Below are positions 1-64,000 of a stretch of 64,000 nucleotides of DNA, piece after piece. The number at the start of each line of letters is the position of its first letter. Position 1 is the first letter of the stretch. This DNA comes from an uncultured Chloroflexia bacterium (lineage in GTDB: Bacteria > Chloroflexota > Limnocylindria > Limnocylindrales > CSP1-4). The translations under genes were made by a program, and so were the position numbers. The stretch spans positions 1,536,001 through 1,600,000 of the forward strand of contig CAVPPB010000003.1 in assembly GCA_963707215.1 (NCBI GenBank). Direction: 5' to 3'. The notes below the pieces were generated by a model that was given only the letters and a program-made list of their open reading frames with translations, had not been told where the DNA came from and searched no databases.

Positions 1-1041
1 GGCACGAACTGGCTGCCGTGGGTCCTCGGGATCGCGATCGTGGCGATCGTCGCCATCTTCCTGCTGCGGCCCGGCGGACCCCTGAACACCGGCTCGGCCA
101 CGCCGGAGCCGTCACCATCGGCGAGCGCCGAGGCGTCGCCGTCGGCGTCGCCCGAGGCATCGCCATCCGAGGAAGCCTCGCCCTCGCCGAACCCGCCGAT
201 CGCGAGCGGCCTCGTGCTGGGCGGTCCGCCGGAGTGCCCGGAGCGCCCGTTCTGTCTCCTCGGCCTGCAGGAGACGTACGGCCTCGAGTTCAAGGAGTTC
301 GTCCCGCTCGACGCCGGCGGCCCATTGACGGTGGAAGCGCTCCTGAGCGATCGGATCCAGGTCGGGCTCCTGTTCACCTCCGACCCGGCCATCGTCACCA
401 ACGGCTTCGTCCTCCTCGAGGACGACCAGCAGCTCCAGCTCGCCGACAACATCGTGCCGGTCCTCCGGCAGGAGGTCCTCGACGCCAACGTCGGCGTCGC
501 CGACGTCCTGAACGCGGTGATGGAGGCCCTCACCCAGGAGGAGCTCACCAAGCTCAACGCCGCGGTCACCGTCGAGCAGAAGCCGACGGCGGACGTCGCC
601 CGCGACTGGATCGCCGGTCAGGGCTTCCCCACGGACGGGGGCTTCAGCGGCCAGGTGACCGTCGGGTCCACGAACTTCTACGAGCAGGAGGTCCTCGGCG
701 AGATCTTCGCCCAGGTCCTCGAGGCCAACGGCCTCACGGTGGAGCGAAAGTTCCAGCTCGGCAACCGCGAGATCGTCTTCCCGGCGCTCGAGTCAGGCGA
801 GATCGACATCCTGGCCGAGTACGCCGCGACCGCCCTCGAGTTCGTCAACGGCGGCGCCGGCGAGGCGACGACCGACCCGGCGGTCACGACCGCTGCCCTG
901 CGGGCGGCGCTCGAGCCGAAGGCGTTGGTGGCCCTCGACTTCGCCGAGGCGACCGACCAGAACGGCTTCGTCGTCACCAAGGCGACGGCCGATCGCTACG
1001 GTCTCGCCAAGATCAGCGACCTCGGGGCGCCGTCCCCCTAG
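1..1041 (+). CDS. ABC-type glycine betaine/osmoprotectant substrate-binding protein (OsmF/OpuAC family), membrane anchored, halves in permuted order; 5' end probably outside the window
   Basis: Frame is open from base 1 (GTNWLPWVLGIAIVAIVAIF, a TM helix), then a Pro/Ser linker, then LGGPPECPERPFC..GLQETYG..DAGGPLT..LFTSDP, followed by VTVGSTNFYEQEVLGEIFAQVLE..GEIDILAEY. Confidence 0.8.
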   Translation, partial: GTNWLPWVLGIAIVAIVAIFLLRPGGPLNTGSATPEPSPSASAEASPSASPEASPSEEASPSPNPPIASGLVLGGPPECPERPFCLLGLQETYGLEFKEFVPLDAGGPLTVEALLSDRIQVGLLFTSDPAIVTNGFVLLEDDQQLQLADNIVPVLRQEVLDANVGVADVLNAVMEALTQEELTKLNAAVTVEQKPTADVARDWIAGQGFPTDGGFSGQVTVGSTNFYEQEVLGEIFAQVLEANGLTVERKFQLGNREIVFPALESGEIDILAEYAATALEFVNGGAGEATTDPAVTTAALRAALEPKALVALDFAEATDQNGFVVTKATADRYGLAKISDLGAPSP

Positions 1042-1108
1042 CCGTCCATCGAGCGCCACCCTGGACCCTCGGCCCTTCTGGGCCGGGGGTCCTCTCGTGG
1101 CTCGGCGG

Positions 1109-1846
1109 TCAGGAGCCCTCGGTCCGGCCCCGCGTCGCTGGCGCCAGGCCGAGCCGGCCGAGCAGCCGTCGGGCGGCACTCACGGCATCCGGGTGCTGCG
1201 CCTCGAGCCGGTGGCGCTCGGCCCGGGCCCAGCTGGCCAGCTGCGGTTCGGCGTCTCGTCGACGCTGGGTCGAGGCGAACCGCTGCCACGCGTCGTCCAC
1301 GAAGGCCGCAAACAGGACGAGTGGGCCGGCCGTCCCGATCGCCTGCTCGGCACCGGGCGAGAAGTCGATCGGGATCATGATCCGCCCGAAGAACGCCCCG
1401 ACCTCGTCGGTGAGCGGATCGAGTCCCTGGCTGTGGCCGGCCCAGCGGAGGATCGGTGCCGGAGCGTGGACCTGGATGAGCCGGGTCCCATCCGTGTCGG
1501 CGATGCGAAGGCGGCCCCCGAACGACAGGAAGTCGTTCGTGATGCCGAGCCGGTCCTCGATCCGGATGCGGCCCCAGGCGATCGGCCGCTCTCCAGGGTC
1601 CGGTGTCTCACGGTCCACCAGGAGCTTCACCCCATGCTCCCCGTCGAAGTGCCAGCACTCCATCGACTCGGGATCGAAATGGAGGAGGGTCGGCCTGGCC
1701 CGGATCGCGACCAGGAGGTTGGCGCCACCGGCCTCCCACGGATCGTCGCCGTTGACCAGGCTGAAGCCGAGGTCCGCCATCAGGCGGGCCACGGCCGTCG
1801 ACCAGGCGGCGGGGTCGGCCAGCTCCGGGTGCGGGCCCGCGGTCAT
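1109..1846 (-). CDS. hypothetical protein
   Basis: Protein-like C-terminal part of ORF 1109..2743 (MTAGPHPELADPAAW...); its ATG overlaps the upstream stop (ATGA at 1843-1846). Confidence 0.7.
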   Translation of the reverse strand: MTAGPHPELADPAAWSTAVARLMADLGFSLVNGDDPWEAGGANLLVAIRARPTLLHFDPESMECWHFDGEHGVKLLVDRETPDPGERPIAWGRIRIEDRLGITNDFLSFGGRLRIADTDGTRLIQVHAPAPILRWAGHSQGLDPLTDEVGAFFGRIMIPIDFSPGAEQAIGTAGPLVLFAAFVDDAWQRFASTQRRRDAEPQLASWARAERHRLEAQHPDAVSAARRLLGRLGLAPATRGRTEGS

Positions 1847-2874
1847 CGCGCGGTCGCCGTCGTCCCCGCTGGCTCGTCCACGACATCGGCAGCCGGCGAC
1901 GCCGCTCGTCGGTCGCGGTTCGCCTCCACGATGCCGACCCGGACGAAGGCGATCCCTCCCCCGACGGTGGTCACCAACAGGATCCCGGCGTGCACGAGGA
2001 GAGCCAGGGCGAACGCCTCGTCGGCCGGGACGCCGATCGAACCGGCGATCGTGACGGCCGCCAGCTCGAACGTCCCAAGGTAGCCGGGGCCCGACGGGAT
2101 GACGGTCGCCAGCGCAACGCCGGCCGACAGGAGGGCCGCCTCGCCCATGGCGAGCTCGATCCCGACGGCCTGGCCAGCGGCCGCGAAGGCGAGGATGGAC
2201 GCTCCCCAGGCACCGGCCGTCAGGACGATCGCTTCGAGGAGGGTGCGGGGCCGACCGACGACGGCCAGGCCCTCGCGGAGTCGCGCCCCCAGCGACCGGA
2301 TCCGCGGGAAGCCATCGACCGTCGCGGCGAGCCGGTCCGCGCCCGGGAGGCGGTGGGCCAGGAGGAGGCCGGCCAGACCAAGGACGAGGAGCCCGGCGAA
2401 GGCGATGCCCACCAGGACGGCACTGGCCAGGACACCGCGGACCGACAGGACAAGGACCGAGCCAGCGGCGAGGAGGACGACGAACGTCGTATCGATGACC
2501 CGCTCGACCACCACGGTCCCGAGGGCCGTGGTTCGACTCAGGCCCTCGCGATCGCCCAGGTAGTGGCTCCGCACGAGTTCGCCGAGCCGGGCAGGCAGGA
2601 CGTTGTTGGCGAGGTAGCCGATCAGCTGGTAGCCGAGCATCCGGACGTAGGCGACGACCGCCACGGGTCGGACGAGCCGTTGCCAGCGCCAGCCCCGCAG
2701 AGCGACATCGGTCACGTTGAGGAGCAGCATCACGGCGATCCACTGCGGTGCCGCCTCGGCCAGCACCTCGAGGACCTGGCCCAGGTCGACCGCCCGGAGG
2801 GCCAGCGCCATGGCAACCAGCGAGATAGCCACTCCGACGGCGCCCCGGATGATGAGCTTGGAGCGGGTCGTCAT
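1843..2874 (-). CDS. lysylphosphatidylglycerol synthase-like TM / flippase-like protein (UPF0104)
   Basis: Multiple TM helices; motifs RGWRW, GYLANNVLPARLGELVR, TVVVERVID, IPSGPGYLGTFE. Confidence 0.85.
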   Translation of the reverse strand: MTTRSKLIIRGAVGVAISLVAMALALRAVDLGQVLEVLAEAAPQWIAVMLLLNVTDVALRGWRWQRLVRPVAVVAYVRMLGYQLIGYLANNVLPARLGELVRSHYLGDREGLSRTTALGTVVVERVIDTTFVVLLAAGSVLVLSVRGVLASAVLVGIAFAGLLVLGLAGLLLAHRLPGADRLAATVDGFPRIRSLGARLREGLAVVGRPRTLLEAIVLTAGAWGASILAFAAAGQAVGIELAMGEAALLSAGVALATVIPSGPGYLGTFELAAVTIAGSIGVPADEAFALALLVHAGILLVTTVGGGIAFVRVGIVEANRDRRAASPAADVVDEPAGTTATAR

Positions 2875-2939
2875 GTCAGCCGCTCATCACCATCGGTCCG
2901 GGCATCACCCGGCATCCCCAGGTCATCGGCGCGGGGCCG

Positions 2940-3758
2940 TCACGTGGAGGCGCGTGGCCGCCCCGTGGATCCCGCCCGTGGATGTGGGGCCAGCTTGGGT
3001 GATGGCCGGACGCGCACCCGATGGAGCAGGAAGCGGAGCACGACTCGCACGGTGGACAGGCCGTAGACGACACTCCGCACGAAGCCGACCGAGCTGGCCT
3101 CCTCGAAGTAGCGGGTCGGGACGGCGATCTCGCCGATCCGGCTGCCCATACCGGCGGCCACGACCTGAGCGATGAGCTCCTGGTCGAAGACGAAGTCATC
3201 GCTGCTCCGCTTGTACGGGATCGTCTCCAGCAGCTGGCGACTGTACGCTCGCAGGCCCGTGTGGTACTCGGACAGATGCAGCCCGAAGGCGAGGTTCTCG
3301 AGCTTGGTGAGGAACCGGTTGGCGACGAACTTCCAGCGCGGCATCCCGCCGGCGAGCGGATCGCCGAGGAAGCGACTGCCGAGCATCAGGTCGGCCTCGT
3401 CCCGGAGGATCGGCTCGATGAGCGCCGGGATCCGTGTCGCGTCGTACTGGTAGTCGGGGTGGAGCATGACGACGACGTCGGCGCCGTCCGCGAGGGCTGC
3501 GTCGTAGCAGGTCTTCTGGTTCCCGCCGTAGCCGCGGTTCTGGCGGTGGGCGATGACCTCGAGGCCGAGCTGCTGGGCGATCGCGACGGTCTCGTCGTGG
3601 GAGACGTCGTCGACGAGGATGACCCGGGCGACGAGATCGTGCGGGATGTCGGCGTAGGTCCGGTGGAGCGTCCGGGCCGCGTTGTAGGCGGGCATCACGA
3701 CGACGACGCGAGGCACGCGCGCGTCGGCGGGACCTGGTCGCGTCGCGTCCGGAGTCAT
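2940..3758 (-). CDS. glycosyltransferase family 2 (DPM synthase-like)
   Basis: [50 protein letters not shown]; start set at ATG 3758, 6 nt after TACCCT. Confidence 0.9.
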
Positions 3759-3882
3759 GGGCGCAGGGTACAGGACCGGTCCAGTGGGTCGGGACCGACC
3801 GAAGGTACCGGCTGCACGGGACCGATCGCGCGACGCCCTCGCCCATCCGTGGGACGATGGGTGGCGAACCGCAGGAGAGACC

Positions 3883-4485
3883 ATGTTCGACCGACTCTTC
3901 GGCAACCGCTCACCCGATCCGGCGGTCGCGGAGCGCGTCCCGCCCGGCCAGTACCTGACCGAGAAGTTCCCGGTCCTTCACTACGGCTCCGTCCCGAGGA
4001 CCGACTTGGCGAGCTGGGACTTCCGCGTCTACGGCCTCGTCGATAGCCTCCTGACGCTCACCTGGGAGCAGTTCCAGGCGCTGCCCCGCAAGACCGTCAC
4101 GACCGACATCCACTGCGTGACCCGCTGGAGCAAGCTCGACACGACGTGGGAGGGGGTGCCGATCCAGGCGATCCTCGAGGCGGTCGGCGTCCGACCCGAG
4201 GCGACCCATGTCGTCGCCCACGCCGAGCAGGGCTACACGACGAACATGCCGCTGAGCGTGCTCGACGACGATGATGTCCTGCTGGCCGACAGGTACGGAG
4301 GCCAGCCGCTCGATCCGGAGCATGGCTACCCGCTCCGGCTCCTCGTCCCCAAGCGCTATTTCTGGAAGAGCGCCAAGTGGGTCCGTGGCTTGGAGTTCCT
4401 GGACCGGGACGTCCTCGGCTTCTGGGAGCGCTACGGCTATCACAACGACGCCGACCCGTGGAGGGAAGAGCGCTTCAGCGAGTAG
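3883..4485 (+). CDS. sulfite oxidase-like molybdopterin oxidoreductase (YuiH-like)
   Basis: [42 protein letters not shown]; SD AGGAG before ATG 3883. Confidence 0.9.
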
Positions 4486-4573
4486 CCACGGCCGGGACGC
4501 GGTGGGACCCCCTGTGCCGGCCCCCCCGGTCCGGTCCGGGTTCGCACGGGCGGATCGGGCAGCGCCGGGACGG

Positions 4574-4936
4574 TCAGCGACCGCCGGTCGCCAGCTCGGC
4601 CAGACGGATCTCCACCACCCGGCGCACGAGGTCACGCGGGATCGGCCGATCGAGGGCGAAGCGGACCGTCGCCTTCCCGGCGAGGTAGGCGTCGAGCTCC
4701 TCGCCCAGCGCATCGCGAACGGCCCGACTGGCCGGGAACAGGCTGCAGTGCCGGGCGAACGCCGCGTACGACACGAGCATCCGGCCATCCTGCTTGAGCG
4801 TCGGGATCTGGTAGCTGATCACCTCGGTCGCGTCTGGCGCGGCGTCCCGGATCGCTCCCCGGAGCTCCTCGAGGACGGCTCGCGACGCGGCCGGAAGATC
4901 GGCCAGGTATGCCTCGACGCTCGACGGTCTGGTCAT
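4574..4936 (-). CDS. DUF1801 / YdhG-like protein
   Basis: SVEAYLADLP..LEELR..I..AAPDATEVISYQIPT..HCSLFP..KATVRF. Confidence 0.85.
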   Translation of the reverse strand: MTRPSSVEAYLADLPAASRAVLEELRGAIRDAAPDATEVISYQIPTLKQDGRMLVSYAAFARHCSLFPASRAVRDALGEELDAYLAGKATVRFALDRPIPRDLVRRVVEIRLAELATGGR

Positions 4937-5012
4937 CTGCTCCCCTTCAGCGCCGCCGGGTGCGGGGAGCGGTCCGAGGACCTGACCGCCCGAAGGTTGG
5001 CCGGCAGCGCGA

Positions 5013-5792
5013 TCAGCTGAGCCGGACGGCCGGGGGCCCCTCGGGCGCATCGACCGGCAGCACCATGACCCATCTCCCGGAGAGCGTCGAGGTGAGCCAC
5101 CGGGCGGAGGATGAGCCGGTGCCACGAGCGACGAACTGGCGCCCGACGGCCTCGAGCGACTGGAGCTTGCCCGGCTTGGGACTGGGGCCCCAGGTCGCCG
5201 ACCCATGCGGGTAGAGCGGATCGAGGACATAGGCGCCCGTGACGGTGAAGTCATCCGTACGCATCGGATCGGCCGTGGCCTGGAAGCCGCTCATCACCCA
5301 GGCGTGGCGACCGCGCCAGACCAGCAGCCCGACCGGCCGGCCGGTGGCCGCGATCGAGCGGGCCGCCATCCGCATCGCCTCGTCCAGGGACTCGGCGCCG
5401 ACGAGCCGGTACGGACCGTAGCCAAGGTGGTTCAGGCCGGCCGTCCAGCCCCGGACGGACGCCCCCTGTCGCTCGCGGCCGGTCCGGCTCGGCCCCGACA
5501 GCGTCCGCGCAAGCCGCTGGAGCTCGAGCTGGCGGGCGGCGGTCCGATCGTCCCGGGAGCCGACGATGTTGGCCATCATCTGCATGCTCGCGCCGACACA
5601 CTGGACGAAGTTGGTCTGGGCCACGTAGTCGCCGCTCATCGCGATGTCGAGGGCGAAGCGATCCGCTGCCAGGGCGCCGGACGGGGCGACGATCCCGGCC
5701 GCGAGGGCGAAGGCCAGAAGGGCGGCCACGGCTCGGCCCGGGCGGGCCTGGTCAGCGATGCGGGGGCGGTGCCGGGGGGGACGGTCGTTCAT
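5013..5792 (-). CDS. secreted protein, probable C39-like (papain-fold) cysteine peptidase
   Basis: Signal peptide (ALA/AD); QTNFVQCVGASMQM (Q...C), HAWVMSG (H), VLDP (D). Confidence 0.6.
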   Translation of the reverse strand: MNDRPPRHRPRIADQARPGRAVAALLAFALAAGIVAPSGALAADRFALDIAMSGDYVAQTNFVQCVGASMQMMANIVGSRDDRTAARQLELQRLARTLSGPSRTGRERQGASVRGWTAGLNHLGYGPYRLVGAESLDEAMRMAARSIAATGRPVGLLVWRGRHAWVMSGFQATADPMRTDDFTVTGAYVLDPLYPHGSATWGPSPKPGKLQSLEAVGRQFVARGTGSSSARWLTSTLSGRWVMVLPVDAPEGPPAVRLS

Positions 5793-5858
5793 CGGGGTCG
5801 CCTGCAGGTGCCGAGTGTCGCCCAGGCTCGTTGCGCCGTCAACCGCTGCCCGCCCATG

Positions 5859-6632
5859 TCAGTTCCTCGCCACCAGCGCGAGGGTCGGATCGGGTCGCAC
5901 GACGCGCAGCCCTCGGTCCAGGTAGATGACCTCGCGCGCCAGCAGGCCCGCCAGCGCCTCCAGCCGCGCCTCGGCGGTCGGGGCTTCGAGCAGCGCCTGG
6001 CGATGGACCGGATCCACCTCGACGATCCCGGCCAGGAGGTGCGACAGCAGGAGCGGGTCGGCGGGCATCGCGAGATCCGAGCGGCCGTCCTGGTCGGCGG
6101 GCGACCCGGCCGGGTCGGGATCGGGGGCGGCGGGACGACGCGATGGGGCGCTCGTCCCGCTGCGTCGACCCGCGGAGGGCGATGGATCGGGTCCCGACTC
6201 GGGCTCGTCGAGGAGGACCCGGACGCCGTCGACGTAGCGAACGAAACGACGGGTCACCAGGCGCACCAGGGAGGCCGCGCGTCGCTCGTCCCCGACCACC
6301 TCGTCGAGCGGCTCGACCGTCGCCGTCAGGTACGGCTCGCTGACCGTGTCGACGGCCAGGACCCGGAAGCGCTCGACGCCGACGGTGACGATGTCGTAGC
6401 GCCCGTCGGAGTAGCGGTCGGCCTCGCGTATCTCGGCCAGCGTGCCCACGGCGGCCACGGCCAGGTCGGTCGAGCCGACCTCCCGGCCGTCGCGGATCCA
6501 GACGACCCCGAACGGTCGATCCTCCGCGAGGCAGCGGCCGACCATCAACCGATACCGCGGCTCGAAGATGTGGAGCGGCAGGGCCACTCCCGGGCAGAGG
6601 ACCGTGTGGAGGGGGAAGAGCGGGATCTCCAT
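5859..6632 (-). CDS. LON peptidase substrate-binding domain protein
   Basis: MEIPLFPLHTVLCPG..LPLHIFEPRYRLM..FGVV..VGTLAEI..DGRY..RQALLEA. Confidence 0.9.
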   Translation of the reverse strand: MEIPLFPLHTVLCPGVALPLHIFEPRYRLMVGRCLAEDRPFGVVWIRDGREVGSTDLAVAAVGTLAEIREADRYSDGRYDIVTVGVERFRVLAVDTVSEPYLTATVEPLDEVVGDERRAASLVRLVTRRFVRYVDGVRVLLDEPESGPDPSPSAGRRSGTSAPSRRPAAPDPDPAGSPADQDGRSDLAMPADPLLLSHLLAGIVEVDPVHRQALLEAPTAEARLEALAGLLAREVIYLDRGLRVVRPDPTLALVARN

Positions 6633-6779
6633 CACCACCAGGGATACGTGCGAGACACGCGTCGGGATGAGCCTGCCGCATCCGGCGCGACGATCGGCCG
6701 GGCAAGCACAGTGCCGCCGGCTGGGCCGACGGCACTCGGGTCCGCGACGGACGGCCGCGGCATGGCCGTCACCCCGTTC

Positions 6780-7160
6780 CTAGTGGGCGCAGCTCCGGGG
6801 CGAACCGGCCTCATCGGCGGTGCGGAAGCTCGAGCCGCAGCCACAGGCCGCGACCGCGTTCGGGTTGTTCACGGTGAAGCCGGCGCCCATGAGCGTGTCG
6901 ACATAGTCGATCTCGGACCCGGTCAGGTACTGGACGCTGTTCTGATCGACGTAGACCCGGATCCCGCTCGCCTGGAGGACCTGGTCGTCGGCTGTGGGAG
7001 CGTCCTCGAGCATCATCCCGTAGCGATAGCCGCTGCAGCCGCCGCTGTAGACGTAGACCCGAAGGCCGACGTCCGGGTTCGTCTCTTCCTTCGTCAGCTC
7101 GCGAAGCTTCGCGGCCGCAGCGTCGGTGAGGCTGACCACGGTGGTCTGCGGGTCGATCAT
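6780..7160 (-). CDS. iron-sulfur cluster assembly accessory protein (IscA/ErpA/HesB family)
   Basis: LRVYVYSGGCSGYRYGM, IDYVDTLMGAGF..NPNA..ACGCGSSF; SD GAAGGAGG. Confidence 0.95.
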   Translation of the reverse strand: MIDPQTTVVSLTDAAAAKLRELTKEETNPDVGLRVYVYSGGCSGYRYGMMLEDAPTADDQVLQASGIRVYVDQNSVQYLTGSEIDYVDTLMGAGFTVNNPNAVAACGCGSSFRTADEAGSPRSCAH

Positions 7161-7317
7161 GCGGGCTCGTCCTCCTTCGGACGGGGATGCGGCGAGCGCC
7201 GGCGGCGGCGCGTGGACGGTCGGGGCTCGGACCGACCGGAGCATCGTACGCAGCGCAATCGATTCCGACAAGCACCCTGTCTAGACGGGTCGACGACCCA
7301 GCGGTGCGGCGGCCGGG

Positions 7318-8547
<1,230 letters not shown>

Positions 8548-8569
8548 CGGTTCGCTCCCGGCTGGAAGG

Positions 8570-9130
8570 TCAGCGGATCCCCTGGAGGGCGGCGGCGGCA
8601 AGGTCCGGGTCGGGGCTCTGGACGACGTACATGGTGTCGGGTCGGGCGATCGGGATGTAGACGTAGACGGTGCCTGCCTCGAGGGAGGCGTCCTCGACCT
8701 GGACGACCGGCTTGCCGCCGACGTTGGTGTTCGTTACGGTCGGATCCGGCAGCCCGCCGGCCCACTCGTTGACGACGAGGCTCAGCTGGCCCTGGGTCCC
8801 GGCCAGCCGGAGCGCCACGATCCGAAGCTCGGTCGTGCCGTCCGCCGGCGCGGCCTCGGCAAGCTCGGCATCCGCGGGCAGCAGGTTGGCGTTGTTGAGC
8901 CGGGCGATGAGGTCAGCGTAGGCCGGGTCGGCCTCGACGTCGGCGGCGGAGATGCTGCGCTTCTCCATGGCCACGCCGTCGACCTCGTCCGGCAGGGAGG
9001 CGGCCAGGTCCGTGGGGCCCGGCGCCTCCGAGGCCGGGACGGGCGTCGCGCTCGCTCCGCAGGCGGCCACGAGCAGGGTGATGACGATGAGCACGGCCAG
9101 CGGCGCCGGGAGGGCGCGGATCCGATGCAC
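8570..9130 (-). CDS. hypothetical lipoprotein
   Basis: Hydrophobic signal ending in lipobox-like VAAC-G; protein-like composition; GTG start at 9130. Confidence 0.65.
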
Positions 9131-9242
9131 GGGTGGGTCCTCGGTACGAAGCGGGTGCGGCGGCGATGGTAGCCCATCCGCCGGGGGTGGACGGAAGGTC
9201 CGGATGGACCCCGGACGGATGGTCGAGCCGCGGGGGATCGAC

Positions 9243-9956
9243 TCAGCCCTGGAACGGCACCAGGTGGCCCGCGGCCAGCTCGAAGGTCCGCCGCTCGATC
9301 GGTTCGTCGGCATCGCCCGCCTGCTCCAGGACGAAGGACGCGAAGAGGGCGGCGAACTCGTCGTCGCCGGGCCGCAGCCCGGCGGCGATCAGGAGGTGCC
9401 GATCCGGCAGACCCACGAGGACCCGGCCGACCGAGCCCAGCTCGGCCACGAGGTGGTCGAGGGTATCCGGGAGGATGATCCGACTGGCGTCCCATCCGTC
9501 GCCGGTCTGCGACGACAGGAGACGATGGTCCTCCGATCGCTCGTCGGACCAGGCCGCCCCGGCCGCCCAGGTCGCCAGGTTCGCCAGGGCCGCGTCCTGG
9601 AGGGCCTCGGTGACGATCCCCCAGGACAGCAGGTGATCCGCGTTGACCAGGATGTCGAAGCCGTCGGAGGTCATGGCGTAGACCACGGCGAGCCCACCAG
9701 GACCCTCGTCGACGAGCGGCTGGGCGTGCGTCTTGAGGCCCTCGGCGGCCAGGGCGGCCGGATCGAGGCCCACGACCGACGTACCGGCCGTCCCGGCGGG
9801 CCGGAGGAGCGGGAAGATCCGGCTGCGGGCTGCCTCCCAGTCGTGCTCGGGGGCGTCGGCGAGCGAGACCTCGCTCGAGGGCCACGGTCCCGGCCGATGG
9901 CCGCTCACGGGGGCGTCCGGATCGGGCCGCGGCGACCCGCGAGTCGGCTCGTCCAC
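9243..9956 (-). CDS. DUF1444 (YtpQ)-like protein
   Basis: C-terminal part of ORF 9243..10817; ALANL, GDGWDASRIILP, VGLPDRHLL resemble DUF1444 motifs. Confidence 0.65.
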   Translation of the reverse strand: MDEPTRGSPRPDPDAPVSGHRPGPWPSSEVSLADAPEHDWEAARSRIFPLLRPAGTAGTSVVGLDPAALAAEGLKTHAQPLVDEGPGGLAVVYAMTSDGFDILVNADHLLSWGIVTEALQDAALANLATWAAGAAWSDERSEDHRLLSSQTGDGWDASRIILPDTLDHLVAELGSVGRVLVGLPDRHLLIAAGLRPGDDEFAALFASFVLEQAGDADEPIERRTFELAAGHLVPFQG

Positions 9957-9979
9957 GCCGTCCCTCCTTCCGGCCGCGC

Positions 9980-10795
9980 TCAGCGGCCCTGCCAGCTCGG
10001 CGGTCGCTTCTCGGTGAACGCGGCCATGCCCTCCGCCTGATCCTCGGTCGCGAAGAGAGCGGCGAAGCGTCGGCGCTCGTCGGCGATCCCGGCGGCCAAC
10101 GAGCCCTCGTAGGCGGCGACGACGGCCTGCTTGGCGGCCCGGACCGCGAGCGGCGCCTTGGCCGCGATCCGCTCGGCGAGCTCGACCGCCACCTCCAGCG
10201 TCCGCTCCGCCGGGACCACCGACGTGACGAGACCGAGCCGCTCCGCCTCGGCGGCGTCGAAGCGGCGCCCGGTCAGGATCAGCTCCATCGCCCGGGCCTT
10301 GCCGACCGCCCTGACCAGCCGCTGCGTCCCGCCGGCCCCGGGGATGATCCCGAGGTCGATCTCCGGTTGACCGAAGACGGCATCGTCGCCGGCCACGACG
10401 AGGTCGCAGGCCATCGCCAGCTCGCAGCCGCCGCCGAGGGCGTAGCCCCGGACCGCCGCGACGATCGGCAGACCGATCCGGTCGATCCGCCCCCAGGCGG
10501 CGAAACCGTCCCCCTCCATGATCGTCTCCGGCGTCTGGGCGGCCAGCTCCCGGATGTCCGCCCCGGCGGCGAAGGCCCTGGTCCCGCCGCCGGTGAGGAC
10601 GATGCAGCGGACGCGTCCGTCCTCGTCGAGCCGCTCCAGGGCCGTGGCGAGCTCGTCGAGGAGCTCGAAGCTCAGGGCGTTGAAGGCGGCTCGCCGCTCG
10701 AAGACGACGAGGGCGACGCCGTCGGCGGGCGCGTCGGGGCGCGAGGGATGCGGGGCCGGCACTTCGACGCGGACCAGTGGGCCGGGTTCGCTCAC
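9980..10795 (-). CDS. enoyl-CoA hydratase (PaaF-like crotonase)
   Basis: NALS, AFAAGADI, GYALGGGCELAMACD, FGQPEIDLGIIPGAGGTQRL, EGMAAFTEKR. Confidence 0.93.
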   Translation of the reverse strand: MSEPGPLVRVEVPAPHPSRPDAPADGVALVVFERRAAFNALSFELLDELATALERLDEDGRVRCIVLTGGGTRAFAAGADIRELAAQTPETIMEGDGFAAWGRIDRIGLPIVAAVRGYALGGGCELAMACDLVVAGDDAVFGQPEIDLGIIPGAGGTQRLVRAVGKARAMELILTGRRFDAAEAERLGLVTSVVPAERTLEVAVELAERIAAKAPLAVRAAKQAVVAAYEGSLAAGIADERRRFAALFATEDQAEGMAAFTEKRPPSWQGR

Positions 10796-11784
10796 GTCGT
10801 CTCCTCGCGCGGATCACCAGTATCGCCGACCGGAGCGACGGACGGCGAGTCGGCGAGCCAGCCGAGGTCCGCGGTCGCCCCAGGCGCGTCGTCGGTGCCG
10901 CCGCGGGCCGCCGTCATCGGCCCGGCCCCGTGGGCGGGATCGAAGGGTCGGGGCCGGCGATCGGCCTGTCCGGCGGCAGCCGATGCCCGCGTCGCCGCCA
11001 CCGCCTCGGTCGAGCGGTAGAACCCGGCGAGCGCCTCGTTGAACAGGGCTGGGCGACGGACCTGGGCCTCGTGGCCCGCCCCGGGCACGACGAGCAGCCG
11101 GCTGTCGGGCAGTTGGCGGGCCAGCGCCCAGGCCTGGTCGACCGGGGCGAACGGATCGCGGTCGCCGACCACGACCAGGCTGGGGCAGTCGATCGCCCGC
11201 AGGGCCCGCGGCTCCGGCAGCGGCTGGCGGGCCACGTCGCCGGCGATGGCTGGCAGCAGACGCCGCCAGGCGCCCTCGCCCTGGGTCGGATCGTGGCGAC
11301 GGGCGAGGTCCCGCGCCCAGGCCGGGTCGTGGGCCTCGATCCGCTCGGGATCCATCAGGCGACGAGCGACGCTCGCCCGTGGCTCACGCCCCAGGCCGGC
11401 CCCGACGACGACGAGCGTGCGGACCCGCTCCGGCCGACGGGCGGAGAAGCCCAGGGCCGTGAAGGCGCCCATGGAGAAGCCCAGGAGGTGGCAGCTGGCG
11501 AGGCCCAGGGCGTCGACGAACGCCTCGAGGTCATCGACGAGCCACTCGTACTCGAAGCCGTTCCGGGCGTCCCAGCGGGTCCGCGCGTGACCGCGGGCGT
11601 CGGGCAGCAGCACCCGGAAGCGCTGCGAGAAGAGGGGGACCTGGGCAGCGAAGTCGGCCCGCCCCGCGCTCGTGGCCCCATGGAGCATCACGAGCGGCGG
11701 GCCGTCCCCGGACACGTCGTAGCCGATGCCGAGCCCGCGGGCCTCGATCGTCGCGCTCCGCCACGAGCCGCCCGAGATCGTCAC
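10792..11784 (-). CDS. alpha/beta fold hydrolase
   Basis: LVMLHG, PDARGHAR, GFSMG nucleophile elbow, GDRD, GAGH. Confidence 0.88.
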   Translation of the reverse strand: MTISGGSWRSATIEARGLGIGYDVSGDGPPLVMLHGATSAGRADFAAQVPLFSQRFRVLLPDARGHARTRWDARNGFEYEWLVDDLEAFVDALGLASCHLLGFSMGAFTALGFSARRPERVRTLVVVGAGLGREPRASVARRLMDPERIEAHDPAWARDLARRHDPTQGEGAWRRLLPAIAGDVARQPLPEPRALRAIDCPSLVVVGDRDPFAPVDQAWALARQLPDSRLLVVPGAGHEAQVRRPALFNEALAGFYRSTEAVAATRASAAAGQADRRPRPFDPAHGAGPMTAARGGTDDAPGATADLGWLADSPSVAPVGDTGDPREETT

Positions 11785-11792
11785 GGGCGCCG

Positions 11793-12320
11793 TCAGGCCT
11801 CGGGTCGACCTTCGAGGTCGAGCTCGTGGGATCGCTCGACCCGGAGGTAGCGGCGCCGGTAGTACAGGAGCGGCATCGGGTGGTGCTCCTCGCTGGCCAT
11901 CGCCTCGACACGGCCGATGAAGAGGTCGTGGTCGCCGGCCGGGATGACGTCGACGGTGGAGCACTCGAGGCTGGCGATGGCGCCATCCAGGAGCGGCATG
12001 GCGTGCGGGCCTGGGCGCCAGGCGGCCCCGCAGAAGGCCTCCCGGTCCGGCTCGACCGGGGCGCCGGCGAAGCAGTCCGCAAGCGCCTGTTGGTCCTCGG
12101 CGAGGACGTTGACGGCGAAGCGGCCGGCCGCCCGGACGAGCGGCGTGATGCGGCGCCGGCGATCGAGGGCCACCATGACGAGGGGCGGCTCCAGCGAGAC
12201 CGAGCTGAGGGCGTTGACGGTGATGCCGTGCGGCTGCTCGGCGTCGAGCGTCGTCACCACGGTCACTCCCGTGACGAAGTGGCCCATCACCCTGCGGAAC
12301 GTCTCGCTCGTCGGCCCCAT
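11793..12320 (-). CDS. flavin reductase family protein
   Basis: FRRVMGHFVTGVTVVT, SVSLEPPLV, FAVNVL, AGDHDLFIGRV. Confidence 0.92.
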   Translation of the reverse strand: MGPTSETFRRVMGHFVTGVTVVTTLDAEQPHGITVNALSSVSLEPPLVMVALDRRRRITPLVRAAGRFAVNVLAEDQQALADCFAGAPVEPDREAFCGAAWRPGPHAMPLLDGAIASLECSTVDVIPAGDHDLFIGRVEAMASEEHHPMPLLYYRRRYLRVERSHELDLEGRPEA

Positions 12321-12513
12321 CCGGGGCAGTCTACGGGCAGTCCGCCCGGTACCGGCGGAGGCACCCGCTCGGGGGGCCGGTGCCCGCTCGCCCCCGGGTG
12401 CCGTCGGTCCACCCGGTCGACGGGCTCCTTGGGCCCACCACGGGCCGACCGGCCCGCCGCCGCCCGGCGGGACGGCCCGATCGGGATCGACCGATGCGTA
12501 GGATGATCGGACC

Positions 12514-13926
12514 ATGAGCGATCCGACCACCCCGGCGACCCGCGTCGAGCGCGACTCCATGGGCGAGATGGAGGTCCCGTCCGACGCCCTCTACGGGGCT
12601 TCCACCCAGCGTGCGGTCCTGAACTTCCCCGTCTCCGGCCAGCGGATGCCGCGCCGTTTCATCGAAGCCCTGGCCCTGGTCAAGCGGGCAGCCGCCGAGA
12701 CCAACGCCGAGCTCGGCCTGCTCGACGCCGCCAAGGCGACCGCCATCGCCCGGGCGGCCCAGGCGGTGGCCGACGGCGGCTACGACGAGCACTTCCCGAT
12801 CGACGTCTATCAGACCGGCTCGGGCACCTCGACGAACATGAACGCCAACGAGGTCATCGCCCACCTCGCGGCGGCCGAGCTCGGCGAGGGGGCCCGGGTC
12901 CATCCCAATGACGACGTCAACATCTGCCAGTCCTCGAACGACGTCATCCCGACCGCCCTCCAGCTCTCCGCCGCCATGGCGATCGAGGCCGACCTGCTGC
13001 CGGCCCTCGAGCGACTCCACACCGCCCTGGTCGCCCGCGAGCAGGAGTTCTGGGGGATCGTCAAGACCGGCCGGACCCACCTCCAGGACGCGACGCCGAT
13101 CCGGTTGGGCCAGGAGTTCCGCGGCTATGCCGGGCAGGTCGAGGAGGCCATCCGACGGGCACGGGCGGCCCAGGCCGAGCTGCTGTCCGTGCCCCTGGGC
13201 GGGACCGCGGTCGGGACCGGCATCAACGCCCATCCGGAGTACGCGCTGCGCACGTGCGCCCGGCTCTCGGGGCTGACGGGGCTCGAGGTCCGCGAGACCG
13301 CGAACCACTTCCATGCCCAGGCGACCGTCGACGCCGCCATCGCCGCCCACGGGGCCCTGCGGTCGATCGCCCTGTCGCTGTGGAAGATCGCCTCGGATAT
13401 CCGGCTCATGGGCATGGGGCCGCGGGCGGGCCTGGCCGAGCTGGCGCTGCCGGCGACCCAGCCCGGCTCGAGCATCATGCCGGGCAAGGTGAACCCGGTC
13501 ATCGTCGAGAGCCTGACGATGGTCGTGGCCCGGGTCGTCGGGAACGATGCGACGGTGGGCTTCGCCCAGACCGGGAGCTTCCTCGAGTTGAACGTGATGC
13601 TCCCCGTTACGGCCGCCGCGATGCTCGAATCGGTCGGCCTGCTGGGACGGGCGACCGGGAACTTCGCAGCCCGCTGCATCGAGGGCCTGGGGGCGACCGA
13701 GCGCGGTCCCCAGCTCGTCGAGCAGGGCCTCATGCTGGCGACGGCGCTCGCTCCGGTCATCGGCTACGACGAGGCCGCCAGGCTGGCCAAGGAGGCCTTC
13801 GCCAGCGGACGGACCATCCGCGAGCTGGCCCTCGAGCGGGGGATCGAGCCCGAGCGGCTCGACGAGCTGCTCGATCCGGCGGCGATGACCGAGCCCGGAC
13901 TCGGCGGGGCGCCGGGCGGCGGCTGA
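12514..13926 (+). CDS. fumC: class II fumarate hydratase
   Basis: RVERDSMG, YQTGSGTSTNMNANEV, HPNDDVN..QSSND, GRTHLQDATP, GSSIMPGKVNP. Confidence 0.93.
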   Translation: MSDPTTPATRVERDSMGEMEVPSDALYGASTQRAVLNFPVSGQRMPRRFIEALALVKRAAAETNAELGLLDAAKATAIARAAQAVADGGYDEHFPIDVYQTGSGTSTNMNANEVIAHLAAAELGEGARVHPNDDVNICQSSNDVIPTALQLSAAMAIEADLLPALERLHTALVAREQEFWGIVKTGRTHLQDATPIRLGQEFRGYAGQVEEAIRRARAAQAELLSVPLGGTAVGTGINAHPEYALRTCARLSGLTGLEVRETANHFHAQATVDAAIAAHGALRSIALSLWKIASDIRLMGMGPRAGLAELALPATQPGSSIMPGKVNPVIVESLTMVVARVVGNDATVGFAQTGSFLELNVMLPVTAAAMLESVGLLGRATGNFAARCIEGLGATERGPQLVEQGLMLATALAPVIGYDEAARLAKEAFASGRTIRELALERGIEPERLDELLDPAAMTEPGLGGAPGGG

Positions 13927-14056
13927 TCTTCGGATCCGGACGGGCGGAGTGCGGCCTGGACCTGCCCGCGGACCGGCGCGACCAGCTCGATCAGGCCGGA
14001 CGCGGGCTCCCCGCAGGGGACGCGAGCGTCCCCGAGGCTGGTACGATCGCCGCGCC

Positions 14057-14845
14057 ATGACGTCCACACGACTTTGGGACCGGGCCGGCACGCTGGTCGT
14101 CCGCCGTGACGACGAGGCTGGCCTGCCCGAGATCGCCGCCCTCCCCGGCGACCGCCCGCCGAGCGTCGGCGAGCTCTTCGACTTCATGCGCGACGCCGAG
14201 CTCCGCTTCGGGGCCCTGCGGTTGCGCATCGAGGACCGGACCCGGGGCACGACCGGCGAGCGGCTCGAGGTGATCGACACCCTGCTCCGCCATCCAGGCG
14301 ACGCGAGGGTCACGACCGCCGACCCCAGCCTGGGGACCTCAGCCAACTACGAGGTCTGGATCTCCGACGGCGAGACCGTCCGGACCTACGCCGCTCGCCA
14401 TCGCCTGGGGACCCGACGCCCCGTCCGTCACCGCGTCGCGGACCTCGACAGCGGCGACCTCCCGGGGATGTCGCGGGTCTATGAGCCGCGCACGGCCCTG
14501 CCGATGGAGACGCTCCCCGACACCTTCGTCCACCCGGCCGGCTTCTGTCAGAACGTGCTGGCGACGGGGCATTGCGAGGTGGTCGGGACGGACGTCGTGG
14601 CCGGCCGCGAGGCGATCGTGCTCGTGGCCGACCATCCGCGAGCGGTCGAGCGCATCGGCGACCGCCCGGACTTCCAGGTGGAGATCGCCGTCGACCGCGA
14701 CACCGGCCTCGTGACCCGGCTCATCGAGCGAATTGGCCAGCGCGAGACCCGGCGAGCCGAGGTGACCTCGCTCCAGCCCGATCCGCCGATCCCGCCGTCG
14801 GCCTTCGAGTTCGAGTTCCCGACCGACACCACGTTCATCTACTAG
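14057..14845 (+). CDS. hypothetical protein, possible LolA/RseB-like fold
   Basis: WISDGETVRTY, VAGREA, VDRDTGLV, IPPSAFEFEFP resemble LolA-like proteins; no signal peptide. Confidence 0.6.
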   Translation: MTSTRLWDRAGTLVVRRDDEAGLPEIAALPGDRPPSVGELFDFMRDAELRFGALRLRIEDRTRGTTGERLEVIDTLLRHPGDARVTTADPSLGTSANYEVWISDGETVRTYAARHRLGTRRPVRHRVADLDSGDLPGMSRVYEPRTALPMETLPDTFVHPAGFCQNVLATGHCEVVGTDVVAGREAIVLVADHPRAVERIGDRPDFQVEIAVDRDTGLVTRLIERIGQRETRRAEVTSLQPDPPIPPSAFEFEFPTDTTFIY

Positions 14846-14947
14846 CGCCTCCCGGCTGCGCCTGCGCAAGGGTCCTCCGCGTGCCGGGGCCGGGCGGACT
14901 CGCGAGTCGCCCACCGGACATCCGGCGGATGCGGCCGGACGGCAGGG

Positions 14948-15640
14948 TCATCCCCCGTCGGCACCGCCCAGGGCGGCGAGCCGTACCGCCAGGTCGTCAT
15001 GGCCCTCGGCGGCCGCCAATGCGGCCGCGGTGGCGCCCTCTTCGGTCGGCAGGTCGAGTCGTGCCCCAGCCTGGAGAAGCAGGTCGACGGTCAGCTCGTC
15101 GCCGCTCTGGGCGGCGGCGTGGATGGGCCGGAACCCCCCGGTCTGAGCGGCGTTGACGTCGGCGGCGGCGTCGACGAGCAGGCGGGCGACGGCGAAGGAA
15201 CCGCCGGCGACCGCGCTGTGGAGCGGGTGGACGCCCTGTCCGTTGCGCGACGGGACGTCCGGGTCGGCGCCGTAGGCGAGGAGCAGGTCGGCGACCGCTT
15301 CCGAGCCGAAGAAGGCCGCCAGGTGGAGCGGCGTGTAGCCGTCGATGGACCAGGCCCGGGCCCGCGAGGGGTCCTCGTCCAGGAGCCCGGCCACTCGTCC
15401 GGCCCGACCAGTGGCCGATGCCTCGAAGACATCGAGGGTCGCCTCACCACGAGCCTCCAGCAGGCGGTCCACGATGTCGGATCGGCGGAACGACCAGTAG
15501 CGGGCGACCATCAGCACCGACAGACCATCGCGATCGCGGATCGTCGCGAGGTCCGGGTCGGCGGAGAGCAGACGCGCCACGGTATCGCCCTCGCCGGACT
15601 TCACCGCCACCAGGAACTCGTCCGTACGGTCCACGTGCAC
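14948..15640 (-). CDS. ankyrin repeat protein
   Basis: DGYTPLHLAAFFG, HPLHSAVAGG, GFRPIHAAAQSG, GATAAALAAAEGH; start uncertain (15640 GTG or 15676). Confidence 0.9.
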   Translation of the reverse strand: MHVDRTDEFLVAVKSGEGDTVARLLSADPDLATIRDRDGLSVLMVARYWSFRRSDIVDRLLEARGEATLDVFEASATGRAGRVAGLLDEDPSRARAWSIDGYTPLHLAAFFGSEAVADLLLAYGADPDVPSRNGQGVHPLHSAVAGGSFAVARLLVDAAADVNAAQTGGFRPIHAAAQSGDELTVDLLLQAGARLDLPTEEGATAAALAAAEGHDDLAVRLAALGGADGG

Positions 15641-15837
15641 CTCGCTGGATGGGGCCGGCATCGTCGGGCCCGCCACGATGCGGAAAGGATAGTCCCGGCG
15701 CCCCGGCGAGCGGCGGCGGCTGATCGCCCATCCGGTGGGCCGTCGTCGCCGGCGACGTGCCGGGCTGGACGGACTCTGCGAACCTTGTCGTTGACGACGG
15801 GGTCACCGTCGACCGATGCAGGGCAGGAGGTCGGGGC

Positions 15838-16833
15838 GTGCGCGAGCTGGAGATGGAGCCGGCGGATGGCGTGCCGCCGGAGCGGATCGCCATCGGGATC
15901 GACATCGGAGGGAGCGGCATCAAGGCCTCGGCCGTCGACGTCGGGACCGGCTCGCTGGTCGGTGTGCGGCTCCGCGTCGCGACGCCCGACCCTTCGACGC
16001 CGGAGGCCTGCATCGCGTCGATCGGCCGGCTGGTCAAGCGGATCGTCAAGGCGACGCCGGCCGCCTCTCTGGGCCCGATCGGTATCGGCGTCCCCACGGT
16101 CGTCGTCGATGGGGTCACCCGAACAGCCGCCAACATCGACCCGGGCTGGACCGACTTCCCGGCCGATGCCGCGTTCGAGGCCGCCCTGAAGCGGCCGGTC
16201 CACGTCGTCAACGACGCCGACGCCGCCGGTGTGGCCGAGATGCGCTTCGGTGCCGGCGCGGGGCACGGCGGCAGCGTCCTGGTCCTGACCCTCGGCACGG
16301 GGACCGGATCGGCCCTCTTCATCGACGGCCGGCTCGTTCCGAACACCGAGCTCGGGCACATGGAGATCCGCGGGAAGCACGCGGAGTGGCGCTCGGCGGC
16401 GAACGCCCGGATCCGACGCGGCCTCTCGTGGAAGGCCTGGGCCGCCGACCTCGACGAGCATCTCCTCGCCATCGATCGCATCCTGACGCCGTCGCTCATC
16501 ATCCTGGGTGGCGGGGTCAGCAAGCGGGCCGACCGCTTCCTCGAGCGCCTGACGGTGCCCGTGCCGGTCATCCCGGCCGCCCTGCGCAACGACGCCGGGA
16601 TGGTCGGTGCGGCGATGCTCGCCCTCGAGGCGACCCCGAGGAGGGACGACGGGGGCACCGACGCCGAGATCGAGGTCGAAGCCGCGGAGGCCGCGGTCGA
16701 AGCCGCGGAGGCCGAGGACCCAGCGGACGTCGAGCCGGGCGAGGTCATCACGGACGCCGGGCCGGGGCTCGAGCCAGCGGCACCCGACCAGGAACCGGAC
16801 GGGCCGGACGAGCCGATCGCCCCCGTGTCCTGA
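15838..16833 (+). CDS. ppgK: polyphosphate glucokinase (ROK family) with acidic C-terminal tail
   Basis: [69 protein letters not shown]. Confidence 0.88.
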
Positions 16834-16888
16834 CGCGCCTGACTGTCGTGTCCGGGGCGCAGCGACGGTCTGCCATGATTGACGGACC

Positions 16889-18649
16889 GTGCCGCCGTTC
16901 GACCTGACCCTCGACGTCCACGGGCCGCTCGGGTTCATCCTCGACCTGGGGGCCGCGGTCGTGGCCGCCCTCATCGGCGGGGCGATCGCCGTCCGGCTGC
17001 GCCAGCCGGCCGTGGTGGGCTACATCCTGGCCGGCGTCGCGATCGGTCCGTTCACGCCGGGCTTCGCGGGCGACGTCGAGGAGATCGCCGTCCTCGCCGA
17101 GGTCGGGATCGTCCTGCTCCTCTTCGCGCTCGGCGTCCAGTTCTCGATCCGGGAGCTGGCCCGCGTCCGTCGCGTCGCCGTCCCCGGTGCCATCGCCCAG
17201 ATCCTGGGGACCGCTGCGATCGGAGCCGTGGCGGCGTTCGGGCTGGGCGTGGAGCCACGGGCCGCGCTGGTTCTCGGCGCCTGCCTGTCGATCTCGTCGA
17301 CGATCGTCGTCCTCAAGCTGCTGATCGAACGGGGCGAGCTCGACAGTCTCCACGGCCGGACGGCGATCGGCTGGATGATCGTCCAGGACATCGCGACGAT
17401 CGTCTTCATCGTCTCCCTGCCGCCCCTGGCCGGCGCCGACCCCGTCGCTCCCCTGCTGGGTGCGCTCGCGAGCGCGGCGATCTTCCTGGCCCTCGCCTAC
17501 ATCCTCGGCACCCGCCTGCTGCCGTGGGTCTTCACCGCCGTCGCTCGGCTCCGGTCACAGGAGCTCTTCCTGCTGGCAGTGGTCGGGACGGCCCTGGCCA
17601 CGGCCTTCCTGTCCAGCGCCGTGTTCGGCCTGTCCCTGGCGCTCGGGGCATTCGTCGCCGGCCTGCTGGTGTCGGAGTCGGAGGTCTCCTACCAGGCGGC
17701 CGCCGAGGTCATCCCGTTCCGTGACCTGTTCGCCGTCCTCTTCTTCGTCTCGGTCGGCATGCTCGTCGATCCGGCTGCCCTCGCCGCCCAGGCGCCGACC
17801 GTGGTCCTGCTCGTCGTCATCGCAGTGGTCGTGAAGGGTGCGATGTCGGCCGGTCTCGCCCGTGCCCTCGGCCTGCCGACGAGATCCGCGCTGCTCCTGG
17901 GCGGCCTGGTAGCCAACGTCGGCGAGTTCAGCTTCATCCTGGCCCAGAACGCGCTCGACGAGGGACTCTTCGACACGGCGTCGTACAACCTCGTCCTGGG
18001 CACCGCCGTCGTGACGATCGTCCTGAGCCCGTTCGTGGTCCGCGGATCCGGACTGATCGTGCGGCGTTGGGAGGCCCGGGTCGCCTCCCGAGCGGTCGCC
18101 GCACCTGACCCCCCGGTGCCCGGCGTCGCCCCGGAGTCCCGCGGCGAGCGCGAGGGGCATCACGATCCGGCGACCGGGCGCGCGCCGGTCGTCGTCCTGG
18201 GGGCGGGGCGCGTCGGTCGGGTGGTCGTCCGGGCGGTGCGGAACCGCGGTCTGCGGTGCATCGTGATCGATCGCGACCAACGGCGGCTCGAGGAGGTCTC
18301 CAGGCTGGGAGCCGCGACCCTCTACGGCGACGCGGCCAGCCCGGAGATCCTGGCCCGGGCCGAGCTTGATCGGGCCAGGGTCCTCGTCGTCGCCGTCGGC
18401 GACCCGCTGACGACGCGACTCGCCGTCGAGCGTGCCCGTGCGATCAACCCGAACCTGCAGATCTCGGCTCGGGCGCGTGGGCGACGCGAGATCGACCAGC
18501 TGGGCGCTGTCGGCGTGCGGCGGGTCGCCGACCCCGAGGCCGAGGTGGCCTTCGAGCTGACCCGCCAGGCCCTCCAGCGGATGGGCGTCTCCGGCCCCGA
18601 GCTGTCGGGCATCCTGGTCGGGCTGCGCCGGGACGTCTACGGACAGTAG
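16889..18649 (+). CDS. CPA2 cation:proton antiporter with TrkA-N domain (YbaL/RosB-like)
   Basis: GYILAG..IGPFTPG, SISSTIVV, IVQDI, ALGAFVAG, PFRDLF..FFVSVGM, GEFSF, VVLGAGRVG, YGDA. Confidence 0.92.
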   Translation: MPPFDLTLDVHGPLGFILDLGAAVVAALIGGAIAVRLRQPAVVGYILAGVAIGPFTPGFAGDVEEIAVLAEVGIVLLLFALGVQFSIRELARVRRVAVPGAIAQILGTAAIGAVAAFGLGVEPRAALVLGACLSISSTIVVLKLLIERGELDSLHGRTAIGWMIVQDIATIVFIVSLPPLAGADPVAPLLGALASAAIFLALAYILGTRLLPWVFTAVARLRSQELFLLAVVGTALATAFLSSAVFGLSLALGAFVAGLLVSESEVSYQAAAEVIPFRDLFAVLFFVSVGMLVDPAALAAQAPTVVLLVVIAVVVKGAMSAGLARALGLPTRSALLLGGLVANVGEFSFILAQNALDEGLFDTASYNLVLGTAVVTIVLSPFVVRGSGLIVRRWEARVASRAVAAPDPPVPGVAPESRGEREGHHDPATGRAPVVVLGAGRVGRVVVRAVRNRGLRCIVIDRDQRRLEEVSRLGAATLYGDAASPEILARAELDRARVLVVAVGDPLTTRLAVERARAINPNLQISARARGRREIDQLGAVGVRRVADPEAEVAFELTRQALQRMGVSGPELSGILVGLRRDVYGQ

Positions 18650-18674
18650 ACGACGCCGCGCTCGTGGCTGACGC

Positions 18675-21296
18675 CTAGGGGAGCGGCGTAGGAACACCCT
18701 CGGCGCTGGGTCCCGGCGAGGATGACGGCGACGGGGCGGCGCTCGGGGCCGGGCTCGAGGGTGACGGTTCTGACGACGGGCTCGGGGACGGCGATGGGCT
18801 GGGGACCGCCGACTGGGAGGGCGAGGGCGGCGGACTCGGGCGAGGCGGGGGACCGGCCGAGACGACCAGGGTGACGGTGGTCCCGGTCGATACCCGGGCC
18901 CCGGCGGCCGGGCTCGTCGACACCACGGATCCACTCGGAACGACCAGATCCTCGACGCGGGTCGTGCCGCCGACACGCAGGCCAGCCGACGTCAGCGCGA
19001 CCACGGCCTCGGCCTCGGACAGGCCAGCGACGTCGGGGATCTCCACGATCTCCCGGCCGGTCGAGACCGCGGGCAGGATCGTGGCCCCGGCCGCGACCAC
19101 CGCCCCCGCAGCCGGCGTCTGGGCGACGACGGTGCCCTCGGGTCGCGCGGTGGTCGAGATGAACGTCGGCTCGCCGAGGACGAGGCCCCGAGCCTCGGCA
19201 GACTGCCGGGCCCGCTCGAGCGGCAGGCCGACGAGGTTCGGGACCACCACCTCCCCGGCAGGCGGTCGAGGACCGGCGTCGCCGGAGCCGACGAGCAGGG
19301 CCACGGCGAGGACCCCGACCACGGCGACGCCTCCCACGACGACGAGCCCGGCCGTCCAGCGACGGGGTGGCTCGGGCGGCTCCATCGGTGGACCGGCTCC
19401 CTGGCCCTCCGGCGACCCATCGGCTTCGACGACCTCCGGTCGAGAGTCGGCCGCGACCAGGGTCTCGCCCCCCTCCGGCCCGAGATCCGACGATCCCCCA
19501 TCCGCTCCGGCCGAGGACGGAGTCACGACAGCGTGGACCCCGACGCCGGCCGCCGCGACGGCAGCCATGATCGTCCGCCGGACCTCGGGCCCCTGACCGA
19601 TCAGCCGACCCAGCCCATACTGACGGAGCAGGTCGCGCAAGGTCCCGGTCGGCCGGGCGATGAGCAACCGGACCTCGCGCCGGTCGAGCTCGTCAGCGAG
19701 CTGCTCGAGGGCACCCGCGGCCGTCAGGTCGAGGTCGACGATCCCGGCCGCGTCTAGGACGACCGTCCGGACGTCCGGCCGCTCGGCGAGGATCCCGCGG
19801 ATGCGATCGCGCAATGCCGTCGCGGTCGCGAAGAAGAGCGGACCGGAGAACCGCACGACGGCGATCCCGGCGATCCTCCGTGCCCGGGTCGTCCGCTCGA
19901 TGTCAGCGAACTCGTCGGAGCCGGGCAGCCGGCCGAGCTCGGCGATCCGGGGCCGCGCCGATCGCCGGAACACGTTGACTGCGGCGAGCGCGACTGCCAC
20001 GACCACGCCGGCGAGGGTCCCGTAGAGGATCACGCCGAGGGCCGCGGTGAGGGCGATGATCCCCTCTGCCCGCTGGAGGCGCCAGATCCGGATGATCCCG
20101 GCTGGTGAGAGCAGCTTCAGCACGGCCGCCACGATGACCGCCCCGAGAGCGGGGATCGGCAGGGACGTGAGGAACGGAGCCAGGAGCAGCAGCACCGCGA
20201 CGAGGCCGCCGGCCGCGACGATGCCGGTCAGCTGGCTGTTGGAGCCGGCCGCCAGGGCCGCCGAGGTGCGGGATGGGCTCGAGCCGATCGGGTAGCCGCT
20301 CGTCAGACTTGCCCCGAGGTCCGCGGCCGACAGGGCGACCAGCTCGCGGTTCGCGTCGATCTCCTCGCCAGGTCGGGCGAAGTTCCGTCCCGTCGCCGCC
20401 GTGTCGGCGAAGCTGAGGATGGCGATGCCGAGGGCGGCCGGCAGCAGGGCGATCGCCTCCTCGACGGAGACCAGTGGGAGGCTGATGGGCGGCAGACCCG
20501 ACGGCACCGGACCCAGGACCTGGACCCCGCGCGCTGGCAGGTCCAGGGCCACGCTGGCGACCAGGGCCACGATGAGCGCCGGAAGGGCGATCGGCACCCC
20601 GGGTAGCAGCCGATCGCCGGCGACGACCGCAGTAAGGACCAGCGCGGCCACGATCACCGACGGCCAGCTGATCGAGATGTCGGCGACCGCCAGGACCAGG
20701 CTCTGGAAGACCACGCCGGGACCGATCGATGTGACGTCGGTCCCGCTGAGGACGGCCAGGATCTCGGCCAGCGGGTCCGCCCCGAGCATCTTCGGGATCT
20801 GGCCGAGCGCGACGCTGACCCCGACGCCCGTCATGTAGCCGACCAGGATGGGCCGGGAGAGGAACTCGGCGAGGAATCCCAGCGAGGCGAGCCGCATGGC
20901 GACGAAGATCAGGGCCACGAGGAGCGCCAGCGCGGCGGCGATCTGCATCCGTTCGTCGGCAGCCACGGCGAGCGGGGTGATGGCAGCGCCGACCAGGGCT
21001 GCGGTGGCGGCATCCGGGCCGACGATCAGGCGGCGTGACGAACCGAAGATCGCGTAGGCGAAGAGCGGGATGAGCGAGGCGTAGAGGCCAGCCTCGGGGG
21101 GCAGGCCGGCGACCTGGGCGTAGCCGATGCTGAGCGGGACGATGAGCGCAGCGACGGTGGCCCCGGCGACGAGATCGCCACGCAGCGACTCGCGTCGGTA
21201 GCCCCGGAGCGTCCACGCGAGCGGAGGCCCGCCGATCGTCAGCTGAGCCACGACCCGGTCGGTGGCGGCGCGGACCCGCTGCAGGGCGCTGGTCAT
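18675..21296 (-). CDS. SulP family anion transporter with STAS domain, fused to an extra TM helix, two PASTA domains and a Pro/Ser tail
   Basis: GDLVAGATVAALIVPLSIGYA..GLY, FLSRPILVGYMTG, DANRELVAL, STAS (RFSGPLFFA, VVLDAAGIVDLD), TM (LVVVGGVAVVGVLAVALLV), PASTA x2 (VVVPNLVGLP; VEIPDVAGLSEAEA..VTLVVSAG). Confidence 0.88.
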   Translation of the reverse strand: MTSALQRVRAATDRVVAQLTIGGPPLAWTLRGYRRESLRGDLVAGATVAALIVPLSIGYAQVAGLPPEAGLYASLIPLFAYAIFGSSRRLIVGPDAATAALVGAAITPLAVAADERMQIAAALALLVALIFVAMRLASLGFLAEFLSRPILVGYMTGVGVSVALGQIPKMLGADPLAEILAVLSGTDVTSIGPGVVFQSLVLAVADISISWPSVIVAALVLTAVVAGDRLLPGVPIALPALIVALVASVALDLPARGVQVLGPVPSGLPPISLPLVSVEEAIALLPAALGIAILSFADTAATGRNFARPGEEIDANRELVALSAADLGASLTSGYPIGSSPSRTSAALAAGSNSQLTGIVAAGGLVAVLLLLAPFLTSLPIPALGAVIVAAVLKLLSPAGIIRIWRLQRAEGIIALTAALGVILYGTLAGVVVAVALAAVNVFRRSARPRIAELGRLPGSDEFADIERTTRARRIAGIAVVRFSGPLFFATATALRDRIRGILAERPDVRTVVLDAAGIVDLDLTAAGALEQLADELDRREVRLLIARPTGTLRDLLRQYGLGRLIGQGPEVRRTIMAAVAAAGVGVHAVVTPSSAGADGGSSDLGPEGGETLVAADSRPEVVEADGSPEGQGAGPPMEPPEPPRRWTAGLVVVGGVAVVGVLAVALLVGSGDAGPRPPAGEVVVPNLVGLPLERARQSAEARGLVLGEPTFISTTARPEGTVVAQTPAAGAVVAAGATILPAVSTGREIVEIPDVAGLSEAEAVVALTSAGLRVGGTTRVEDLVVPSGSVVSTSPAAGARVSTGTTVTLVVSAGPPPRPSPPPSPSQSAVPSPSPSPSPSSEPSPSSPAPSAAPSPSSSPGPSAEGVPTPLP

Positions 21297-21615
21297 CGGG
21301 CGCGGGCCGCTGCGCTGCCTCTGGGCACTCGGCGACTCCCTCGACGTCTGCGGACCCAAGCTCCACGTGGGCCGGTCCCGGGTCCACCGGCGGCACGGAT
21401 GGTCCCGCGATTGTAGGGGTCGCCATGCCGGTCGGGCGGATCAGGCCGGATCGGACGATCATCGGACCCGACGGCACAGTTGGGCGGAGCGTCCCCGGCG
21501 GGCCGCTCCGCCCGGGAGAAGTGCATGGCGGTCGTGGACCCGCGGAGGTCCTCGTCCAAGGAGGAGGAGCGGGTGAGGGATCGTCGAGGGCCGAATCGGC
21601 GGCGGGGCGGCCCGA

Positions 21616-22350
21616 CTAGACCCTTGGGTGCAGCTCCGGGTGGCGTCGATGGACCCAGTCCCGGATGGCCCACGTCGTCGTCTTGAAGGCGATGCCATCC
21701 CACGGGATCGCCTCCGGTCGGAACGGCCGGACCTCGAGTGCCTCGGGCGTCGTCGTTGCCACCCCGCCGACGATCCGGGCCTCGAAGGCGAGGACGACGA
21801 TCGCCGCCTCCAGGCGCGAGTAGAGGCCCACGATCTCACCCGGCTCGACGACCAGGCCGGTCTCCTCGAGGGTCTCGCGGATGGCCGCCTCGGTCACCGT
21901 CTCGTCCACCTCCAGGAACCCGCCCGGCTGCGCCCATGAGCCGAGGCCGGGCTCGATCCCCCGCCGGATGAGGACCAGCTCGCCGGTCTCGGTGACCGGC
22001 AGGGTCGTCACGACCAGGCGCGGGTTGACGTAGGCGACGAGGCCGCACGACGCACAGGCCAGCCGGTCGCGGTCCTCTCCCTCCACGGGACCGAGCGTCA
22101 GGGTCGTCCCACACCGGGTGCAGTGGTTCATCGTCGCCTCGATCCAGCGCGGCGCGCCAAGGCCGGAGGCGACGTCGGTGGAGCGGGCGTCGGGGCCCCG
22201 GCCGATGGTCTCGACGAGCCGGCGGGCCTCCGCCTGGCGCTCTTCCTCGTCGAGTTCGGCGGCCAGCTCCGGATCGATGGGACGGCCGTCGCGATCGCGC
22301 GGACCGAAGGGGTCGCGGCGGCGGTCGCCGGCGCCGGATCGCTCGCTCAT
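21616..22350 (-). CDS. NUDIX hydrolase with N-terminal zinc ribbon
   Basis: CTRCG..CASCG..YVNP; Nudix box PGGFLEVDETVTEAAIRETLEETG. Confidence 0.9.
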   Translation of the reverse strand: MSERSGAGDRRRDPFGPRDRDGRPIDPELAAELDEEERQAEARRLVETIGRGPDARSTDVASGLGAPRWIEATMNHCTRCGTTLTLGPVEGEDRDRLACASCGLVAYVNPRLVVTTLPVTETGELVLIRRGIEPGLGSWAQPGGFLEVDETVTEAAIRETLEETGLVVEPGEIVGLYSRLEAAIVVLAFEARIVGGVATTTPEALEVRPFRPEAIPWDGIAFKTTTWAIRDWVHRRHPELHPRV

Positions 22351-22808
22351 GCCGACAGCACCGCGACGGTGAAGACGACGGCGATCGACAGGATCGTCAG
22401 CGTCGCGACGACCCAGGCCAGGCGGAACGCACCCTTGACCCGGTCCACCGGCATCCAGGCCCAGGCCGAACGCCATATGCGGAGCGTGGCGTCGAGGGTC
22501 GTGATCATCAGCAGCGGCGCGCCGATGACGACGCAGAGCTTGATGAGGGGGCTGCCGAGGGGGACACCGAGCTCGAGCGCGGTGATGGCGACCGCGCCGC
22601 AGACGAGCGCGATGACCGACAGGTTGATGTAGTGCCGCTGGAGCGGCGTCGGCTTCGTCTCCGGGACCGAGCGGGGCGGCAGCCCCTGGAGGCTCGGGGG
22701 CACGACCGGCTCGCGGACGGCCTGGCGATCGAGCACGGGCATGCCCGGCTCCCAGCGTGGGTCGTCCATGCCGGCCGGAGGACGCTCGGGCGTCGACGTC
22801 CGCTCCAT
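22347..22808 (-). CDS. hypothetical membrane protein (3 TM)
   Basis: Three hydrophobic helices; stop overlaps the NUDIX start (ATGA). Confidence 0.7.
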   Translation of the reverse strand: MERTSTPERPPAGMDDPRWEPGMPVLDRQAVREPVVPPSLQGLPPRSVPETKPTPLQRHYINLSVIALVCGAVAITALELGVPLGSPLIKLCVVIGAPLLMITTLDATLRIWRSAWAWMPVDRVKGAFRLAWVVATLTILSIAVVFTVAVLSA

Positions 22809-22869
22809 CGTCCCCCGAGTGTAGTCGCCCGGGACGACCGGTTCTCAGACACGACCGACCACGGCGCCG

Positions 22870-23397
22870 TCAGGCGAGCGGCTCGGCGTTGCTTGGATCG
22901 GCCAGGACCGCCTCGGTCTGGCGGGCGCGGTAGGCCGCGAGACGGTCGGCCAGCCCCGGATCGGAGAGGGCCAGGATCGATGCCGCCAGCAGGGCGGCAT
23001 TCGTGGCGTTGCCGATGGCGACCGTCGCCACGGGGATGCCACGCGGCATCTGGACGATGCTGAGCAGCGAGTCAAGGCCCCGCAGCTGCTCGGTCGGGAT
23101 CGGCACGCCGATGACCGGCAGCTGGGTCTTCGCCGCCAGCATCCCAGGCAGATGGGCCGCCCCGCCGGCGCCGGCGACGATCACCCGGATGCCCCGGTGG
23201 GCGGCCGTCTCCGCGTAGCGGAACAGGTGGTCCGGCGTCCGATGCGCCGAGACGACACGCAGCTCGCAGGGGACGCCAAGCTCGTCGAGCACGGCGACGG
23301 CCGTCTCCAGCACCGGGAGATCGGAGCGGCTGCCCCCGACGATGCCGACGAGCGGCGAGCCCGCCGGGGTGGCGTCGGGGTGGGAAGTCTCGGCCAT
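22870..23397 (-). CDS. purE: N5-carboxyaminoimidazole ribonucleotide mutase
   Basis: [52 protein letters not shown]. Confidence 0.96.
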
Positions 23398-23738
23398 CGT
23401 CCGATAGTAGCGCTCGCTGCGAGCCTCCTACGCGTCCAGGAGGCGGCGGGAAGCCGGGAAGCCGACCAGGCGACCGCACCGTCCGATCCGGCCCCCGGAC
23501 GTGCGTGGACGAGCATCCGAACGCCTGGGGACGCGATCGGATCAGCTCCGACCTTGCCCCCGAGTCGCCGTAGTGCGGCCCTCGGCGGGATCGGGCAGGA
23601 GACCCGGCGGGCCGAGGTCGCGCCCGGGGCTGGCCGCGGCCGTGCCCGCACCCGGCCACTGCCCGTCGGGGCTGCGGGTTCCCCTCGGGCGGCGTCGTCG
23701 ACTACCCTCTCCGGACACCCGGCGACGAGGAGGAGCGC

Positions 23739-26700
23739 ATGGACTGTCCCAGCTGCGGCGCCGACAACCGTCCCGAGCGCAAGTTCTGCGCCTCGTGCGG
23801 GTCCGCGCTGGGCTGGCACTGCGCGTCGTGCGGCGCGAGCAACCTGCCCGACGAGCGGTTCTGCGGCGAGTGCGGGACCCGACGGCCCGATGCCGGGGCA
23901 TCCCCCACGCCCGGTCCTGCGAATGCCGCCGCCGCGTCGCCCGGTCCGGGGAGCCGTCCGCAGGTCGCCCCGTCGGCAGGCGAGCGCCGCCTCGTGAGCG
24001 TCCTGTTCGCCGACCTCGTGGGCTTCACCTCGCTCTCGGGCGAGCTCGACATCGAGGCCGTGCGCGACCTCCAGTCGGCCTATTTCGACGCCTCCCGCAC
24101 CGTGATCGAGCGGTATGGCGGCACCGTCGAGAAGTTCATCGGCGACGCGGTCATGGCCGTGTGGGGCTATCCGACGGCCCACGAGGACGACGCCGAGCGC
24201 GGGGTGCGGGCTGCCCTCGACGTGGTCGACGCGGTCGCCGCCCTGGGGGAGACGCACCGGATGGGCTCGCTGGCCGCGCGGGCTGCCGTCGCGACCGGCG
24301 AGGCGGCCGTGACCCTCGGCGCCGTCGGCCAGGGGATGGTGACCGGTGACCTGGTCAACACGGCCGCCCGGCTCCAGGGCGCGGCCGAGCCCGGCTCGGT
24401 GATCGTGGACGAGTCGACCCAGCACGCGACCCACCAGGCGATCGCGCTCGAGCGGATCGGGGACCTCACCCTCAAGGGCAAGGACGTCCCGGTCCCGGCG
24501 TGGCGGGCGAGCGCCGTCGTCGCCGGCCGGCGGGGAGCCGGTCGCGGCGAGGGTGTCGAGTCGCCGTTCGTCGGGCGGCGGACCGAGCTGCGCGCCCTCA
24601 AGGACGCGCTGGCGGCTACCTCGGCGGAAGGTCGTGCCCGGCTCGTCGCCATCGTCGGCCAGGCCGGCATCGGCAAGAGCCGGCTCGCCTGGGAGCTGGA
24701 GAAGTACGTCGACGGCGTCAGCGAGACGATCTACTGGCACCGCGGCCGCTCGCCCGCCTACGGCGAGGGGGTCGCCTACTGGGCGCTCGGCGAGATGGTG
24801 CGCGAGCGGGCAGGGATCGCGGAGTCGGACGATGCGGCCGCCAACTCGGCCAAGCTCGACGCGATGCTCGAGCAGTACCTCGACGATCCCACCGAGCGAC
24901 GCTGGCTCCTGCCGCACCTGCGGACCCTGCTCGGCTTCGAGGAGCAGGCGGGCGGCGACCGGACCGAGCAGTTCGCCGCCTGGCGGCGCCTCTTCGAGGC
25001 GATCTCCGAGCGCGGCACGACGGCGCTCGTCTTCGAGGACATCCACTGGGCGGACGACGGCCTGCTCGACTTCATCGACTCGCTCCTGGAGTGGTCACGC
25101 GAGCGCCCGCTGCTGGTCGTGGCCCTTGCCCGGCCGGAGCTCCTGGAGCGACGGCCCGGGTTCGGGACCGCGAGCCGCAACGCCCTCCGGCTGCACCTCG
25201 ATCCACTGACGACCGACGAGATGCGAGAGCTGCTCGGCAACCTGGCGCCGGACCTGCCGGATGCGAGCCTGACCGCCACCCTCGAGCGCGCCGAGGGGAT
25301 CCCGCTCTACGCGATCGAGCTCGTCCGGATGCTGCGCAGCGCAGCCGGCGAGACCGACCAGGTCGTCGACCCGGCCGACCTGGAGATCCCGCCGACGCTC
25401 CAGGCCTTGGTCGGCGCTCGACTCGACGCGCTCGAGGCCGACGACCGGAGCCTCGTCCAGGTGGCAGCCGTCCTGGGCCAGTCGTTCACCCTGCCGGCGC
25501 TCGTCGCCGTGGCCGACCGGCCGGCCGAGGCGCTGGAACCGCGCCTGCGCTCGCTTGTGCGTCGGGAGATCCTCGCCGTCGACGCCGACCCGCGGTCGCC
25601 CGAGCGCGGCCAGTACGGCTTCGTCCAGTCGGTCATCCGCGAGGTCGCCCTCTCGACCCTCTCGCGCCGCGATCGCCGGACCCGCCACCTGGCGGCTGCC
25701 CGCTACTTCGAGTCGCTCGGAGACGAGGAGCTGGCCCCGGTCCTCGCCGCCCACTACCTCGACGCCTATCGAGCCGCCCCGGACGACGAGCAGGGAGCCG
25801 CGATCAAGGCCCAGGCACGGGTCGCCGTCCGAGCGTCCGCCGATCGGGCTGCCCGGCTCCACAACTACGATCAGGCGATCCGCGGGATCGGCGAGGCGCT
25901 CGTCCTGACCGACGACGACGCCGAGCGGGCCGCCCTGCTCCTCCGCCAGGCCGAGCTATCCGAGGCCGGGGCCCGGCTCACCGAAGGTCGGACGATCGCG
26001 GAGCGGGCCCGTGGAGCCTACGAGGCGATCGGCGATGCCCACGGGGTCCTGACGGCCACCGCCCTCATCGGCCGGATCGAGCTGTCCGACGGGCGCATCG
26101 ACGAGGCGACGGCCGCGCTGGAGCGGAGCCTCGAGGGCCTCGACCCGGCTGCCGACCCCGACGTCTACGCCCGGCTGGCCAGCTTGCTCGCCCGCGCCCA
26201 CATGCTGGCCAACCGGTACGCCCCGGGCCTCGAGTGGACCGATCGGGCGCTGGCGGCCGCCGGGCCGATCCGGTTGACCGAGACCATCGCCGACGCGCTC
26301 AACTCCCGGGGGGTCATGCTCCAGGAATCGGGCCGGCTCGACGAGGCCCTCCTGCTGATCCGGGCGGCGATCCAGCTCGCCGCCGATAACCACCACTCGC
26401 ACGCTGAGCTCAGGGCTCGCTACAACCTCGCCGGACGGCTCTTCTCGGACGATCCGCGAGCCAGCTCCGAGGTGATCAACGGCGCTATCGACGTGGCGAC
26501 CCGGACAGGGCGTCGGGACTGGCAGGTGCTCTGTGCGACCTTCGCAGCAGTCATCGACGAATCGATCGGCGAGTGGGACCAGGCACTGCGCACCATCGAC
26601 GATCTTGGCGCAAGAGTGGACCCTTCTTCGCACGAGGTGGACGCCGTCGCCGCCCGTGCGGCCATCGAGGCCCGACGGGGAGATCGGGAGGCCTGGCCAG

Positions 26701-27302
26701 CGGCGGCAACGAGGATCCGGGAGTTGCTCGAGGGCACCTCGAACACGCAGTCGTTCGCAGTGACCGTCACCTACGCCGCCGACGTCGCCATCGCGGAGGG
26801 ACGGCTGCGTGACGCCCTCGCCGAGGCGTCGAAGATCACGAGCGGGAACTGGCTGTACTTCGCGCTGCACTACCGACTGCGGGCCGCGCTCCGCCTTCGC
26901 GATGTCGCGGCTGCCCGAGCCGCAGCCGAGACGCCAGCCTATCTGGCCGAGGTCGGGCGGCTCAGGGACGTCGAACGTCGCGTGGCGGGGGCCGGCCTTG
27001 CCGCCCTCGCGGATCGTCGCGACGACGCGGTATCGATGTACCAGGACGCTTCCCGTGCGCTGCGCTCGATCGACGCTCCGCTGATCCTCGCCGACGCCAT
27101 GCTCGATGCCGCGTATGTGCTTGGTCCCGACGACCCGGCCGTGCCGGCGATGGCCGACGAAGCGCGGTCGATCTACGAGCGACTGGGCGCCCGGGTGCTG
27201 ATCGACCGTCTCGACGAGGCGATGGCCCGCGGCACACCGGGACGCCCCGGTGCGTCCGTCGCGACGCCCTCGACCGAGGTGAGCACCCGCACCGAGGGCT
27301 GA
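23739..27302 (+). CDS. STAND-type class III nucleotide cyclase (double zinc ribbon + cyclase + AAA ATPase + TPR)
   Basis: CPSCG..FCASCG..CASCG..FCGECG; ERRLVSVLFADLVGFT, EKFIGDAVMA, GDLVNTAARLQ; Walker A GQAGIGKS, Walker B LVFEDIHWAD; SD GAGGAGG. Confidence 0.92.
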   Translation: MDCPSCGADNRPERKFCASCGSALGWHCASCGASNLPDERFCGECGTRRPDAGASPTPGPANAAAASPGPGSRPQVAPSAGERRLVSVLFADLVGFTSLSGELDIEAVRDLQSAYFDASRTVIERYGGTVEKFIGDAVMAVWGYPTAHEDDAERGVRAALDVVDAVAALGETHRMGSLAARAAVATGEAAVTLGAVGQGMVTGDLVNTAARLQGAAEPGSVIVDESTQHATHQAIALERIGDLTLKGKDVPVPAWRASAVVAGRRGAGRGEGVESPFVGRRTELRALKDALAATSAEGRARLVAIVGQAGIGKSRLAWELEKYVDGVSETIYWHRGRSPAYGEGVAYWALGEMVRERAGIAESDDAAANSAKLDAMLEQYLDDPTERRWLLPHLRTLLGFEEQAGGDRTEQFAAWRRLFEAISERGTTALVFEDIHWADDGLLDFIDSLLEWSRERPLLVVALARPELLERRPGFGTASRNALRLHLDPLTTDEMRELLGNLAPDLPDASLTATLERAEGIPLYAIELVRMLRSAAGETDQVVDPADLEIPPTLQALVGARLDALEADDRSLVQVAAVLGQSFTLPALVAVADRPAEALEPRLRSLVRREILAVDADPRSPERGQYGFVQSVIREVALSTLSRRDRRTRHLAAARYFESLGDEELAPVLAAHYLDAYRAAPDDEQGAAIKAQARVAVRASADRAARLHNYDQAIRGIGEALVLTDDDAERAALLLRQAELSEAGARLTEGRTIAERARGAYEAIGDAHGVLTATALIGRIELSDGRIDEATAALERSLEGLDPAADPDVYARLASLLARAHMLANRYAPGLEWTDRALAAAGPIRLTETIADALNSRGVMLQESGRLDEALLLIRAAIQLAADNHHSHAELRARYNLAGRLFSDDPRASSEVINGAIDVATRTGRRDWQVLCATFAAVIDESIGEWDQALRTIDDLGARVDPSSHEVDAVAARAAIEARRGDREAWPAAATRIRELLEGTSNTQSFAVTVTYAADVAIAEGRLRDALAEASKITSGNWLYFALHYRLRAALRLRDVAAARAAAETPAYLAEVGRLRDVERRVAGAGLAALADRRDDAVSMYQDASRALRSIDAPLILADAMLDAAYVLGPDDPAVPAMADEARSIYERLGARVLIDRLDEAMARGTPGRPGASVATPSTEVSTRTEG

Positions 27303-27395
27303 CGGTCGGAGTCGCCGCGGGCGTCGAGTGCCGGTCGAGCGGAAGGCCTGCTCCGTCCGGCCGGCTTTTCGGCGCCCTGAAGGGCGGGGTGGCCC

Positions 27396-27424
27396 TTGAA
27401 TCCGACACCGGTCGCGGGGAGACT
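27396..27424 (+). promoter_or_regulatory. putative sigma70-type promoter for the riboswitch/small protein transcript
   Basis: TTGAAT (27396-27401), 17-nt spacer, GAGACT (27419-27424). Confidence 0.5.
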
Positions 27425-27437
27425 GGGGCAAGCAGTC

Positions 27438-27508
27438 GGGAGGCTGGGAAGCACGGTCCAAACGCGAGTCGCCCGGACCGTGCCGAGCCACTGGCGAGAC
27501 CGGCCCGA
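27438..27508 (+). ncRNA. c-di-GMP-II-like riboswitch (probable variant class)
   Basis: P1 GGCTGG(27442-47)/CCGGCC(27500-05); GAA; stem GCACGGTCC(27451-59)/GGACCGTGC(27475-83); loop TCGCC can pseudoknot with GGCGA in GAGCCACTGGCGAGACC; lies in the 5' UTR of ORF 27557. Confidence 0.7.
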
Positions 27509-27556
27509 AGCGCTGATCGGAGGCACTCCAGGAAGCGCCAAGGGAGGTCGCGAATC

Positions 27557-27955
27557 ATGCACGCCACCTACCCGGCAGCCATCCAACACCATCCCGGCTG
27601 GTTCGGAGCGTTCATCGGCGCCATGACAGGGGCGCTCCTGATGCTCGGCCTGCTCCTGGTGCTCGACCGTGTCGACCTCAGGACCGCGCAGCCTGCGGCA
27701 CCGGCCGCAGCTGAGCTCACCCAGACGCAGGCGGTCCGGGACCACTGGGTCCGGGAACACCAAGCCGTGATCGCCGCGGACCGCGCCGCGAAGATGCAGC
27801 GGATCTTCGTGCTCGAGCACCACGGCGACCTCGCAGTCCCGGTTCCCGGCACGCTGGCTGACCACTTCACGCGGGAGCACCGGGCCGACATGCTCGTGCC
27901 CGACAGCCTGAGCGGTCACTTCGCCCGGGAGCACCGGGCCGACCTCGCCGGCTAG
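27557..27955 (+). CDS. small single-pass membrane protein with His-rich repeats
   Basis: SD AGGGAGG; TM GAFIGAMTGALLMLGLLLVL; repeats DHWVREH, FVLEHHGD, DHFTREHRAD, GHFAREHRAD. Confidence 0.7.
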   Translation: MHATYPAAIQHHPGWFGAFIGAMTGALLMLGLLLVLDRVDLRTAQPAAPAAAELTQTQAVRDHWVREHQAVIAADRAAKMQRIFVLEHHGDLAVPVPGTLADHFTREHRADMLVPDSLSGHFAREHRADLAG

Positions 27956-28024
27956 GGGGCGCGAGAGCGTCGGACCCAGGGGGTGGGACGCCGGTCCCGC
28001 CTCGCGAGGACCCCCGAGGCCTGA

Positions 28025-29491
28025 CTACTCGCCCTGGGCCTTGCTGTAGCCGGCCTCGCCGTCGAACGACTGGAGCCGCTCGACCTGGCTCCAGCGGAAC
28101 CCCGCGCCAGAGATCCGGCCGAGCACGTCGACAAGGTCCGCATCGGTCACTTCGACACCGTCGCGGCCGATGATCCGCAGCCGCCACCAGCGCACGTCAT
28201 CGCTCCCGCTGATCTCACTGGCCGGGTAGACCTTGGTCCCTCGCGAGCTGATCATCTTGAGACGGAGCCGATCGCCGGTGAGGGCCTCGATGGCCGTCCC
28301 CACGCTGACCGGGTCGCCGTCGGCTTCGATCATCACGTCCATCCCGACGAGGACCCGGGGGATGGCCGCGTAGTGCCCCGGCGAGTAGTCCCAGCGCGGC
28401 ATCCGAGCCGCGTCCGAGGGCTCGCGCCGTGGTCGACCTGGGATGGCGGGGCCTCGCTGACCGAGGTTCGCGATGACCGCATCGGTGAAGGCGGTCGTCG
28501 AGGCAGCCTGGGCCGCGTCGCCGCCGGTCTGGCGTGCCAGGTCCTGGGTCATGACGGCACCCGAGGCGAGGGTCGCGAAGACGGCCCCCTCGACCGTGCT
28601 CGCCGCCTCGGCTTCGCCCAGGTGACGGAGCATCATGACCGCCGAGAGGATGAGCGCCGTCGGGTTGATGACGTCCTTGCCGGCGTATTTGGGCGCCGAG
28701 CCGTGGACCGCTTCGAAGATGGCGACGTCGTCGCCGAAGTTCCCGGACGCGGCGAACCCGAGCCCGCCGACGAGTCCCGAGGCGAGGTCGGACAGGATGT
28801 CGCCGTTCATGTTCGTCATGACCAGGACGTCGAACTGGGCCGGGTCCTTGGCCAGCTGGTGGGCGGCGTTGTCGACGATGATGTGGCGCGCCTCGATCTC
28901 TGGGTAGTCCGGCGCGACCTCCTCGAACACGCGCTTGAACAGGCCCTCGGTCAGCTTGAGGATATTGGCCTTCGTCGCGCAGGTGACGAGCTGGCGACCT
29001 TCCCTCCGGGCCAGCTCGAAGGCGTAACGGATGACCTTCTCCGAGCCCTTGCGGCTGACGACCTTGAGCGCCTGGCCGACGTCCGGCGTCTGCATGTGCT
29101 CGATGCCGGCGTAGAGGTCCTCGATGTTCTCCCGGACCACGACGAAGTCGATCCCCTCCCCGCTGTAGCGGGTCGGGACGCCGGGCAGCTCGCGGGCCGG
29201 CCGGATGTTGGCGTAGGTCTCGAAGAGCTTGCGCAAGGTGACGTTGGCGCTCTTCTCGCCGAAACCGACCGGGGTCTCGAGCGGGCCCTTGAGGACGACC
29301 CGGCTGCGCTCGATCGACTTGCGCGTGTCGACCGGGACGCCCGACGAGTCCCCACGCTTGAAGATCTCGGCGCCGGCCTCGGCCCACTCCCACTCGATGG
29401 GCACGCCGGCCGCGTCGATGATGCGGACGGCGGAGCGGACGACCTCGGGGCCGACGCCGTCGCCGGGGATGACGGTGACTGGATGACTCAT
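28025..29491 (-). CDS. icd: isocitrate dehydrogenase (Thermus/Rickettsia-type with C-terminal extension)
   Basis: [64 protein letters not shown]-terminal [20 protein letters not shown]. Confidence 0.9.
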
Positions 29492-29627
29492 CGGGGCGGG
29501 ATCCTCGCTGGGGGTGCGGTCTGACGCGTCTCGGGACATCGTAGGTCGAAGGCGTCGGTCGCGGTTGGCGGTTCCCGGCCGTGGGCGAGAGTCCGGTCCG
29601 ATCGGGTGGCCGCCAGCCTGCGGTCGG

Positions 29628-31409
29628 TCACTCCCAGCGCAGCGCCGAGCGAGCACGGCGAGCCCGCTCGAGGGCCGCCTCGACGTCCTCGGCAAGGTCG
29701 GGGTCGGCCAGTGAGTCGCCCATCGCCACGACGTGGCCCATCTTCCGACGCTCGAACACCTCGCGCTTGTCGTAGACGTGGACACGGACCCGCGCGTCGG
29801 CCAGGGCGTCGGCCAGGCCCGTCAGGGCGGCCGGCCGGCGCGGCCCCTCGCCGAGCAGGTTGACCAGCGCGACCGCCTCGTCCTGGCTGGGATCGCCGAG
29901 GGGCAGCCCGCAGATCGCCCGTACGTGCTGCTCGAACTGGCTGACCCGGCACGCCTCGACCGTCCAGTGGCCACTGTTGTGGACCCGCGGCGCGAGCTCG
30001 TTGACGACGAGCGAGCCGTCCGGCAGCAGGAACAGCTCGGCCGTCAGCAGCCCGACGAGCCCCACCCCGAGGGCCAGGCGTTCGACGATCGCGGCGGCCC
30101 GGCGGGCGGTCTCGGCGTCGATCGGCGCGGGCGCGACCGACTCCACGAGGATCCCGGCGTCGTGGACGTTGCGGGCGACCGGGAACGGCGCCATCGTCCC
30201 GTCGATGGCGCGGGCGACGATGACCGAGAGCTCCATCCGGAAGCCCAGCTCGACCTCGAGGAGCGCGGCCTCGCCAACGGGCCGGCCGAGCCGCTCGAGC
30301 GCCTCGCGGAGGGCTCGTTCCGCCGCCGCCGCACCACCGGGCTCCGATGCCGAGGGGATGCGGACCTGGCTGCGGCCGTCGTAGCCGCCGATCGAGGCCT
30401 TCAGCCGGAGGGCGACACCCGGGTGCCCGAGCTCGGCCGCCGCTGCGGCCAGGCCCTCGGCGTCGCGGACCTCGCGCCATGGCGCCACGGCCACGCCGTG
30501 GCCCTCCACGAAGCGACGCTCGGCCAGCCGGTCCTGGGTGACCCGCAGCGGATACGGGCCCGGCCGGACGGGCCGGATGGCGTCGACCGCATCCACGACC
30601 GCCGCATCGACGTGCTCGAGCTCGTAGGTGACGACGGCACAGCCCCCGGCCAATCCCACGGCACCCTCGACGGAGTCATACGGAGCGACGACGACCCGAT
30701 CGGCGATCGCGGCTGCCGGGCACTCGGGGTCGGGATCGAGGACGGCGATCCGGTAGCCCATCGAGCGAGCGGCGAAGCCGAGCATCCGGCCGAGCTGCCC
30801 ACCTCCCAGGATGCCGATGGTCGCCGGTGGCTCGATCGGCCGACGCAGCAGTCCCAGCCGGGCGTAGGCCGTCGAGATCCAGCTCGCCTTGGCATACGCG
30901 TAGACCTGGCTGTCGAGCGGGCCCTCGGATGCCGCGACGATCCCTCGCTTGACCGCCGCGTACTGGCCGCGCAGGTCGGCATCGGCCCGCAGCGCATCGC
31001 GGAACGCCACCTCCCGATCGAAGTCACCCTCGAACGGTGACAGCCCGGTCGGGTGGACGTGGAGGTGGATCCGGAAGCGTTCGCCCCGGGCGACCATCGA
31101 GCCGACGAGGAGCGGCCGGGTCGGAGGGAAGACGTCGGGACCGGGCTGAGGCTGGAACCCGAGCTCGAGAAGCAGCGCGGTGATCTCCGGGATGTCGGCA
31201 GGGTCGGCCTGGACCGCGAGGTCGACGACGTTCTTGCCGGGCAGCCCGGGGACAGCGGAGCTGCCGACGTGCTCCAGCTCGAGGCCCGGGCGGCGCTCGC
31301 CAATGAGGGCACCGACCGCCTGGGCCACGTCCACGACCCGCGGATCCCAGGCGTGGATGGCCGCGGGCTCGCGCTTGTATGGGCCGATGGGGCGGTCGGG
31401 ATCAGGCAC
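29628..31409 (-). CDS. purK: GrpB-domain / PurK (N5-CAIR synthase) fusion
   Basis: N-terminal GrpB (EHVGSSAVPGLPGKNVVDL, HLHV, FRDALR..Y..VK); C-terminal PurK (GILGGGQLGRM, TYELEH, GGYDGRSQ, NELAPRVHNSGH, SQFEQHVRA, RRKMGHV). Confidence 0.9.
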   Translation of the reverse strand: MPDPDRPIGPYKREPAAIHAWDPRVVDVAQAVGALIGERRPGLELEHVGSSAVPGLPGKNVVDLAVQADPADIPEITALLLELGFQPQPGPDVFPPTRPLLVGSMVARGERFRIHLHVHPTGLSPFEGDFDREVAFRDALRADADLRGQYAAVKRGIVAASEGPLDSQVYAYAKASWISTAYARLGLLRRPIEPPATIGILGGGQLGRMLGFAARSMGYRIAVLDPDPECPAAAIADRVVVAPYDSVEGAVGLAGGCAVVTYELEHVDAAVVDAVDAIRPVRPGPYPLRVTQDRLAERRFVEGHGVAVAPWREVRDAEGLAAAAAELGHPGVALRLKASIGGYDGRSQVRIPSASEPGGAAAAERALREALERLGRPVGEAALLEVELGFRMELSVIVARAIDGTMAPFPVARNVHDAGILVESVAPAPIDAETARRAAAIVERLALGVGLVGLLTAELFLLPDGSLVVNELAPRVHNSGHWTVEACRVSQFEQHVRAICGLPLGDPSQDEAVALVNLLGEGPRRPAALTGLADALADARVRVHVYDKREVFERRKMGHVVAMGDSLADPDLAEDVEAALERARRARSALRWE

Positions 31410-31477
31410 GCCCGGAGTCTAGCGAGCCGTGGGGGCAGCCCGGGCCGACGACCGCGGTCCGGACTCCAGCGCGCTCG

Positions 31478-31879
31478 TCAGATGCCCTCGACGGCGAGGT
31501 CCATCCAGCGGGCCGCATCTGCCTGGCGCCGATCGAAGGTCAGCAGCACGACCGGCGCGGGCAGCCGATCGGCGGCGGCAAGATGGAGCGCATCGAGTGT
31601 CCGGACCTCGTAGCGACAGCCGATCTCGGCTGCGCGGTCGAGACATGCCGGGTCGACCGGGACCACGTGACACCGCTCCAGGTCCTCGCGAAGCCGCTCC
31701 CGGGCGGCCTCGACACCGTCGGGTCCGAAGCCGAGCCGGCACAGCGCGATCTCGGCCTCCGAGCGAGCCAGCGCCGAGACGGCCCAGCTCGGGTCCTCAT
31801 CCATGCGCCGGAGGACGAGCTCGGTCCCTTCCTCCGCGACGTAGCGCTTCAGCAGCGCCGACGTGTCGAGGAACAGCAT
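31478..31879 (-). CDS. vapC: type II toxin, VapC family PIN domain
   Basis: FLDTSALLKRYVAE, SE, RTLDALHLAAA, TFDRRQ. Confidence 0.9.
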   Translation of the reverse strand: MLFLDTSALLKRYVAEEGTELVLRRMDEDPSWAVSALARSEAEIALCRLGFGPDGVEAARERLREDLERCHVVPVDPACLDRAAEIGCRYEVRTLDALHLAAADRLPAPVVLLTFDRRQADAARWMDLAVEGI

Positions 31880-32157
31880 CAGCGCTCGCGCAGCTCGCCC
31901 AGCACGTCGGTGCTCGATCGGCCCGATGGGCTGGGCATCGGCGCCGCGGGGCGGCGGGCCTTGCTCCGTCGTGGCGCGACGACCGCCCCGGTCGCGACCA
32001 GCTCGTCGATGCTGGCTCCGCGCTCAGATAGGGTGACGGGTCCGATCTCGGCCGCCGGGACGCCGTCGACCGTGATGATCAGCCGCTCGCCGGCCCGCGC
32101 CCGGCGTACGACCCGGCTGGCCTGGTTCCTGAGCTCCCGGAGCGCGATGCGGTCCAT
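31879..32157 (-). CDS. type II antitoxin, Phd/YefM (prevent-host-death) family
   Basis: IALRELRNQASRVVRRARAGERLIITVDGVPAAEI; stop overlaps the toxin start (TGATG). Confidence 0.88.
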   Translation of the reverse strand: MDRIALRELRNQASRVVRRARAGERLIITVDGVPAAEIGPVTLSERGASIDELVATGAVVAPRRSKARRPAAPMPSPSGRSSTDVLGELRER

Positions 32158-32233
32158 GGACTGACTGTAGCACATGGCCTACGACGTCCATCTGGCGCTC
32201 CCCGCCTCGCTCGACCGACGCTAGCATCTCGTC

Positions 32234-33283
32234 ATGCACGCGCAGGTACCACTCCTCCTCGACGTCGATACCGGGATCGACGACGCGCTCGCGCTGCTGT
32301 ATGCCTGCGCCTCGCCCGAGACCGAGCTGCTCGCTGTCACCTGCACCGCCGGCAACACGACGGCCCGCCAGTCGGCCGAGAACACCCTCGCCGTCCTCGA
32401 GCTGGCCGGCCGGGCTGACATCGAGGTCGCCCTCGGTCGCGAGGTGCCGCTCGTTCGACCGCTCGAGACGACGCCCGAGACCCACGGCCCGCGCGGTCTC
32501 GGCTACGCCGAGCTGCCGCCGCCGAGCCGGCCGCTATCCGAGCGCTTCGGGCCGGACGTCATCGTGGAGACCGCCCGCGAGCGCCCCGGCGAGGTCACCC
32601 TGGTCACCCTCGGCCCGTTGACGAACCTCGCGGTCGCCCTGATGCGCGAGCCCGAGCTGCCGCGCCTGCTGCGGCGCTGGGTCCTGATGGGCGGCAGCTA
32701 CCGCTCGCCCGGCAACACCGCCCCGACGACCGAGTGGAACACCCACTGCGACCCGGAGGCGGCCAAGCTGTGCCTCGACGCGTTCGGCCGTTCGAGCGCC
32801 GAGCTCGGGACGCCTCGGCCGGTCGCCCTCGGGCTCGACGTGACCGAGCGGGCCAAGCTCGTACCCGACCACATCGTCGCCCTGGCCCGCCGGGCCGGCA
32901 GCCGACCCGAGCCGTCGCTCGACCCCGACCACGACCCGGAGAGCCGCTCGATCGCCAGCCACCGGGTGGTCCGCTTCATCGCCGACGCGCTGCGCTTCTA
33001 CATGGAGTTCCACTCCCGCTACGACGGCTTCTACGGCGCCTTCATCCACGATCCGCTGGCGGTCGGGGTAGCGCTCGACCCGTCCCTGGTCCGGACCGAG
33101 GCGCTGACCGTCGACGTGGAGCTGGTCGGCACGCTGACCGCCGGCGAGACGGTCACCGACTGGCGGCGGGTCTGGGGCCGCCCACCGAACCTCGACGTGG
33201 CCGTCGAGGCGGATGCCGCCCGGTTCCTCGACCGCTTCGTGGAGCGGGTCGGCGCCCTGGCAGAGCGGATCGGCGCGGACTGA
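32234..33283 (+). CDS. nucleoside hydrolase (IU-NH family)
   Basis: LLDVDTGIDDALAL, GN, HG..GLG, TLGPLTNLA, MGG, EWN..DPEAA, GLDVT, IHDPLAV. Confidence 0.93.
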   Translation: MHAQVPLLLDVDTGIDDALALLYACASPETELLAVTCTAGNTTARQSAENTLAVLELAGRADIEVALGREVPLVRPLETTPETHGPRGLGYAELPPPSRPLSERFGPDVIVETARERPGEVTLVTLGPLTNLAVALMREPELPRLLRRWVLMGGSYRSPGNTAPTTEWNTHCDPEAAKLCLDAFGRSSAELGTPRPVALGLDVTERAKLVPDHIVALARRAGSRPEPSLDPDHDPESRSIASHRVVRFIADALRFYMEFHSRYDGFYGAFIHDPLAVGVALDPSLVRTEALTVDVELVGTLTAGETVTDWRRVWGRPPNLDVAVEADAARFLDRFVERVGALAERIGAD

Positions 33284-33400
33284 CCGGAAGTCGCGACGGG
33301 CTGGTCTCGCGGCCGCCGGCGTGGCACGCTATCGGCGGGAAGGTCGGCTGACCGGGGCGCCCGTCGCGCCGCGCAGCCATCGGTTCGAGGGAGGGCTCGG

Positions 33401-34267
33401 ATGGACACGGCCATGGCGTGGGTCCGGGGGCAGTTCGACACGCGGACGATCGTGCTCATCCCGATCGCGATCGCGATCAACATCATCCTGGGCCAGACCG
33501 TGGCCTCGGTCCTGAAGATCCCGATCTACCTCGACTCGATCGGCACCGTGCTGGTGGCCGTCCTGGCCGGCCCGATCCCGGGCCTGCTGACGGGCCTGCT
33601 GGCCAACCTCATCTGGACATACGTCCTGCCGGCGCCGCTCAACTCGCCATACGCGGCGCCGTTCGCGGTCGTCGCCGCCGAGATCGGCCTGGTCGCCGGC
33701 ATCGCCGCCAGCCTGGGCTTCTTCCGCAGCCGGCCCATGACGCCGTGGCCGCAGCTCATCGTCGGCGGCACGGTCGTGGGCGCGATCATCCTGATCATCG
33801 GGATCTGGGGCTTCATCCCCTTCTACACCGACGGGACGTTCACGTTCTTCGGCGACACGACCGACGCGAACCCGTTCTTCGTCGCCATGGGCTACCTGAT
33901 CGGGGTCGGCCTGCTGGCGGCGATCGTCGGGCTCTTCGCCCTGCTCTTCTGGCGGCGTGACCTCGGGGTCGCCTACGTGTTCATCGCGGGGCTGGTCTGC
34001 GGGATCATCTCGGCCTTCATGTCGGCGCCGATCTCCGCCGTCGTCTTCGGCGGCGTCACCGGGTCCGGCACAGATCTCCTGGTGGCCGCCTTCCAGCAGG
34101 GCGGGGCCGATCTCCAGACCGCCGTGCTCCAGCAGGGCCTGCTATCCGATCCGATCGACAAGACGGTGACCTTCTTCGTCGTCTTCCTGCTCATCCAGAC
34201 GCTCTCCCGGCGCTTCGTCGCCCGCTTCCCCCAGGGCGAGAAGGCGATCGGGCTGGAGGAGGCGTAA
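33401..34267 (+). CDS. ECF transporter S component
   Basis: IPIAIAINIILG..LKIPIYLDSIGTVLVAVLAGP..GLL.NLIW; SAPISAVVFGGVTGSG; DPIDK. Confidence 0.85.
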   Translation: MDTAMAWVRGQFDTRTIVLIPIAIAINIILGQTVASVLKIPIYLDSIGTVLVAVLAGPIPGLLTGLLANLIWTYVLPAPLNSPYAAPFAVVAAEIGLVAGIAASLGFFRSRPMTPWPQLIVGGTVVGAIILIIGIWGFIPFYTDGTFTFFGDTTDANPFFVAMGYLIGVGLLAAIVGLFALLFWRRDLGVAYVFIAGLVCGIISAFMSAPISAVVFGGVTGSGTDLLVAAFQQGGADLQTAVLQQGLLSDPIDKTVTFFVVFLLIQTLSRRFVARFPQGEKAIGLEEA

Positions 34268-35097
34268 CCGGCGGGTCGTCGGCCCGGTCCATCCGGGCCG
34301 ACGAACTGGAGCCCGAGGACGCCGCCCTCATCGCCCGGCTCGTCCCCGGGACGCCGACCGTCTACGACCGCCTCAACCCGCTGACGAAGGCGACGATCGC
34401 GACCGTCTCGTCACTCGGGGCGTTCGTCCTGGGCGGCTACATCGGGCCGCTGGCGATCCTCGTCGTCACCCTGCTCCTGGCCGCGACCGCCCACGTCGCC
34501 GGGAAGCTGCTCCGGGTCTCGCTCATCGTGACCCTGCCGCTGGCCGTCTCGGTCGTCCTGGTCTCCGCCCTGACCCGGGCCGGCGCGACCGTCCTCTTCG
34601 TCCTCGGGCCGTTCGACGTGACCCTGGAGGGCGTCGACTTCGCAGCCCAGACGGTCGTTCGCCTCCTGGCCATCTCGACCGCCCTGGGCCTCTTCGCCCT
34701 CACGACCCCGCCGCGGGCCTTCGTCCTCGACCTCGAGCGCCGCGGGGTGTCGCCGCGGCTGGCCTTCGTCGCCATCGCCACCGTCGAGGCCGTCCCGACG
34801 CTCGTCGAGCGCGGCAGCACGATCGCCGAGGCCCAGCGGGCCCGGGGCCTTGACACGGAGGGCGGGATCGTCGCCCGCCTCCGCGGCCTGTTGCCCATCG
34901 TCGGGCCGATGATCCTGGGCTCCCTGACCGACGTCGAGGAGCGCAGCCTGGCCCTCGAGTCGCGAGCCTTCAGCCGGCCCGGCCGACGCCATCTCCTGTG
35001 GGCGATGCCCGACACGTCGTGGGAGCGGCTCGTCCGTTGGCTGCTCGTCGTGGCCCTGGCCGTCGCCGTGGTCGGACGCCTGGCCGGAGCGTACTGA
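34264..35097 (+). CDS. ecfT: ECF transporter transmembrane T component (start codon uncertain or non-canonical)
   Basis: YDRLNPLTK at about 34363-34389, AQRARG, ALESRAF; the frame is open upstream of the called GTG 34528, with no ATG/GTG/TTG before the conserved N-terminus. Confidence 0.8.
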   Translation, partial: VTGGSSARSIRADELEPEDAALIARLVPGTPTVYDRLNPLTKATIATVSSLGAFVLGGYIGPLAILVVTLLLAATAHVAGKLLRVSLIVTLPLAVSVVLVSALTRAGATVLFVLGPFDVTLEGVDFAAQTVVRLLAISTALGLFALTTPPRAFVLDLERRGVSPRLAFVAIATVEAVPTLVERGSTIAEAQRARGLDTEGGIVARLRGLLPIVGPMILGSLTDVEERSLALESRAFSRPGRRHLLWAMPDTSWERLVRWLLVVALAVAVVGRLAGAY

Positions 35098-35099
35098 CC

Positions 35100-35909
35100 G
35101 TGCTGGAGCTGCGCGGGGTCGCCTACCGCTACCCGGGCTATGCCCGCCGGGTCCTCGAAGACGTCGACCTCACCCTCGCCGACGGGGAGATCGTCGGGGT
35201 CGTGGGGGCCAACGAGGCCGGCAAGAGCACCCTCTGCCTGGTCGCCTCCGGCCTGGCTCCCGCCTCGATCGGCGGTCAGCTGACCGGCGAGCTCCGGATC
35301 GACGGGGAGTCGATGCCCGGCCGGCCGATCCACGAGCTGGCGACCCGGGTCGGCATCGGCTTCCAGAACCCGGCCACCCAGCTGTCCGGGGTGACCGGCT
35401 CGGTGTTCGAGGAGGTGGCCCTGGGCCCGATGAACCTGGGCCTCGAGGTGCCCGAGACGGTCCGCCGGGCGAAGGAGGCCCTGGCGACCCTCCGGATCGA
35501 GGCGCTGGCCGAGCGTCCCCCGAACCGCCTCTCGGGCGGCCAGGGCCAGCTCGTCGTGCTGGCCTCGCTGCTGGCGATGCGGCCGCCGCACCTGGTCCTC
35601 GACGAGCCGACCGCCCAGCTGGATCCCGAGGGGACGCGGCTCGTCGGCGAGGCGATCCGGGCCCTGGCGGCGGCCGGCACGGCCATGCTCATCGCCGAGC
35701 ACAAGACGGACCTCCTCGACGGGCTGTGCGATCGCGTCGTCGTCGTGGATGGCGGCCGGATCGTGCTCCAGGGCCCGGCGGCGACGGTCCTCGAGGACCC
35801 GCGCCTGGAGGAGCTGGGCGTCGAGCCGCCGGCCCGGGTCCGCCTCGGCCGAGCGCTGGGCGCCCGCGGTCTGGACCCGGCGAGCGTCCTGGCCGGAGCG
35901 ACGTCGTGA
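35100..35909 (+). CDS. ECF transporter ATP-binding protein
   Basis: GANEAGKST, FQNP, LSGGQ, LVLDEPTAQLDP, IAEHK. Confidence 0.9.
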   Translation: MLELRGVAYRYPGYARRVLEDVDLTLADGEIVGVVGANEAGKSTLCLVASGLAPASIGGQLTGELRIDGESMPGRPIHELATRVGIGFQNPATQLSGVTGSVFEEVALGPMNLGLEVPETVRRAKEALATLRIEALAERPPNRLSGGQGQLVVLASLLAMRPPHLVLDEPTAQLDPEGTRLVGEAIRALAAAGTAMLIAEHKTDLLDGLCDRVVVVDGGRIVLQGPAATVLEDPRLEELGVEPPARVRLGRALGARGLDPASVLAGATS

Positions 35910-36739
35910 TCCGCCTGGAGCTCCGTGGCGTCGGCTTCACCTATCCCGGCGGGACCAGGGCGCTCGACGGCGTCGACCTCGTCGTTGGGCCCGGGGAGCG
36001 GGTGGCGATCATCGGCCAGAACGGTAGCGGCAAGTCCACGCTCGTCCGCCATCTCGACGGCCTGCTCCGGCCGTCGGAGGGCGAGGTCCTCCACGACGGT
36101 ACCGACATCCGCGACCAGCGCGTCGCCCGGCTGGCGGCCCGAGTCGGCGTCGTCTTCCAGAACCCGGACCGCCAGATCTTCAGCGGGCGCGTCCGGTCGG
36201 AGGTGGCCTTCGGACCCCGGATGCTCGGTCGGCGCGACCCGGAGCTGTCGTCGGCCGTCGCCGCGGCGCTCGAGGCGGTCGGTCTGGCCGACCAGGCGGA
36301 CGCCAACCCGTACGACCTGGGCTACTCCCGGCGCAAGCTCCTGGCGCTGGCATCGGTCCTGGCGATGGGGACGCCGGTCCTCGTGCTGGACGAGCCGACG
36401 ACGGGCCAGGACCTGCGCGGGATCCGGCGCGTCCAGGGGATCGTCGGGGCGGTCGCGGGCGAGGGCCGGACGGTGATCGCCGTGAGCCACGACATGCGCT
36501 TCGTGGCCGAGACCTTCGAGCGGGTCGTCGTCATGGGTGGCGGTCGGGTCGTCCTCGACGGCACACCGGGCGAGGTCTTCGCCGGGCCGGCATGGCCGAC
36601 GCTCGCGGCGACCTACGTCGAGCCGCCGCTGCCGGCACGGGTCGGGGCAGGTCTCGGACTCGGCTCGACGCCCACGGAGGCCGCCCTCGTCGAGGCACTC
36701 GCCGGACGGCTCGACGACGCGGGTCCCGGGCCTGCTTAG
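35906..36739 (+). CDS. ECF transporter ATP-binding protein
   Basis: GQNGSGKST, FQNPDRQIF, NPYDL, LVLDEPTTGQD, VSHDMRFV; GTGA overlap with the previous gene. Confidence 0.9.
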   Translation: MIRLELRGVGFTYPGGTRALDGVDLVVGPGERVAIIGQNGSGKSTLVRHLDGLLRPSEGEVLHDGTDIRDQRVARLAARVGVVFQNPDRQIFSGRVRSEVAFGPRMLGRRDPELSSAVAAALEAVGLADQADANPYDLGYSRRKLLALASVLAMGTPVLVLDEPTTGQDLRGIRRVQGIVGAVAGEGRTVIAVSHDMRFVAETFERVVVMGGGRVVLDGTPGEVFAGPAWPTLAATYVEPPLPARVGAGLGLGSTPTEAALVEALAGRLDDAGPGPA

Positions 36740-36829
36740 GCCCGGGCCGATGCGCCCGACCGTTCGGTCCGCACGGACGGGCCCGTCTAGGCCCCCAGCC
36801 GCCATCATGGACGGTGCAAGGAGGTGACC

Positions 36830-37750
36830 ATGCGCATCCTGCTGGCCCTCGACGGGTCCGAGCACGCTGGTCGGGCACGCGATCTCGTCGACGGCATCGA
36901 CTGGCCGGATGGGACCGTCATCCGGGTCGTCGCGGCTGTCGAACGAGGGGGCGATCTCGTCGGGATGCCGGGCACACCGATCGGCAAGGGCGACCCCCGC
37001 GAGATCGAGACATCCACCGTCCGGCGGCTGCAGGACACGATCGATCTTGCCGTCCTCAACCTGGAGCGGCCCGGCCGCGTCGTCGAGCGGATGCTGCTCC
37101 GCGGCAGGCCGGCCTCCGCCATCGTCAAGGAGGCCCGGGGCTTCGAGGCCGACCTCGTGGTCCTCGGCAGCCGCGGCCACGGCCAGATCCGGACGATGCT
37201 CCTGGGGTCGGTCTCGGGCGAGGTCGTCGACCAGGCACCGTGCCCGGTCCTGGTGGCCCGCGGATCGCGGATCGGCTCGATCCTGTTCGCGACCGACGGC
37301 TCGGGGACGGCCGAGCACGCCGAGCACGTCCTGACCGACTGGCCGATCCTGGCCGACCGGCCGGTGACCGTCGTCTCGGTCGCCGAGGTGGGCATGCCCT
37401 GGAGCACGGGTATGTCCCCGGGCATCTACGACCAGGTCCTGGAGTCGTACACCGAGGCCGTCGACGAGGCCCGTTCCCAGTGCCAGTCCATCGCCGAAGC
37501 GACGGCCGACCGGATCCAGGGGGCCGGCTTCGAGACGACGCCGCTGATCCGCGAGGGCCCGTCGGCCGAGGAGATCGTGGCCGCGGCCCAGTCCCTCGAG
37601 GTGGATCTCGTCGTCATCGCCTCGCGTGGCCACACCGGCCTGACCCGGCTGGTCCTGGGCAGCGTCGCCCGGAGCGTGCTGACCCACGCCCCGTGCTCGG
37701 TGCTCGTCGTCCGCGAGAAGGCTCGGGTGGAACCGGTCGAAGAGACCTAG
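36830..37750 (+). CDS. universal stress protein (tandem USP domains)
   Basis: ILLALDGSE..ADLVVLGSRG..LLGSVS..APCPVLV, repeated as ILFATDGS..DLVVIASRG..LGSVA..APCSVLVV; SD AAGGAGG. Confidence 0.93.
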   Translation: MRILLALDGSEHAGRARDLVDGIDWPDGTVIRVVAAVERGGDLVGMPGTPIGKGDPREIETSTVRRLQDTIDLAVLNLERPGRVVERMLLRGRPASAIVKEARGFEADLVVLGSRGHGQIRTMLLGSVSGEVVDQAPCPVLVARGSRIGSILFATDGSGTAEHAEHVLTDWPILADRPVTVVSVAEVGMPWSTGMSPGIYDQVLESYTEAVDEARSQCQSIAEATADRIQGAGFETTPLIREGPSAEEIVAAAQSLEVDLVVIASRGHTGLTRLVLGSVARSVLTHAPCSVLVVREKARVEPVEET

Positions 37751-38208
37751 GGCTCGGGCTCCGGGCCACCCCTCGAGCCCACCCGGTCCGCGTCCCCGCC
37801 ACTGCGCCCGCCCGCGACGAGGAGCAGTAGCGACGTCTCGGCAACATCCACGGCCGCGATGACCGCGGCCACGACGAGCGGCAGCGGGTGTCCGAGGAGC
37901 CAGCCGATGCCAGCGACCACCGCCGCGAGGGCCAGGAAGGCGAGCCGGATCCCCCGCAGCATCACGATCGCGTCGACCTCGGCGAGTGGCCCGACGTCGG
38001 CCCCGGCGGCCCGGAAACGGTCGATCGAGGCGCGGAGGAGGGCGACGGACAGCACGAGCATGGCACCGACGAGGCCGGCCCGGACGAGGGCCGGTGGCGT
38101 GACGATGGCCTCGAGCAGGTCGGACCGACCCAGCAGCGCTGCGGCGCCGATGCCGGCCAGCCCGAGGACGAGGAGAACGACGGTCCCGATCCTGCCGCGG
38201 GTGCCCAC
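37747..38208 (-). CDS. hypothetical membrane protein
   Basis: About 4 hydrophobic helices; last gene of the moeZ-cysO-cysM-mec operon. Confidence 0.65.
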   Translation of the reverse strand: MGTRGRIGTVVLLVLGLAGIGAAALLGRSDLLEAIVTPPALVRAGLVGAMLVLSVALLRASIDRFRAAGADVGPLAEVDAIVMLRGIRLAFLALAAVVAGIGWLLGHPLPLVVAAVIAAVDVAETSLLLLVAGGRSGGDADRVGSRGGPEPEP

Positions 38209-38216
38209 CCGGCCGG

Positions 38217-38675
38217 TCAGGCGCCGACCCGCAGGTCGACCTCGTGGATGGTCCCGTCGACGATCCGCCAGGCGCGGATCGACGGCCGGCCCGTGGCAGC
38301 GTCCGCCTCGTCCTCGCTGAGCGACACCAGGACGTACAGGGCGTCGGGATAGAAGGCCAGGCCCACGTCGGTCGGCGAGGGACGGGCGGGCGATCGCACG
38401 TGGGAGTGGACGATGGCCCAGAAGACCTCGTCGGCATCCTCGGTCTCGAGGGTCAGGCGGAGGAGGTCGGCCGGGTCGATCTCGTAGCGGTAGGGCGAGG
38501 CGGCCTTGTTGCGCGCCGGTTCCCAGCGGAGCGGTCGACCACCCTCGGCGGCGGCGCGGTCACCGACGATGAGACCGCACATCTCGTTCGGGTACTCGGC
38601 GCGGGCGTGAGCGACGAGCGCGTCGGCGAGCACCGGAGGCAGCTCGACCGAGGAAGGGCCGGGGTGGCCGGTCAC
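38217..38675 (-). CDS. mec: Mec-like JAB/M67 metallopeptidase (CysO-cysteine peptidase)
   Basis: HARAEYPNEMCG, HSHVRSPARPSPTD (JAMM motif); GTGA overlap with the cysM stop. Confidence 0.88.
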   Translation of the reverse strand: MTGHPGPSSVELPPVLADALVAHARAEYPNEMCGLIVGDRAAAEGGRPLRWEPARNKAASPYRYEIDPADLLRLTLETEDADEVFWAIVHSHVRSPARPSPTDVGLAFYPDALYVLVSLSEDEADAATGRPSIRAWRIVDGTIHEVDLRVGA

Positions 38676-39736
38676 CACCAGTTGACTCCGCCCTCCAGGT
38701 CCTCCTCCATCTCGTCGAGGTCGCGGCTGAAGGTGCCGGCCGACAGGTACTTCCAGCCGCCGTCCGGGAGGAGGGCGACGATCGTCCCTCGCTCCATGGT
38801 CTTCGCCACCCGGGCCGCTGCGACCAGGACCGCTCCGCACGACGGCCCGGCGAAGATGCCCTCCTTGAAGACGAGGTCACGCAGCGCAGCGATCGCATCG
38901 CGGTTGCTGACCAGGAACTTGCCATCGAGGAGCGTCTCGTCGTAGATCTCCGGGACGAAGCCCTCGTCGAGCGAGCGGAGACCCTGGACGTTCTCACCGG
39001 GGAGCGGTTCGGCGGCGTAGACCTTGACCCGCGGCTTGCGCTCGCGCAGGTACCGTGCCACGCCCATCAGGGTCCCACCGGTCCCGAGCCCGGCCACGAA
39101 GGCATCGATCTCCGGGCAATCCGCCAGGATCTCGGGGCCGGTCGTCTCGTAGTGGGCCAGGGGGTTGGCCGGGTTGCCGTACTGGTACGGCATGACGAAG
39201 CGGGGATCCTTGGCGACCAGGTGCTTGGCCAGCGCGATGGCGCCATTGGAGCCAAGGCGCCCCGGGGAGTCGATGATCTCCGCCCCGTACAGGGCGGCCA
39301 TCTGGCGGCGCTCGGCGGTCACGTTGTCGGGCATCACCAGGGCGACCCGGTAGCCCTTCCGGCGACCGATCATCGCCAGGGCGATGCCGGTGTTGCCCGA
39401 CGTGGGCTCGAGGATGATCGACTCGTCGGTCAGCAGGCCCCGGCGCTCCAGGTCCTCGACGAGGTACTTCGCCGCCCGATCCTTCACCGACCCGGTCGGG
39501 TTGTACATCTCGAGCTTGGCGTAGATCCGCACCTCCGGCGTCGGGCTCATCCTCGGGATGGCCACCAGGGGCGTATGCCCGACGGCGTCGAGGATGGACT
39601 CGTGCCGGCCGCCGTGGCGGGGCAGGTCCTCGTGACCGTGGAGGTGAGGGAAGGCCGGATCGTGCCCGTGACCCGGCGCGGGAGCGACGTCCCCGGCCGG
39701 GGACGTCCGCGAGGCCCGGGGTGTCGCCACGGTCAT
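38672..39736 (-). CDS. cysM: PLP-dependent cysteine synthase (CysO-dependent CysM-like)
   Basis: GHTPLV, KLE..NPTGSVKDR, EPTSGNTGIAL, YQYGNPAN, GLGTGGT, DGGWKYLS; lies next to cysO and mec. Confidence 0.9.
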   Translation of the reverse strand: MTVATPRASRTSPAGDVAPAPGHGHDPAFPHLHGHEDLPRHGGRHESILDAVGHTPLVAIPRMSPTPEVRIYAKLEMYNPTGSVKDRAAKYLVEDLERRGLLTDESIILEPTSGNTGIALAMIGRRKGYRVALVMPDNVTAERRQMAALYGAEIIDSPGRLGSNGAIALAKHLVAKDPRFVMPYQYGNPANPLAHYETTGPEILADCPEIDAFVAGLGTGGTLMGVARYLRERKPRVKVYAAEPLPGENVQGLRSLDEGFVPEIYDETLLDGKFLVSNRDAIAALRDLVFKEGIFAGPSCGAVLVAAARVAKTMERGTIVALLPDGGWKYLSAGTFSRDLDEMEEDLEGGVNWW

Positions 39737-40005
39737 CCGCCGGCCATGGCGGGCAGGATGATCACCGTGTCGGTCGGACCGACCGGCGTGGCCCGCTCCT
39801 GGAGGAAGCGGACGTCCTGCCCATCCACGTAGACATTGACGAAGCGGTTCAGCTCCCCGTCGGGCGTCAGGAGCTGGCCCTCCAGCGTCGGATAGCGGGC
39901 GATCAGGGCGGCGATGACCTCGCCGACCGTCGTCGCCTCGACCTCGACCTGTTTGTCGCCGCCGGCCGAGGCCCGCAGGACCGGCGGGATCCTCACCGTG
40001 GTCAT
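39733..40005 (-). CDS. cysO: ubiquitin-like sulfur carrier (CysO/MoaD/ThiS family)
   Basis: TVRIPPVLR..GG..RFVNVYV..DVRF..ILPAMAGG (C-terminal GG). Confidence 0.88.
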   Translation of the reverse strand: MTTVRIPPVLRASAGGDKQVEVEATTVGEVIAALIARYPTLEGQLLTPDGELNRFVNVYVDGQDVRFLQERATPVGPTDTVIILPAMAGG

Positions 40006-41279
40006 GCCCGGGACTCCGGGTCGGAGGCCACGGGCTCCGGGTCGTACGCGAGGCCCGCCGCCGCCCCGAAGCCGCCGCCGAGGACGAACGTCTCGGTCGC
40101 GCCGGTGGCAGCGGTCGCGACGGTCGCCGTCTCCAGCGGGCGGCCGGCCTTCCGTGCCTCGACCGCCGCGTCGGAGCAGGTCGGGCAGGCTGGGTCCCGC
40201 CTGAGCTTCAGCTCGGTGAACGACGCGTCGAGCGCGTCGAAGAGGAGCAGTCGCCCGGCCAGGGAGTCGCCGATGCCGAGGATGAGCTTGAGCGCCTCGT
40301 TCGCCTGGAGCATGCCCATGATCCCGGGCACGACGCCCAGGACGCCTGCCACGGAGCAGCCCGGGGCGAGCTCGGGCGGCGGCGGCGTCGGGTAGAGGCA
40401 GCGGTAGCACGGACCCTCGAACGGCTTGAAGACCGTCAGCTGGCCCTCGAACCGGAAGACCGAGGCATGGACCACCGGGATCCCGGCGGCGACCGCGGCG
40501 TCGTTGAGCAGGTAGCGGGTCTCGAAGGTGTCGGTTCCGTCGAGGATGACGTCGTAGCCGGCGATGATCCGCTCGACGTTGTCGGCGACCAGCATCTCCT
40601 CGTGACCGACCACGGTCACCTCGGGGTTGATGGCGTTGATCGTCTGCCGCGCCGACTCGACCTTCTGGGTGCCCACGCGATCCGTCGTGTGGAGGATCTG
40701 GCGCTGGAGGTTGGAGACGTCGACGACGTCGAAGTCGACGATGCCGACCGTGCCGACCCCGGCCGCGGCCAGGTACAGGGCCGCCGGCGACCCGAGCCCC
40801 CCGGCACCGACGAGCAGGACCTTGGCGTCGAGCAGCCTGCCCTGGCCCTCGAGACCCACCTCGGGGATGAGCAGGTGGCGGCTGTAACGCCGCTTCTGGG
40901 CGTCGGTCAGGATCCGCGGCACGTCCCAGTCGAGGCCCTGGGCCTTCCATGACTGGAAGCCGCCGGCCATCGAGGCGACGTTCGTGTAGCCGAGCTGCTG
41001 GAGCGTCTGGCCGGCGAAGAGCGAGCGGATCCCACCGGCGCAGTAGATGACGACGGGACGGTCGCGGTCGGGGATGGCGGCCTCGATGTCCTGCTCGAGG
41101 TAGCTCTTGGAGACGTGGAGAGCACCGGGCGCGTGTCCGGCCTCCCACTCGATCTCCTCGCGGACGTCGAGCAGGACGGTCCGCGGATCGGCGGCCCGGG
41201 CGGCATCGGCCTCGAGCGCGCTGACCTCGCGGACCTGCTCGCGGGCCTCGCGAAGGAGATCGGCGTACGACTTGGGCAT
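40002..41279 (-). CDS. moeB: MoeZ/MoeB-type adenylyltransferase with N-terminal rhodanese domain
   Basis: Rhodanese (LLDVRE..W..GHAPGA, YCAGGIRS); RYSRHLLIPEVG, VGAGGLGSP, SNLQRQ, CYRC, CPTC. Confidence 0.92.
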   Translation of the reverse strand: MPKSYADLLREAREQVREVSALEADAARAADPRTVLLDVREEIEWEAGHAPGALHVSKSYLEQDIEAAIPDRDRPVVIYCAGGIRSLFAGQTLQQLGYTNVASMAGGFQSWKAQGLDWDVPRILTDAQKRRYSRHLLIPEVGLEGQGRLLDAKVLLVGAGGLGSPAALYLAAAGVGTVGIVDFDVVDVSNLQRQILHTTDRVGTQKVESARQTINAINPEVTVVGHEEMLVADNVERIIAGYDVILDGTDTFETRYLLNDAAVAAGIPVVHASVFRFEGQLTVFKPFEGPCYRCLYPTPPPPELAPGCSVAGVLGVVPGIMGMLQANEALKLILGIGDSLAGRLLLFDALDASFTELKLRRDPACPTCSDAAVEARKAGRPLETATVATAATGATETFVLGGGFGAAAGLAYDPEPVASDPESRA

Positions 41280-41431
41280 CTGGTTGGTGGCTCCGATGGG
41301 GCGACGGGCTGCCGCCGGAGCGGCAGGGCGGTGGTGATCGACGCGTCCGTGGCGTGTCCGCTAGGAGTTCGGGCGGGGTGGGGCCACGGTTTCCCGCTGC
41401 CGGTCGCCGGGGCGGCGGGGGCTCCGCCGGC

Positions 41432-41482
41432 TCAGCGATCCGGCCGCCGACACCTGCAGCGGCCCAGGCGGTCCATCGTCAT
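41432..41482 (-). CDS. putative cysteine-containing leader peptide MTMDRLGRCRCRRPDR
   Basis: ATG overlaps the sufU stop (ATGA); CxC codons; ends 152 nt before moeZ; GRCxC motif shared with 63226..63309. Confidence 0.6.
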   Translation of the reverse strand: MTMDRLGRCRCRRPDR

Positions 41483-41916
41483 GCCCCGCGCTCGGCAGGG
41501 TGGGCATCCGGGGCCACGCCGGCGGCAGCTTCGTCCTGGGTCGGCTGGATGCCTGCCTCGACGAGGGCCTTCTTGAGGGTGTCGTAACTGAGCATCGCGC
41601 ACTTGAGCCGGGCCGGGCTGATCTCGATCCCCAGCAGGTCGAGGAGATCGTCGGCCCGGAAGGCGGCCACGTCGGCGACCGGCTTGCCCTTGATCTCGTC
41701 GGTCAGAAGGGAGGCGCTGGCCTGGCTGATGGCACAGCCGCGCCCGGTGAAGCCGACCTGGTCGACGACCCCGTCGGTGACGTGGATCTGGAGGGTGATC
41801 CGGTCACCGCAGAGCGGGTTGTTGCCCTCGATGCTCGCCGACGGCTCCTCCAGCACCCCGAAGTTGTGGGGCCGCCGGTAGTGCTCCAGGATGTAGTCGC
41901 GGTAGAGGTCGTCCAC
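41479..41916 (-). CDS. sufU: SUF system NifU-family Fe-S assembly protein
   Basis: DDLYRDYILEHY..P.NFG, NPLCGD, GRGCAISQASASL, RLKCAML. Confidence 0.93.
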   Translation of the reverse strand: MDDLYRDYILEHYRRPHNFGVLEEPSASIEGNNPLCGDRITLQIHVTDGVVDQVGFTGRGCAISQASASLLTDEIKGKPVADVAAFRADDLLDLLGIEISPARLKCAMLSYDTLKKALVEAGIQPTQDEAAAGVAPDAHPAERGA

Positions 41917-41954
41917 GGTTCCCTGTGCTGTCGATCCGGCCGCTGTGGCCAGGG

Positions 41955-41981
41955 TAATCCCGACCGAATGCGTCGGGATTA
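41955..41981. promoter_or_regulatory. Rrf2/IscR-type palindromic operator upstream of sufU
   Basis: TAATCCCGAC-cgaatgc-GTCGGGATTA, a perfect 10-bp inverted repeat immediately downstream of a TAGCAT -10 box on the minus strand. Confidence 0.75.
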
Positions 41982-44900
41982 GGATGCTAGTCCCGGGGGC
42001 GGGGTCGCGTCAACGGCAGAGGACCCGACCGGTGCCGCACGTCTCGGATCCTCCAGCGCGGCCGCAGGTCCGGCCACAGGCGGCCCGGCCATCGCCATGT
42101 CGAGGCGATCGAGCCATGGCCGGGCCTCGACCCGCTCGAAGACAGCGTGCGCCTCCTCGGCGATCGCCCGGACGGCCGGATCACCGGCGCCGACGAGTGT
42201 GACGAGCGTCGTCGACTCCAGCGCCGCTTCGAAGTCCTCGCCTCGCTCGAGCATCCGACGGATAGCATCGCGATAGGCGGCGACGGCCTCCTGCCCGCGC
42301 CCCTCGAGCGCGGCGACCCCGCCGTTCGCGGCGGCCCGATAGAGCTGCAGGTCCGTGCTGCTCCCCGGGAGCTGGTCGAAGCGAGCCGCCACCCGGCGGG
42401 CACGGTCGATATCGCCCGCCCAGAGCGCCGCCCGGCCGGCGACGCGCAGGCAGACGTGGGCGAACGCTGAGAACAGATCGACAGCGCCGAAGGCCTCGTC
42501 GAAGGCCTTGTCGAGATCACCGGCCTCGATCAGCCGGAGGGCTCGAAGGATGAGGAGGACCTGTGCATCACCCGGGTCGGTGGCGTCCTGGAGCAGCGCC
42601 TCGAGCCGGTCCATGGACTCGCCGACCGGGTCGCCTCGATGGATGCGCAGGAGGGTGACGTAGGTCAGGATCCGCTGCTCGTCACTGGGGTCGCTGATCG
42701 CCGAGAGTGCTTCCTCGCCGGCAGCGATCGCGCCATCCCAGTCGTCGCCGGCCGCGAACGACGCGACCATGACGTTCGATACGAGCCAGTTGGCCATCAT
42801 CCGGTGGCCGACCCTGCGAGCGAGGGCGAGAGCGTCGATCCCGACCTGCTGCGACCGCCGCGGGTCATCGCCGCTCACGATCGAGCCGAGATTGGCCAGG
42901 GCGCGGAGCTCGGCCCCGACGAATCCTCCTTCCCGGGCGGCCCGGACCGCCGCCTCCAGCAGCGCGGCGGCTTCCCGCCGACGCCCGAGATATCCCAGGG
43001 CCGAGCCCTTGTTGTTGAACGTCTCGGCCACGACCAGCTCGAGATCGAGCCGCTCCGCGATGGCGAGCGCCCGGTCGGCGACCTCGATGGCTCGAGCCGA
43101 CTCGTCCGCCCGCATCAGCGCCCGCGACAAATTCGAGAGCACCTCCGCGCGGACCACCGGGTCGGCGTCCTCGGTCAGGTCCCCGAGGGTCGCTTCGAGC
43201 ATGACCCTCGCCTCGGCGATCCGCGACGCGTCGAGCAGGATCGCGCCATGCAGCGCCCGGGCCCGGGCGGCATCCATCTGATTGCCGGCGGCTTCGTAGG
43301 TCGCGGCCGCACCCTCGGCGAAGGCCATGGCCTCGGCGTAGCTCGAGCCGGCATCAGCGGAACGGGCGGCCCGGAGCATGAGCTTGGCCCGCTCAAGCCC
43401 TTCCGGGGTCACCTCGAGCGCCTGCTGGAGATGGGCGACGGCCTGCTGGTGGGCGCCCAGCGTGGCCGCTCGCTCGGCGGCTGCCCGGAGGGCGATCCGG
43501 GCCTGGCCTGCGACGGCATCGGCCTCGGGTCCGGGACTCGAGGCCCGGTGCGCGTCGAGATAGTGCGAGGCCAGCGCCCCGGCGAACTCCTCGTCGCCGA
43601 GCGTCTCGTACCAACGGGCCACGGCCAGGTGTCGGTCGCGGCGGTCGCGCCTGGCGAGGGTCCCGTACGCCACCTCGCGGATGAGCGATTGGACGAAGGC
43701 GTACTGGCCGCGCTCGGGCGAGCGCGGATCGGCCTCCAGCGAGAGCAGCTCGCGGCGGACGAGGGTGGCCAGCCGCGGCTCGAGATCGGCGACGTCGTCG
43801 CCGGTCGTGGAGGCCAGGCCCTCGAGCGTGAAGGTCTGCCCGAGCACCGACGCCGCCTGGACGAGCGCTCGGTCGGCTGCCTCCAGCGCATCGAGCCGGG
43901 AGGCGATGAGCGATCGGAGGGTGTCCGGGATCGCCAGGTTCGCCAGGTCGCCGACCGGCCGGTATGCCCCGTCGGTCATGGCCAGGCGTCCGTCGGCGAC
44001 GAGCGAGCGGACCGTCTCGACCGCGTACAGGGGGATCCCGTCGGCACGGTCGAGGATGGCGTCGGCGGCCGAGTCCGGGAGGCCTGGGACGAAGCCGTCG
44101 AGGAGCTCGTGCATCGCCTCATGCGAGAGCGGCTCCAGAGCCAGCGTCGTCAGGTTGCGCGCCGCCGAGCCCCAGCCGGCCCGACGTTCGAGCAGCTCCG
44201 GGCGAGCGAGCGTCACGACCAGGATCGGCGCGTTCCGCGACCAGGTCAGCAAGTGCTCGATGAAGTCGAGGAGTCCGGTGTCGGCCCACTGGAGGTCCTC
44301 GAACAGGAGGATCGTCGTGCCCTGGTCGGCGATCCGCTCGAAGAAGATGCGCCAGGCGGCGAACAGGACGTCGCGACCACCGGCCGGCGCCGGCTCCAGG
44401 CCCAGGAGCGTCAACAGGGCCGGCTCGACCCAGCGGCGGTCCTCGTCGGTCTGGACGTGATCGGCGACCGTCGCCGCGATCCGCTCTCGGGTCGTCGCCT
44501 CGTCGTCGGTCTCGGCCAGGCCCGCCCGGCGGCGGACCATCTCGCCCAGGGCCCAGAAGCTGATCCCCTCGCCGTATGACGGGGAGCGGCCGCGGTGCCA
44601 CCAGAGCGTCTCCGACACCCCGTCGGCGTACTTCTCGAACTCCCAGGCCAGCCGGCTCTTGCCGATGCCGCCGGGGCCGGTGATCGAGACGAGCCGGGCC
44701 TTGCGATCGCGGCCGGTGGCCGTGAGCTGGTCCTTGAGGAGCCGGAGCTCCTCATCACGACCGACGAAGGGCGGCTCCGGGAGGTCCGAGCGGCCGCGGC
44801 CGCCGCGCTCGGCGACGACCCGGAGCGCCCGCCAGGCCGGCACCGGCGCGGCCTTGCCCTTGAGGAGCTGCTCGCCGGCCTCCTCGAAGGCGATGGCCGA

Positions 44901-45575
44901 GCTCGCCGCCCGCTGGGTCGTCTCGCCGACCAGGACCGTGCCCGGCGGTGCGACAGACTGGAGACGGGCGGCCGTGTTGACGAGATCCCCGGCGACGAGG
45001 CCCTGGTTCGTCGCCCCGATCGTCACCGCGGCCTCCCCGGTCAGGACGCCGCAGCGGGCCTGGATCGTGGGGCCGAGGGCGCGGACGGCATCGGCAAGCT
45101 CGAGCGCGGCCCGGACGGCCCGCTCGGCATCATCCTCCTGGGCGACCGGGGCACCCCAGACTGCCATGACCGCGTCGCCGATGAACTTCTCGACCGTCCC
45201 GCCGTAGCGCTCGATGGTCTCGCGGCCGAGGTCGAAGTAGCGGGTCAGGAGCTCGCGGACCTCCTCGGGGTCCTTCTCCTCGGCAAACGGGGTGAACCCG
45301 ACCAGGTCGGCGAAGAGGACGCTGACGAGACGGCGCTCGGCGACGGGCGCGGTCCCGGAGGTCCGCCCGGTGCCCGCTCCGCCGGCCGTTCCCGCGCCGC
45401 CGGCCGTCGCCGGTGCGTCGGCACCCGGGAGCAGCGTGGCGCACTCGCCACAGAACTTCTCGCCGGGCTGGTTGGCGGCCCCGCAGGTCGGGCAGGTGAC
45501 CGCGAGCGGCGCGGCGCACTCGGAGCAGAACTTCCGCCCCGCTCGGTTCGCCATGCCGCAGTTGCCACAGATCAT
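41979..45575 (-). CDS. STAND-type class III nucleotide cyclase (double zinc ribbon + cyclase + AAA ATPase + TPR), paralog of 23739..27302
   Basis: CGNCG..FCSEC..CPTCG..FCGEC; ERRLVSVLFADLVGFT, EKFIGDAVMA, GDLVNTAARLQ; GPGGIGKS; LLFEDLQWAD. Confidence 0.92.
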   Translation of the reverse strand: MICGNCGMANRAGRKFCSECAAPLAVTCPTCGAANQPGEKFCGECATLLPGADAPATAGGAGTAGGAGTGRTSGTAPVAERRLVSVLFADLVGFTPFAEEKDPEEVRELLTRYFDLGRETIERYGGTVEKFIGDAVMAVWGAPVAQEDDAERAVRAALELADAVRALGPTIQARCGVLTGEAAVTIGATNQGLVAGDLVNTAARLQSVAPPGTVLVGETTQRAASSAIAFEEAGEQLLKGKAAPVPAWRALRVVAERGGRGRSDLPEPPFVGRDEELRLLKDQLTATGRDRKARLVSITGPGGIGKSRLAWEFEKYADGVSETLWWHRGRSPSYGEGISFWALGEMVRRRAGLAETDDEATTRERIAATVADHVQTDEDRRWVEPALLTLLGLEPAPAGGRDVLFAAWRIFFERIADQGTTILLFEDLQWADTGLLDFIEHLLTWSRNAPILVVTLARPELLERRAGWGSAARNLTTLALEPLSHEAMHELLDGFVPGLPDSAADAILDRADGIPLYAVETVRSLVADGRLAMTDGAYRPVGDLANLAIPDTLRSLIASRLDALEAADRALVQAASVLGQTFTLEGLASTTGDDVADLEPRLATLVRRELLSLEADPRSPERGQYAFVQSLIREVAYGTLARRDRRDRHLAVARWYETLGDEEFAGALASHYLDAHRASSPGPEADAVAGQARIALRAAAERAATLGAHQQAVAHLQQALEVTPEGLERAKLMLRAARSADAGSSYAEAMAFAEGAAATYEAAGNQMDAARARALHGAILLDASRIAEARVMLEATLGDLTEDADPVVRAEVLSNLSRALMRADESARAIEVADRALAIAERLDLELVVAETFNNKGSALGYLGRRREAAALLEAAVRAAREGGFVGAELRALANLGSIVSGDDPRRSQQVGIDALALARRVGHRMMANWLVSNVMVASFAAGDDWDGAIAAGEEALSAISDPSDEQRILTYVTLLRIHRGDPVGESMDRLEALLQDATDPGDAQVLLILRALRLIEAGDLDKAFDEAFGAVDLFSAFAHVCLRVAGRAALWAGDIDRARRVAARFDQLPGSSTDLQLYRAAANGGVAALEGRGQEAVAAYRDAIRRMLERGEDFEAALESTTLVTLVGAGDPAVRAIAEEAHAVFERVEARPWLDRLDMAMAGPPVAGPAAALEDPRRAAPVGSSAVDATPPPGLAS

Positions 45576-45789
45576 CTGGCCCCTCCCGTGGAGTGCGAAG
45601 GGTAGCGGCTGAGGGCGGGCCGGGCCAGCCCGGGTGATCCGGCCACCCGGCCGCGTGGTCCGGCGAACCGCTCGACGGGCAGAGGGCAGGGCGGCGGGCA
45701 GCTCCTTGGCGGGGTTGCCCGTCTACGCATGCCGCCGGGGCGGTCACGGTGGCGTCCCGCGCTGACGTCCAAGGCGCTCAGCGCGACAT

Positions 45790-45955
45790 CTGTCGGGTAC
45801 CAGTCACGCTGGTGCTATCGCGGATCGGTGACGGTCCCCCGGTGAAAGCACCGCGGTGCCAGCGTGGGCGTCCCGCATGGCACCAGCTCCACTGGTGCCG
45901 CACAAGGATCGCCGCCCGGGGACGGCATAGCACCAGCCCCGCTGGTACGGCACAG
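45790..45955. repeat. three copies of palindrome GYACCAG-N5-CTGGTRC with conserved flanks
   Basis: Cores at 45797-45815, 45880-45898 and 45930-45948; copy 1 is inverted relative to copies 2 and 3. Confidence 0.75.
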
Positions 45956-46085
45956 GAGCCACCGCCTCGAGCGACCGCCACGGACGGGTGACCGTCAAGG
46001 ACGGGTGACCCCCAGTGTTGCGCAGACGGGCAACGGCGATGGACGTGCACCTCGGGCAGCGGCCGCTCGCCGACCATCCCCGACC

Positions 46086-47384
46086 CTATCCCCCGAAGAG
46101 GCGCTGGACCTCCTGCAGCCCGGCGACGAGGGCGTCGACGTCCTCGCGGGTCGAGTAGACGTTGAACGAGGCGCGGACCGTCGCGGAGAGGTCCAGTCGC
46201 TCGTGGAGGGGCATCGTGCAGTGGTGTCCCGCCCGGACGCACACCCCGGAGCGGTCCAGGACCTGGGCCACGTCGTGCGGATGGACGCCGGGGACGTTGA
46301 ACGGGATGACCCCGCTCCGGAGGTCGGGGTCCAGCGGGCCGTACAGCTCGATCCCGGGCACGTCGCGCGCCAGCACGTCGAGCGCATAGGCGACGAGCTC
46401 TCGCTCGTGCTCGCGGACCCTGTCCATGCCGACCGCCATCAGGTACTCCGCGGCCGCCCCCAGCCCGATCGCCGCTGCGATATCCGGCGTCCCGGCCTCG
46501 AACTTCCAGGGCACGTCGTGCCACTCGGACCGCCGGAGGTGGACCTCGCGGATCATCTCACCGCCACCCATGAATGGCGGCATCGTCTCGAGCAGTTCCT
46601 TCCGTGCCCAGAGGGCACCGGAGCCGGTCGGCCCGAGCATCTTGTGGCCGCTGAACACGTAGAAGTCGGCCCCCAGGGCCTGGACGTCGACCGGCAGGTG
46701 GGGAACGGCCTGGGCGCCGTCAACGAGGACGAGCGCCCCGGCGGCGTGGGCCCGATCGACGATCTCGCGAACCGGGTTGATCGTCCCCAGCGTGTTGCTG
46801 ACCTGGACGAAGGCCACGAGCTTGGGCTTGAGCCGCAGCAGGACGTCGAGGACGTCGAGCCGCAGGATCCCGTCGTCGGTCATCGGGATGAACTCGAGAT
46901 CGCCGTCCTGCTCCTGGACCAGGAGCTGCCAGGGCACCAGGTTGGCGTGGTGCTCCATCTCGGTCAGGACGATCGCGTCGCCGCGCCCGATGTTCCGACG
47001 ACCCCAGCTATGGGCGACCAGGTTGACCGCCTCGGTCGCGTTGCGGACCCAGACGATCTCGTGGGGATCCGGGGCGTTGACGAACCGGGCGACGGACGCT
47101 CGGGCCGACTCGTAGGCCGCGGTCGCCCGCTCGCCGATCGCGTAGATGCCGCGGTGGACGTTCGCGTTGTACTCGCGATAGTAGGTGTCCATCGCCTCGA
47201 TGACCGCCAGCGGCTTCTGGCTGGTCGCGGCCGAGTCGAGGTACACGAGCGGCTTCCCGTGGGCCGTCGTCCCGAGGATCGGGAAATCGGCCCGCAGGGC
47301 ATGGGGATCGAGTCGGGCTCCGGGCCCGGCGGGCTGCGCCGGTGTCGGGGTCGGGGAGTTCGCGGCTCGGGCCTCGACGGTCAT
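46086..47384 (-). CDS. sufS: SufS family cysteine desulfurase
   Basis: LVYLDSAATSQKP, ANVHRG, EMEHHANLVPWQ, DGAQAVPH, FSGHKM, FEAGTP, VRAGHHC. Confidence 0.95.
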   Translation of the reverse strand: MTVEARAANSPTPTPAQPAGPGARLDPHALRADFPILGTTAHGKPLVYLDSAATSQKPLAVIEAMDTYYREYNANVHRGIYAIGERATAAYESARASVARFVNAPDPHEIVWVRNATEAVNLVAHSWGRRNIGRGDAIVLTEMEHHANLVPWQLLVQEQDGDLEFIPMTDDGILRLDVLDVLLRLKPKLVAFVQVSNTLGTINPVREIVDRAHAAGALVLVDGAQAVPHLPVDVQALGADFYVFSGHKMLGPTGSGALWARKELLETMPPFMGGGEMIREVHLRRSEWHDVPWKFEAGTPDIAAAIGLGAAAEYLMAVGMDRVREHERELVAYALDVLARDVPGIELYGPLDPDLRSGVIPFNVPGVHPHDVAQVLDRSGVCVRAGHHCTMPLHERLDLSATVRASFNVYSTREDVDALVAGLQEVQRLFGG

Positions 47385-47417
47385 GGGACGGCGTAGCCTA
47401 GCGTGACCGGGCGGCCC

Positions 47418-48290
47418 TCAGCGGGCCACCTCGACCGGCTCCGGTGCGTGAGCGCTCAGCGCCTCGTCCGAGACGTCGGCCGCCAGCCCGTGCTCGTGGA
47501 GGACCGGGCCGTAGCCCTCGTCCTCGAGCCGCAGCGCGAGATCCCGTCCGCCGCTGGTGACGATCCGGCCCTGAGCCAGGACGTGGACCACGTCCGGCTT
47601 GATGTGGTTCAGCAGGCGCTGGTAGTGGGTGATGAGCAGGACGCCCATGTCCGGGTTGAGCATCGCGTTGACGCCCTCGGCGACGATCCGCAGGGCGTCG
47701 ATGTCGAGCCCCGAGTCGGTCTCGTCGAGGATCGCCATCTCGGGCTCGAGGACGGCCATCTGGAGCATCTCCAGGCGCTTCTTCTCGCCGCCCGAGAAGC
47801 CCTCGTTGACATACCGGGCGGCGAAGGCCTCGTCCATCTTGAGGAGGGCGAACTTGTCCCGGACCTTGCGCCGGAACTCGCCCATCGTGATCCCGCCGCG
47901 GGTCGGGTCGGTCGGGTCCACGTCGGGGTCCTTGTCGACGCCCTGGAGCTTGGCGTTGAGCGCCGAGCGCAGGAAGCTGGCGACGGAGAGGCCCGGGATC
48001 GCCGTCGGGTACTGGAAGGCCAGGAAGAGCCCCATCCGGGCCCGCTTGTCGGCCGAGAGGGCCAGGATGTCGACGCCCTTCCAGAGGACCTCGCCGCCCT
48101 GGACCTGGTAGGCCGGGTGGCCCATGAGGGCATACGCCAGCGTCGTCTTGCCCGAGCCGTTGGGGCCCATGATCGCGTGGACCTCGCCCTTGCGGACGGT
48201 CAGGTCGATGCCCTGGAGGATCGCCCGCTCGGGCTGGCCGGCGGGAGCGACCCGGAGGCCGCGGATGACGAGGTGCTGGTCGTTGCTCAC
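47418..48290 (-). CDS. sufC: Fe-S cluster assembly ATPase
   Basis: GEVHAIMGPNGSGKTT, GLFLAFQYP, NEGFSGGEKKR, ILDETDSGLDIDAL, ITHYQRLL. Confidence 0.95.
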   Translation of the reverse strand: MSNDQHLVIRGLRVAPAGQPERAILQGIDLTVRKGEVHAIMGPNGSGKTTLAYALMGHPAYQVQGGEVLWKGVDILALSADKRARMGLFLAFQYPTAIPGLSVASFLRSALNAKLQGVDKDPDVDPTDPTRGGITMGEFRRKVRDKFALLKMDEAFAARYVNEGFSGGEKKRLEMLQMAVLEPEMAILDETDSGLDIDALRIVAEGVNAMLNPDMGVLLITHYQRLLNHIKPDVVHVLAQGRIVTSGGRDLALRLEDEGYGPVLHEHGLAADVSDEALSAHAPEPVEVAR

Positions 48291-48319
48291 GGTCGGTCGG
48301 TTCTCCTGGTGGCGGGGCG

Positions 48320-48853
48320 TCAGGCGGTGACCGCCTCACGGGGAGTGGTCGGATGCTGGCCGTTGTCGGACGTCCGGTTGGCGAGGCCCTCAAGGGCGAT
48401 CGCCCGGGACGGGACGAGGTCGGCCAGGGTGATGGAATCGAGCGATTCGGCGATCGCGTCACGGATCCTGATCCATAGCAGGTTGACCGTGCAGCGCGAC
48501 GTCCGGTCGCAGCCGGGCAGGTGGTCCGGCTCCTCGGAGGCGCAGACCATCGGGGCGATGGGGCCCTCCAGGGCCCGGAGGACATCAGCCATCGGGATGT
48601 CGCCCGGTGGTCGCGAAAGCTGGTAGCCGCCGCGCGCGCCCCTCGTGCTTGCGACCAGACCAGCGTCGCGGAGGGCGATGGCCAGCTGCTCGAGGTACGG
48701 GCGTGGCAGGTCCTCGTCGCCGGCGATCTCGGTCAGGGATGCCGGACCGGATCCGTAGCGACGGCCGAGCTGGACCATGAGCCGCACGCCGTACTCGCCC
48801 TTCGTGCTGAAGGCGAGTGCTCCGGTGCCGTGGTACGTCTGGCGCTGGCTCAA
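48320..48853 (-). CDS. Rrf2 family transcriptional regulator (IscR-like, 3 Cys); start uncertain (TTG 48853 or 48883)
   Basis: FSTKGEYG, YLEQL, GLVASTRGARGGYQL, LEG..C-x10-C-x5-C..W..L..ITLADL. Confidence 0.9.
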   Translation of the reverse strand: MSQRQTYHGTGALAFSTKGEYGVRLMVQLGRRYGSGPASLTEIAGDEDLPRPYLEQLAIALRDAGLVASTRGARGGYQLSRPPGDIPMADVLRALEGPIAPMVCASEEPDHLPGCDRTSRCTVNLLWIRIRDAIAESLDSITLADLVPSRAIALEGLANRTSDNGQHPTTPREAVTA

Positions 48854-48894
48854 GGACCGGGATCTCCAGGACAGGGTGACCAAGACGCTCGGTC

Positions 48895-48919
48895 AATCCC
48901 GACGGATCTTGTCGGGATT
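48895..48919. promoter_or_regulatory. Rrf2/IscR-type palindromic operator upstream of rrf2-sufC-sufS (autoregulation)
   Basis: AATCCCGAC-ggatctt-GTCGGGATT, a perfect 9-bp inverted repeat adjacent to a TAGACT -10 box on the minus strand. Confidence 0.8.
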
Positions 48920-49050
48920 AAGTCTAGGGCGGGTCCGGCGGTGCGTCAATCAAGGCACGCCCGAAGGGATGGCCCGGGCAGGGACTTCCGTACCGGGGGC
49001 GGGAGGTGGTCGGAGAGGTACACAGAGGGTCGTTGGGAGGATGTCCCGCC

Positions 49051-50667
49051 ATGTCGACATCGCAGCGCCGTCGTCTTGACCAGCACGACGCGCGCGCCAT
49101 CGAGCGACCCGCGATCCTCGGGCTGCTGATCGCCTACGTCACCGGCTTTGGTGCCTTGGCGGCAGTCGGCGCCTGGGTCGCCCTGAGCACGACCCAGGAT
49201 CGGGCCCAGGTCGCACCGATGGTCGCCGGCGGGCTCGGCGCCCTGGCCGGCATCGTGGGCCTCACGCTCGTCATCGTGGCCTGGCGGATCCACCGACGGT
49301 CGTCTGCCCTCGCGGGCGAGCTCGCCGACATGCGCGCGGCGTACGACCGCGCGCGTCTGGACGCGCTCATCGATGGACTGACCGGGCTGGGCAACCATCG
49401 CGGATTCCAGGAGGAGCTGGATGCCCGGATCGCGGTGGCCCGGGACGAGGGGACGCCGGTCGCCCTGCTGATGCTCGACGTGGATGACCTGAAGAGGACG
49501 AACGAGCGTCGAGGTCACACGGCCGGCGACGAGGTGCTACAGACCGTCTCGCTGATCCTCCGGGCCAGCGCGCGACGGGGCGATCGGGCCTTCCGGATCG
49601 GCGGTGACGAGTTCGCCATGTTGCTGCCGAACACGGATCTCGCGGCCGCCGACCTGCAGGCCCGCCAGATCCTGGCGGCCGCCCTGAGCGGCAACCACGG
49701 CAGTGGCGGGCCGGTCTCGCTGACCATCGGGGTGAGCGCCTTCCCCGAACCGAGCGGCGGGCGCCAGCCGCTGATGATCCATGCCGAGGCAGCGCTGCAC
49801 TCGGGCAAGCGGCACGGCCGGACGATCGTCGAGCGGTTCGACCCGGGACGCCATGGCATCGCCGACGACACGCGTTCCCTGGTCGAGCTGGAAGAGTCGG
49901 TCGCCCGGGTCGCCGAGGGCGACCTGCTCCGGCCCGTCTACCAGCCCATCGTCTCGCTCGCCACCGGCCACGTCATCGGCTTCGAGGGCCTCGTCCGCCT
50001 CTCGGCCGACGCGCCGTTCAGCGACCCGTCGAGCCTCTTCGTTGCCGCCGAGGCGACGCGCCGGACGATCGAGATCGACATCGTCGCCGCGAGCACCGTG
50101 CTCGCCGGCGCGACCGGGCTGCGGCCGACGGACTACCTCGCTGTCAACCTCTCGCCCCGGACCCTCGAGGCTGATGCCTTCAGCCCGCTCGAGATCCTGG
50201 CCCTGGCCCGCCGCCACGGCATCGCCCCGACGCAGCTCGTCGTGGAGCTCACCGAACGCGAAGCCGTGGAGGACCTGGAGCGCCTGCGGGCGGCCGTCGG
50301 GACGCTCCGGCGCCACGGCGTCCAGGTGGCGATCGACGACGTCGGAGCGGGCAACGCCGGGCTCCGGCTCATGAGTTCGATCGACTTCGACATCATGAAG
50401 ATCGACCTGTCGCTCGTGCGGGCCGCAGCCAGCAACGAGCCCTCGGAGGCCGTCCTGCGGGCCCTCGGGCGGATGGCCGAGGAGCGCGGCCGGCGGATCG
50501 TCGCCGAGGGCATCGAGACGACCGACCACCTCGAGGCCGTCCTCGAGCTCCGCTACCACGCGGGCCAGGGCTACCTCCTTGGACGGCCCGGCCCGGCACT
50601 GGTGACCGACCGGGTGCCGCTCTTCGACCTGGTCGCGGACGAGACCGGAGCGGTCCCCGCCGCCTGA
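49051..50667 (+). CDS. membrane-bound GGDEF-EAL diguanylate cyclase/phosphodiesterase
   Basis: 2 TM; DGLTGLGNHR, LDVDDLK, I-site RRGD, RIGGDEF; YQPI, EGLVR, AIDDVGAG, KID, VAEGIET, GQGYLLGRP. Confidence 0.93.
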   Translation: MSTSQRRRLDQHDARAIERPAILGLLIAYVTGFGALAAVGAWVALSTTQDRAQVAPMVAGGLGALAGIVGLTLVIVAWRIHRRSSALAGELADMRAAYDRARLDALIDGLTGLGNHRGFQEELDARIAVARDEGTPVALLMLDVDDLKRTNERRGHTAGDEVLQTVSLILRASARRGDRAFRIGGDEFAMLLPNTDLAAADLQARQILAAALSGNHGSGGPVSLTIGVSAFPEPSGGRQPLMIHAEAALHSGKRHGRTIVERFDPGRHGIADDTRSLVELEESVARVAEGDLLRPVYQPIVSLATGHVIGFEGLVRLSADAPFSDPSSLFVAAEATRRTIEIDIVAASTVLAGATGLRPTDYLAVNLSPRTLEADAFSPLEILALARRHGIAPTQLVVELTEREAVEDLERLRAAVGTLRRHGVQVAIDDVGAGNAGLRLMSSIDFDIMKIDLSLVRAAASNEPSEAVLRALGRMAEERGRRIVAEGIETTDHLEAVLELRYHAGQGYLLGRPGPALVTDRVPLFDLVADETGAVPAA

Positions 50668-50720
50668 GGCCCCGGGGGCCGCGACTCCGGCCCCGGGCCG
50701 GGCCCGTACCAGGCATGCGA

Positions 50721-50747
50721 ACGGCCCCGGCGATGCGCCGGGGCCGT
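50721..50747. terminator. GC-rich hairpin between convergent genes (probable terminator)
   Basis: ACGGCCCCGGCG-ATG-CGCCGGGGCCGT. Confidence 0.55.
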
Positions 50748-50767
50748 CGAGCGCGGGTCGCGCGCCG

Positions 50768-51469
50768 CTAGCGCTGGTTGCCGAAGAGGCGGAGCAGCAT
50801 CAGGAACAGGTTCACGAAGTCGAGGTAGAGGATGAAGGCACCCATCACGGCGCCCTTCTCCATCGACTCGGTGAAGGCGGCGATCTGGCCCCGCTGGATG
50901 CGCTGGACGTCATACGCCGTCAGGCCGGTGAAGATCAGCACGCCGACCACGGAGATGATGAAGTTCAGCGTCTCCCAGCCGACGAAGAGGTTCACGACCA
51001 TCGCGACCAGCAGGCCGATCAGGGCCATGAAGAGGTAGCCGCCGAGCGAGGCCAGGTTCCGCTTCGTCACGGCCCCGTAGATGGCGGCCCCGGCGAAGAT
51101 CGAGGCAGCGCTGACGCCGGCCGTCAGGATCGAACCGAGCTCGTAGGTCCAGAGGATCAGCCCGAGCGTGACACCCATCGACGCCGCGTAGACGAAGAAC
51201 AGCAGCAGGGCGACGGTGGCGCTGAGCCGCTTGATGGCCAGGCTCAGGGTGAAGGCGAGGGCGAGCTGCCCGATCAGGATGAAGATCCAGACACCGGACA
51301 GCGTCATCAGCGACTCTTCCGGCAGCGTCCAGAGGAGCGTCCCGACGCCGGTCGTCACGAGGAGGGCGATGAACATCCAGGCGAAGGCCTGGCTGAGGAA
51401 GGCCGTCGACAGCTGGACCGACGGGCGGACCCCCAGCTGCTCCGGGTTCGCGTAGGGTGAGTTCATCAT
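50768..51469 (-). CDS. Bax inhibitor-1/YccA family membrane protein
   Basis: About 7 TM; YG..TKR.L, IFTGLTAYDVQRI, LYLDFVNLFLMLLRLFG. Confidence 0.92.
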   Translation of the reverse strand: MMNSPYANPEQLGVRPSVQLSTAFLSQAFAWMFIALLVTTGVGTLLWTLPEESLMTLSGVWIFILIGQLALAFTLSLAIKRLSATVALLLFFVYAASMGVTLGLILWTYELGSILTAGVSAASIFAGAAIYGAVTKRNLASLGGYLFMALIGLLVAMVVNLFVGWETLNFIISVVGVLIFTGLTAYDVQRIQRGQIAAFTESMEKGAVMGAFILYLDFVNLFLMLLRLFGNQR

Positions 51470-51533
51470 CGGTGGTGTGGTCTCCGTGTCGTGGTGCCCG
51501 GCCGAAGCCTGCGCCCGGGCGTGCGGGGAAATC

Positions 51534-52175
51534 CTAGCCGGTCGGGGCGGGCTCGCCCAGCCGGGTGGCCGGCGGAGCGTGACGCTCCTCGGCCTGTTCG
51601 GCGGCCCGGGCCATGACCCACAGCAGGTCGGCGGCCCGGTTCAGGTACGGGACGATCAACGAGTCGGCGGGCAGGTCGCCGGATCGCAGCAGGGTCACCG
51701 AGCGACGCTCGGCGCGCCGCAGCGTGGTCCGGGCCAGCTCCAGGCCGGCGCTGGTCCGCGTCTCGCCGGGGACGACGAACTCGCGGGGCATCTCGATGCG
51801 GGCCTCCAGGTCAGCCAGGACGCGGCCGATCCCATCGACCATGGCCTCGCTGACCCGGGTCCGCTCCTCGACCAGGCGGTCCCGGGCTTCGGACGTGGTC
51901 GCCAGCTCGGCGCCCACCACGAACAGCTCTCGCTGGAGCCGCAGGACGAGGCCCTCGAGGCCCTCGAAGGCCGGAGCCAGCAGCCCATAGCGCTCGCGCA
52001 GCCCCAGCTCCGCCCTCACGAGGCCTAGGGCGGCGACAGCCTCGTCGACGGTGCCGTACGCCTCGGTCCTGGGATCGTCCTTGGGGATCCGGTCGCCGCC
52101 GTAGAGCAGGCCGGTCGTGCCGTCGTCGCCGCGACCGGTCGCGACGGCCGAGTCGAATGGCAGGCGGTCGTTCAT
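51534..52175 (-). CDS. cob(I)alamin adenosyltransferase (PduO type)
   Basis: TGRGDDGTTGL..RIPKD..EAYGTVDE, LQRELF..GAELA, FVVPG, ARTTLRRAER, YLNRAADLLW..AR. Confidence 0.92.
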   Translation of the reverse strand: MNDRLPFDSAVATGRGDDGTTGLLYGGDRIPKDDPRTEAYGTVDEAVAALGLVRAELGLRERYGLLAPAFEGLEGLVLRLQRELFVVGAELATTSEARDRLVEERTRVSEAMVDGIGRVLADLEARIEMPREFVVPGETRTSAGLELARTTLRRAERRSVTLLRSGDLPADSLIVPYLNRAADLLWVMARAAEQAEERHAPPATRLGEPAPTG

Positions 52176-52537
52176 CACCACATCAGGCCGGCGTCGCGGG
52201 GATCCCAGCGCTCGGCCAGCAGCGTCACCTTGACGTCATGGTCGACGACGGACTCGGCCTGCTCCTTGACCTGCTGGATCATCGACCCGGCGTAGGGGCA
52301 GAACGGCGTCGTCAGGATCATCTTGATCTCGGTCGACCCGGGGCCGAGGACGATCTGCTTGATGAGGGCGAGCTCGACGACGTTCATCCCGATCTCCGGG
52401 TCGACGACGGCCCGCAGGGCATCGAGGATCGCCAGCTCGGTCGCCCGGCGCTCGGGGTCGAAGGCGGGCGCGATTCCCGGCTCCGGGGACCCGGCGGTCC
52501 CGGACGCGGTCGCGGTCTCGGTTGAGGGATCGGTCAT
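52175..52537 (-). CDS. DUF59 metal-sulfur cluster assembly factor (SufT-like)
   Basis: ALRAVVDPEIGMNVVELALI, MILTTPFCP. Confidence 0.9.
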   Translation of the reverse strand: MTDPSTETATASGTAGSPEPGIAPAFDPERRATELAILDALRAVVDPEIGMNVVELALIKQIVLGPGSTEIKMILTTPFCPYAGSMIQQVKEQAESVVDHDVKVTLLAERWDPRDAGLMW

Positions 52538-52560
52538 CGAGGCGTCTCCAGGTTGCCCCG

Positions 52561-52586
52561 AAATCATAGCATCGAGGTCGGGATTA
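52561..52586. promoter_or_regulatory. Rrf2-type half-site overlapping an extended -10 box upstream of the DUF59 gene
   Basis: Minus strand reads TAATCCCGAC-ctcgatg-CTATGATTT, which contains TGcTATGAT. Confidence 0.5.
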
Positions 52587-52636
52587 GCCGTCCGCGCATC
52601 GGGCAGGGCCGTCGGCCGAGGGACGGCGAGGCCGGC

Positions 52637-52963
52637 TCAGGCCGGGACGGCCGCCTTGACCACGATGCCGGGCGGGCGGAGCGCCTCGGGCAGCGGGGCG
52701 ACCTCATCCGGGCCGAAGCCCGGGCCGGCGAGCGAGCCATCCGGTTCGAAGAACCCCTCATACCGCTCTGGGTGCTCGGCGGCGTAGACGAAGGCCGAGG
52801 CGATCCCCAGGACCCGGAGCTCCGGGTGATCCTTGAGGATGTCGGCCGGAGCCTGCCCGCTCGCTCGCATCTCGAGCAGCTGGCGTACGGTGAGCCGGCT
52901 GTTGTAGAGGAACGGCTCGCCGTTCAGGACGAGCGGATCGACCTTCACCCACTTGATCGTCAT
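52637..52963 (-). CDS. DUF433 domain protein
   Basis: VDPLVLNGEPFLYNSRLTVRQLLE..SG..DIL.DHPEL. Confidence 0.85.
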   Translation of the reverse strand: MTIKWVKVDPLVLNGEPFLYNSRLTVRQLLEMRASGQAPADILKDHPELRVLGIASAFVYAAEHPERYEGFFEPDGSLAGPGFGPDEVAPLPEALRPPGIVVKAAVPA

Positions 52964-52965
52964 CT

Positions 52966-53448
52966 TCAGGCGCCCTTGTAGATCGCGGCCAGGAGCGGGT
53001 TCCGCTTCCGGGCGTCGCCGGCGAGGCGCCGGTAGTCGCGGAACACGGCGATCCCGGCATCGATCGCGCGATCGGCGGGTTCGCGTTCCGCGGGCGACAG
53101 GACCGCGGCCGAGGCGGCCCGGATCCCTTCGAGGAGCCGGGCAGCGTCATCGACCGAGACCTGTCGGCGGCGCAGCAGCGGGCTGACCTGGTCGGCGAAG
53201 GTGCTCATGAAGGTCGGATCGTCGGAGGCGACCGAACGAGCCAGCCGGTCGATGAAGATCTCGCTGTCCCGGAGCAGCCTGCGCAGGCCGATCTCGTCGA
53301 GGCGATCGCGGATGGTCGGATCCCGCTGGATGGCGATCTCCAGCGCTCGAGCCCCGATCGTCGTGCGGTTCGCCATGAGCCGGGCGGCGGCCTCGGGGTA
53401 CCCGGCTGTCAGGTCCGGTGGCGGGGCGCCAAGGTTGGGGTGCTTCAC
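52966..53448 (-). CDS. hypothetical all-helical protein, possible globin/phycobiliprotein-like fold
   Basis: GTG start 7 nt after TAGACT; LLRDSEIFIDRLARSV..DD..F..F..V..LL.RR.VS pattern. Confidence 0.65.
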   Translation of the reverse strand: MKHPNLGAPPPDLTAGYPEAAARLMANRTTIGARALEIAIQRDPTIRDRLDEIGLRRLLRDSEIFIDRLARSVASDDPTFMSTFADQVSPLLRRRQVSVDDAARLLEGIRAASAAVLSPAEREPADRAIDAGIAVFRDYRRLAGDARKRNPLLAAIYKGA

Positions 53449-53513
53449 GCTCCGAAGTCTAGCGCCCGCTCGGGGCCGCTGCCACGAACGCGGGCGCCGT
53501 CTACGATGGGTCC

Positions 53514-54041
53514 ATGGACGCATCGCGACCACCCGAGCCGACCGAGGACCAGCCGCCGACCCGGACAGCGGAGCCGGGCGATGGCCGGCCTGGGCGTCTC
53601 GCCACGCCACCGTCACAGCGCTACGTCCAGGCGGCCCGCGGATCTGCGGAGGATGGGGCACCGGACGGTGCGTCGTCGGGGCGCGCGGTCGTCATCGGCG
53701 GGTTCGTGGCCGCGTTCATCGCCGTCCTCATGATCGCCCTGGGCGTCGTCTTCTCGATGACCTCCGGGCTCCTGGTCGCGGCGTTCTTCCTGGGCCGGCT
53801 GACGGCCATCGGGGTGCGAGCGGGCGGCGGGTCCGCCGTGTCCTCGACGCTTCGGGTCGTCCTGTCGATCGGGCTCTCGCTGGCCGCGGTCGCGCTCGTC
53901 CAGGTCGGCCTGTGGCTCGTGGCCGGGGTCCAGGGGGGCAGCCTGGGGTTCGCCGCGTTCCTCGACCAGACGTACGGGCCGCTCGTCCTCCTGGAAGCCA
54001 GCGTGGCGACCCTGGCCGCGTGGTGGGGAGCGGCCCGCTGA
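53514..54041 (+). CDS. hypothetical membrane protein (about 4 TM)
   Basis: Hydrophobic helices after a polar N-terminus; ATG 6 nt after TACGAT. Confidence 0.7.
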   Translation: MDASRPPEPTEDQPPTRTAEPGDGRPGRLATPPSQRYVQAARGSAEDGAPDGASSGRAVVIGGFVAAFIAVLMIALGVVFSMTSGLLVAAFFLGRLTAIGVRAGGGSAVSSTLRVVLSIGLSLAAVALVQVGLWLVAGVQGGSLGFAAFLDQTYGPLVLLEASVATLAAWWGAAR

Positions 54042-54562
54042 ACGGCCCGGAGACGATCCGCCTCCGCCGCCCCGTCGAGGCCGATCACGCCTTCGTCGTC
54101 GGGCGGGTCGACGCTTGGTGGGGCGGACGACGACTGCACGACCTGCTCCCGCGCCTCTGGTTCCAGCACTTCACCGGCACGTCGTGGATCGCCGAGGCCG
54201 AGGACGGCCGGATCGTCGGCTTCCTGGTCGGCTTCGTCTCGCCCGACCACCCCCAGCTTGGGTACGTCCACATGACCGCCATCGCGCCCGGCCTCCGACG
54301 CCGGGGCGTCGCTCGCGAGCTGTACGAGCGCTTCTTCGCCGACGTCGCCGCCCGCGGGGTGAGGACGATCCGGGCGGTCACCTGGCCTGGCAACCGGGTC
54401 TCGATCGACTTCCACCGGGCGATCGGGTTCAAGGCGGTGGACGGTCCCGGGACGGTACCGGCCTGGGGATCGCCGGCCTTCCTCGACTACGACGCCCCGG
54501 ACGAGGACCGGACGGTCTTCGAGCTGACCCTCGACGAGCAGGGCCGAGCGGTCCCCGAGTAG
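54038..54562 (+). CDS. GNAT family N-acetyltransferase (start CTG 54038 or GTG 54020/54023)
   Basis: WWGGR..LLPRLWFQHF, GFLVGF, YVH..RRRGVARELY, PGNRVSIDFHRAIGF. Confidence 0.88.
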   Translation: MNGPETIRLRRPVEADHAFVVGRVDAWWGGRRLHDLLPRLWFQHFTGTSWIAEAEDGRIVGFLVGFVSPDHPQLGYVHMTAIAPGLRRRGVARELYERFFADVAARGVRTIRAVTWPGNRVSIDFHRAIGFKAVDGPGTVPAWGSPAFLDYDAPDEDRTVFELTLDEQGRAVPE

Positions 54563-54588
54563 CGTCGGGCCGCCGCGCGGCGCGGGGC

Positions 54589-55905
54589 CTAGCGGTGGCG
54601 CTCGGCGCCAGCCAGGTCCTCGGCGATGCCGGACGGCGTCAGCGGCTCGCTGAGCAGGCGCCGGAACCGGCCCACGGGGTCGCCGTCCGGGGCGGTCCCG
54701 ACCCAGCGCTCGAGGAGCGGTCGGCCCTCGTGGTAGACGTGGACGTAGGTCCGCCAGCGCGGATCCTCGATGAAGCGCAGGCTCGCCGCGGCGCGCTCCC
54801 TCGAGAGCCGCCCGACGCCGACGAGGAGCTCGAGCGAGTCGTCGTGATCGCGTCCGTCCACCCAGCGGGCCAGGGCTGCGTCGACGGCGACCTCCCGGAG
54901 GCGCTCGCGCTGCCGTGAGACGGCCACGGCGAGCTCGGCGGTCTCGCGGGTCGGTGGGACCCCGCCCCCCTCCGGCACCGAGACCCGCCCCAGCAGCTCG
55001 ACCAGCAGCTCGACCTGATCGGTACCTGGCAGGAGCAGGTCGGGGCCCAGGTCGGCCAAGCCTTCCGAGATGACGGCCGCCGGCGTCAGCAAGACGGCCG
55101 CCGCCGTCTCGAGCCAGCCGCGACGCTCCACCAGCTCGGCCTCCTTGGTGACGGCCTCGAGATGGTGACCGGCGTACGTCTCGTGGGCGAGTGTGCGGAC
55201 CAGGGCCGGCGCGCGGATCGGCAGGTCGACGTTGAGATCGACGCGCGAGCGCCCGCCCCCGTCGAACCAGTGGTAGCCGGACCAGGGCTGGTCGCGGACG
55301 AGGCCGATCCTGACGCGCTCGCCCTCGGGGACCCCGAACGCCGCCGCGGCCCGTCCGCGGAGCGCCGCCATGACGAGGTCGACGGCCTCGCCGACCCGGA
55401 CGTCCGGGATGGTGATCCGCTCGTCCCAGGCCTCCAGGCGCTCGAGGATGGAGCCGTCGCCCGGCAGGAGCCGCTCCAGCTCGGCCGCCGCCTCGTCGAA
55501 GTACGAGCTGCCCCGCGGCCGCGGCTCGATGCCGAACGACCGTCGGACCTGCTCGAGGTACGGGACCGGCGTCCCGTCGAGCACCTCGATCCGGGCCGCC
55601 ATGGCCAGGACCTGGCTCGCCAGCCAGGCCCGCCGGTCGGGGTGGTCGACCTCACGCCCGATCCTCTCGCTGAGGCCCGCGGCGTCGTCCCGGAGGCGAC
55701 CGAGCGAGCGGGGTTGCTCGATGTCGACGGCGGCCTTGAGGTCGGCCGGTCCGGTGTACGAGTCGAGGATCCCCGGGTCGTGCTGGTCGAGACGCAGGGC
55801 GAGCAGGAGGAACTCGCGGGCGACCGGGTCGGGCTCGGGGACGGTGCGCTCGCCGCCGATGGCCGGGACGCGAGAGCCGCGCCAGGCGATGGGCTCCTGG
55901 GTCAT
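54589..55905 (-). CDS. DUF885-like putative zinc metallopeptidase
   Basis: WSGYHWFDG, AHETYAGHHLE, ISEGLA, YVHVY..G; ATGA overlap. Confidence 0.7.
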   Translation of the reverse strand: MTQEPIAWRGSRVPAIGGERTVPEPDPVAREFLLLALRLDQHDPGILDSYTGPADLKAAVDIEQPRSLGRLRDDAAGLSERIGREVDHPDRRAWLASQVLAMAARIEVLDGTPVPYLEQVRRSFGIEPRPRGSSYFDEAAAELERLLPGDGSILERLEAWDERITIPDVRVGEAVDLVMAALRGRAAAAFGVPEGERVRIGLVRDQPWSGYHWFDGGGRSRVDLNVDLPIRAPALVRTLAHETYAGHHLEAVTKEAELVERRGWLETAAAVLLTPAAVISEGLADLGPDLLLPGTDQVELLVELLGRVSVPEGGGVPPTRETAELAVAVSRQRERLREVAVDAALARWVDGRDHDDSLELLVGVGRLSRERAAASLRFIEDPRWRTYVHVYHEGRPLLERWVGTAPDGDPVGRFRRLLSEPLTPSGIAEDLAGAERHR

Positions 55906-56444
55906 CGCTCCATCCGCTCCGGGCGCGGTGCCCGGGGGACGCCGTGGTCGGGGTGCTCGGCCGCCTGGCGGCGGGCCTCGCGCAGGCGCGCTTCCATCGC
56001 GGGGTCGAGCGGGATCGACCCGGTCGAGCCCGTCGCCGTGTGGGCATCGGAGCCGCTGCCGACGCCGGGGCCGGCCGCCGAGGACGGGACGGCGCCCATC
56101 CCCTGCCCCGGCCCGATGCCGCCGTCCTCCCCTCGGAAGGGCATCCCCTGGCGCTCGACGGCATCGAGGCTCATCCGCAGGGCCGAGGTCTTCCGTTCGG
56201 CGACCTCGCGAACGTAGGCCGCCTCCTCGTCGGCGGTCATCCGTCGCCCCCGGATGATGTCCGTGGGCTTGCCGACCATCAGCCAGGCGAGGTGGTAGCG
56301 GTCCATCGTTCCCCAGGCCTGTGACAGGAGGTCGTCGGACAGTTGGAGCCACGTCCGCAGCGCGCCCAGGTCGGGGCGGGCCTGCAGTCGCTCGCCCTCC
56401 TCGACGAGCTGGCGGGTCCGGACGATGAGCTCGTCGCGGGTCAT
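55902..56444 (-). CDS. hypothetical protein
   Basis: Protein-like helical N-terminus (WLQLSDDLLSQAWGTMDRYHLAWL); ATGA-coupled at both ends. Confidence 0.7.
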   Translation of the reverse strand: MTRDELIVRTRQLVEEGERLQARPDLGALRTWLQLSDDLLSQAWGTMDRYHLAWLMVGKPTDIIRGRRMTADEEAAYVREVAERKTSALRMSLDAVERQGMPFRGEDGGIGPGQGMGAVPSSAAGPGVGSGSDAHTATGSTGSIPLDPAMEARLREARRQAAEHPDHGVPRAPRPERMER

Positions 56445-57376
56445 CGCGGGAGGGCCGCCCGCTCGGCGAGCGAGACCTCGTCGATCCAGCGCTCGCGGGC
56501 CTGGCGCAGGGCGAGGGTCCGGCTGCCGGGCTCGCCCGAGCCGATCGCCCGGCCGTCGAGCGCCACGAGCGGCACGATCCCGGCAACGGTGCTCGAGAGG
56601 AACGCCTCGTCGGCGGCCACGAGGTCGTCCGGGATCAGGTCCGTCGCCGCCGGCGCAAGGCCCAGTTCGCGGACGCTCGGATGCTCGAGCAGCCAGGTCC
56701 GCGTCGTGCCGGCAAGGATCGCCGCACCCGCCGTCGGCGTCAGGAGGCGATCGCCGGTGATGGCGAACACGTTGGCGCTCGTCGCCTCGCTGACGCGACC
56801 GTCGGTCGTCATGAAGAGCGCGTCGTCGACGCCGGCCCGCTCGGCCTCCAGCCGGGCGTAGACGTAATCGGCCCGGGACGTCGCCTTGATCCCGGCGAGC
56901 GGCGAGGCCGGATCCCGGTGTACCCGGCTCGCCACCGCCCGGATGCCCCGGGCCAGGACCGTCGGCGGCGTCGGCAGGTAGGCCCAGGCCTGGATCACCA
57001 CGGTCGCATGGGCGACCTCCCAGCCGGGCGGCAGCGTCCCGCGCCGGTCCAGCGACCCGCGGCTGGCGGTGATCCGGACCGCGGCGTCACCGGGTGCCAG
57101 CCGATCGTCGCCCGGGCCGCCCAGGTGCTCGACGTCGAGCAGTTCCAGGAGGCCGGCCAGGATCGCCTCGTCCGGCGGGAGGTGGATCGCCAGGGCCACC
57201 GCACCCTCGTGGAGTCGCTCCACGTGCTCAGCCCACTCGATCGGCACGCCACGGCGGGCCCGGAGCGTCTCGAACAAGCCGTCGCCCAGCTGGAAGCCGC
57301 GGTCGGTGACCGGGAGGTGCGGGCCGTGGGCATCCAGCAGGTGACCGTCCAGCCAGACGTGGGCAGGGAGTGTCAT
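56441..57376 (-). CDS. class IV aminotransferase (PabC/IlvE-like; probable aminodeoxychorismate lyase)
   Basis: DRGFQLGDGLFETLR, RITASRG, GIKATSRA, EATSANVF, ILAGTTR, ADEAFLSST. Confidence 0.88.
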   Translation of the reverse strand: MTLPAHVWLDGHLLDAHGPHLPVTDRGFQLGDGLFETLRARRGVPIEWAEHVERLHEGAVALAIHLPPDEAILAGLLELLDVEHLGGPGDDRLAPGDAAVRITASRGSLDRRGTLPPGWEVAHATVVIQAWAYLPTPPTVLARGIRAVASRVHRDPASPLAGIKATSRADYVYARLEAERAGVDDALFMTTDGRVSEATSANVFAITGDRLLTPTAGAAILAGTTRTWLLEHPSVRELGLAPAATDLIPDDLVAADEAFLSSTVAGIVPLVALDGRAIGSGEPGSRTLALRQARERWIDEVSLAERAALPR

Positions 57377-57469
57377 CACGCGGACCGTTCGGCGGTGGGC
57401 GGGCGGCCGGATGGGCCGGCGCAACGGGGCGCCGATCGGATGATCGCCGGCTCGGGCATCATGGGGACG

Positions 57470-58582
57470 ATGGTAGCCGAGCCGCCCACGAGCCCCGGGC
57501 CCCCACCGAACGCCGCCCGCCTGGACGCCACGCGTCTCGAGCGAGCCTTCCGGGCGATCGCCGAGGCCGTGGCCGCGGGCGAGCCGCCGGCAGCGGTCCT
57601 CGCGGTAGCCGGCCCGGGCGGCCCGGTCCAGGCCCGCGGCTTCGGGACCGACGGCCGCGCGCGCGTCGGCGTGGGCCACCGCTTCCGGGTCGCCTCGATC
57701 ACCAAGCCCATCGTGGCAACGGCCGTGATGCAGCTGGTCGAGGAGGGCCGGCTGACCCTGTCCGATCCCGTCCGCCGGCACGTCCCCGAGTTCGATCCGC
57801 CGGCCGTTGCGGCGGGCCGCCCCGGGGCGGAGGCCGTGACCGTCTGGCACCTCCTCACCCACACTTCCGGCGCGATCGACCTGGACTGGCACGGCCAGGG
57901 GATGGCGCCGCCGAGCGCGGACGAGATCGTCGCCAGCGTCTGCAGCCGGCCGCTGGCCTTCGCCCCGGGCAGCGCCTACACGTACGCCTCGGACACCTTC
58001 TTCCTGCTCGGGCTGATCCTCCAGCGGGTCGGCGGCCACTCGTCGATCGGCGCGGCCCTGGGCGCGCGGATCCTCGAGCCCCTGGGCATGACGGCCACCG
58101 GCTTCGAGATGCGGACCGAGGGCCACGCCAACGCCCCGGTCTCGATCGCCGGTGGGGACGGGGTCGACACCGAGCGCTTCTCCGAGTGGATCAGCGCGGT
58201 CGAGCACCCGGGCGGCGGGCTCTGGTCGACGGCCCACGACCTCGTGGCCTTCGGGCGGGCTTCGATGGCGGCTCCGTCGGTCCCGAGGATCCTCGGCCGA
58301 CCGTTCCTCGAGCTGATGCGTCGCGAGCAGACGGCCGGCGTCTTCGAGCCCGGCGAGCCGCCGCGTCGCCCCACCTACGGCCTGGGCTGGGCCAAGCCGA
58401 CCCTGGACGGCCGGATGCCAGGTCCGCCATCGGTCGTCGAGCACGCCGGTGCCACCGGGAGCCGGCTCTGGGTCGACCCGCAGAACGGCCTGGTCATCGC
58501 CCTCCTGGTGGGCAGGTGGGGCGCGGATCGGGCGCTGGCCGACACGGCGATCGCGGCGGTCTACGGGGCGCTGGAGGCCTGA
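57470..58582 (+). CDS. serine hydrolase, beta-lactamase family
   Basis: FRVASITK (SxxK), LLTHTSG, YTYAS, ILEPLGM..T, GGGLWST, EHAGATG; start uncertain (57440/57461/57470). Confidence 0.88.
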   Translation: MVAEPPTSPGPPPNAARLDATRLERAFRAIAEAVAAGEPPAAVLAVAGPGGPVQARGFGTDGRARVGVGHRFRVASITKPIVATAVMQLVEEGRLTLSDPVRRHVPEFDPPAVAAGRPGAEAVTVWHLLTHTSGAIDLDWHGQGMAPPSADEIVASVCSRPLAFAPGSAYTYASDTFFLLGLILQRVGGHSSIGAALGARILEPLGMTATGFEMRTEGHANAPVSIAGGDGVDTERFSEWISAVEHPGGGLWSTAHDLVAFGRASMAAPSVPRILGRPFLELMRREQTAGVFEPGEPPRRPTYGLGWAKPTLDGRMPGPPSVVEHAGATGSRLWVDPQNGLVIALLVGRWGADRALADTAIAAVYGALEA

Positions 58583-58643
58583 CGGCCCCGGGTCCCGGCC
58601 TCGGCCGCGGCGGCGCGTCGCGCCCCTGATGGCGCGTGGTGGC

Positions 58644-60149
58644 CTACCCGACCTCCCGGGAGCCGATCGCACCGAGCGGGCCATGGGCCTTGGCCACGGT
58701 CTCCTCCCACTCCGCGTCGGGGTCGCTTCGCCAGGTGATGCCGCCACCGACGTGGAGGGTCAGGCGCCGCCCGTCGGCGACCAGGGTGCGGATGAGGATG
58801 CTGGTCCCCATCGTCCCGTCGGGGGAGACCCAGCCCAGGGCCCCGGTGTACGGCCCACGCCGGACGGGCTCCAGGTCCTCGAGGAGCTCGATGGCCCGCA
58901 GCTTCGGGGCGCCGGTGATCGAGCCGCCGGGGAAGCTCGCCGCCAGCAGGTCGAACGGGTCGCGACCCGGTGCCAGCCGGCCGGTCACCGTGGAGACCAG
59001 GTGCTGGACGGTCGCCGTCCGCTCGAGCCGGCACAGCCGGGGTACCCGGACGGTCCCCGGCTCGCAGACCCGGCCGAGGTCGTTGCGGAGGACGTCGACG
59101 ATCATCACGTTCTCGGCTCGGTCCTTGGCCGAGGCGAGCAGCTCGAAGGCGAGAGCCCGCTCCTCCGCCCGGTCGCGACCCCTGGGCCGGGTCCCCTTGA
59201 TCGGGTCGGTCGAGACGAGCCCGCCCGACCGGACCGCCAGGAACGGCTCCGGTGAGGCCGAAAGGATCGCTCGCCTGACGCGGGTCTCCGGGTGGATGCC
59301 CAGGTCCAGGAAGGCCGCGAAGCGAGCCGGATCGCCGCCACGAAGCCGCCGGTAGACGGCCCACGGATCGCCGGTGAAGGGCGCCTCCAGGCGTCGCGCC
59401 AGGTTGGCCTGGTAGATCTCGCCGGCCGCGATCGAGGCACGGATCGACTCGACCGAGCGACGATGCGTCAGCCGGTCCATGGAGGACCGGAAGGCCGCTG
59501 GCGCAAGCGTCACCGCGGGGGGGCCGCCGCCACGGACCTGATCGTCGACCCTGGATCGGCCGCCCGCCAGCGCCGCTGCGATCCCGGCCCGGAGCTCGCC
59601 GGCCCGTCGACCCAGGCGTGGTACGTCGCCGTCGAGCGCCCTGCCACCAAGCCACGCCCGTCCCGTGGTCCCGTCCCAGGCGAGGACGAGGTCGTGGAGC
59701 GCCAGCCGCAGGATCGGCAGTCCCTGGTCGTCGGGCGCCCGGTGCGGGAGGCGCTCCAGGCGACCGCCGAGGTCGTAGCCGAGGTAGCCGAGGAGGCCAC
59801 CGAGGAACGGCGGCACGGCCCCTTCGGCAGCGCCCGCGCCCCCCGTGCTCGGCATCCCGCTCGCCAGTCGGGCCAGGAGCCGGCGAGCTTCGGCGAACGG
59901 ATCGGGACCGCCGGCCGGCGCCTCGAGTACGACGATGGGATCTGCCGCGAGGAAGGTCCAGCGGTCACGCCGTCCGCGCCGGGCCGTCTCGAGCAGCGCC
60001 AGGCCGGTCCGCGCCGGCAGGGCCTCGGCGACATCGAGCGGCGCCAGGCCGTCGAGGGCCGGCCAGCGCTCCAGCAACACGCCGCCAGGGACCGACCCCA
60101 CAGGAGGCTCGGGGTCGATCATGGAACGGACGGGCGCGAGCCGGGCCAT
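58644..60149 (-). CDS. pabB: aminodeoxychorismate synthase component I (chorismate-binding family)
   Basis: PFLGGLLGYLGYD, GEIYQANL, SASPE, PIKGTRPR, KDRAENVMIVDVLRNDLGR, FPGGSITGAPK, VGGGITWRS. Confidence 0.85.
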   Translation of the reverse strand: MARLAPVRSMIDPEPPVGSVPGGVLLERWPALDGLAPLDVAEALPARTGLALLETARRGRRDRWTFLAADPIVVLEAPAGGPDPFAEARRLLARLASGMPSTGGAGAAEGAVPPFLGGLLGYLGYDLGGRLERLPHRAPDDQGLPILRLALHDLVLAWDGTTGRAWLGGRALDGDVPRLGRRAGELRAGIAAALAGGRSRVDDQVRGGGPPAVTLAPAAFRSSMDRLTHRRSVESIRASIAAGEIYQANLARRLEAPFTGDPWAVYRRLRGGDPARFAAFLDLGIHPETRVRRAILSASPEPFLAVRSGGLVSTDPIKGTRPRGRDRAEERALAFELLASAKDRAENVMIVDVLRNDLGRVCEPGTVRVPRLCRLERTATVQHLVSTVTGRLAPGRDPFDLLAASFPGGSITGAPKLRAIELLEDLEPVRRGPYTGALGWVSPDGTMGTSILIRTLVADGRRLTLHVGGGITWRSDPDAEWEETVAKAHGPLGAIGSREVG

Positions 60150-60245
60150 GGCGGGCATTATCGTGGCGCCGGGCCCGAGGCGGATGGAGCCGAAAGACCC
60201 GCCGACAGCAGCCGGCATGCGATCCGGACCAGGAGGAGGGCATCG

Positions 60246-61406
60246 ATGCGGGCAGGCGACCTCGACCTCCGGATCGGGACGCTCGATCCGGGACCCCTCG
60301 ACGCCATCACCGACGTCCCGGGGCTCCGGGTCGGCCACGCCACGATCGTCCGCGGCGACGGCCCCCTCGTCCCCGGTGAGGGGCCGGTGCGGACGGGCGT
60401 CACGGTGCTCATCCCCCACGACGGCGATCCCTGGCTGGAGCCGGTCTTCGCCGGCTGCCACCGCCTCAACGGCGACGGCGAGCTGACCGGGCTGGAGTGG
60501 ATCCGCGAGGCCGGCCTGCTGAGCGGCCCGATCGGGCTGACGAACACCCACAGCGTCGGCGTCGTCCGGGACGCGCTCATCGTCGATGCCGTGGCGTCGC
60601 ATGAGCAGGGCGCCCCGATCTGGTCGCTGCCGGTCGTCGGCGAGACCTACGACGGTGCCCTCAACGACATCGACGGCTTCCACGTCACCCCGGCCCACGT
60701 CGCCGAGGCCCTCCGGGCGGCCTCGTCCGGACCGGTGGCCGAGGGCGGGGTCGGTGGCGGGACCGGCATGGTCTGCCACGGCTTCAAGGGCGGCATCGGG
60801 ACGGCGTCGCGGCTGGCGCCCGGCCCCGACGGACCGTGGGTCGTCGGGGTCCTGGTCCAGGCCAACTACGGCAGCCGCGAGCAGCTCCGGATCGACGGCG
60901 TGCCGGTCGGGCGGGAGATCCCCCGGTCCGAGCTGCCGAGCCCCTGGGACCAGGCGACCGAGGTCCGGCGCCGGCTTCGCGGCCGCGAGGGGGCGGGCTC
61001 GATCATCGTCATCGTGGCGACGGACGCTCCGCTGCTCCCGCACCAGTGCGCGCGCCTGGCCCAGCGGCCGTCGCTGGCCCTCGGCCGGATGGGCAGCATC
61101 GCCTCGACCGGTTCCGGGGACCTGTTCCTGGCCTTCGCGACCGGCAACCGGCTGCGGGCCGGGGACGGGGCACCCGGCGACCCGGACGACGAAACCCCTA
61201 CCGTCACGGACGTCCGGATGGTCGGCGAGGGAGCGATCGACGGGCTCTTCGCCGCCACGGTCGAAGCCACCGAGGCGGCCATCGTCAACGCCCTGGTCGC
61301 CGCCGAGACGATGGAGGGTCGGGACGGCATCACCGCCCACGCACTCCCCCACGACCGGCTGGCGCAGGTCATGGCGGCCCACGGGCGCCCGCTCGGCGGC
61401 GGCTGA
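60246..61406 (+). CDS. P1/DmpA family (S58) peptidase
   Basis: AITDVPGLRVGH, RTGVT, LNGDGELTG, PVVGETYDG.LNDI, GFKGGIGTASR, GSIIVIVATDAPL, SGD. Confidence 0.92.
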   Translation: MRAGDLDLRIGTLDPGPLDAITDVPGLRVGHATIVRGDGPLVPGEGPVRTGVTVLIPHDGDPWLEPVFAGCHRLNGDGELTGLEWIREAGLLSGPIGLTNTHSVGVVRDALIVDAVASHEQGAPIWSLPVVGETYDGALNDIDGFHVTPAHVAEALRAASSGPVAEGGVGGGTGMVCHGFKGGIGTASRLAPGPDGPWVVGVLVQANYGSREQLRIDGVPVGREIPRSELPSPWDQATEVRRRLRGREGAGSIIVIVATDAPLLPHQCARLAQRPSLALGRMGSIASTGSGDLFLAFATGNRLRAGDGAPGDPDDETPTVTDVRMVGEGAIDGLFAATVEATEAAIVNALVAAETMEGRDGITAHALPHDRLAQVMAAHGRPLGGG

Positions 61407-61415
61407 GGTCCGCCT

Positions 61416-62261
61416 GTGGCGGTGCCGACCATCCGGCCGCTGACGCCGGACGACTTCGGGTCGGTCGACCGGATCCTCGCGGCCAGCGGGGAGGGGGTCG
61501 CGGACGCGAGCGGGCAGTGGCCGTACCTGGAGCTGATCGAGGCCTGCGGTCGGGCGCTGGTGGCCGAGCTCGACGACCGCATCGTCGGGTTCGCGGCGAC
61601 CGTGCCGTCCGGCCGGATCACCCATGTCAGCGACCTGTTCGTCGACCCCGGTCACCAGGGGACCGGAATCGGAAGCCGGCTGCTGGCCGAGGTCCTGGGC
61701 GACGCCTGGCCGCGGACCACGTTCAGCTCCGCCGACCCGCGAGCCCTGCCGCTCTACGTCCGCAACGGCCTGCGACCCGGTTGGCCCGGCTGCTACGTCG
61801 TCGGGTCGGCCGAGGCACTGCCGCAGCCGGCTGCCGGGCTGACGACGGAGCCGTTGGTCGCTTCCGCGATGACCGAGGTCGAGCGGCGGATCGCCGGCGT
61901 CGACCGGGCGGTCCTCCACGCCCACGAGGCCCGCGAGGCCGGCTCGCTCCACCTCGCGGTCCGCGCCGGCGACCGGATCGTCGCGGCCGGGCACGCCCGG
62001 GATGCCCGCAAGGACCCGGGTCGCTGGCTCGATCGCCTCGTCGTCGACCCGGCCGCCGACCCGGTGGAGGCTGTCGTGGCGGCGCTGGCCGCTGCCGCCG
62101 TCCCCGGCCGCCAGGTGGGGACCTGCGTGCCCGGCCCCCATCCGGCGCTCGCGGTCCTGCTGGAAGCCGGCTTCCGGATCATCGATCGCGACGTCTATTG
62201 CGAAAGCGAGCCGGGCCTCGTCGACCCGGCTCGCTCGCTGCCGGACCCGGCGCTGCTCTAG
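61416..62261 (+). CDS. GNAT family N-acetyltransferase
   Basis: IRPLTPDD, IVGFA, SDLFVDPGHQGTGIGSRLL, ALPLYVRNG. Confidence 0.85.
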   Translation: MAVPTIRPLTPDDFGSVDRILAASGEGVADASGQWPYLELIEACGRALVAELDDRIVGFAATVPSGRITHVSDLFVDPGHQGTGIGSRLLAEVLGDAWPRTTFSSADPRALPLYVRNGLRPGWPGCYVVGSAEALPQPAAGLTTEPLVASAMTEVERRIAGVDRAVLHAHEAREAGSLHLAVRAGDRIVAAGHARDARKDPGRWLDRLVVDPAADPVEAVVAALAAAAVPGRQVGTCVPGPHPALAVLLEAGFRIIDRDVYCESEPGLVDPARSLPDPALL

Positions 62262-62304
62262 GCGCGCCGGCCCGCGGCGCCCGCAGCTCGGCGCCCGCGG
62301 CGCG

Positions 62305-63162
62305 TCATCCGCCGGCGGACCGCTCGATCGGCACGCCGACCATGCTCCCCCACTCGGTCCAGCTTCCGTCGTAGTTGCGGACCCGCGGGTAGCCGAGCAG
62401 CTCGTGGAGGACGAACCAGGTGTGCGACGAGCGCTCGCCGATGCGGCAGTACGCGATGACGTCCCTGTCCGCCTTGACGCCCTTCGCCCCGTAGAGATCG
62501 CGGAGCTCGTCGGCGCTCTTGAAGCGACCATCCTCCGCGACGGCCTGGGCCCACGGGATCGAGGCTGCGCCCGGGATGTGGCCGGCCCGCTGGGCCGTCT
62601 CGCTCATGCCGGGTGGGGCGATGACCTCGCCGGCGAACTCGGCCGGGCTGCGGACGTCGACGAGGACGAGGTTGGGATCGCCGAGTCTCGGCAGGATGTC
62701 GTCGCGGAAGGCCCGCGTCGAGAAGTCGGCCGGCGGCAGCTCGTAGGCGGTCTCCGGGTAGGTCGGGGCATCGACCGAGAGCGCGAGCCCGCGGTCAAGC
62801 CAGTAGCGGCGCCCGCCATCGAGGATGCGCACGTCCTTGTGCCCGTAGAGTCGCAGCTGCCAGTACGCCCAGGCGGCGAACCAGTTGTTGTTGTCGCCGT
62901 ACAGGACGACGGTCGTCTCCGGCCCGATGCCACTCTTCGACAGGAGCCGGCCCAGGTCCTCGCGGCTGGCGATGTCGCGACGGATCCCGTCCGACAGCTG
63001 GCTCGTCCAGTCCCAGCCGATGGCGCCGGGGATGTGGCTCTGGTCATAGGCCGTCGTGTCGACATCGACCTCGACGAAGCGGACCGAGGGATGGTCGAGA
63101 TGCTCGAGCGCCCAGTCGGCGCTGACGAGGGCCCGATCGTGGCCGGTGATCTTGGCGGTCAT
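62305..63162 (-). CDS. sulfurtransferase (tandem rhodanese, CysA/SseA-like)
   Basis: LVSADW, HIPGA x2, YGDNNNWFAA, DVRSPAEF, YCRIGERS, NYDGSWTEWG; SD AAGGAG. Confidence 0.94.
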   Translation of the reverse strand: MTAKITGHDRALVSADWALEHLDHPSVRFVEVDVDTTAYDQSHIPGAIGWDWTSQLSDGIRRDIASREDLGRLLSKSGIGPETTVVLYGDNNNWFAAWAYWQLRLYGHKDVRILDGGRRYWLDRGLALSVDAPTYPETAYELPPADFSTRAFRDDILPRLGDPNLVLVDVRSPAEFAGEVIAPPGMSETAQRAGHIPGAASIPWAQAVAEDGRFKSADELRDLYGAKGVKADRDVIAYCRIGERSSHTWFVLHELLGYPRVRNYDGSWTEWGSMVGVPIERSAGG

Positions 63163-63225
63163 GGGATCTCCTTCGCGGGTGGTGGCCGTGCGCCACCGGT
63201 GCGGGGACGTCGAGGGGATCGGGGG

Positions 63226-63309
63226 TCAGGGGCGTCGGCGGGTCCTGCGAGCGGGGTCGCGGACCCGCCAGGGACACGCGCAGCGGCCCACCGGACGTCG
63301 CTCAACCAT
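63226..63309 (-). CDS. putative cysteine-containing leader peptide MVERRPVGRCACPWRVRDPARRTRRRP
   Basis: ATG overlaps the stop of the upstream gene by 8 nt; GRCAC; hairpin 63237-63269 follows the Cys codons; ends 63 nt before the sulfurtransferase. Confidence 0.55.
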   Translation of the reverse strand: MVERRPVGRCACPWRVRDPARRTRRRP

Positions 63310-63757
63310 CGCCGGTCGGTCGGTCCCGGCGGCTGAAATCCAGGAGCACTTCCCGGCAGGCGTCCTCGGCGCGCCGGGCCTGGCCGACGATCCAGGGATC
63401 CACTCGCGAGCTGTCCTCGATGGCGACCGTGGCCCCGTACGGGCCATCCTCGACGACGATCCCGGAGGCGTTCCGGTAGTCGGCCATCCAGTTCGCCTGG
63501 AGCTGGAGCACGACGTCGGTGACGACGGCTACCGGGAAGTGCCAGTCGAGCCAGGCCGCGTCCAGGCGGGCCGCGACGTCGGCCAACCGCACCGGGTCGC
63601 CCCGCTCGAGACGGGCCAGGAGGTCGATGACCCGGAGGGTCGTGAACGGGTCCCCCGACTCGGCGACCGTCGGCGGCTGGATGGACGGGTCCGGCAGGCC
63701 GGCCGGCGCCTCTCGAAGGACGAGACGACCGATCTCCAGAGGCGGGACGTCGGTCAC
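63302..63757 (-). CDS. hypothetical protein
   Basis: 151-aa protein-like ORF with SD AGGAG; first gene of a unit with the sulfurtransferase. Confidence 0.75.
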   Translation of the reverse strand: MTDVPPLEIGRLVLREAPAGLPDPSIQPPTVAESGDPFTTLRVIDLLARLERGDPVRLADVAARLDAAWLDWHFPVAVVTDVVLQLQANWMADYRNASGIVVEDGPYGATVAIEDSSRVDPWIVGQARRAEDACREVLLDFSRRDRPTGDG

Positions 63758-63765
63758 GGCGGCTG

Positions 63766-63790
63766 AACTCCTACTAATCCGATAGGGATA
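63766..63790. promoter_or_regulatory. degenerate Rrf2-type operator
   Basis: AACTCCTAC-taatccg-ATAGGGATA (6/9 match to each consensus half); AT-rich island 4 nt downstream of TGcTATCCT on the minus strand. Confidence 0.5.
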
Positions 63791-63859
63791 GGTGAGGATA
63801 GCACGGGCCCCGGGATCCGCCCGAACGGCCCGCCCCTGATCGCCGGGTCCGGGTCATCG

Positions 63860-64000
63860 CTATGGCAGGAGCTGACGAAGGGCGAAGACGACGTTGGCCG
63901 GACGCTCGGCCAGCCGACGCATGTACCAGGGGTACCAGGCGTCGCCGTAGGCGATCAGATCGAGGACCCGGTAGCCGTCCCGGGCGAGGCGCCGCTGCTG
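63860..64000 (-). CDS. proline dehydrogenase family protein, 3' end only
   Basis: QQRRLARDGYRV..IAYG..WYPWYMRRLAERPANVVF; TAG stop at 63860. Confidence 0.85.
   Translation of the reverse strand, partial: QQRRLARDGYRVLDLIAYGDAWYPWYMRRLAERPANVVFALRQLLP

Follow-up and report, generated by a model that had tools for sequence, protein, structure and literature searches.

Candidate Rrf2 operators and stop-coupled cysteine-codon ORFs in two sulfur operons of a high-GC bacterium

The two sulfur-handling operons in the window, the 64,000-nt stretch of DNA analysed here, appear from their sequences to be controlled by an IscR-like Rrf2 repressor at initiation and, for the distal sulfur genes, by ribosome stalling at two Cys codons (probability about 0.55). 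Each operon contains a candidate site for an Fe-S regulator at its promoter and, in its interior, a tiny conserved Cys-containing ORF that probably senses the supply of cysteine. The earlier note had described the same layout twice, consisting of a box, a first gene, a stop-coupled GRCxC peptide and sulfur genes, and all four elements are indeed found at both locus A and locus B, all on the minus strand (Table 1). Direct observations comprise the sites and the short ORFs as well as their conservation, reading frame and association with particular genes. The span discussed in that note, 38217-63790, also takes in many unrelated genes besides the two loci.

At locus A, the sufU promoter is the only sigma-70-like site in a scan of positions 41200-42100 (0.0 expected in shuffles), and box A is located 3 nt downstream of its -10, starting on and overlapping the TAA that terminates the upstream 1198-aa gene. 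The moeZ-like protein scores 555.9 bits against NF006444 (cut-off 449), cysO is joined by ATGA overlaps to both the moeZ stop and the cysM start, and the true start of the mec-like gene is probably further downstream than in the annotated frame. The locus B rhodanese scores 125.6 bits with the model for 3-mercaptopyruvate sulfurtransferase, which is under the cut-off of 250.

Table 1. Coordinates of the features at the two loci and at the suf genes between them
Feature	Position	Strand	Details
mec-like JAB deubiquitinase-type protease	38217-38840	minus	Prok-JAB, residues 71-192
cysM-like PLP enzyme	38672-39736	minus	PALP; cysKM 336.5 bits, slightly below cut-off 344.15
cysO, ThiS-like, 90 aa	39733-40005	minus	GG end; ThiS 51.8 bits, cut-off 22.5
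moeZ-like adenylyltransferase	40002-41279	minus	N-terminal Rhodanese 28-113, ThiF 132-366
Hairpin P2	41302-41328	minus	CCCUGCCG-loop-CGGCAG, then CCCGUCG; directly upstream of moeZ ribosome-binding site
Alternative hairpins around Cys codons, locus A	41424-41464	minus	Stop codon between arms
Short ORF A, 16 codons	41432-41482	minus	MTMDRLGRCRCRRPDR*; ATG overlaps sufU TGA as ATGA
sufU	41479-41916	minus	NifU_N; TIGR01994 SufU 116.3 bits, cut-off 92.5
Rrf2 box A (candidate)	41956-41980		AATCCCGACgcattcgGTCGGGATT; exact palindrome, 37.3 bits with relatives' matrix
sufU promoter	41984-42013	minus	TTGACG-18-TAGCAT; sigma-70-like scan
rrf2-sufC-sufS operon	46086-48883	minus	rrf2 48320-48883, sufC 47418-48290, sufS 46086-47384
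rrf2 promoter box	48895-48919		After TTGACG (48944-48949) and TAGACT (48921-48926)
Fourth box, half-conserved	52561-52585		AATCCCGACctcgatgCTATGATTT; overlaps -10-like TATGAT
Two-domain rhodanese sulfurtransferase	62305-63162	minus	Rhodanese, two stretches
Short ORF B, 27 codons	63226-63309	minus	MVERRPVGRCACPWRVRDPARRTRRRP*; ATG overlaps 151-aa stop (ATGgtTGA)
9-bp hairpin, locus B	63237-63269	minus	GGCGGGUCC...GGACCCGCC
151-aa gene	63302-63757	minus	Predicted PadR/Pex-like winged helix, invariant Cys134
Degenerate box, locus B	63766-63790	minus	TATCCCTATcggattaGTAGGAGTT; 6/18 arm positions differ from perfect box
Promoter region, locus B	63766-63803	minus	Extended -10 TGCTATCCT (63795-63803) and degenerate box

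The box is a 25-bp palindrome with a 9-7-9 architecture, AATCCCGAC-N7-GTCGGGATT. It follows the promoters of sufU, sufB and the Rrf2 gene, and a SufT-like gene has a weaker copy and the 151-aa gene a degenerate one. Two exact matches to the palindrome are present in the window, as compared to about 0.05 expected, and the second one precedes the Rrf2 gene. The 3.26-Mb genome contains three copies, at rrf2, sufU and sufB (the latter on another contig), when at most one mismatch is allowed and likewise at most three, while the reversed control gives none. A matrix of 12 sites from relatives puts these three boxes at the top of the genome, with 37.3 (box A at sufU), 34.6 and 27.9 bits, followed in fourth place, at 17.3 bits, by the box upstream of the SufT-like/FeS_assembly_P gene (ATG near 52537), which probably also belongs to the candidate Rrf2 regulon. 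The box overlaps the -10 at both sufB and the SufT-like gene. Among the relatives, 27 of 30 loci have it in front of the Rrf2 orthologue, and 13 of 30 in front of sufU. The half-sites drift, and no compensating changes are seen, as exemplified by GTCGGAATT opposite AATCCCGAC, a pattern more in keeping with a DNA site than with an RNA hairpin.

The Rrf2 protein matches PF02082 with 128.6 bits and clears the superfamily model only; the best named match is CymR (126.5 bits, cut-off 195), and the IscR model gives 86.9 bits, below its cut-off of 207.55. All 30 orthologues contain exactly three Cys residues in a C-x(9-14)-C-x5-C pattern. Two further Rrf2 paralogues are encoded in the genome. The arms of the box match 14 of 18 positions of the E. 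coli IscR type-1 consensus, ATASYYGAC-N7-GTCRRSTAT, as quoted in PMC3899308. Its position in front of the Rrf2 orthologue, the invariance of the three Cys residues and the resemblance of the arms to IscR type-1 sites support the palindrome as the putative operator for the 3-Cys Rrf2 protein encoded nearby.

The earlier note had placed Rrf2-like palindromes in front of both operons, and they are present at both, perfect at sufU and degenerate at the 151-aa gene. The degenerate copy scores 5.3 bits and ranks 21st of 3.26 million positions (4th with the matrix from relatives' sites), and its standing depends on the orthologous sites in relatives. The 151-aa gene is preceded by a box in 16 of the 20 loci with a rhodanese gene downstream, as compared to none of the 10 without it and none of 120 control windows, and a matrix made solely from these 151-aa-gene sites finds the rrf2 and sufU boxes as its top matches in our genome. 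The AGGAG ribosome-binding site of the 151-aa gene overlaps the right arm of the locus B box, and the conservation of this box could be due in part to the overlap. The regulon envisaged in the note, with these two operons, turned out to be too narrow, as rrf2-sufC-sufS, sufB and probably the SufT-like gene are also candidate members. The 151-aa protein, present in 52 of 61 genomes, had been put forward as a sulfur or Fe-S factor. Its predicted structure (pLDDT 90.6) is instead similar to a PadR/Pex-like winged helix (Z 8.4), which makes a DNA-binding regulator of the PadR type more likely than an enzyme or carrier for sulfur or Fe-S clusters.

At the sufU-moeZ and the 151-aa gene-rhodanese junctions, a short ORF encoding ...GRCxC... 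begins on the upstream stop codon. A survey of the synteny in relatives bore out this coupling: in 25 of 29 sufU-moeZ junctions, the start codon of the ORF lies at -1, +2 or +5 from the sufU stop, and in 13 of 20 151-aa gene-rhodanese junctions it lies at -5 or -1. The offset of the Cys codons is 2 modulo 3 in 25/25 sufU-moeZ leaders, across 11 different lengths. Three of the 29 A junctions (L049, L055 and L062) and seven of the 20 B junctions are without a canonical ORF, and in L057 the core is present but the ORF was not resolved in the junction scan. In short ORF A, the Cys codons are TGC (41456-41458) and TGT (41450-41452). L044 has the synonymous codons GGT CGT TGT, C-x-C is kept by other codons in L016, and the motif is extended to CCxC in L038, L040 and L051. 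The DNA core GGCCGCTGCNNGTGTC occurs in the window at the two leaders only. A leader matrix made from relatives alone scores these two at 35.8 and 29.2 bits, with the next site in the genome at 14.8, so that the genome holds only two copies, both located before genes with a rhodanese domain. A public scan identified a MAG contig with two more copies, the first of which is likewise stop-coupled, its ATGgcTGA lying at the 3' end of a gene for a PALP enzyme. Cys accounts for 0.68% of codons genome-wide. Two rare codons are near-invariant in the leaders, namely AGG, at 5.7% of all Arg codons, and TGT, at 13% of all Cys codons, while the x codon is variable in its first two positions and retains a G in the third. 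This conservation of nucleotides beyond the need of the peptide implies that constraints at the RNA level coexist with coding, and they could be primary.

The locus A leader can fold in alternative ways, in that GGCCGC pairs with GCGGCC/GCCGG, which can alternatively pair with the following GCCGGC. In 22 of 26 leaders, by manual count, UGU is followed directly by a hairpin whose loop contains the stop codon or lies close to it, and RNAalifold recovers only five invariant pairs and no covariation in the hairpin containing the Cys codons. Hairpin P2 does covary, with 14 cells changed on both sides as compared to 5.2 in shuffles (0 of 500 reach 14), and all slid controls score lower. At locus B, the 5' arm of the hairpin can alternatively pair with GGGCCGC immediately before the Cys codons. 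Read by eye, this arrangement recurs in the relatives with variable loops. The leader spacers are rut-like, being C-rich in 26/26 set-A leaders (48% C, 27% G) and in 9/9 set-B leaders (46% C, 30% G). Neither a U-tract nor a canonical terminator was found at the leaders, no Rfam family matches the leader element, and masking by a stalled ribosome in silico frees no ribosome-binding site (0.49 to 0.51 for the 26 set-A leaders, 0.45 to 0.48 for the nine set-B leaders).

From these data we infer two layers of control. The 3-Cys Rrf2 protein would act as an IscR-like repressor on the 9-7-9 palindrome at or just past the -10 of rrf2-sufC-sufS, sufB, sufU-moeZ-cysO-cysM-mec, probably the SufT-like gene and, weakly, the 151-aa gene/rhodanese operon. 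By analogy with IscR at type-1 sites, binding and repression would be by the cluster-bearing form, and loss of the cluster would lead to de-repression. In the second layer, ribosomes that end sufU or the 151-aa gene would restart on the overlapping ATGA or ATGnnTGA and read the short ORF, in which G-R-C-x-C is the sole conserved part. When Cys-tRNA is scarce, they would stall on the two Cys codons and mask the 5' arm of the mutually exclusive GC hairpins, whereupon the leader would refold and expression of the distal moeZ-cysO-cysM-mec or rhodanese genes would rise. With ample cysteine, the ribosome would continue to the stop codon, which lies in the hairpin loop, and expression of the distal genes would remain low. 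The output would most likely be a Rho-type termination or polarity acting in the untranslated, C-rich spacer, but the RBS-adjacent hairpin may also control translation or RNA stability. Together, the two layers may form an AND gate for Fe-S status and cysteine supply.

Some of these features may be interpreted in other ways. It is unlikely, but worth considering, that the leaders are translated without reading Cys-tRNA, either as tnaC-type nascent peptides arrested by cysteine or sulfide, or as a coupling relay that keeps Rho off the spacer. In most set-A leaders, the G-R-C-x-C motif precedes the stop by a fixed 4-5 codons and the peptide ends in a conserved ...PA*, which recalls arrest peptides; the spacers are C-rich and rut-like, and the Cys codons are only two and non-adjacent. 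However, the distance from motif to stop ranges from 7 to 30 codons in set B, unlike in peptides that cause arrest at the stop codon, and the ...PA* codons fall on the hairpin arm GCCGGCC, so that the constraint may be on the nucleotides. Three relatives (CCxC) have additional Cys codons, and the functions of the downstream genes, which make or mobilise cysteine sulfur, fit a sensor of Cys supply. We regard it as rather improbable that the conserved GGGCCGCUGCnnGUGUC element and its hairpins represent a structured RNA, riboswitch-like or a site for a protein or sRNA, in which the ORF is tolerated rather than required. The near-invariance of the rare codons AGG and TGT, the fixed G in an otherwise free x codon, the covariation of P2 and the retention of alternative GC hairpins in both leader types despite different middle arms (GCCGGCC and GCGGGCC) would all be expected of such an RNA. 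It does not account for a frame to the upstream stop that is held in every one of the 25 leaders, with starts overlapping the stop, nor for the synonymous changes in L044, the alternative codons in L016 and the in-frame stop retained a few codons past the motif; the motif hairpin also lacks covariation and the element a match in Rfam.

That the short ORFs encode functional basic CxC micropeptides for sulfur or metal handling, with no cis-regulatory role, seems highly improbable. While the C-x-C pair is conserved and the ORFs are invariably located beside sulfur-transfer genes, the part N-terminal to G-R-C varies freely in sequence and in length, from 3 to 17 codons, the two leader types have different C-terminal tails, and the conserved part is five residues that coincide with the RNA hairpins. 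The palindromes, finally, might not be bound by the adjacent Rrf2 protein, which we think very unlikely. Box A begins on the stop codon of the 1198-aa gene, the right arm at locus B contains the ribosome-binding site GGAG, the predicted DNA-binding 151-aa protein is itself encoded directly behind such a box, and the Rrf2 paralogues offer other candidates. Yet the box is tied to the promoter of the Rrf2 orthologue itself (27/30 loci), overlaps the -10 of both sufB and the SufT-like gene, and agrees in architecture and sequence with the IscR type-1 sites; its arms drift without compensation and would form only about five RNA pairs at locus B. Control by an Rrf2 repressor and by Cys-codon stalling remains our preferred reading; its inferred parts are the binding of the boxes by Rrf2, the signal from Fe-S status, the sensing of Cys-tRNA, the mode of output and the logic of an AND gate.

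The closest known system is found in Mycobacterium smegmatis, where, according to bioRxiv 10.1101/834739, the cysA2 rhodanese operon is attenuated by Cys-rich short ORFs. Cys leader peptides without terminators, possibly Rho-dependent, have also been predicted in Actinobacteria (PMC1262725). The mycobacterial criterion is at least two consecutive Cys codons, whereas the leaders described here have only two, which are non-adjacent. Control by Cys-codon ORFs, so far demonstrated solely in mycobacteria, would thereby extend to a high-GC bacterium with two sulfur operons.

The same layout was found at two loci in the window, in agreement with the earlier note, and consists of an operator box, a first gene, a stop-coupled short ORF encoding GRCxC, and a gene with a rhodanese domain. 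Locus A is the sufU-moeZ-cysO-cysM-mec operon, and locus B comprises the gene for a 151-aa protein and a two-domain rhodanese gene. The G+C content of the window is 70-76%; the real reading frames were chosen by third-position G+C, and the genes were named from matches in Pfam and NCBIfam.

Genes of the two loci and of the associated suf cluster, with the basis of their annotation
Feature	Position	Strand	Basis or remark
151-aa protein gene	63302-63757	-	no family match
Two-domain rhodanese	62305-63162	-	Pfam/NCBIfam
SufT-like FeS_assembly_P gene	52175 to ~52537	-	Pfam/NCBIfam
Rrf2 regulator	48320-48883	-	Pfam/NCBIfam
sufC	47418-48290	-	Pfam/NCBIfam
sufS	46086-47384	-	Pfam/NCBIfam
1198-aa gene (double zinc ribbon, adenylate/guanylate cyclase, AAA_16, TPR)	41979-45575	-	between sufS and sufU, splitting the suf cluster
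sufU	41479-41916	-	Pfam/NCBIfam
moeZ-like rhodanese-ThiF adenylyltransferase, PRK08762/MoeZ kind	40002-41279	-	NF006444, 555.9 bits (cut-off 449)
cysO, ThiS family, 90 aa, GG end	39733-40005	-	51.8 bits (cut-off 22.5)
cysM	38672-39736	-	PALP; cysKM 336.5 bits, slightly below cut-off 344.15
JAB/mec gene	38217-38840	-	Prok-JAB, 75.9 bits (cut-off 25)

All four components of CysO-dependent cysteine synthesis (MoeZ, CysO, CysM and Mec) are encoded side by side, with ATGA overlaps at the moeZ/cysO and cysO/cysM junctions. The rhodanese domain of the MoeZ-like enzyme is N-terminal (residues 28-113) and followed by ThiF, which is the PRK08762 architecture, and the relatives align from residue 1. The sufB gene is located on a different contig. 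In at least one relative (G018), rrf2 and moeZ are spaced by about 2.9 kb, which is too small for the 1198-aa gene. A gene for a cobalamin adenosyltransferase comes after the SufT-like gene.

Judged from its sequence and its distribution, the palindrome is a real genome-wide operator, predicted to be autoregulatory and of type-1 layout, placed at promoters for Fe-S biogenesis. A perfect 25-mer, AATCCCGAC-N7-GTCGGGATT, is located 3 nt past the -10 box of the sufU promoter, the sole sigma-70-like promoter upstream of this gene, and a second perfect copy precedes the Rrf2 gene itself, 1 nt past a TTGACG/TAGACT promoter. With up to three mismatches, three copies are present in the 3.26-Mb assembly (84.8% complete) and none in the reversed control; the third overlaps a -10 box about 40 nt upstream of sufB. 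A matrix derived from 12 sufU-upstream boxes of relatives, with the own genome excluded, also ranked these three copies at the top (37.3, 34.6 and 27.9 bits), followed at 17.3 bits by a half-conserved box at 52561-52585, upstream of the SufT-like gene. In this box the left half-site is perfect and the right half overlaps TATGAT. The proposed link between operator and Rrf2 protein is well supported by the relatives, at the level of sequence, as 27 of 30 loci have a box no more than 200 nt upstream of the Rrf2 orthologue; a box upstream of sufU was found in 13 of 30. A gene for a GGDEF-EAL protein (49006-50667, plus strand) is divergent from the Rrf2 promoter region, and the 123-bp intergenic region contains the Rrf2 box. 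Another half-site, on a different contig (G000:C1:341383-341407; L064 1584-1608), scored 10.2 and 18.0 bits with the two matrices and precedes an unannotated ORF by about 25 nt.

The second palindrome of the earlier note is at 63790, upstream of the 151-aa gene. The own copy, TATCCCTATcggattaGTAGGAGTT, is poor, with 5.3 bits and rank 21 among 3.26 million positions, but most of the relatives' rhodanese loci carry the box. With a threshold of at least 5 bits by the sufU-derived matrix and a distance of at most 230 nt upstream of the 151-aa gene, it was present in 16 of the 20 loci where the rhodanese gene comes next, in none of the 10 loci without rhodanese, and in none of 120 control windows. 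In the relatives it comes after a conserved extended -10 box (gTGCTATCCT). Conversely, a matrix built from these locus-B sites alone recovered the rrf2 and sufU boxes as the best matches in the own genome and ranked the own 63790 site fourth genome-wide. The own palindrome is thus the decayed orthologue of a genuine box. The right arm of the locus-B box shares bases with the ribosome-binding site GGAG; this overlap may partly cause its conservation, and could add an effect at the RNA level.

The Rrf2 protein contains a winged-helix domain (PF02082, 128.6 bits, cut-off 30; TIGR00738, 118 bits, cut-off 73.3), and its cysteines, candidate ligands of a cluster, are arranged as C-x10-C-x5-C. Exactly three cysteines, in the pattern C-x(9-14)-C-x5-C, are present in all 30 orthologues. 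The protein missed the IscR equivalog models (TIGR02010, 86.9 bits, cut-off 207.55; NF008110, 72 bits, cut-off 275), and was also below the cut-offs for CymR (126.5 vs 195 bits) and suf_reg_Xantho (68.8 vs 110.65). The genome encodes two more Rrf2 paralogues, with 38% and 32% identity (G000 C3:55372-55767 and C3:1612524-1612901), the latter about 12.5 kb past the end of the window.

To examine the short ORFs, junctions were collected from relatives, with 30 loci for sufU-moeZ (set A) and 30 for the region after the 151-aa gene (set B). The sufU gene is upstream of moeZ in 29 of the 30 loci, and the rhodanese gene follows the 151-aa gene in 20 of 30. In 25 of the 29 sufU-moeZ junctions, a short ORF starts at position -1 (ATGA or GTGA), +2 or +5 from the sufU stop codon, and contains 3-17 unconserved codons, then (G)-R-C-x-C, and a stop codon 1-10 codons past the second cysteine, usually four. 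Relative to the sufU stop, the Cys codons are offset by 2 modulo 3 in all 25 ORFs, over 11 distinct lengths. The core is present in a 26th locus (L057), where the ORF was not picked by the first regex match; the canonical ORF is absent from three loci (L049, L055 and L062), of which L062 has an ORF with one cysteine. In set B, an ORF with its start at -5 (ATGnnTGA) or -1 and the reading ...GRCxCP.RAR... is present in 13 of the 20 rhodanese junctions. The peptide is kept with synonymous codons (GGT CGT TGT) in L044, and L016 encodes C-L-C with other codons. The own ORFs read C-R-C and C-A-C, with no two consecutive Cys codons, and CCxC was found in three relatives only (L038, L040 and L051). 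Cysteine accounts for 0.68% of codons genome-wide. By position, each ORF starts at the stop codon of the upstream gene, about 500 nt behind the sole promoter-like site.

As genome-wide regex scans for C-x-C ORFs were too noisy, a 41-nt matrix built from 35 leaders of relatives was used instead. In the own genome this matrix detected two sites and no more, scoring 35.8 and 29.2 bits against 14.8 for the runner-up, and each of the two precedes a gene with a rhodanese domain. The existence of the leaders and their association with sulfur genes, as claimed in the earlier note, are well backed by the relatives, and translation of the short ORFs is almost certain. Of 91 genomes sampled from the own family, 37 contain the exact 14-nt core. 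Outside the family, the class-wide search gave matches at a rate (5 of 92 and 4 of 103) similar to that of the reversed control pattern, so that this search does not demonstrate a spread beyond the family. Among the matches to the 14-base core listed in public genome contigs, most were due to chance, and two of the 80 loci fetched scored as genuine, both on one contig (L132 and L133) of a metagenome-assembled genome labelled Chloroflexia. This contig contains two GRCRC leaders 717 nt apart, in the order PALP (cysteine-synthase-like) enzyme, leader 1, unknown ORF, leader 2 and beta-carbonic-anhydrase-like ORF; leader 1 is stop-coupled to the PALP gene, and leader 2 is directly upstream of the beta-carbonic-anhydrase-like ORF. 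This suggests that the leader module moves among sulfur genes, perhaps beyond the family.

The nucleotide conservation of the leaders exceeds what a peptide needs. The codons TGC-AGG-TGT are almost invariant although two of them are rare, AGG at 5.7% of all codons for Arg and TGT at 13% of those for Cys. Directly before the Cys codons, GGGCCGC is complementary to a segment 5-6 nt past UGU, GCCGGCC for moeZ and GCGGGCC for the rhodanese gene, and in both leader types this middle segment is also complementary to the next one (GCCGGC or GGCCCGC). Being complementary to both neighbours, it would allow two hairpins that exclude each other, the second of which usually has the stop codon in its loop, and together these features have the geometry of an attenuator read by a ribosome. 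The first pairing, of GGGCCGC with the middle segment, has no covariation support. Folding of the own leaders as single sequences was no better than that of shuffles (z of -1.55 and -0.41), and RNAalifold on a MAFFT alignment of the leaders gave only five invariant pairs. Further downstream, a covarying hairpin (P2, 41302-41328) is followed by CCCGUCG, immediately upstream of the moeZ ribosome-binding site, and similar hairpins were seen by eye before that of the rhodanese gene. A long-range pairing of GGGCCGCUG in the short ORF with CGGCAGCCC after P2, examined by eye, was dropped, as P2 is changed in two loci (L040 and L042) without a matching change. Rfam gave no match at the two leaders or the boxes, neither at the gathering threshold nor with E-values up to 10. 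The sole match in the window at the gathering threshold is a c-di-GMP-II-GAG riboswitch aptamer (RF03169) at 27430-27515 on the plus strand (66.2 bits, gathering score 40).

How a stalled ribosome would be converted into an output was considered for three mechanisms. A terminator hairpin with a U-tract was looked for in 41200-42100 and 63100-64000, and no terminator-like site was found in either region. Sequestration of the downstream ribosome-binding site was probed in silico by a weak thermodynamic test, in which its predicted accessibility showed no consistent change when either a stalled or a terminating ribosome was masked; for the footprint of the stalled ribosome, the values were 0.49 to 0.51 in 26 leaders and 0.45 to 0.48 in nine. 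Polarity caused by Rho is the favoured output step. The untranslated spacers of about 90 nt contain 48% C vs 27% G, with C exceeding G in all 26 and all nine leaders, and such a C-rich, G-poor composition is that of Rho loading sites. Given the attenuator geometry, the C-rich spacers and the published Cys leaders, stalling at the Cys codons was adopted as the sensor, which we consider probable.

The 151-aa protein had been proposed as a sulfur or Fe-S factor, but its predicted structure points in another direction. It is kept in 52 of 61 sampled genomes of the order, including genomes of about 1 Mb, and matches no Pfam family with an E-value up to 0.001, no NCBIfam family with an E-value up to 1e-5, and no PadR model. 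The AlphaFold model, based on a 30-sequence alignment, is confident, with a pLDDT of 90.6, and runs through three helices and a beta hairpin to a long helix at the C terminus (H-H-H-b-b-long H), an order that would suit a winged helix with a C-terminal dimerisation helix. The best structural matches, over residues 26-146, are small regulators of the PadR/Pex type with Z-scores of 8.4 (rmsd 4.1, 101 aligned residues), 8.2 and 8.0, where values near 8 are borderline. The Foldseek E-value of 4e-3 is likewise borderline, although the top matches are mutually consistent, and a search of the ESM Atlas gave a best score of 0.76, to be taken as a lead only. The model makes a role in gene regulation through DNA binding more likely than one as a sulfur or Fe-S enzyme. 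Residue C134 in the last helix is invariant, and the putative regulator is possibly thiol-based. A likely role as a PadR-like regulator can thereby be assigned to a widely conserved protein without family annotation.

The most far-reaching reading is that the stop-coupled GRCxC ORFs are family-wide, intra-operonic Cys sensors, tuned by the rare AGG and UGU codons, which divide operons controlled by Rrf2 and Fe-S status into halves, with an AND gate at the distal half and Rho acting on the C-rich spacer as output. We consider this reading as a whole tentative, with a probability of about 0.3. The proximal part of each operon would respond to Fe-S status alone, and the distal, sulfur-mobilising part would be expressed only when both Fe-S clusters and Cys-tRNA are in short supply, with the output exerted through Rho at the spacer. 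In this scheme we infer the Fe-S signal, the sensing of Cys-tRNA, the AND logic, and that regulation acts on read-through.

To our knowledge, mycobacteria are the only group in which Cys-sensing leader ORFs have been demonstrated, and there they occupy the 5' end of leaderless transcripts. The leader described here is differently built (stop-coupled, intra-operonic and with C-x-C), is conserved in numerous genera of another high-GC family, and would be a second control in series with the IscR-like Fe-S regulon. If this far-reaching reading is true, the leaders represent a second, independently built "Cys ribulon" outside the mycobacteria, in series with a transcription factor, and a single promoter could serve an operon whose two halves are regulated differently. 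The demand for Fe-S clusters would then be tied to the CysO/thiocarboxylate route to cysteine and to the rhodanese. For a mostly uncultured group, five promoters and two leaders make up a concrete candidate regulon.

Compared with known systems, we are probably dealing with an IscR-like regulon and a new architectural variant of Cys-sensing leader ORFs. In a full-text keyword search of open-access papers and preprints, neither stop-coupled leaders with C-x-C nor the present Rrf2 regulon turned up. The IscR type-1 operator of E. coli and Pseudomonas, for which the available text of PMC3899308 quotes the consensus ATASYYGACTRWWWYAGTCRRSTAT, is likewise palindromic over 25 bp (9-7-9), has ...CCGAC/GTCGG... 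at its core, and overlaps or abuts the promoter; the box matches the E. coli consensus at 14 of 18 arm positions by our own count. Like IscR, the candidate regulator is a three-Cys protein of the Rrf2 family in a predicted autoregulated operon with Fe-S biogenesis genes. However, the predicted regulon comprises a split SUF rather than an ISC system and would extend to the CysO-dependent cysteine pathway and the rhodanese operon, and the protein does not reach the cut-offs of the IscR, CymR and Xanthomonas SUF-regulator models.

With the classical ribosome-mediated attenuators of the trp type, including ilvB1 of Mycobacterium tuberculosis, as outlined in the accessible parts of PMC13236596, the leaders share codons that match the amino acid under supply control, predicted hairpins that would exclude each other, and a stop codon so positioned that the middle element would be covered by a ribosome terminating there. 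They differ in that no U-tract terminator was found and in that the leader is located between two genes of an operon, where only the distal part would be gated. The accessible sections of PMC1262725 predict Cys leader peptides in front of the cys/cbs operons of Mycobacterium, Propionibacterium and Bifidobacterium, and propose a Rho-dependent, tna-like attenuation. Both sets are candidate peptides with Cys codons near the stop and no U-tract terminator hairpin, and the C-rich spacers agree with the Rho-dependent mechanism proposed there. In contrast to those leaders as presented, ours belong to other taxa, precede other genes (moeZ-cysO-cysM-mec and rhodanese), are coupled to the stop codon of an upstream gene, and contain a conserved pair of predicted hairpins around the Cys codons.

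Among the closest counterparts are the cysteine-responsive polycysteine attenuators of mycobacteria, short ORFs on leaderless transcripts such as Ms5788A, upstream of the cysA2 rhodanese operon, which constitute the "Cys ribulon" (bioRxiv 10.1101/834739, available part; listed as Mol Microbiol 2020 among the references of PMC13236596). For the cysA2 operon, the same part of that preprint shows translational attenuation together with polar effects. As described there, the mycobacterial device is also a short ORF that lacks annotation and carries Cys codons close to its end, located before genes for cysteine synthesis or sulfur transfer that include a rhodanese of the thiosulfate-sulfurtransferase type; it too occurs at several loci of one genome and has GC-rich leader structures. 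The short ORFs in our relatives are conserved. Unlike the mycobacterial attenuators in that description, they are by position intra-operonic, starting on the stop codon of the upstream gene rather than at the 5' end of the mRNA, and the masking in silico did not indicate an unmasking of the ribosome-binding site. They also carry C-x-C instead of a run of cysteines, where the criterion applied in mycobacteria was at least two consecutive Cys codons, and the flanking G-R and many of the nucleotides are conserved across genera.

Follow-up and report, generated by a model that had tools for sequence, protein, structure and literature searches.

The window analysed here, a stretch of 64,000 nucleotides from the genome of an uncultured Chloroflexia bacterium (contig CAVPPB010000003.1), carries on its minus strand a sufU gene followed by moeZ, cysO, cysM and mec. 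These neighbours had been named from the letters alone in a first-pass annotation, and the Pfam domains of the encoded proteins agree with it. The attribution to a probable Chloroflexota genome was likewise correct, as the relatives found are genomes named Chloroflexota or Ca. Limnocylindrales. Between sufU and moeZ lies a short open reading frame (sORF) with two Cys codons, followed by a C-rich spacer. The features, in the order in which the minus strand is read, are as follows.

41984..42013, minus strand: match to a sigma-70-like promoter ahead of sufU (TTGACG-18-TAGCAT), unique within 20 kb (0.3 +/- 0.5 expected)
41956..41980, no strand assigned: perfect palindrome, AATCCCGAC-N7-GTCGGGATT, downstream of the promoter match and before sufU begins
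41479..41916, minus strand: sufU (NifU_N Fe-S scaffold), 145 aa, GTG start; PF01592, 90.6 bits, the sole match in the genome
41432..41482, minus strand: leader sORF of 16 codons, MTMDRLGRCRCRRPDR, with counterparts in relatives
41450..41458, minus strand: putative regulatory codons TGC-AGG-TGT (Cys-Arg-Cys), with conserved Cys codons
41426..41444, minus strand: hairpin 1 (GCCGG / CCGGC), conserved stem with the leader stop codon in the loop
41280..41431, minus strand: C-rich, G-poor untranslated spacer, rut-like by base composition
41302..41330, minus strand: hairpin 2 with invariant flanks (CCGCCCUG-stem-loop-stem-CAGCCCGUCG), identified by covariation, about 10 nt before the moeZ GGAG
41291..41294, minus strand: GGAG, the presumed moeZ Shine-Dalgarno (SD) sequence, 11 nt before the ATG; G52, G53 and A54 nearly invariant
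40002..41279, minus strand: moeZ (Rhodanese + ThiF); ThiF 281.7 bits, Rhodanese 74 bits
39733..40005, minus strand: cysO, encoding a sulfur carrier of the ThiS type (about 90 aa); the ThiS match of 46.6 bits falls in the C-terminal end of the ORF 39733-41148
38672..39736, minus strand: cysM (PLP-dependent, cysteine synthase type); PALP 246.8 bits
38217..38840, minus strand: mec (JAB/JAMM peptidase); Prok-JAB 75.9 bits over residues 71-192; bounds as listed, the true start lying further in

By ORF coordinates the cysO ATG overlaps the moeZ stop, the cysO start having been deduced from the translation. The leader starts with an ATG (41482-41480) that overlaps the sufU stop TGA (41481-41479) as ATGA, and it ends at the TGA at 41434-41432, 152 nt before the moeZ ATG (41279). 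The first-pass annotation had described a 16-codon ORF with an ATGA overlap to the sufU stop, Cys codons at 41450-41458, a GCCGG/CCGGC hairpin at 41426-41444 and a C-rich spacer of about 150 nt before moeZ. With the coordinates read on the minus strand, all of these are present: the Cys codons are TGC at 41458-41456 and TGT at 41452-41450, a 5-bp stem with the stop codon in its loop is possible, and the spacer is 152 nt long with 48.7% C. The leader core has one exact match genome-wide, and 3 matches with one mismatch against 4 for the reversed control pattern; neither a second leader core nor a second true hairpin 2 was found in the genome. A 16-codon ORF with two Cys codons in a single genome proves nothing, and it is the conservation in 81 of 110 loci that raises this one above chance.

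Conservation was examined in sufU loci of related genomes. A search of 41 related genomes with sufU gave a match in 39, and in this first genome set the leader was present in 17 of the 22 genera of the family that have a sufU match. A second search returned 80 loci from assembled genomes named Chloroflexota or Ca. Limnocylindrales. The motif scored was TG[CT]-NNN-TG[CT]-N6-CCN-GNN, at most 140 nt after the sufU stop. It was found in 80 of 110 related sufU loci; one further leader, at locus L077, was missed by the motif count because the sufU frame there runs into the leader with a one-base frame difference, and its inclusion gives 81/110, within Limnocylindria. As these loci are related by descent, such counts overstate their independence. 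In addition, a degenerate pattern was run over 401 Chloroflexota genomes, a sample that includes the unpublished genomes G209 and G306, on neither of which any claim is based. It matched 15 of the 23 genomes of the family, 13 of them real-looking by reading (..CCGGCCTGA..GCCGG), and none of the 4 genomes of the sister family. The matches in other families were without the stop-in-loop form and chance-like, and the pattern misses the variant of the studied locus itself. The question raised in the first-pass annotation, whether related genomes have kept the ORF together with its frame and Cys codons, is thus clearly answered in the affirmative, with the leader in 81 of 110 loci and the frame kept in 79 of 80. 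On the strength of these counts, the leader is confirmed as a real feature, conserved far beyond what chance would be expected to produce.

Several observations indicate that the leader is translated. Measured from the sufU stop, the first Cys codon (Cys1) lies at 14 different distances between 8 and 83 nt, all equal to 2 mod 3, and 79 of 80 motifs are thereby in frame with a start codon located at that stop. The starts themselves (n = 80) are ATGA in 45 loci, GTGA in 18, TTGA in 1 and TGATG in 13, with an ATG two bases past the stop in 2 and a relay in 1; the sufU stop is therefore overlapped or abutted by 77 of the 80 leader starts. In the relay case (L096), an 8-codon mini-ORF passes on to the leader through a TTGA overlap. 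An ATGA overlap needs a last sufU codon ending in A, and such codons are rare in this genome of 72% G + C (GCA makes up 5.8% of Ala codons). Outside the sister family, 24 loci lack the motif; most of these end in ..C TGA, and RTGA occurs in only 4 of them, namely two decayed leaders (L020 and L039), one locus in which moeZ itself starts there (L030), and L019. The leader peptide is 10-36 residues long, with a median of 15 and an unconserved N-terminal part. Comparison across the loci thus shows the leader ORF to be under selection as a translated frame.

Within this frame, Cys1 is TGC in 79 of 80 loci and the second Cys codon (Cys2) is TGT in all 80, with AGG, ACG, ATG, GGG, GAG, GCG, TCG, CTC or GCC as the middle codon, and hence R, T, M, G, E, A, S or L between the cysteines. 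Most leaders have the form Cys-x-Cys, and a minority (e.g. L008, L009, L010, L035, L036 and L065) Cys-Cys-x-Cys. The spacing from Cys2 to the stop is 5 codons in 71 of the 80 loci. Since Cys1 and Cys2 are invariant and the middle codon is variable, selection appears to act on the Cys codons as codons and not on a peptide fold or a contiguous RNA motif; as judged by this comparison, the two Cys codons form the invariant core of the leader. Moreover, the fixation of TGC at Cys1 and of TGT at Cys2 shows a constraint at the nucleotide level, beyond that for any Cys codon. In the long ORFs of the genome TGT accounts for 17.5% of Cys codons and AGG for 4.1% of Arg codons, and the genome has a single tRNA-Cys(GCA), so that TGT would be read by wobble.

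Immediately downstream, hairpin 1 begins 5-6 nt past Cys2. At the studied locus its arms are GCCGG (41444-41440) and CCGGC (41430-41426), forming a 5-bp stem with a 9-nt loop, and a stem of 6 bp or more, starting no more than 9 nt past Cys2, is found in 68 of 69 unique relatives. The mean stem is 6.54 bp, compared with 2.85 bp when the 3' sequence is shuffled, and in 64 of 69 cases the leader stop is located within the loop or touches it. Compensated variants such as GCUGGC/GCCAGC, CGGAUC/GAUCCG and GGCCUG/CAGGCC were observed, and the 5' arm, which codes for a conserved Pro-Ala, is matched by a non-coding 3' arm that is equally conserved.

The spacer that follows has 48.7% C and about 26.1-29.6% G. 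Its C/G ratio is 1.64 at the studied locus, with a median of 1.85 over 69 loci and a value above 1.5 in 96% of them. Only 0.39% of the 150-nt segments of the genome reach the value of the studied spacer, and among the 311 co-directional intergenic gaps of the genome (median C/G 1.06, 99th percentile 1.59) about 1% reach 1.64. Hairpin 2, often together with a middle hairpin, is located inside this C-rich spacer. RNAalifold returned no consensus for the full 72-sequence alignment of hairpin 2, after which a count on the named structure and a 24-sequence subset were used instead. In the count (72 sequences, 500 shuffles), 85.5% of the cells were paired, against 76.6 +/- 1.0 in the shuffles and 23-58% in slid controls, and 58 cells were changed on both sides, against 26.3 +/- 3.6; none of the 500 shuffles reached either value. 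The exchanges include UA 52 / CG 11 and GC 30 / CG 23. In the consensus fold of the 24 sequences, a 3-bp helix beside hairpin 2 joins the CCG of CCCGUCG to the CGG of cGGAG, and everything else consists of separate local hairpins. Together with the conservation of hairpin 1, these comparisons show both hairpins to be selected RNA structures, and the retention of hairpin 2 in three leaderless loci with short gaps (L013, L052 and L054) indicates that it is independent of the leader.

The presence of the leader was then compared with the downstream genes, using loci in which sufU is next to moeZ and at least 1700 nt past the moeZ start are available. The order moeZ>cysO>cysM was found in 53 of 54 leader loci, and L077, which was at first scored as leaderless and carries both the leader and cysO-cysM, brings this to 54 of 55. 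In none of the 8 truly leaderless loci are cysO and cysM present (0/8), and moeZ is followed there by JAB (moeZ>JAB). In one locus, L048, the next gene is a phosphoketolase. The sufU-moeZ gap in leaderless loci is 2-79 nt. In the loci compared, the leader and its spacer are thus seen exactly where cysteine-making genes follow, and at the studied locus the sORF is co-oriented with, and directly upstream of, genes of cysteine metabolism.

With respect to transcription, the strict promoter pattern upstream of sufU was found in only 5 of 109 loci and is weak as a family feature. No promoter-like site was found in the sufU-moeZ gap in any of 78 loci (strict pattern), nor at the studied locus, which suggests that sufU, the leader and moeZ-cysO-cysM-mec share one transcript. 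The palindrome before sufU is one of 3 copies in the genome (0 or 1 mismatch); the other two precede sufB and an Rrf2-family regulator gene (48320-48883), the latter 7 kb from the sufU copy. Allowing up to 3 mismatches, the palindrome precedes sufU in 49 of 78 leader loci and in 2 of 30 others. It is probably the operator of an Rrf2-family regulator, and its sharing with the Rrf2 gene and sufB suggests that the transcript starts under an IscR-like Fe-S regulon, a setting in which a second, cysteine-specific gate within the operon would make sense. Among public sequencing runs, all of them kept as contigs, the best DNA share was 0.16 and the RNA shares were 0.04. Four runs, compared at 80% likeness, gave mostly ThiF and NifU parts of other organisms and left the spacer nearly uncovered; one RNA run has 2 contigs that join 41279 to 41440, the shorter side being 26 letters long.

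Taken together, we consider it likely that this leader is a ribosome-read cysteine sensor, that is, a Cys-tRNA-sensing leader peptide located inside an operon. According to this model, a ribosome finishing sufU would use the ATGA overlap to restart on the leader. With ample Cys-tRNA, it would pass TGC-x-TGT, open hairpin 1 and terminate at the stop codon in the loop, and after its release about 100-150 nt of naked C-rich RNA would be left, holding down the expression of moeZ-cysO-cysM-mec, most likely through Rho loading on the spacer. In a ribosome stalled with the wobble-read TGT in its A site, by contrast, the front edge would extend to hairpin 1, whose 5' arm begins 5-6 nt further on, and a stall at the Cys codons would alter the fate of the downstream RNA, with the result that the genes for cysteine synthesis are expressed. 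The response to cysteine, its direction and the involvement of Rho are inferred.

Rho-dependent attenuation is favoured by the C-rich, G-poor spacer, by the presence of a rho gene (465-aa open frame matching PF07497 with 97.4 bits) and by the lack of a U-tract terminator, as no terminator-like site was found in 41150-42100 and no T run follows either hairpin. Across 20 kb, U-tract terminators are not enriched (3 found, 2.2 +/- 1.5 expected). The 3' arm of hairpin 1, if freed, has no conserved pairing partner that could serve as an antiterminator. The first-pass reading is borne out with regard to conservation and the link to cysO-cysM, whereas read-through upon stalling at CxC remains a proposal: neither a terminator nor an RBS-unmasking effector that would carry it was found; for Rho, the composition and the gene speak in favour, the dependence itself being deduced from these two. 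Three points stand against the sensor as proposed: it has only two, non-adjacent Cys codons; the fixation of TGC at one position and TGT at the other is more than a need for just any Cys codon would account for; and a stalled ribosome covers about 15 nt, 13 nt before the stop, which leaves unexplained how Rho would be kept off a spacer of 100-150 nt.

Other relays between the leader and moeZ were also considered. For unmasking of the moeZ ribosome-binding site (RBS) by a stalled ribosome, constraint folding gave no consistent release: with the footprint forced at Cys2 in 68 sequences, the unpaired probability from SD to AUG moved from 0.527 to 0.558, being raised in 23, lowered in 10 and unchanged in 35. 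A starvation-induced frameshift relay was rejected. Between Cys1 and the moeZ ATG, the +1 frame is free of stop codons in 59 of 69 loci (55.7 +/- 3.1 expected) and the +2 frame in 45 of 69 (50.6 +/- 2.8 expected), and the frame of moeZ relative to the leader is random (25/25/19).

Among the alternatives, the serious rival retains the same sensor and gives it a translational effector, in which hairpin 2, CCCGUCG and GGAG would mask the moeZ RBS until a stalled ribosome relieves it, any Rho effect being secondary polarity, as in initiation control of the Ms5788A type. The only Cys leader dissected by experiment works in this way (10.1101/834739). The CCG:CGG pairing beside hairpin 2 in the 24-sequence consensus would fit such masking, as would the SD being mostly paired in single-sequence ensembles (unpaired probability 0.28). 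However, the masking helix has only 3 bp, and the SD pairs mostly with downstream coding bases and not with a conserved upstream anti-SD. The simulated stall neither freed the SD nor consistently opened hairpin 2, the pair indexing of hairpin 2 in that simulation being possibly imperfect. Furthermore, the leader lies about 100-150 nt from the RBS without conserved long-range pairing, its duplex with the RBS is weaker than chance (-19.1, against -22.2 for shuffled leaders), and the hairpin 2 module works without a leader in L013, L052 and L054. We therefore regard this effector as unlikely, though serious. A different possibility is that the product of the sORF is itself functional, and that the sORF is a gene for a basic Cys-x-Cys micro-protein that binds metal or carries sulfur beside SufU and MoeZ, rather than a regulatory leader. 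Cys-x-Cys is indeed a classic thiol/metal motif, the peptide would be made stoichiometrically with SufU through the ATGA coupling, and a large subgroup has I-E-R-R before the Cys pair with a few synonymous changes (ATT, GAA, CGT). Nevertheless, a length of 10 to 36 aa with an unconserved N-terminal part, a variable residue between the cysteines and a Cys codon choice fixed at the nucleotide level all argue against a functional product; the 'P-A' end is explained by the 5' arm of hairpin 1, whose non-coding partner is equally conserved; and the peptide is missing exactly where cysO-cysM are missing, even though SufU and MoeZ remain. We consider the micro-protein very improbable.

It could also be argued that the reading frame is incidental and that the locus is an RNA-only element or a protein-binding site formed by hairpins 1 and 2 and their flanks, since the core CTGCAGGTGT, both hairpins and the flanks of hairpin 2 are conserved as nucleotides, and TGT and AGG are rare codons in this genome. 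This seems highly doubtful to us, because the frame is kept across 14 linker lengths, start codons at the sufU stop go with the motif and do not occur without it, the middle codon varies freely in a way that a sequence motif would not allow, and the conserved core is without an RNA partner; in addition, an Rfam scan of 38000-48000 returned 0 matches at E values up to 1. A further reading, which we put forward as a long shot, is a two-signal gate in an Fe-S regulon transcript, combining an Rrf2 (IscR-like) operator with a TnaC-like arrest peptide. The operator would set sufU transcription by Fe-S status, the ...R-C-x-C-x-x-P-A-stop peptide would sense a thiol, a sulfur metabolite or the redox state in the ribosome tunnel, and the ribosome would stall at or near the stop, in the hairpin loop and beside the Rho-loading spacer, denying access to Rho. 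An arrest peptide would explain the fixed order of TGC and TGT, the stop spacing (5 codons in 71/80) and the stop-in-loop geometry, none of which a simple count of Cys codons would require.

Among the systems closest to the Cys-tRNA sensor that we favour is the tnaC-rut region of the E. coli tryptophanase operon. There, a long untranslated spacer on which Rho acts comes after the leader peptide, and the position of the ribosome near the leader stop decides the access of Rho. TnaC senses free tryptophan through the nascent peptide, and the stall at its stop codon induces a catabolic operon. The present locus shares the leader peptide and the long untranslated spacer, the action of Rho here being presumed, but it differs in its invariant pair of Cys codons about 4-5 codons before the stop, ahead of a biosynthetic operon. 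In composition, the RNA after the leader stop is C-rich and G-poor as in the tna type, although hairpins lie within it.

The tna operon has also been cited as the analogy for predicted Cys leaders in Actinobacteria, where leader peptides without terminators were described in 2005 and Rho was suggested (PMC1262725). In those predictions, as at the present locus, the Cys codons are near the stop, a terminator hairpin is lacking, the spacer is pyrimidine-rich and tna-type Rho-dependent attenuation is proposed. The actinobacterial leaders, in contrast, contain runs of Cys codons, stand at the 5' end of the operon and have Rho-site motifs reported as not conserved, whereas the present leader is coupled to an upstream gene, its spacer is C-rich family-wide, and two covarying or invariant hairpins accompany it. 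With the trpL/hisL attenuators and the ilvB1 uORF attenuator of M. tuberculosis (PMC13236596) the leader shares codons for the end product, a stop beside an RNA hairpin and a biosynthetic operon. Attenuators of the trpL/hisL type, however, need a U-tract terminator and a competing antiterminator, neither of which was found here, and they are situated at the transcript start and not behind a coding gene.

In mycobacteria, sORFs with Cys codons attenuate cys operons, and in M. smegmatis such sORFs were shown to be cysteine-responsive translational attenuators on leaderless mRNAs (10.1101/834739). The polycysteine sORFs described there (Ms5788A; Canestrari et al.) resemble the present leader in being unannotated short ORFs with Cys codons near the end, located on the same transcript as, and directly upstream of, genes of cysteine metabolism, with the ribosome as the proposed sensor of charged tRNA-Cys; the same text suggests that non-Cys positions are perhaps constrained at the nucleotide level too. 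The differences are also clear from it. The mycobacterial sORFs begin leaderless mRNAs and were chosen for at least two consecutive Cys codons, whereas this leader is internal, is translationally coupled to sufU and has one codon between its Cys codons. The duplex of the dissected sORF masks the RBS of the next gene, and folding predicts no such duplex here, where about 100-150 nt separate the leader from the next start and the phylum is Chloroflexota. As proposed, the leader would thus function in the manner of the mycobacterial Cys-sORFs while forming a separate variant in a different phylum. Publications on Cys leader peptides are confined to Actinobacteria; in the literature searched, no Cys leader is described in Chloroflexota or Limnocylindria, nor any that is coupled to sufU.

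The leader is an unannotated, translated sORF that gene callers have missed across the whole family, and its 81 natural variants constitute a ready mutational data set on the minimum number of regulatory codons, and the geometry, that a leader peptide requires. This series spans linkers of 8-83 nt, nine middle codons, decayed forms and leaderless sister loci without cysO-cysM. If the model is correct, ribosome-based cysteine sensing would extend to Chloroflexota in a different layout, with the sensor placed inside the operon and fed by ribosomes leaving the upstream gene, and a single transcript could combine sufU, governed by one signal through what appears to be an Rrf2/Fe-S operator, with genes that answer to another, namely cysteine.

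Hairpin 2 (window 41302-41330), which lies before moeZ, is bounded by the invariant flanks CCGCCCUG and CAGCCCGUCG, and a CC-CC internal loop is predicted to be possible within it. This hairpin was kept immediately 3' of the sufU stop in three loci that lack the leader, the short Cys-x-Cys ORF between sufU and moeZ (sufU loci L013, L052 and L054). Because it is retained in loci without the leader, hairpin 2 belongs to the moeZ 5' region as an element in its own right, for which control of the ribosome-binding site, a protein site and a processing site are candidate roles. In many single-sequence folds, a third hairpin of variable sequence was also predicted in the spacer, between hairpin 1 (at the leader stop codon) and hairpin 2; examples are L068, L072, L085 and L100 as well as L053, L056, L083 and L101, with arms such as CGCGGA..UCCGCG or GAGGACGG..CCGUCCUC.

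The leaderless loci L048, L052, L054, L058, L060, L070, L076 and L078 share the arrangement sufU-moeZ-JAB (a JAB/JAMM peptidase gene), without cysO or cysM at the locus, and thus constitute a second operon type for the sufU-moeZ pair. In L048 and L076, sufU comes directly after the 3' end of another gene, and a phosphoketolase gene (XFP_N) is the next gene in L048. In a sister family with genomes of 1.0-1.4 Mb (L024-L029), sufU is separated from the moeZ match by approximately 812 nt, which presumably hold another gene. The stop of sufU in these loci shares bases with a start codon, and both the leader motif and hairpin 2 are absent from the region after sufU.

The leader itself takes unusual forms in some loci. 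In L096, an 8-codon mini-ORF overlaps the sufU stop (ATGA) and relays to the leader: the Cys-x-Cys ORF begins at a TTG that overlaps the stop of the mini-ORF (TTGA). The sufU reading frame of L077 continues directly into the leader (...RRMNRIERRCRCRQPA, then a stop), through either a genuine fusion or an assembly error of one base. Judged by their sequences, the leaders of L020 and L039 are decayed forms. The former (MTACLRPAG) retains the second Cys codon (TGT) alone, at the usual distance ahead of the hairpin, while the latter retains the first Cys, with CGT in place of TGT and the leader stop lost.

At window 40002-40005, the ORF coordinates place the ATG of cysO in overlap with the stop of moeZ (ATGA), the same style of coupling as that between sufU and the leader.

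In the genome of the window, sufU (41479-41916) is the single NifU_N match; the sufB operon is on a separate contig, and sufU adjoins moeZ instead. A genome search for the palindrome AATCCCGAC-N7-GTCGGGATT found three copies, with 0, 0 and 1 mismatch. These copies and the regulator gene are as follows:

window 41956-41980, palindrome copy, upstream of sufU
window 48895-48919, palindrome copy, upstream of the Rrf2-family regulator gene
window 48320-48883, minus strand, Rrf2-family regulator gene (PF02082, 128.6 bits)
L116 2231-2255 (G000:C1:525530-525554), palindrome copy, approximately 40 nt upstream of sufB

The sufB gene next to the third copy was identified by a SUFBD_core match of 295.6 bits. 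On sequence grounds, the three sites look like a small autoregulated Fe-S regulon of the IscR/SufR type, which would include the sufU-leader-moeZ transcript.

Follow-up and report, generated by a model that had tools for sequence, protein, structure and literature searches.

Between a gene of no assigned family and a gene for a rhodanese sulfurtransferase, the DNA analysed here (a stretch of 64,000 nt, called the window below) carries a short open reading frame (ORF) with two closely spaced cysteine codons, followed almost at once by a hairpin. A similar arrangement stands ahead of a second sulfur gene in the same window. The locus raises the question of whether this is a chance product of GC-rich DNA or a regulatory element and, in the latter case, what the element would sense and at which step it would act. 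An initial annotation had proposed an attenuator or arrest-peptide family marked by the residues GRCxC. We consider that proposal here in the light of the window itself, the genome that contains it and related genomes.

Two leaders in one genome

The leader ahead of the sulfurtransferase gene has the following parts, listed with the genes on either side of it:

63757-63302, minus strand: upstream gene encoding a 151-aa protein, family unassigned, from the ORF list; its TGA (63304-63302) is overlapped by the start of the short ORF
63309-63226, minus strand: short ORF of 27 codons plus stop, MVERRPVGRCACPWRVRDPARRTRRRP, from the ORF list and the sequence
63282-63274, minus strand: Cys-x-Cys codons TGC GCG TGT (TGC at 63282-63280, TGT at 63276-63274), with GGC CGC (Gly-Arg) before them
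63269-63237, minus strand: hairpin 1, GGCGGGTCCGCGA-loop-TCGC-A-GGACCCGCC, beginning 4 nt past the TGT, from folding and covariation
63236-63198, minus strand: C-rich, G-poor part of the spacer, rut-like in composition, between hairpin 1 and hairpin 2
63197-63181, minus strand: hairpin 2 (small), GGTGGC-GCACG-GCCACC, directly ahead of the ribosome-binding site
63174-63167, minus strand: Shine-Dalgarno sequence GAAGGAGA of the sulfurtransferase gene, from the sequence
63162-62305, minus strand: two-domain rhodanese sulfurtransferase (SseA/CysA2-like), with two Pfam Rhodanese matches

As first described, the short ORF overlaps the stop of the gene before it: its ATG (63309-63307) lies inside ATGGTTGA, and the TGA within that same sequence ends the 151-aa gene. 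The gap between the 151-aa gene and the sulfurtransferase gene is 139 nt. Ahead of the short-ORF start in the window, no AT-rich, -10-like sequence was apparent by eye. The hairpin at 63237-63269, said to start 4 nt after the second Cys codon, was confirmed in both position and fold, and the C-rich tract past it was borne out as well, the 60 nt of spacer at 63236-63177 (hairpin 2 included) being 55% C and 23% G. Hairpin 2 is present in the folds of all three ribosome states that we modelled, and its sequence is not kept between loci. For the 151-aa protein, neither Pfam nor NCBIfam gave a match, and the best Atlas score (0.76) brought no usable lead; ORFs with a similar C-terminal sequence stand ahead of the element in relatives, as judged by eye on printed DNA. 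The nearest NCBIfam family of the sulfurtransferase is 3-mercaptopyruvate sulfurtransferase, with a score under the cut-off of that family.

The second leader, at a distance of 21.8 kb from the first, precedes an operon that begins with a moeZ-like gene:

41916-41479, minus strand: sufU, with Pfam NifU_N and with NCBIfam SufU above its cut-off
41482-41432, minus strand: second short ORF, MTMDRLGRCRCRRPDR plus stop, its ATG overlapping the sufU TGA (as ATGA)
41448-41411, minus strand: hairpin region past the Cys codons of the moeZ leader, a covariance-model match of 45.2 bits
41330-41302, minus strand: second hairpin of the moeZ leader, CCCTGCCG-loop-CGGCAG plus CCCGTCG, 6-10 nt ahead of the moeZ GGAG
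41279-38217, minus strand: operon of moeZ-like, cysO-like, cysM and mec-like genes, from family searches

The products of this operon are a MoeB/MoeZ protein (ThiF plus rhodanese), a MoaD/SAMP-like carrier, a member of the cysteine synthase subfamily and a JAMM desampylase-like protease. Both leaders do stand ahead of sulfur genes, as had been stated, one for the rhodanese sulfurtransferase and the other for the MoeB/MoeZ-like ThiF+rhodanese enzyme. The motif that was reported to be shared between the two leaders, about 22 kb apart, is 18 nt long, TGGGCCGCTGCNNGTGTC, and lies at 63290-63273 and 41466-41449, with no further copy in the window or in the whole 3.26-Mb genome. A shuffle test of this motif (0/100) is inflated, the pattern having been taken from these same two copies. 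A scan of the genome for GRCxC gave 77 matches at the DNA level. A crude coding mask, spanning 80% of the genome, leaves 15 of the 77 uncovered, and the two known copies alone are element-like; the scan is too coarse to bear a statistic on enrichment ahead of sulfur genes.

In Rfam 15, the window has at gathering score only an unrelated c-di-GMP-II riboswitch, and neither leader is matched. When matches with E up to 1 are admitted, there is again none on either leader, and one noise miRNA match falls elsewhere in L032. The family had been called apparently undescribed, and we found no description of a Chloroflexota C-x-C leader family in Rfam or in the literature searched, in which few subscription journals were covered. 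Leader ORFs with Cys codons are as such already known, going by the accessible text of two reports (PMC1262725, 10.1101/834739), and to this extent the claim of novelty has to be narrowed.

The element in related genomes

Among 41 related genomes, the sulfurtransferase gene was retrieved in 29, and 17 upstream regions other than the window's own were read; here as in all counts below, related genomes and leaders are not independent samples. The element is present at 12 of these 17 loci, ten times with two Cys codons and twice with one (hairpin foot GCGGG/CCCGC), and it is absent from the remaining five. The copies with a single Cys codon are L013 and L014, a CC-x-C arrangement is limited to L063 and L065, and C-x-C is found in nearly all others.

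A covariance model (R1) was made from 13 copies, with both window copies in the seed, so that its two matches in the window's genome are not independent; they are the two known copies, at 50.4 and 45.2 bits, and the next match has at most 21 bits and an E-value of at least 0.6. On the relatives, R1 gave 27 matches in 18 of the 41 genomes, regaining all 13 seeds and adding 14 sites. Because the window copies sat in the seed, the independent support from R1 is these 14 non-seed matches, of which 13 lie ahead of moeZ orthologs (assigned by eye from N-terminal similarity) and one ahead of a second sulfurtransferase gene. The initial annotation had argued against chance from two occurrences with the same geometry. 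That argument alone is weak, because the pattern was read off both copies and because ORFs are open everywhere in DNA of 72% GC; its conclusion nevertheless stands, on the 12 of 17 sulfurtransferase loci and the 14 new copies.

A strict DNA pattern, applied to one genome per species, found 96 stretches, 80 of which were examined further; within these 80, R1 has at least 51 matches at E ≤0.01, in a set that is biased by its derivation to the nucleotide motif of the window. Of the loci that score at least 34.8 bits, 40 of 42 carry Chloroflexota labels (Candidatus Limnocylindrales, Chloroflexia, Chloroflexota and Anaerolinea), and the genome of the window is accordingly placed with this lineage rather than with the Actinobacteria. 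Within the class, 44 genomes of family f1 were sampled and R1 finds the element in 20 of them, as against 0 of 106 genomes from four other families, the model being nucleotide-specific and such that diverged forms would escape it. Contigs of two RNA and two DNA public runs hold conserved pieces of the rhodanese gene, mostly 85-95% alike, and none of them spans 63218-63370.

Of 43 downstream ORFs in public genomes, 27 match Rhodanese, four match DUF4395, one OsmC and one carbonic anhydrase, and ten have no family; for several of these ten the wrong frame had been picked, and tblastn placed a sulfurtransferase there. The gene upstream of the DUF4395-type element encodes a PALP enzyme (cysteine-synthase-like) in five of the six cases tested, and a SAM riboswitch lies ahead of that PALP gene in L066 and L083. 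Every gene context that could be identified belongs to sulfur or cysteine metabolism. The element may mark a cysteine regulon in an uncultured lineage, and it would tie the DUF4395 gene and the gene for the 151-aa protein to sulfur metabolism.

Hairpin 1 of the window folds at -28.3 kcal/mol (z -4.3), and 0 of 200 shuffles are as good in a frame of 46 nt. The fold of the whole 171-nt leader is like that of shuffles (z -0.43), and when the best hairpin was sought permissively in 21 of 41 leaders, these averaged -25.7 kcal/mol and their dinucleotide shuffles -18.4 ± 6.7, a gain of only about 1 SD, with 14% of the shuffles reaching the observed mean. Stability alone is weak evidence because of the 72% GC of this DNA, and the structure rests on position and covariation. 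Over 64 distinct copies, 88.9% of cells pair and 7 of 12 pairs change on both sides, in an alignment that was fitted to the model and so leans towards the structure. Compensatory cells number 40, where shuffles have 13 ± 3.4 and none of 500 comes as high, and pairing falls to 31-59% when the partner is slid by 1-3 columns. The foot of the hairpin is nearly invariant (GCGGG/CCCGC) and the inner stem covaries, for example CGG/CCG versus CGA/TCG. The hairpins of different locus types differ (GGCGGGCC... versus GCCGGC...) and lie at an equal distance from the TGT; the moeZ leaders of relatives have a short GCCGGC-CTGA-GCCGGC hairpin with the ORF stop in its loop. The second hairpin of the moeZ leader was seen by eye in 9 of 14 leaders of this type, and its variants CTGACG/CGTCAG and CTGTCG/CGACAG are compensatory.

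No U run follows either hairpin 1 or hairpin 2, past which C-rich sequence is found instead, and because of the missing U tract the hairpin is not a canonical intrinsic terminator. Spacers of relatives have a mean C content of 0.48 and a mean G content of 0.25. C exceeds G in every one of the 39, and for 56% the C/G skew is one that 0.94% of genome windows attain. The window's genome has a rho gene (TIGR00767, 611.5 bits against a cut-off of 509).

A possible cysteine sensor and its output

From the frame, its coupled start, the Cys codons, their spacing, the covarying hairpin, the C-rich spacer and the sulfur context, all of them read in the DNA, we infer a translated ORF, a stalling ribosome, a direction of regulation and a step of output. 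The element is probably a ribosome-mediated cysteine sensor placed between operon genes, and we are rather more confident that, within it, the short ORF serves as a sensor through its Cys codons. Ribosomes ending the upstream gene would restart on the overlapping short ORF, which appears to have no ribosome-binding site of its own (a Shine-Dalgarno-like motif precedes 6 of 39 short-ORF starts, as against 39 of 39 sulfurtransferase starts); at the second leader, ribosomes ending sufU would feed the short ORF. Past the variable N-terminus, the ribosome would meet Arg-Cys-x-Cys, in which the second Cys codon is the rare, wobble-read UGU, and a ribosome with this UGU in its A site would reach with its front edge onto the conserved hairpin foot (GGCGGG/CCCGCC), 4-5 nt on. 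With ample Cys-tRNA, the ribosome would reach the stop codon, usually in the loop, and depart; the hairpin would shut, with a naked C-rich spacer behind it, and the default would be low expression, most likely through Rho-aided premature termination. With scarce Cys-tRNA, the ribosome would remain parked at the Cys codons and the foot would stay open, giving more transcript or more translation of the downstream gene, which is that for the sulfurtransferase, the moeZ-cysO-cysM set or the DUF4395 gene.

We take low cysteine to be the ON state because the mycobacterial polycysteine short ORFs raise expression under scarcity. In the accessible text of Canestrari et al. 2020 (10.1101/834739), these leaderless short ORFs (Ms5788A/Rv0815A, the "Cys ribulon") are cysteine-responsive attenuators, one mycobacterial Cys short ORF controls the cysA2 thiosulfate sulfurtransferase operon, and expression of cysteine genes rises when cysteine is scarce. 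Like the mycobacterial ORFs as described in that text, those of the Chloroflexota are unannotated, carry their Cys codons near the end and stand ahead of genes for cysteine or sulfur metabolism (cysA2 and cysteine synthase), and with several loci per genome they would likewise form a ribosome-read regulon that has no dedicated protein regulator. There are also differences. The Chloroflexota ORF is not leaderless, since it starts on the upstream stop inside an operon (39/41); it has C-x-C in place of at least two consecutive Cys codons; it is joined to a local hairpin that begins 4-5 nt past its final Cys codon and has the stop in the loop; and the Chloroflexota leaders are not predicted to pair their Cys tract with the Shine-Dalgarno sequence in the way known for Ms5788A. 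Cysteine sensing by leader ORFs would be extended by these elements from the Actinobacteria to the Chloroflexota, and an independent origin is suggested, because the short ORFs of the two groups have no sequence similarity.

An older comparison is with the actinobacterial cys operons, for which leader ORFs with Cys codons were predicted by Seliverstov et al. 2005 (PMC1262725). In the accessible part of that paper, these leaders have no recognisable terminator, and Rho-dependent termination on pyrimidine-rich spacers is proposed for them; they carry their Cys runs beside the stop codon, stand at the operon's 5' end and yielded no conserved hairpin. The Chloroflexota element shares with them, as there portrayed, the Cys-codon ORF that lacks a recognisable terminator, and differs in having a conserved hairpin and a consistently C-rich spacer. 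How a leader could signal without a classical pair of terminator and antiterminator is a question posed for the actinobacterial cys leaders since 2005, and the geometry found here (a rare UGU, a gap of 4-5 nt, a hairpin with the stop in its loop, a C-rich tract) would make a compact system for stalled-ribosome signalling.

The proteobacterial trp, his and leu attenuators resemble the Chloroflexota element in having the regulatory codons 5' of the first hairpin and the stop codon in or next to its loop, and in placing a short ORF with codons for the amino acid of the pathway ahead of the pathway genes. Unlike these attenuators, the Chloroflexota leader has no detected alternative pairing and no U-tract terminator, and it would be fed by translational coupling. 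The leu leader uses rare CUA codons, which recalls the use of the rare UGU here. E. coli's tna operon, with tnaC, is built in the same order, a short ORF followed by a C-rich Rho-loading region and then a structural gene, and in both systems a parked ribosome would decide the access of Rho. The tna ribosome comes to rest on the stop codon, directly on the rut site, and it is free tryptophan that it senses, by way of the nascent peptide, whereas the Chloroflexota stall would likely occur at hungry Cys codons, with the hairpin lying between these and the C-rich tract.

The step at which the sensor would act is less certain than the sensor itself. We tentatively place the output at the termination of transcription, by the hairpin and/or Rho, at something short of even odds; within this assignment Rho is favoured because of the missing U tract and the rut-like composition of the spacer. 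For termination by the hairpin alone, no simple kinetic model seems workable, whether the ribosome is coupled to the polymerase or lags behind it, although this is our own reasoning and not a computation. An output on translation or on mRNA stability, taken as a step, is rather unlikely.

When 41 leaders were folded, the predicted accessibility of the Shine-Dalgarno sequence was 0.44 for the free leader, 0.48 with a stalled ribosome and 0.50 with a terminating one (stalled versus terminating, p 0.20). There is no stall-specific gain in these predicted figures, and unmasking of the Shine-Dalgarno sequence in the manner of Ms5788A draws no support from them. These figures also speak against a broader account, in which the same sensor would act after transcription, the stalled ribosome freeing the ribosome-binding site or preventing cleavage or decay at the hairpin. 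Such an account has the attraction of working at steady state, which removes any problem of timing between polymerase and ribosome after an intercistronic restart, and a second hairpin does lie just ahead of the ribosome-binding site in many leaders; ermC is an example of a stalled ribosome freeing a downstream ribosome-binding site. The only tested precedent, as given in the accessible text on Ms5788A (10.1101/834739), is also one of Shine-Dalgarno unmasking. In the folds of 5 of the 41 leaders that were inspected, however, the second hairpin is kept under each of the three states, and the C-rich, G-poor spacer present in 39 of 39 leaders would be left without a role; we consider this account decidedly unlikely.

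The mean for downstream structure was 0.42 with the ribosome stalled versus 0.46 with the ribosome terminating (p 0.05); of 39 leaders, 7 have a less probable structure under stalling and 2 a more probable one. A trp-like switch is likewise not supported, there being no consistent change of downstream structure in these 39 leaders between a ribosome at the Cys codons and one at the stop.

Some features count against the sensor as well. There are only two Cys codons, one residue apart, and two relatives have only one; at 5 of the 17 sulfurtransferase loci read in relatives the element was not found; further, the conserved Gly-Arg and Pro are held against it because a pure codon sensor would not need them. 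Going beyond hungry-codon sensing, the module might be an intercistronic, translationally coupled arrest unit, which we think unlikely. The nascent Arg-Cys-x-Cys-Pro end would then act with the UGU to pause the ribosome at the hairpin foot, the folded hairpin would put the parked ribosome beside a minimal Rho-loading tract, where it would block Rho as TnaC does, and the translation rate of the upstream gene would set the number of sensor ribosomes that arrive. Nascent-peptide arrest sequences, which act in the exit tunnel, have conserved residues within the last ~10 positions ahead of the stall site; in these leaders only G-R is kept ahead of C-x-C, with four different codons for the Arg, and everything further upstream is variable. 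If an arrest unit is present, an operon could have two inputs, for example, in L066 and L083, the SAM riboswitch acting on the first gene and Cys-tRNA on the second, and the uncultured Chloroflexota family could have a lineage-specific "Cys ribulon" of its own. For the cysteine sensor that we prefer, a position inside operons and loading by ribosomes from the upstream gene would mean that distal genes are tunable apart from proximal ones.

What the short frame conserves

Homologous loci keep an open frame with Cys codons, where their absence would have spoken against the proposal of the initial annotation. Gly-Arg before the Cys pair and Pro after it are conserved, and G-R-C-x-C-P-x-R is kept at the level of residues. 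The Arg codon before the first Cys is CGC, CGT, CGA or CGG, the first Cys codon is TGC or TGT, and the middle codon of C-x-C is variable at all three positions. Synonymous variation had been proposed as the means of separating a peptide signal from a nucleic-acid motif; it is found in the Arg and first-Cys codons, next to a hairpin that has compensatory changes, and because these codons change synonymously a peptide or codon signal is indicated.

The second Cys codon behaves differently from the first. It is TGT in all 64 distinct copies, about two thirds of which come from a pattern that demands TGT, and the model was trained on TGT; it is also TGT in all 28 copies of relatives that were found from protein anchors or by the model. 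In the window's genome, TGT makes up 11.9% of Cys codons, and Cys 0.62% of all codons. The GU of this TGT, with the C that follows, pairs with a GAC past the hairpin in about half of the leaders and is unpaired in 19 of 41, and the constancy of the TGT may be partly structural, through this GU/GAC pairing. A programmed -1 frameshift site, which we considered on account of the spacing between codon and hairpin, was discarded, as no slippery heptamer could be seen by eye.

The retention of G-R-C-x-C-P-x-R as residues, with some synonymous codon changes, and the constant position beside thiol and sulfur-transfer enzymes would also suit a working CxC micro-peptide rather than a sensor, such as one that binds metal or persulfide and partners the sulfurtransferase or sulfur-carrier enzymes. 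The remainder of the ORF makes this very doubtful. The stretch that leads from the start codon up to the second Cys comes in 19 lengths, the shortest of 5 and the longest of 31 codons, and the N-terminal peptide has no conserved sequence among leaders. The residues past the Cys pair differ by locus type (CPxRARS versus CRRPA) in exactly the way that the hairpins differ, and therefore track RNA structure. The position of the stop is variable as well: of 41 leaders, 23 have it in the hairpin loop, 14 in an arm and 4 past the hairpin (with the hairpin picked automatically). Three unrelated genes, moreover, occur upstream of the module.

The start of the frame is tied to the upstream gene. Where the upstream ORF is long, at 68 loci, the Cys frame runs open from a start codon placed within -6 to +9 nt of the upstream stop in 57 cases, against 6 and 6 for the two control frames; such a coupled start, mostly ATGnnTGA or ATGA/GTGA, is present in 39 of 41 distinct sulfurtransferase leaders. 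The element might be no more than a hairpin between cistrons, terminating or stabilising the upstream message, or a nucleic-acid motif to which a protein binds, with the frame as a by-product of high GC. This view could draw on the ORFs that are open by chance in 72% GC DNA, on three loci that lack the short ORF and still have a hairpin and a C-rich spacer (L007, L008 and L009) and on the very good conservation of the nucleotide motif GGGCCGCTGC, but is highly improbable in view of this coupling, of indels ahead of the Cys codons that are all multiples of three over the 19 lengths, of a middle codon that is free at three positions while TG[CT] and TGT stay, and of the presence of two codons for so rare a residue.

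Starts of the moeZ type, in relatives and in the window's genome, overlap the upstream stop as ATGA, GTGA or TGATG in 13 of 14 cases, the start in L057 lying 2 nt past the stop. In a neighbouring family with small genomes, the same position is taken by a short ORF of another build, which has one Cys codon at its end.

Sulfurtransferase loci without the Cys ORF

Four sulfurtransferase loci in relatives (L007, L008, L009 and L012) do not have the short Cys ORF, the intercistronic R-C-x-C frame proposed as a cysteine sensor. As read by eye in L007, L008 and L009, the region separating the sulfurtransferase gene from the gene 5' of it retains a hairpin and a C-rich spacer. The sensor may have been added onto an older intercistronic element.

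The small-genome sister family f2 has a different conserved short ORF in the same position:

L017 and L019-L026, ~60-130 nt 5' of the sulfurtransferase start: short ORF with peptide MTS(T/M/S)QLRALEGEPSIC*

Its one Cys codon, TGT, lies immediately 5' of the stop, and the variation among loci, inspected by eye, is mainly third-position and synonymous. Since a -10-like TATCGT or TATCTT is found 7-9 nt 5' of the ATG, this ORF may be leaderless. The three loci searched against Rfam (L017, L020 and L024) gave no match.

Leaders of the DUF4395 and moeZ genes, and a duplicated core

In two loci, a SAM riboswitch lies 5' of the PALP (cysteine-synthase-like) gene that precedes the unit of short ORF and DUF4395 gene:

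L066, 4057-4165 (+): SAM riboswitch RF00162, 75 bits
L083, 2081-2193 (+): SAM riboswitch RF00162, 67 bits

A single operon may therefore contain sensors for SAM and for Cys in series. L066 has two short-ORF units, 700 nt apart. A tandem duplication of the core itself was seen in another locus, where two C-x-C units share a single frame:

L105, ~30 nt before the match of the short ORF and hairpin covariance model at 3216-3277: duplicated core, GRCACPGRCAC

The moeZ leaders can contain a second hairpin, listed here in its shared form with the coordinates of the window copy:

41302-41330 (-), before moeZ: CCCUGNCG-loop-CGNCAG, then CCCGUCG

Positioned 6-10 nt 5' of the moeZ ribosome-binding site, it was found in 9 of 14 moeZ leaders (the window copy, L051, L053, L055, L056, L057, L061, L063 and L064), with the compensatory variants CUGACG/CGUCAG and CUGUCG/CGACAG.

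The 151-aa gene and its upstream region

The 151-aa gene 5' of the sulfurtransferase gene (63302-63757, minus strand) returned no Pfam, NCBIfam or Atlas lead, and it is position only that would tie it to sulfur metabolism. Relatives have ORFs of 150-280 aa 5' of the sulfurtransferase leader, with a similar C-terminal motif, ...VDPWIV..., noted by eye. Immediately 5' of the 151-aa gene, visual inspection also found an unusually AT-rich stretch, ctatcctcacctatccctatcggattagtaggag (63760-63800, minus strand), which looks like the promoter and ribosome-binding site of an operon beginning with this gene; if so, the 151-aa gene and the sulfurtransferase gene would form one transcript.

Elsewhere in the window, at 27430-27515 (+), there is a match to the c-di-GMP-II-GAG riboswitch (RF03169), which at 66.2 bits exceeds the gathering score of 40.
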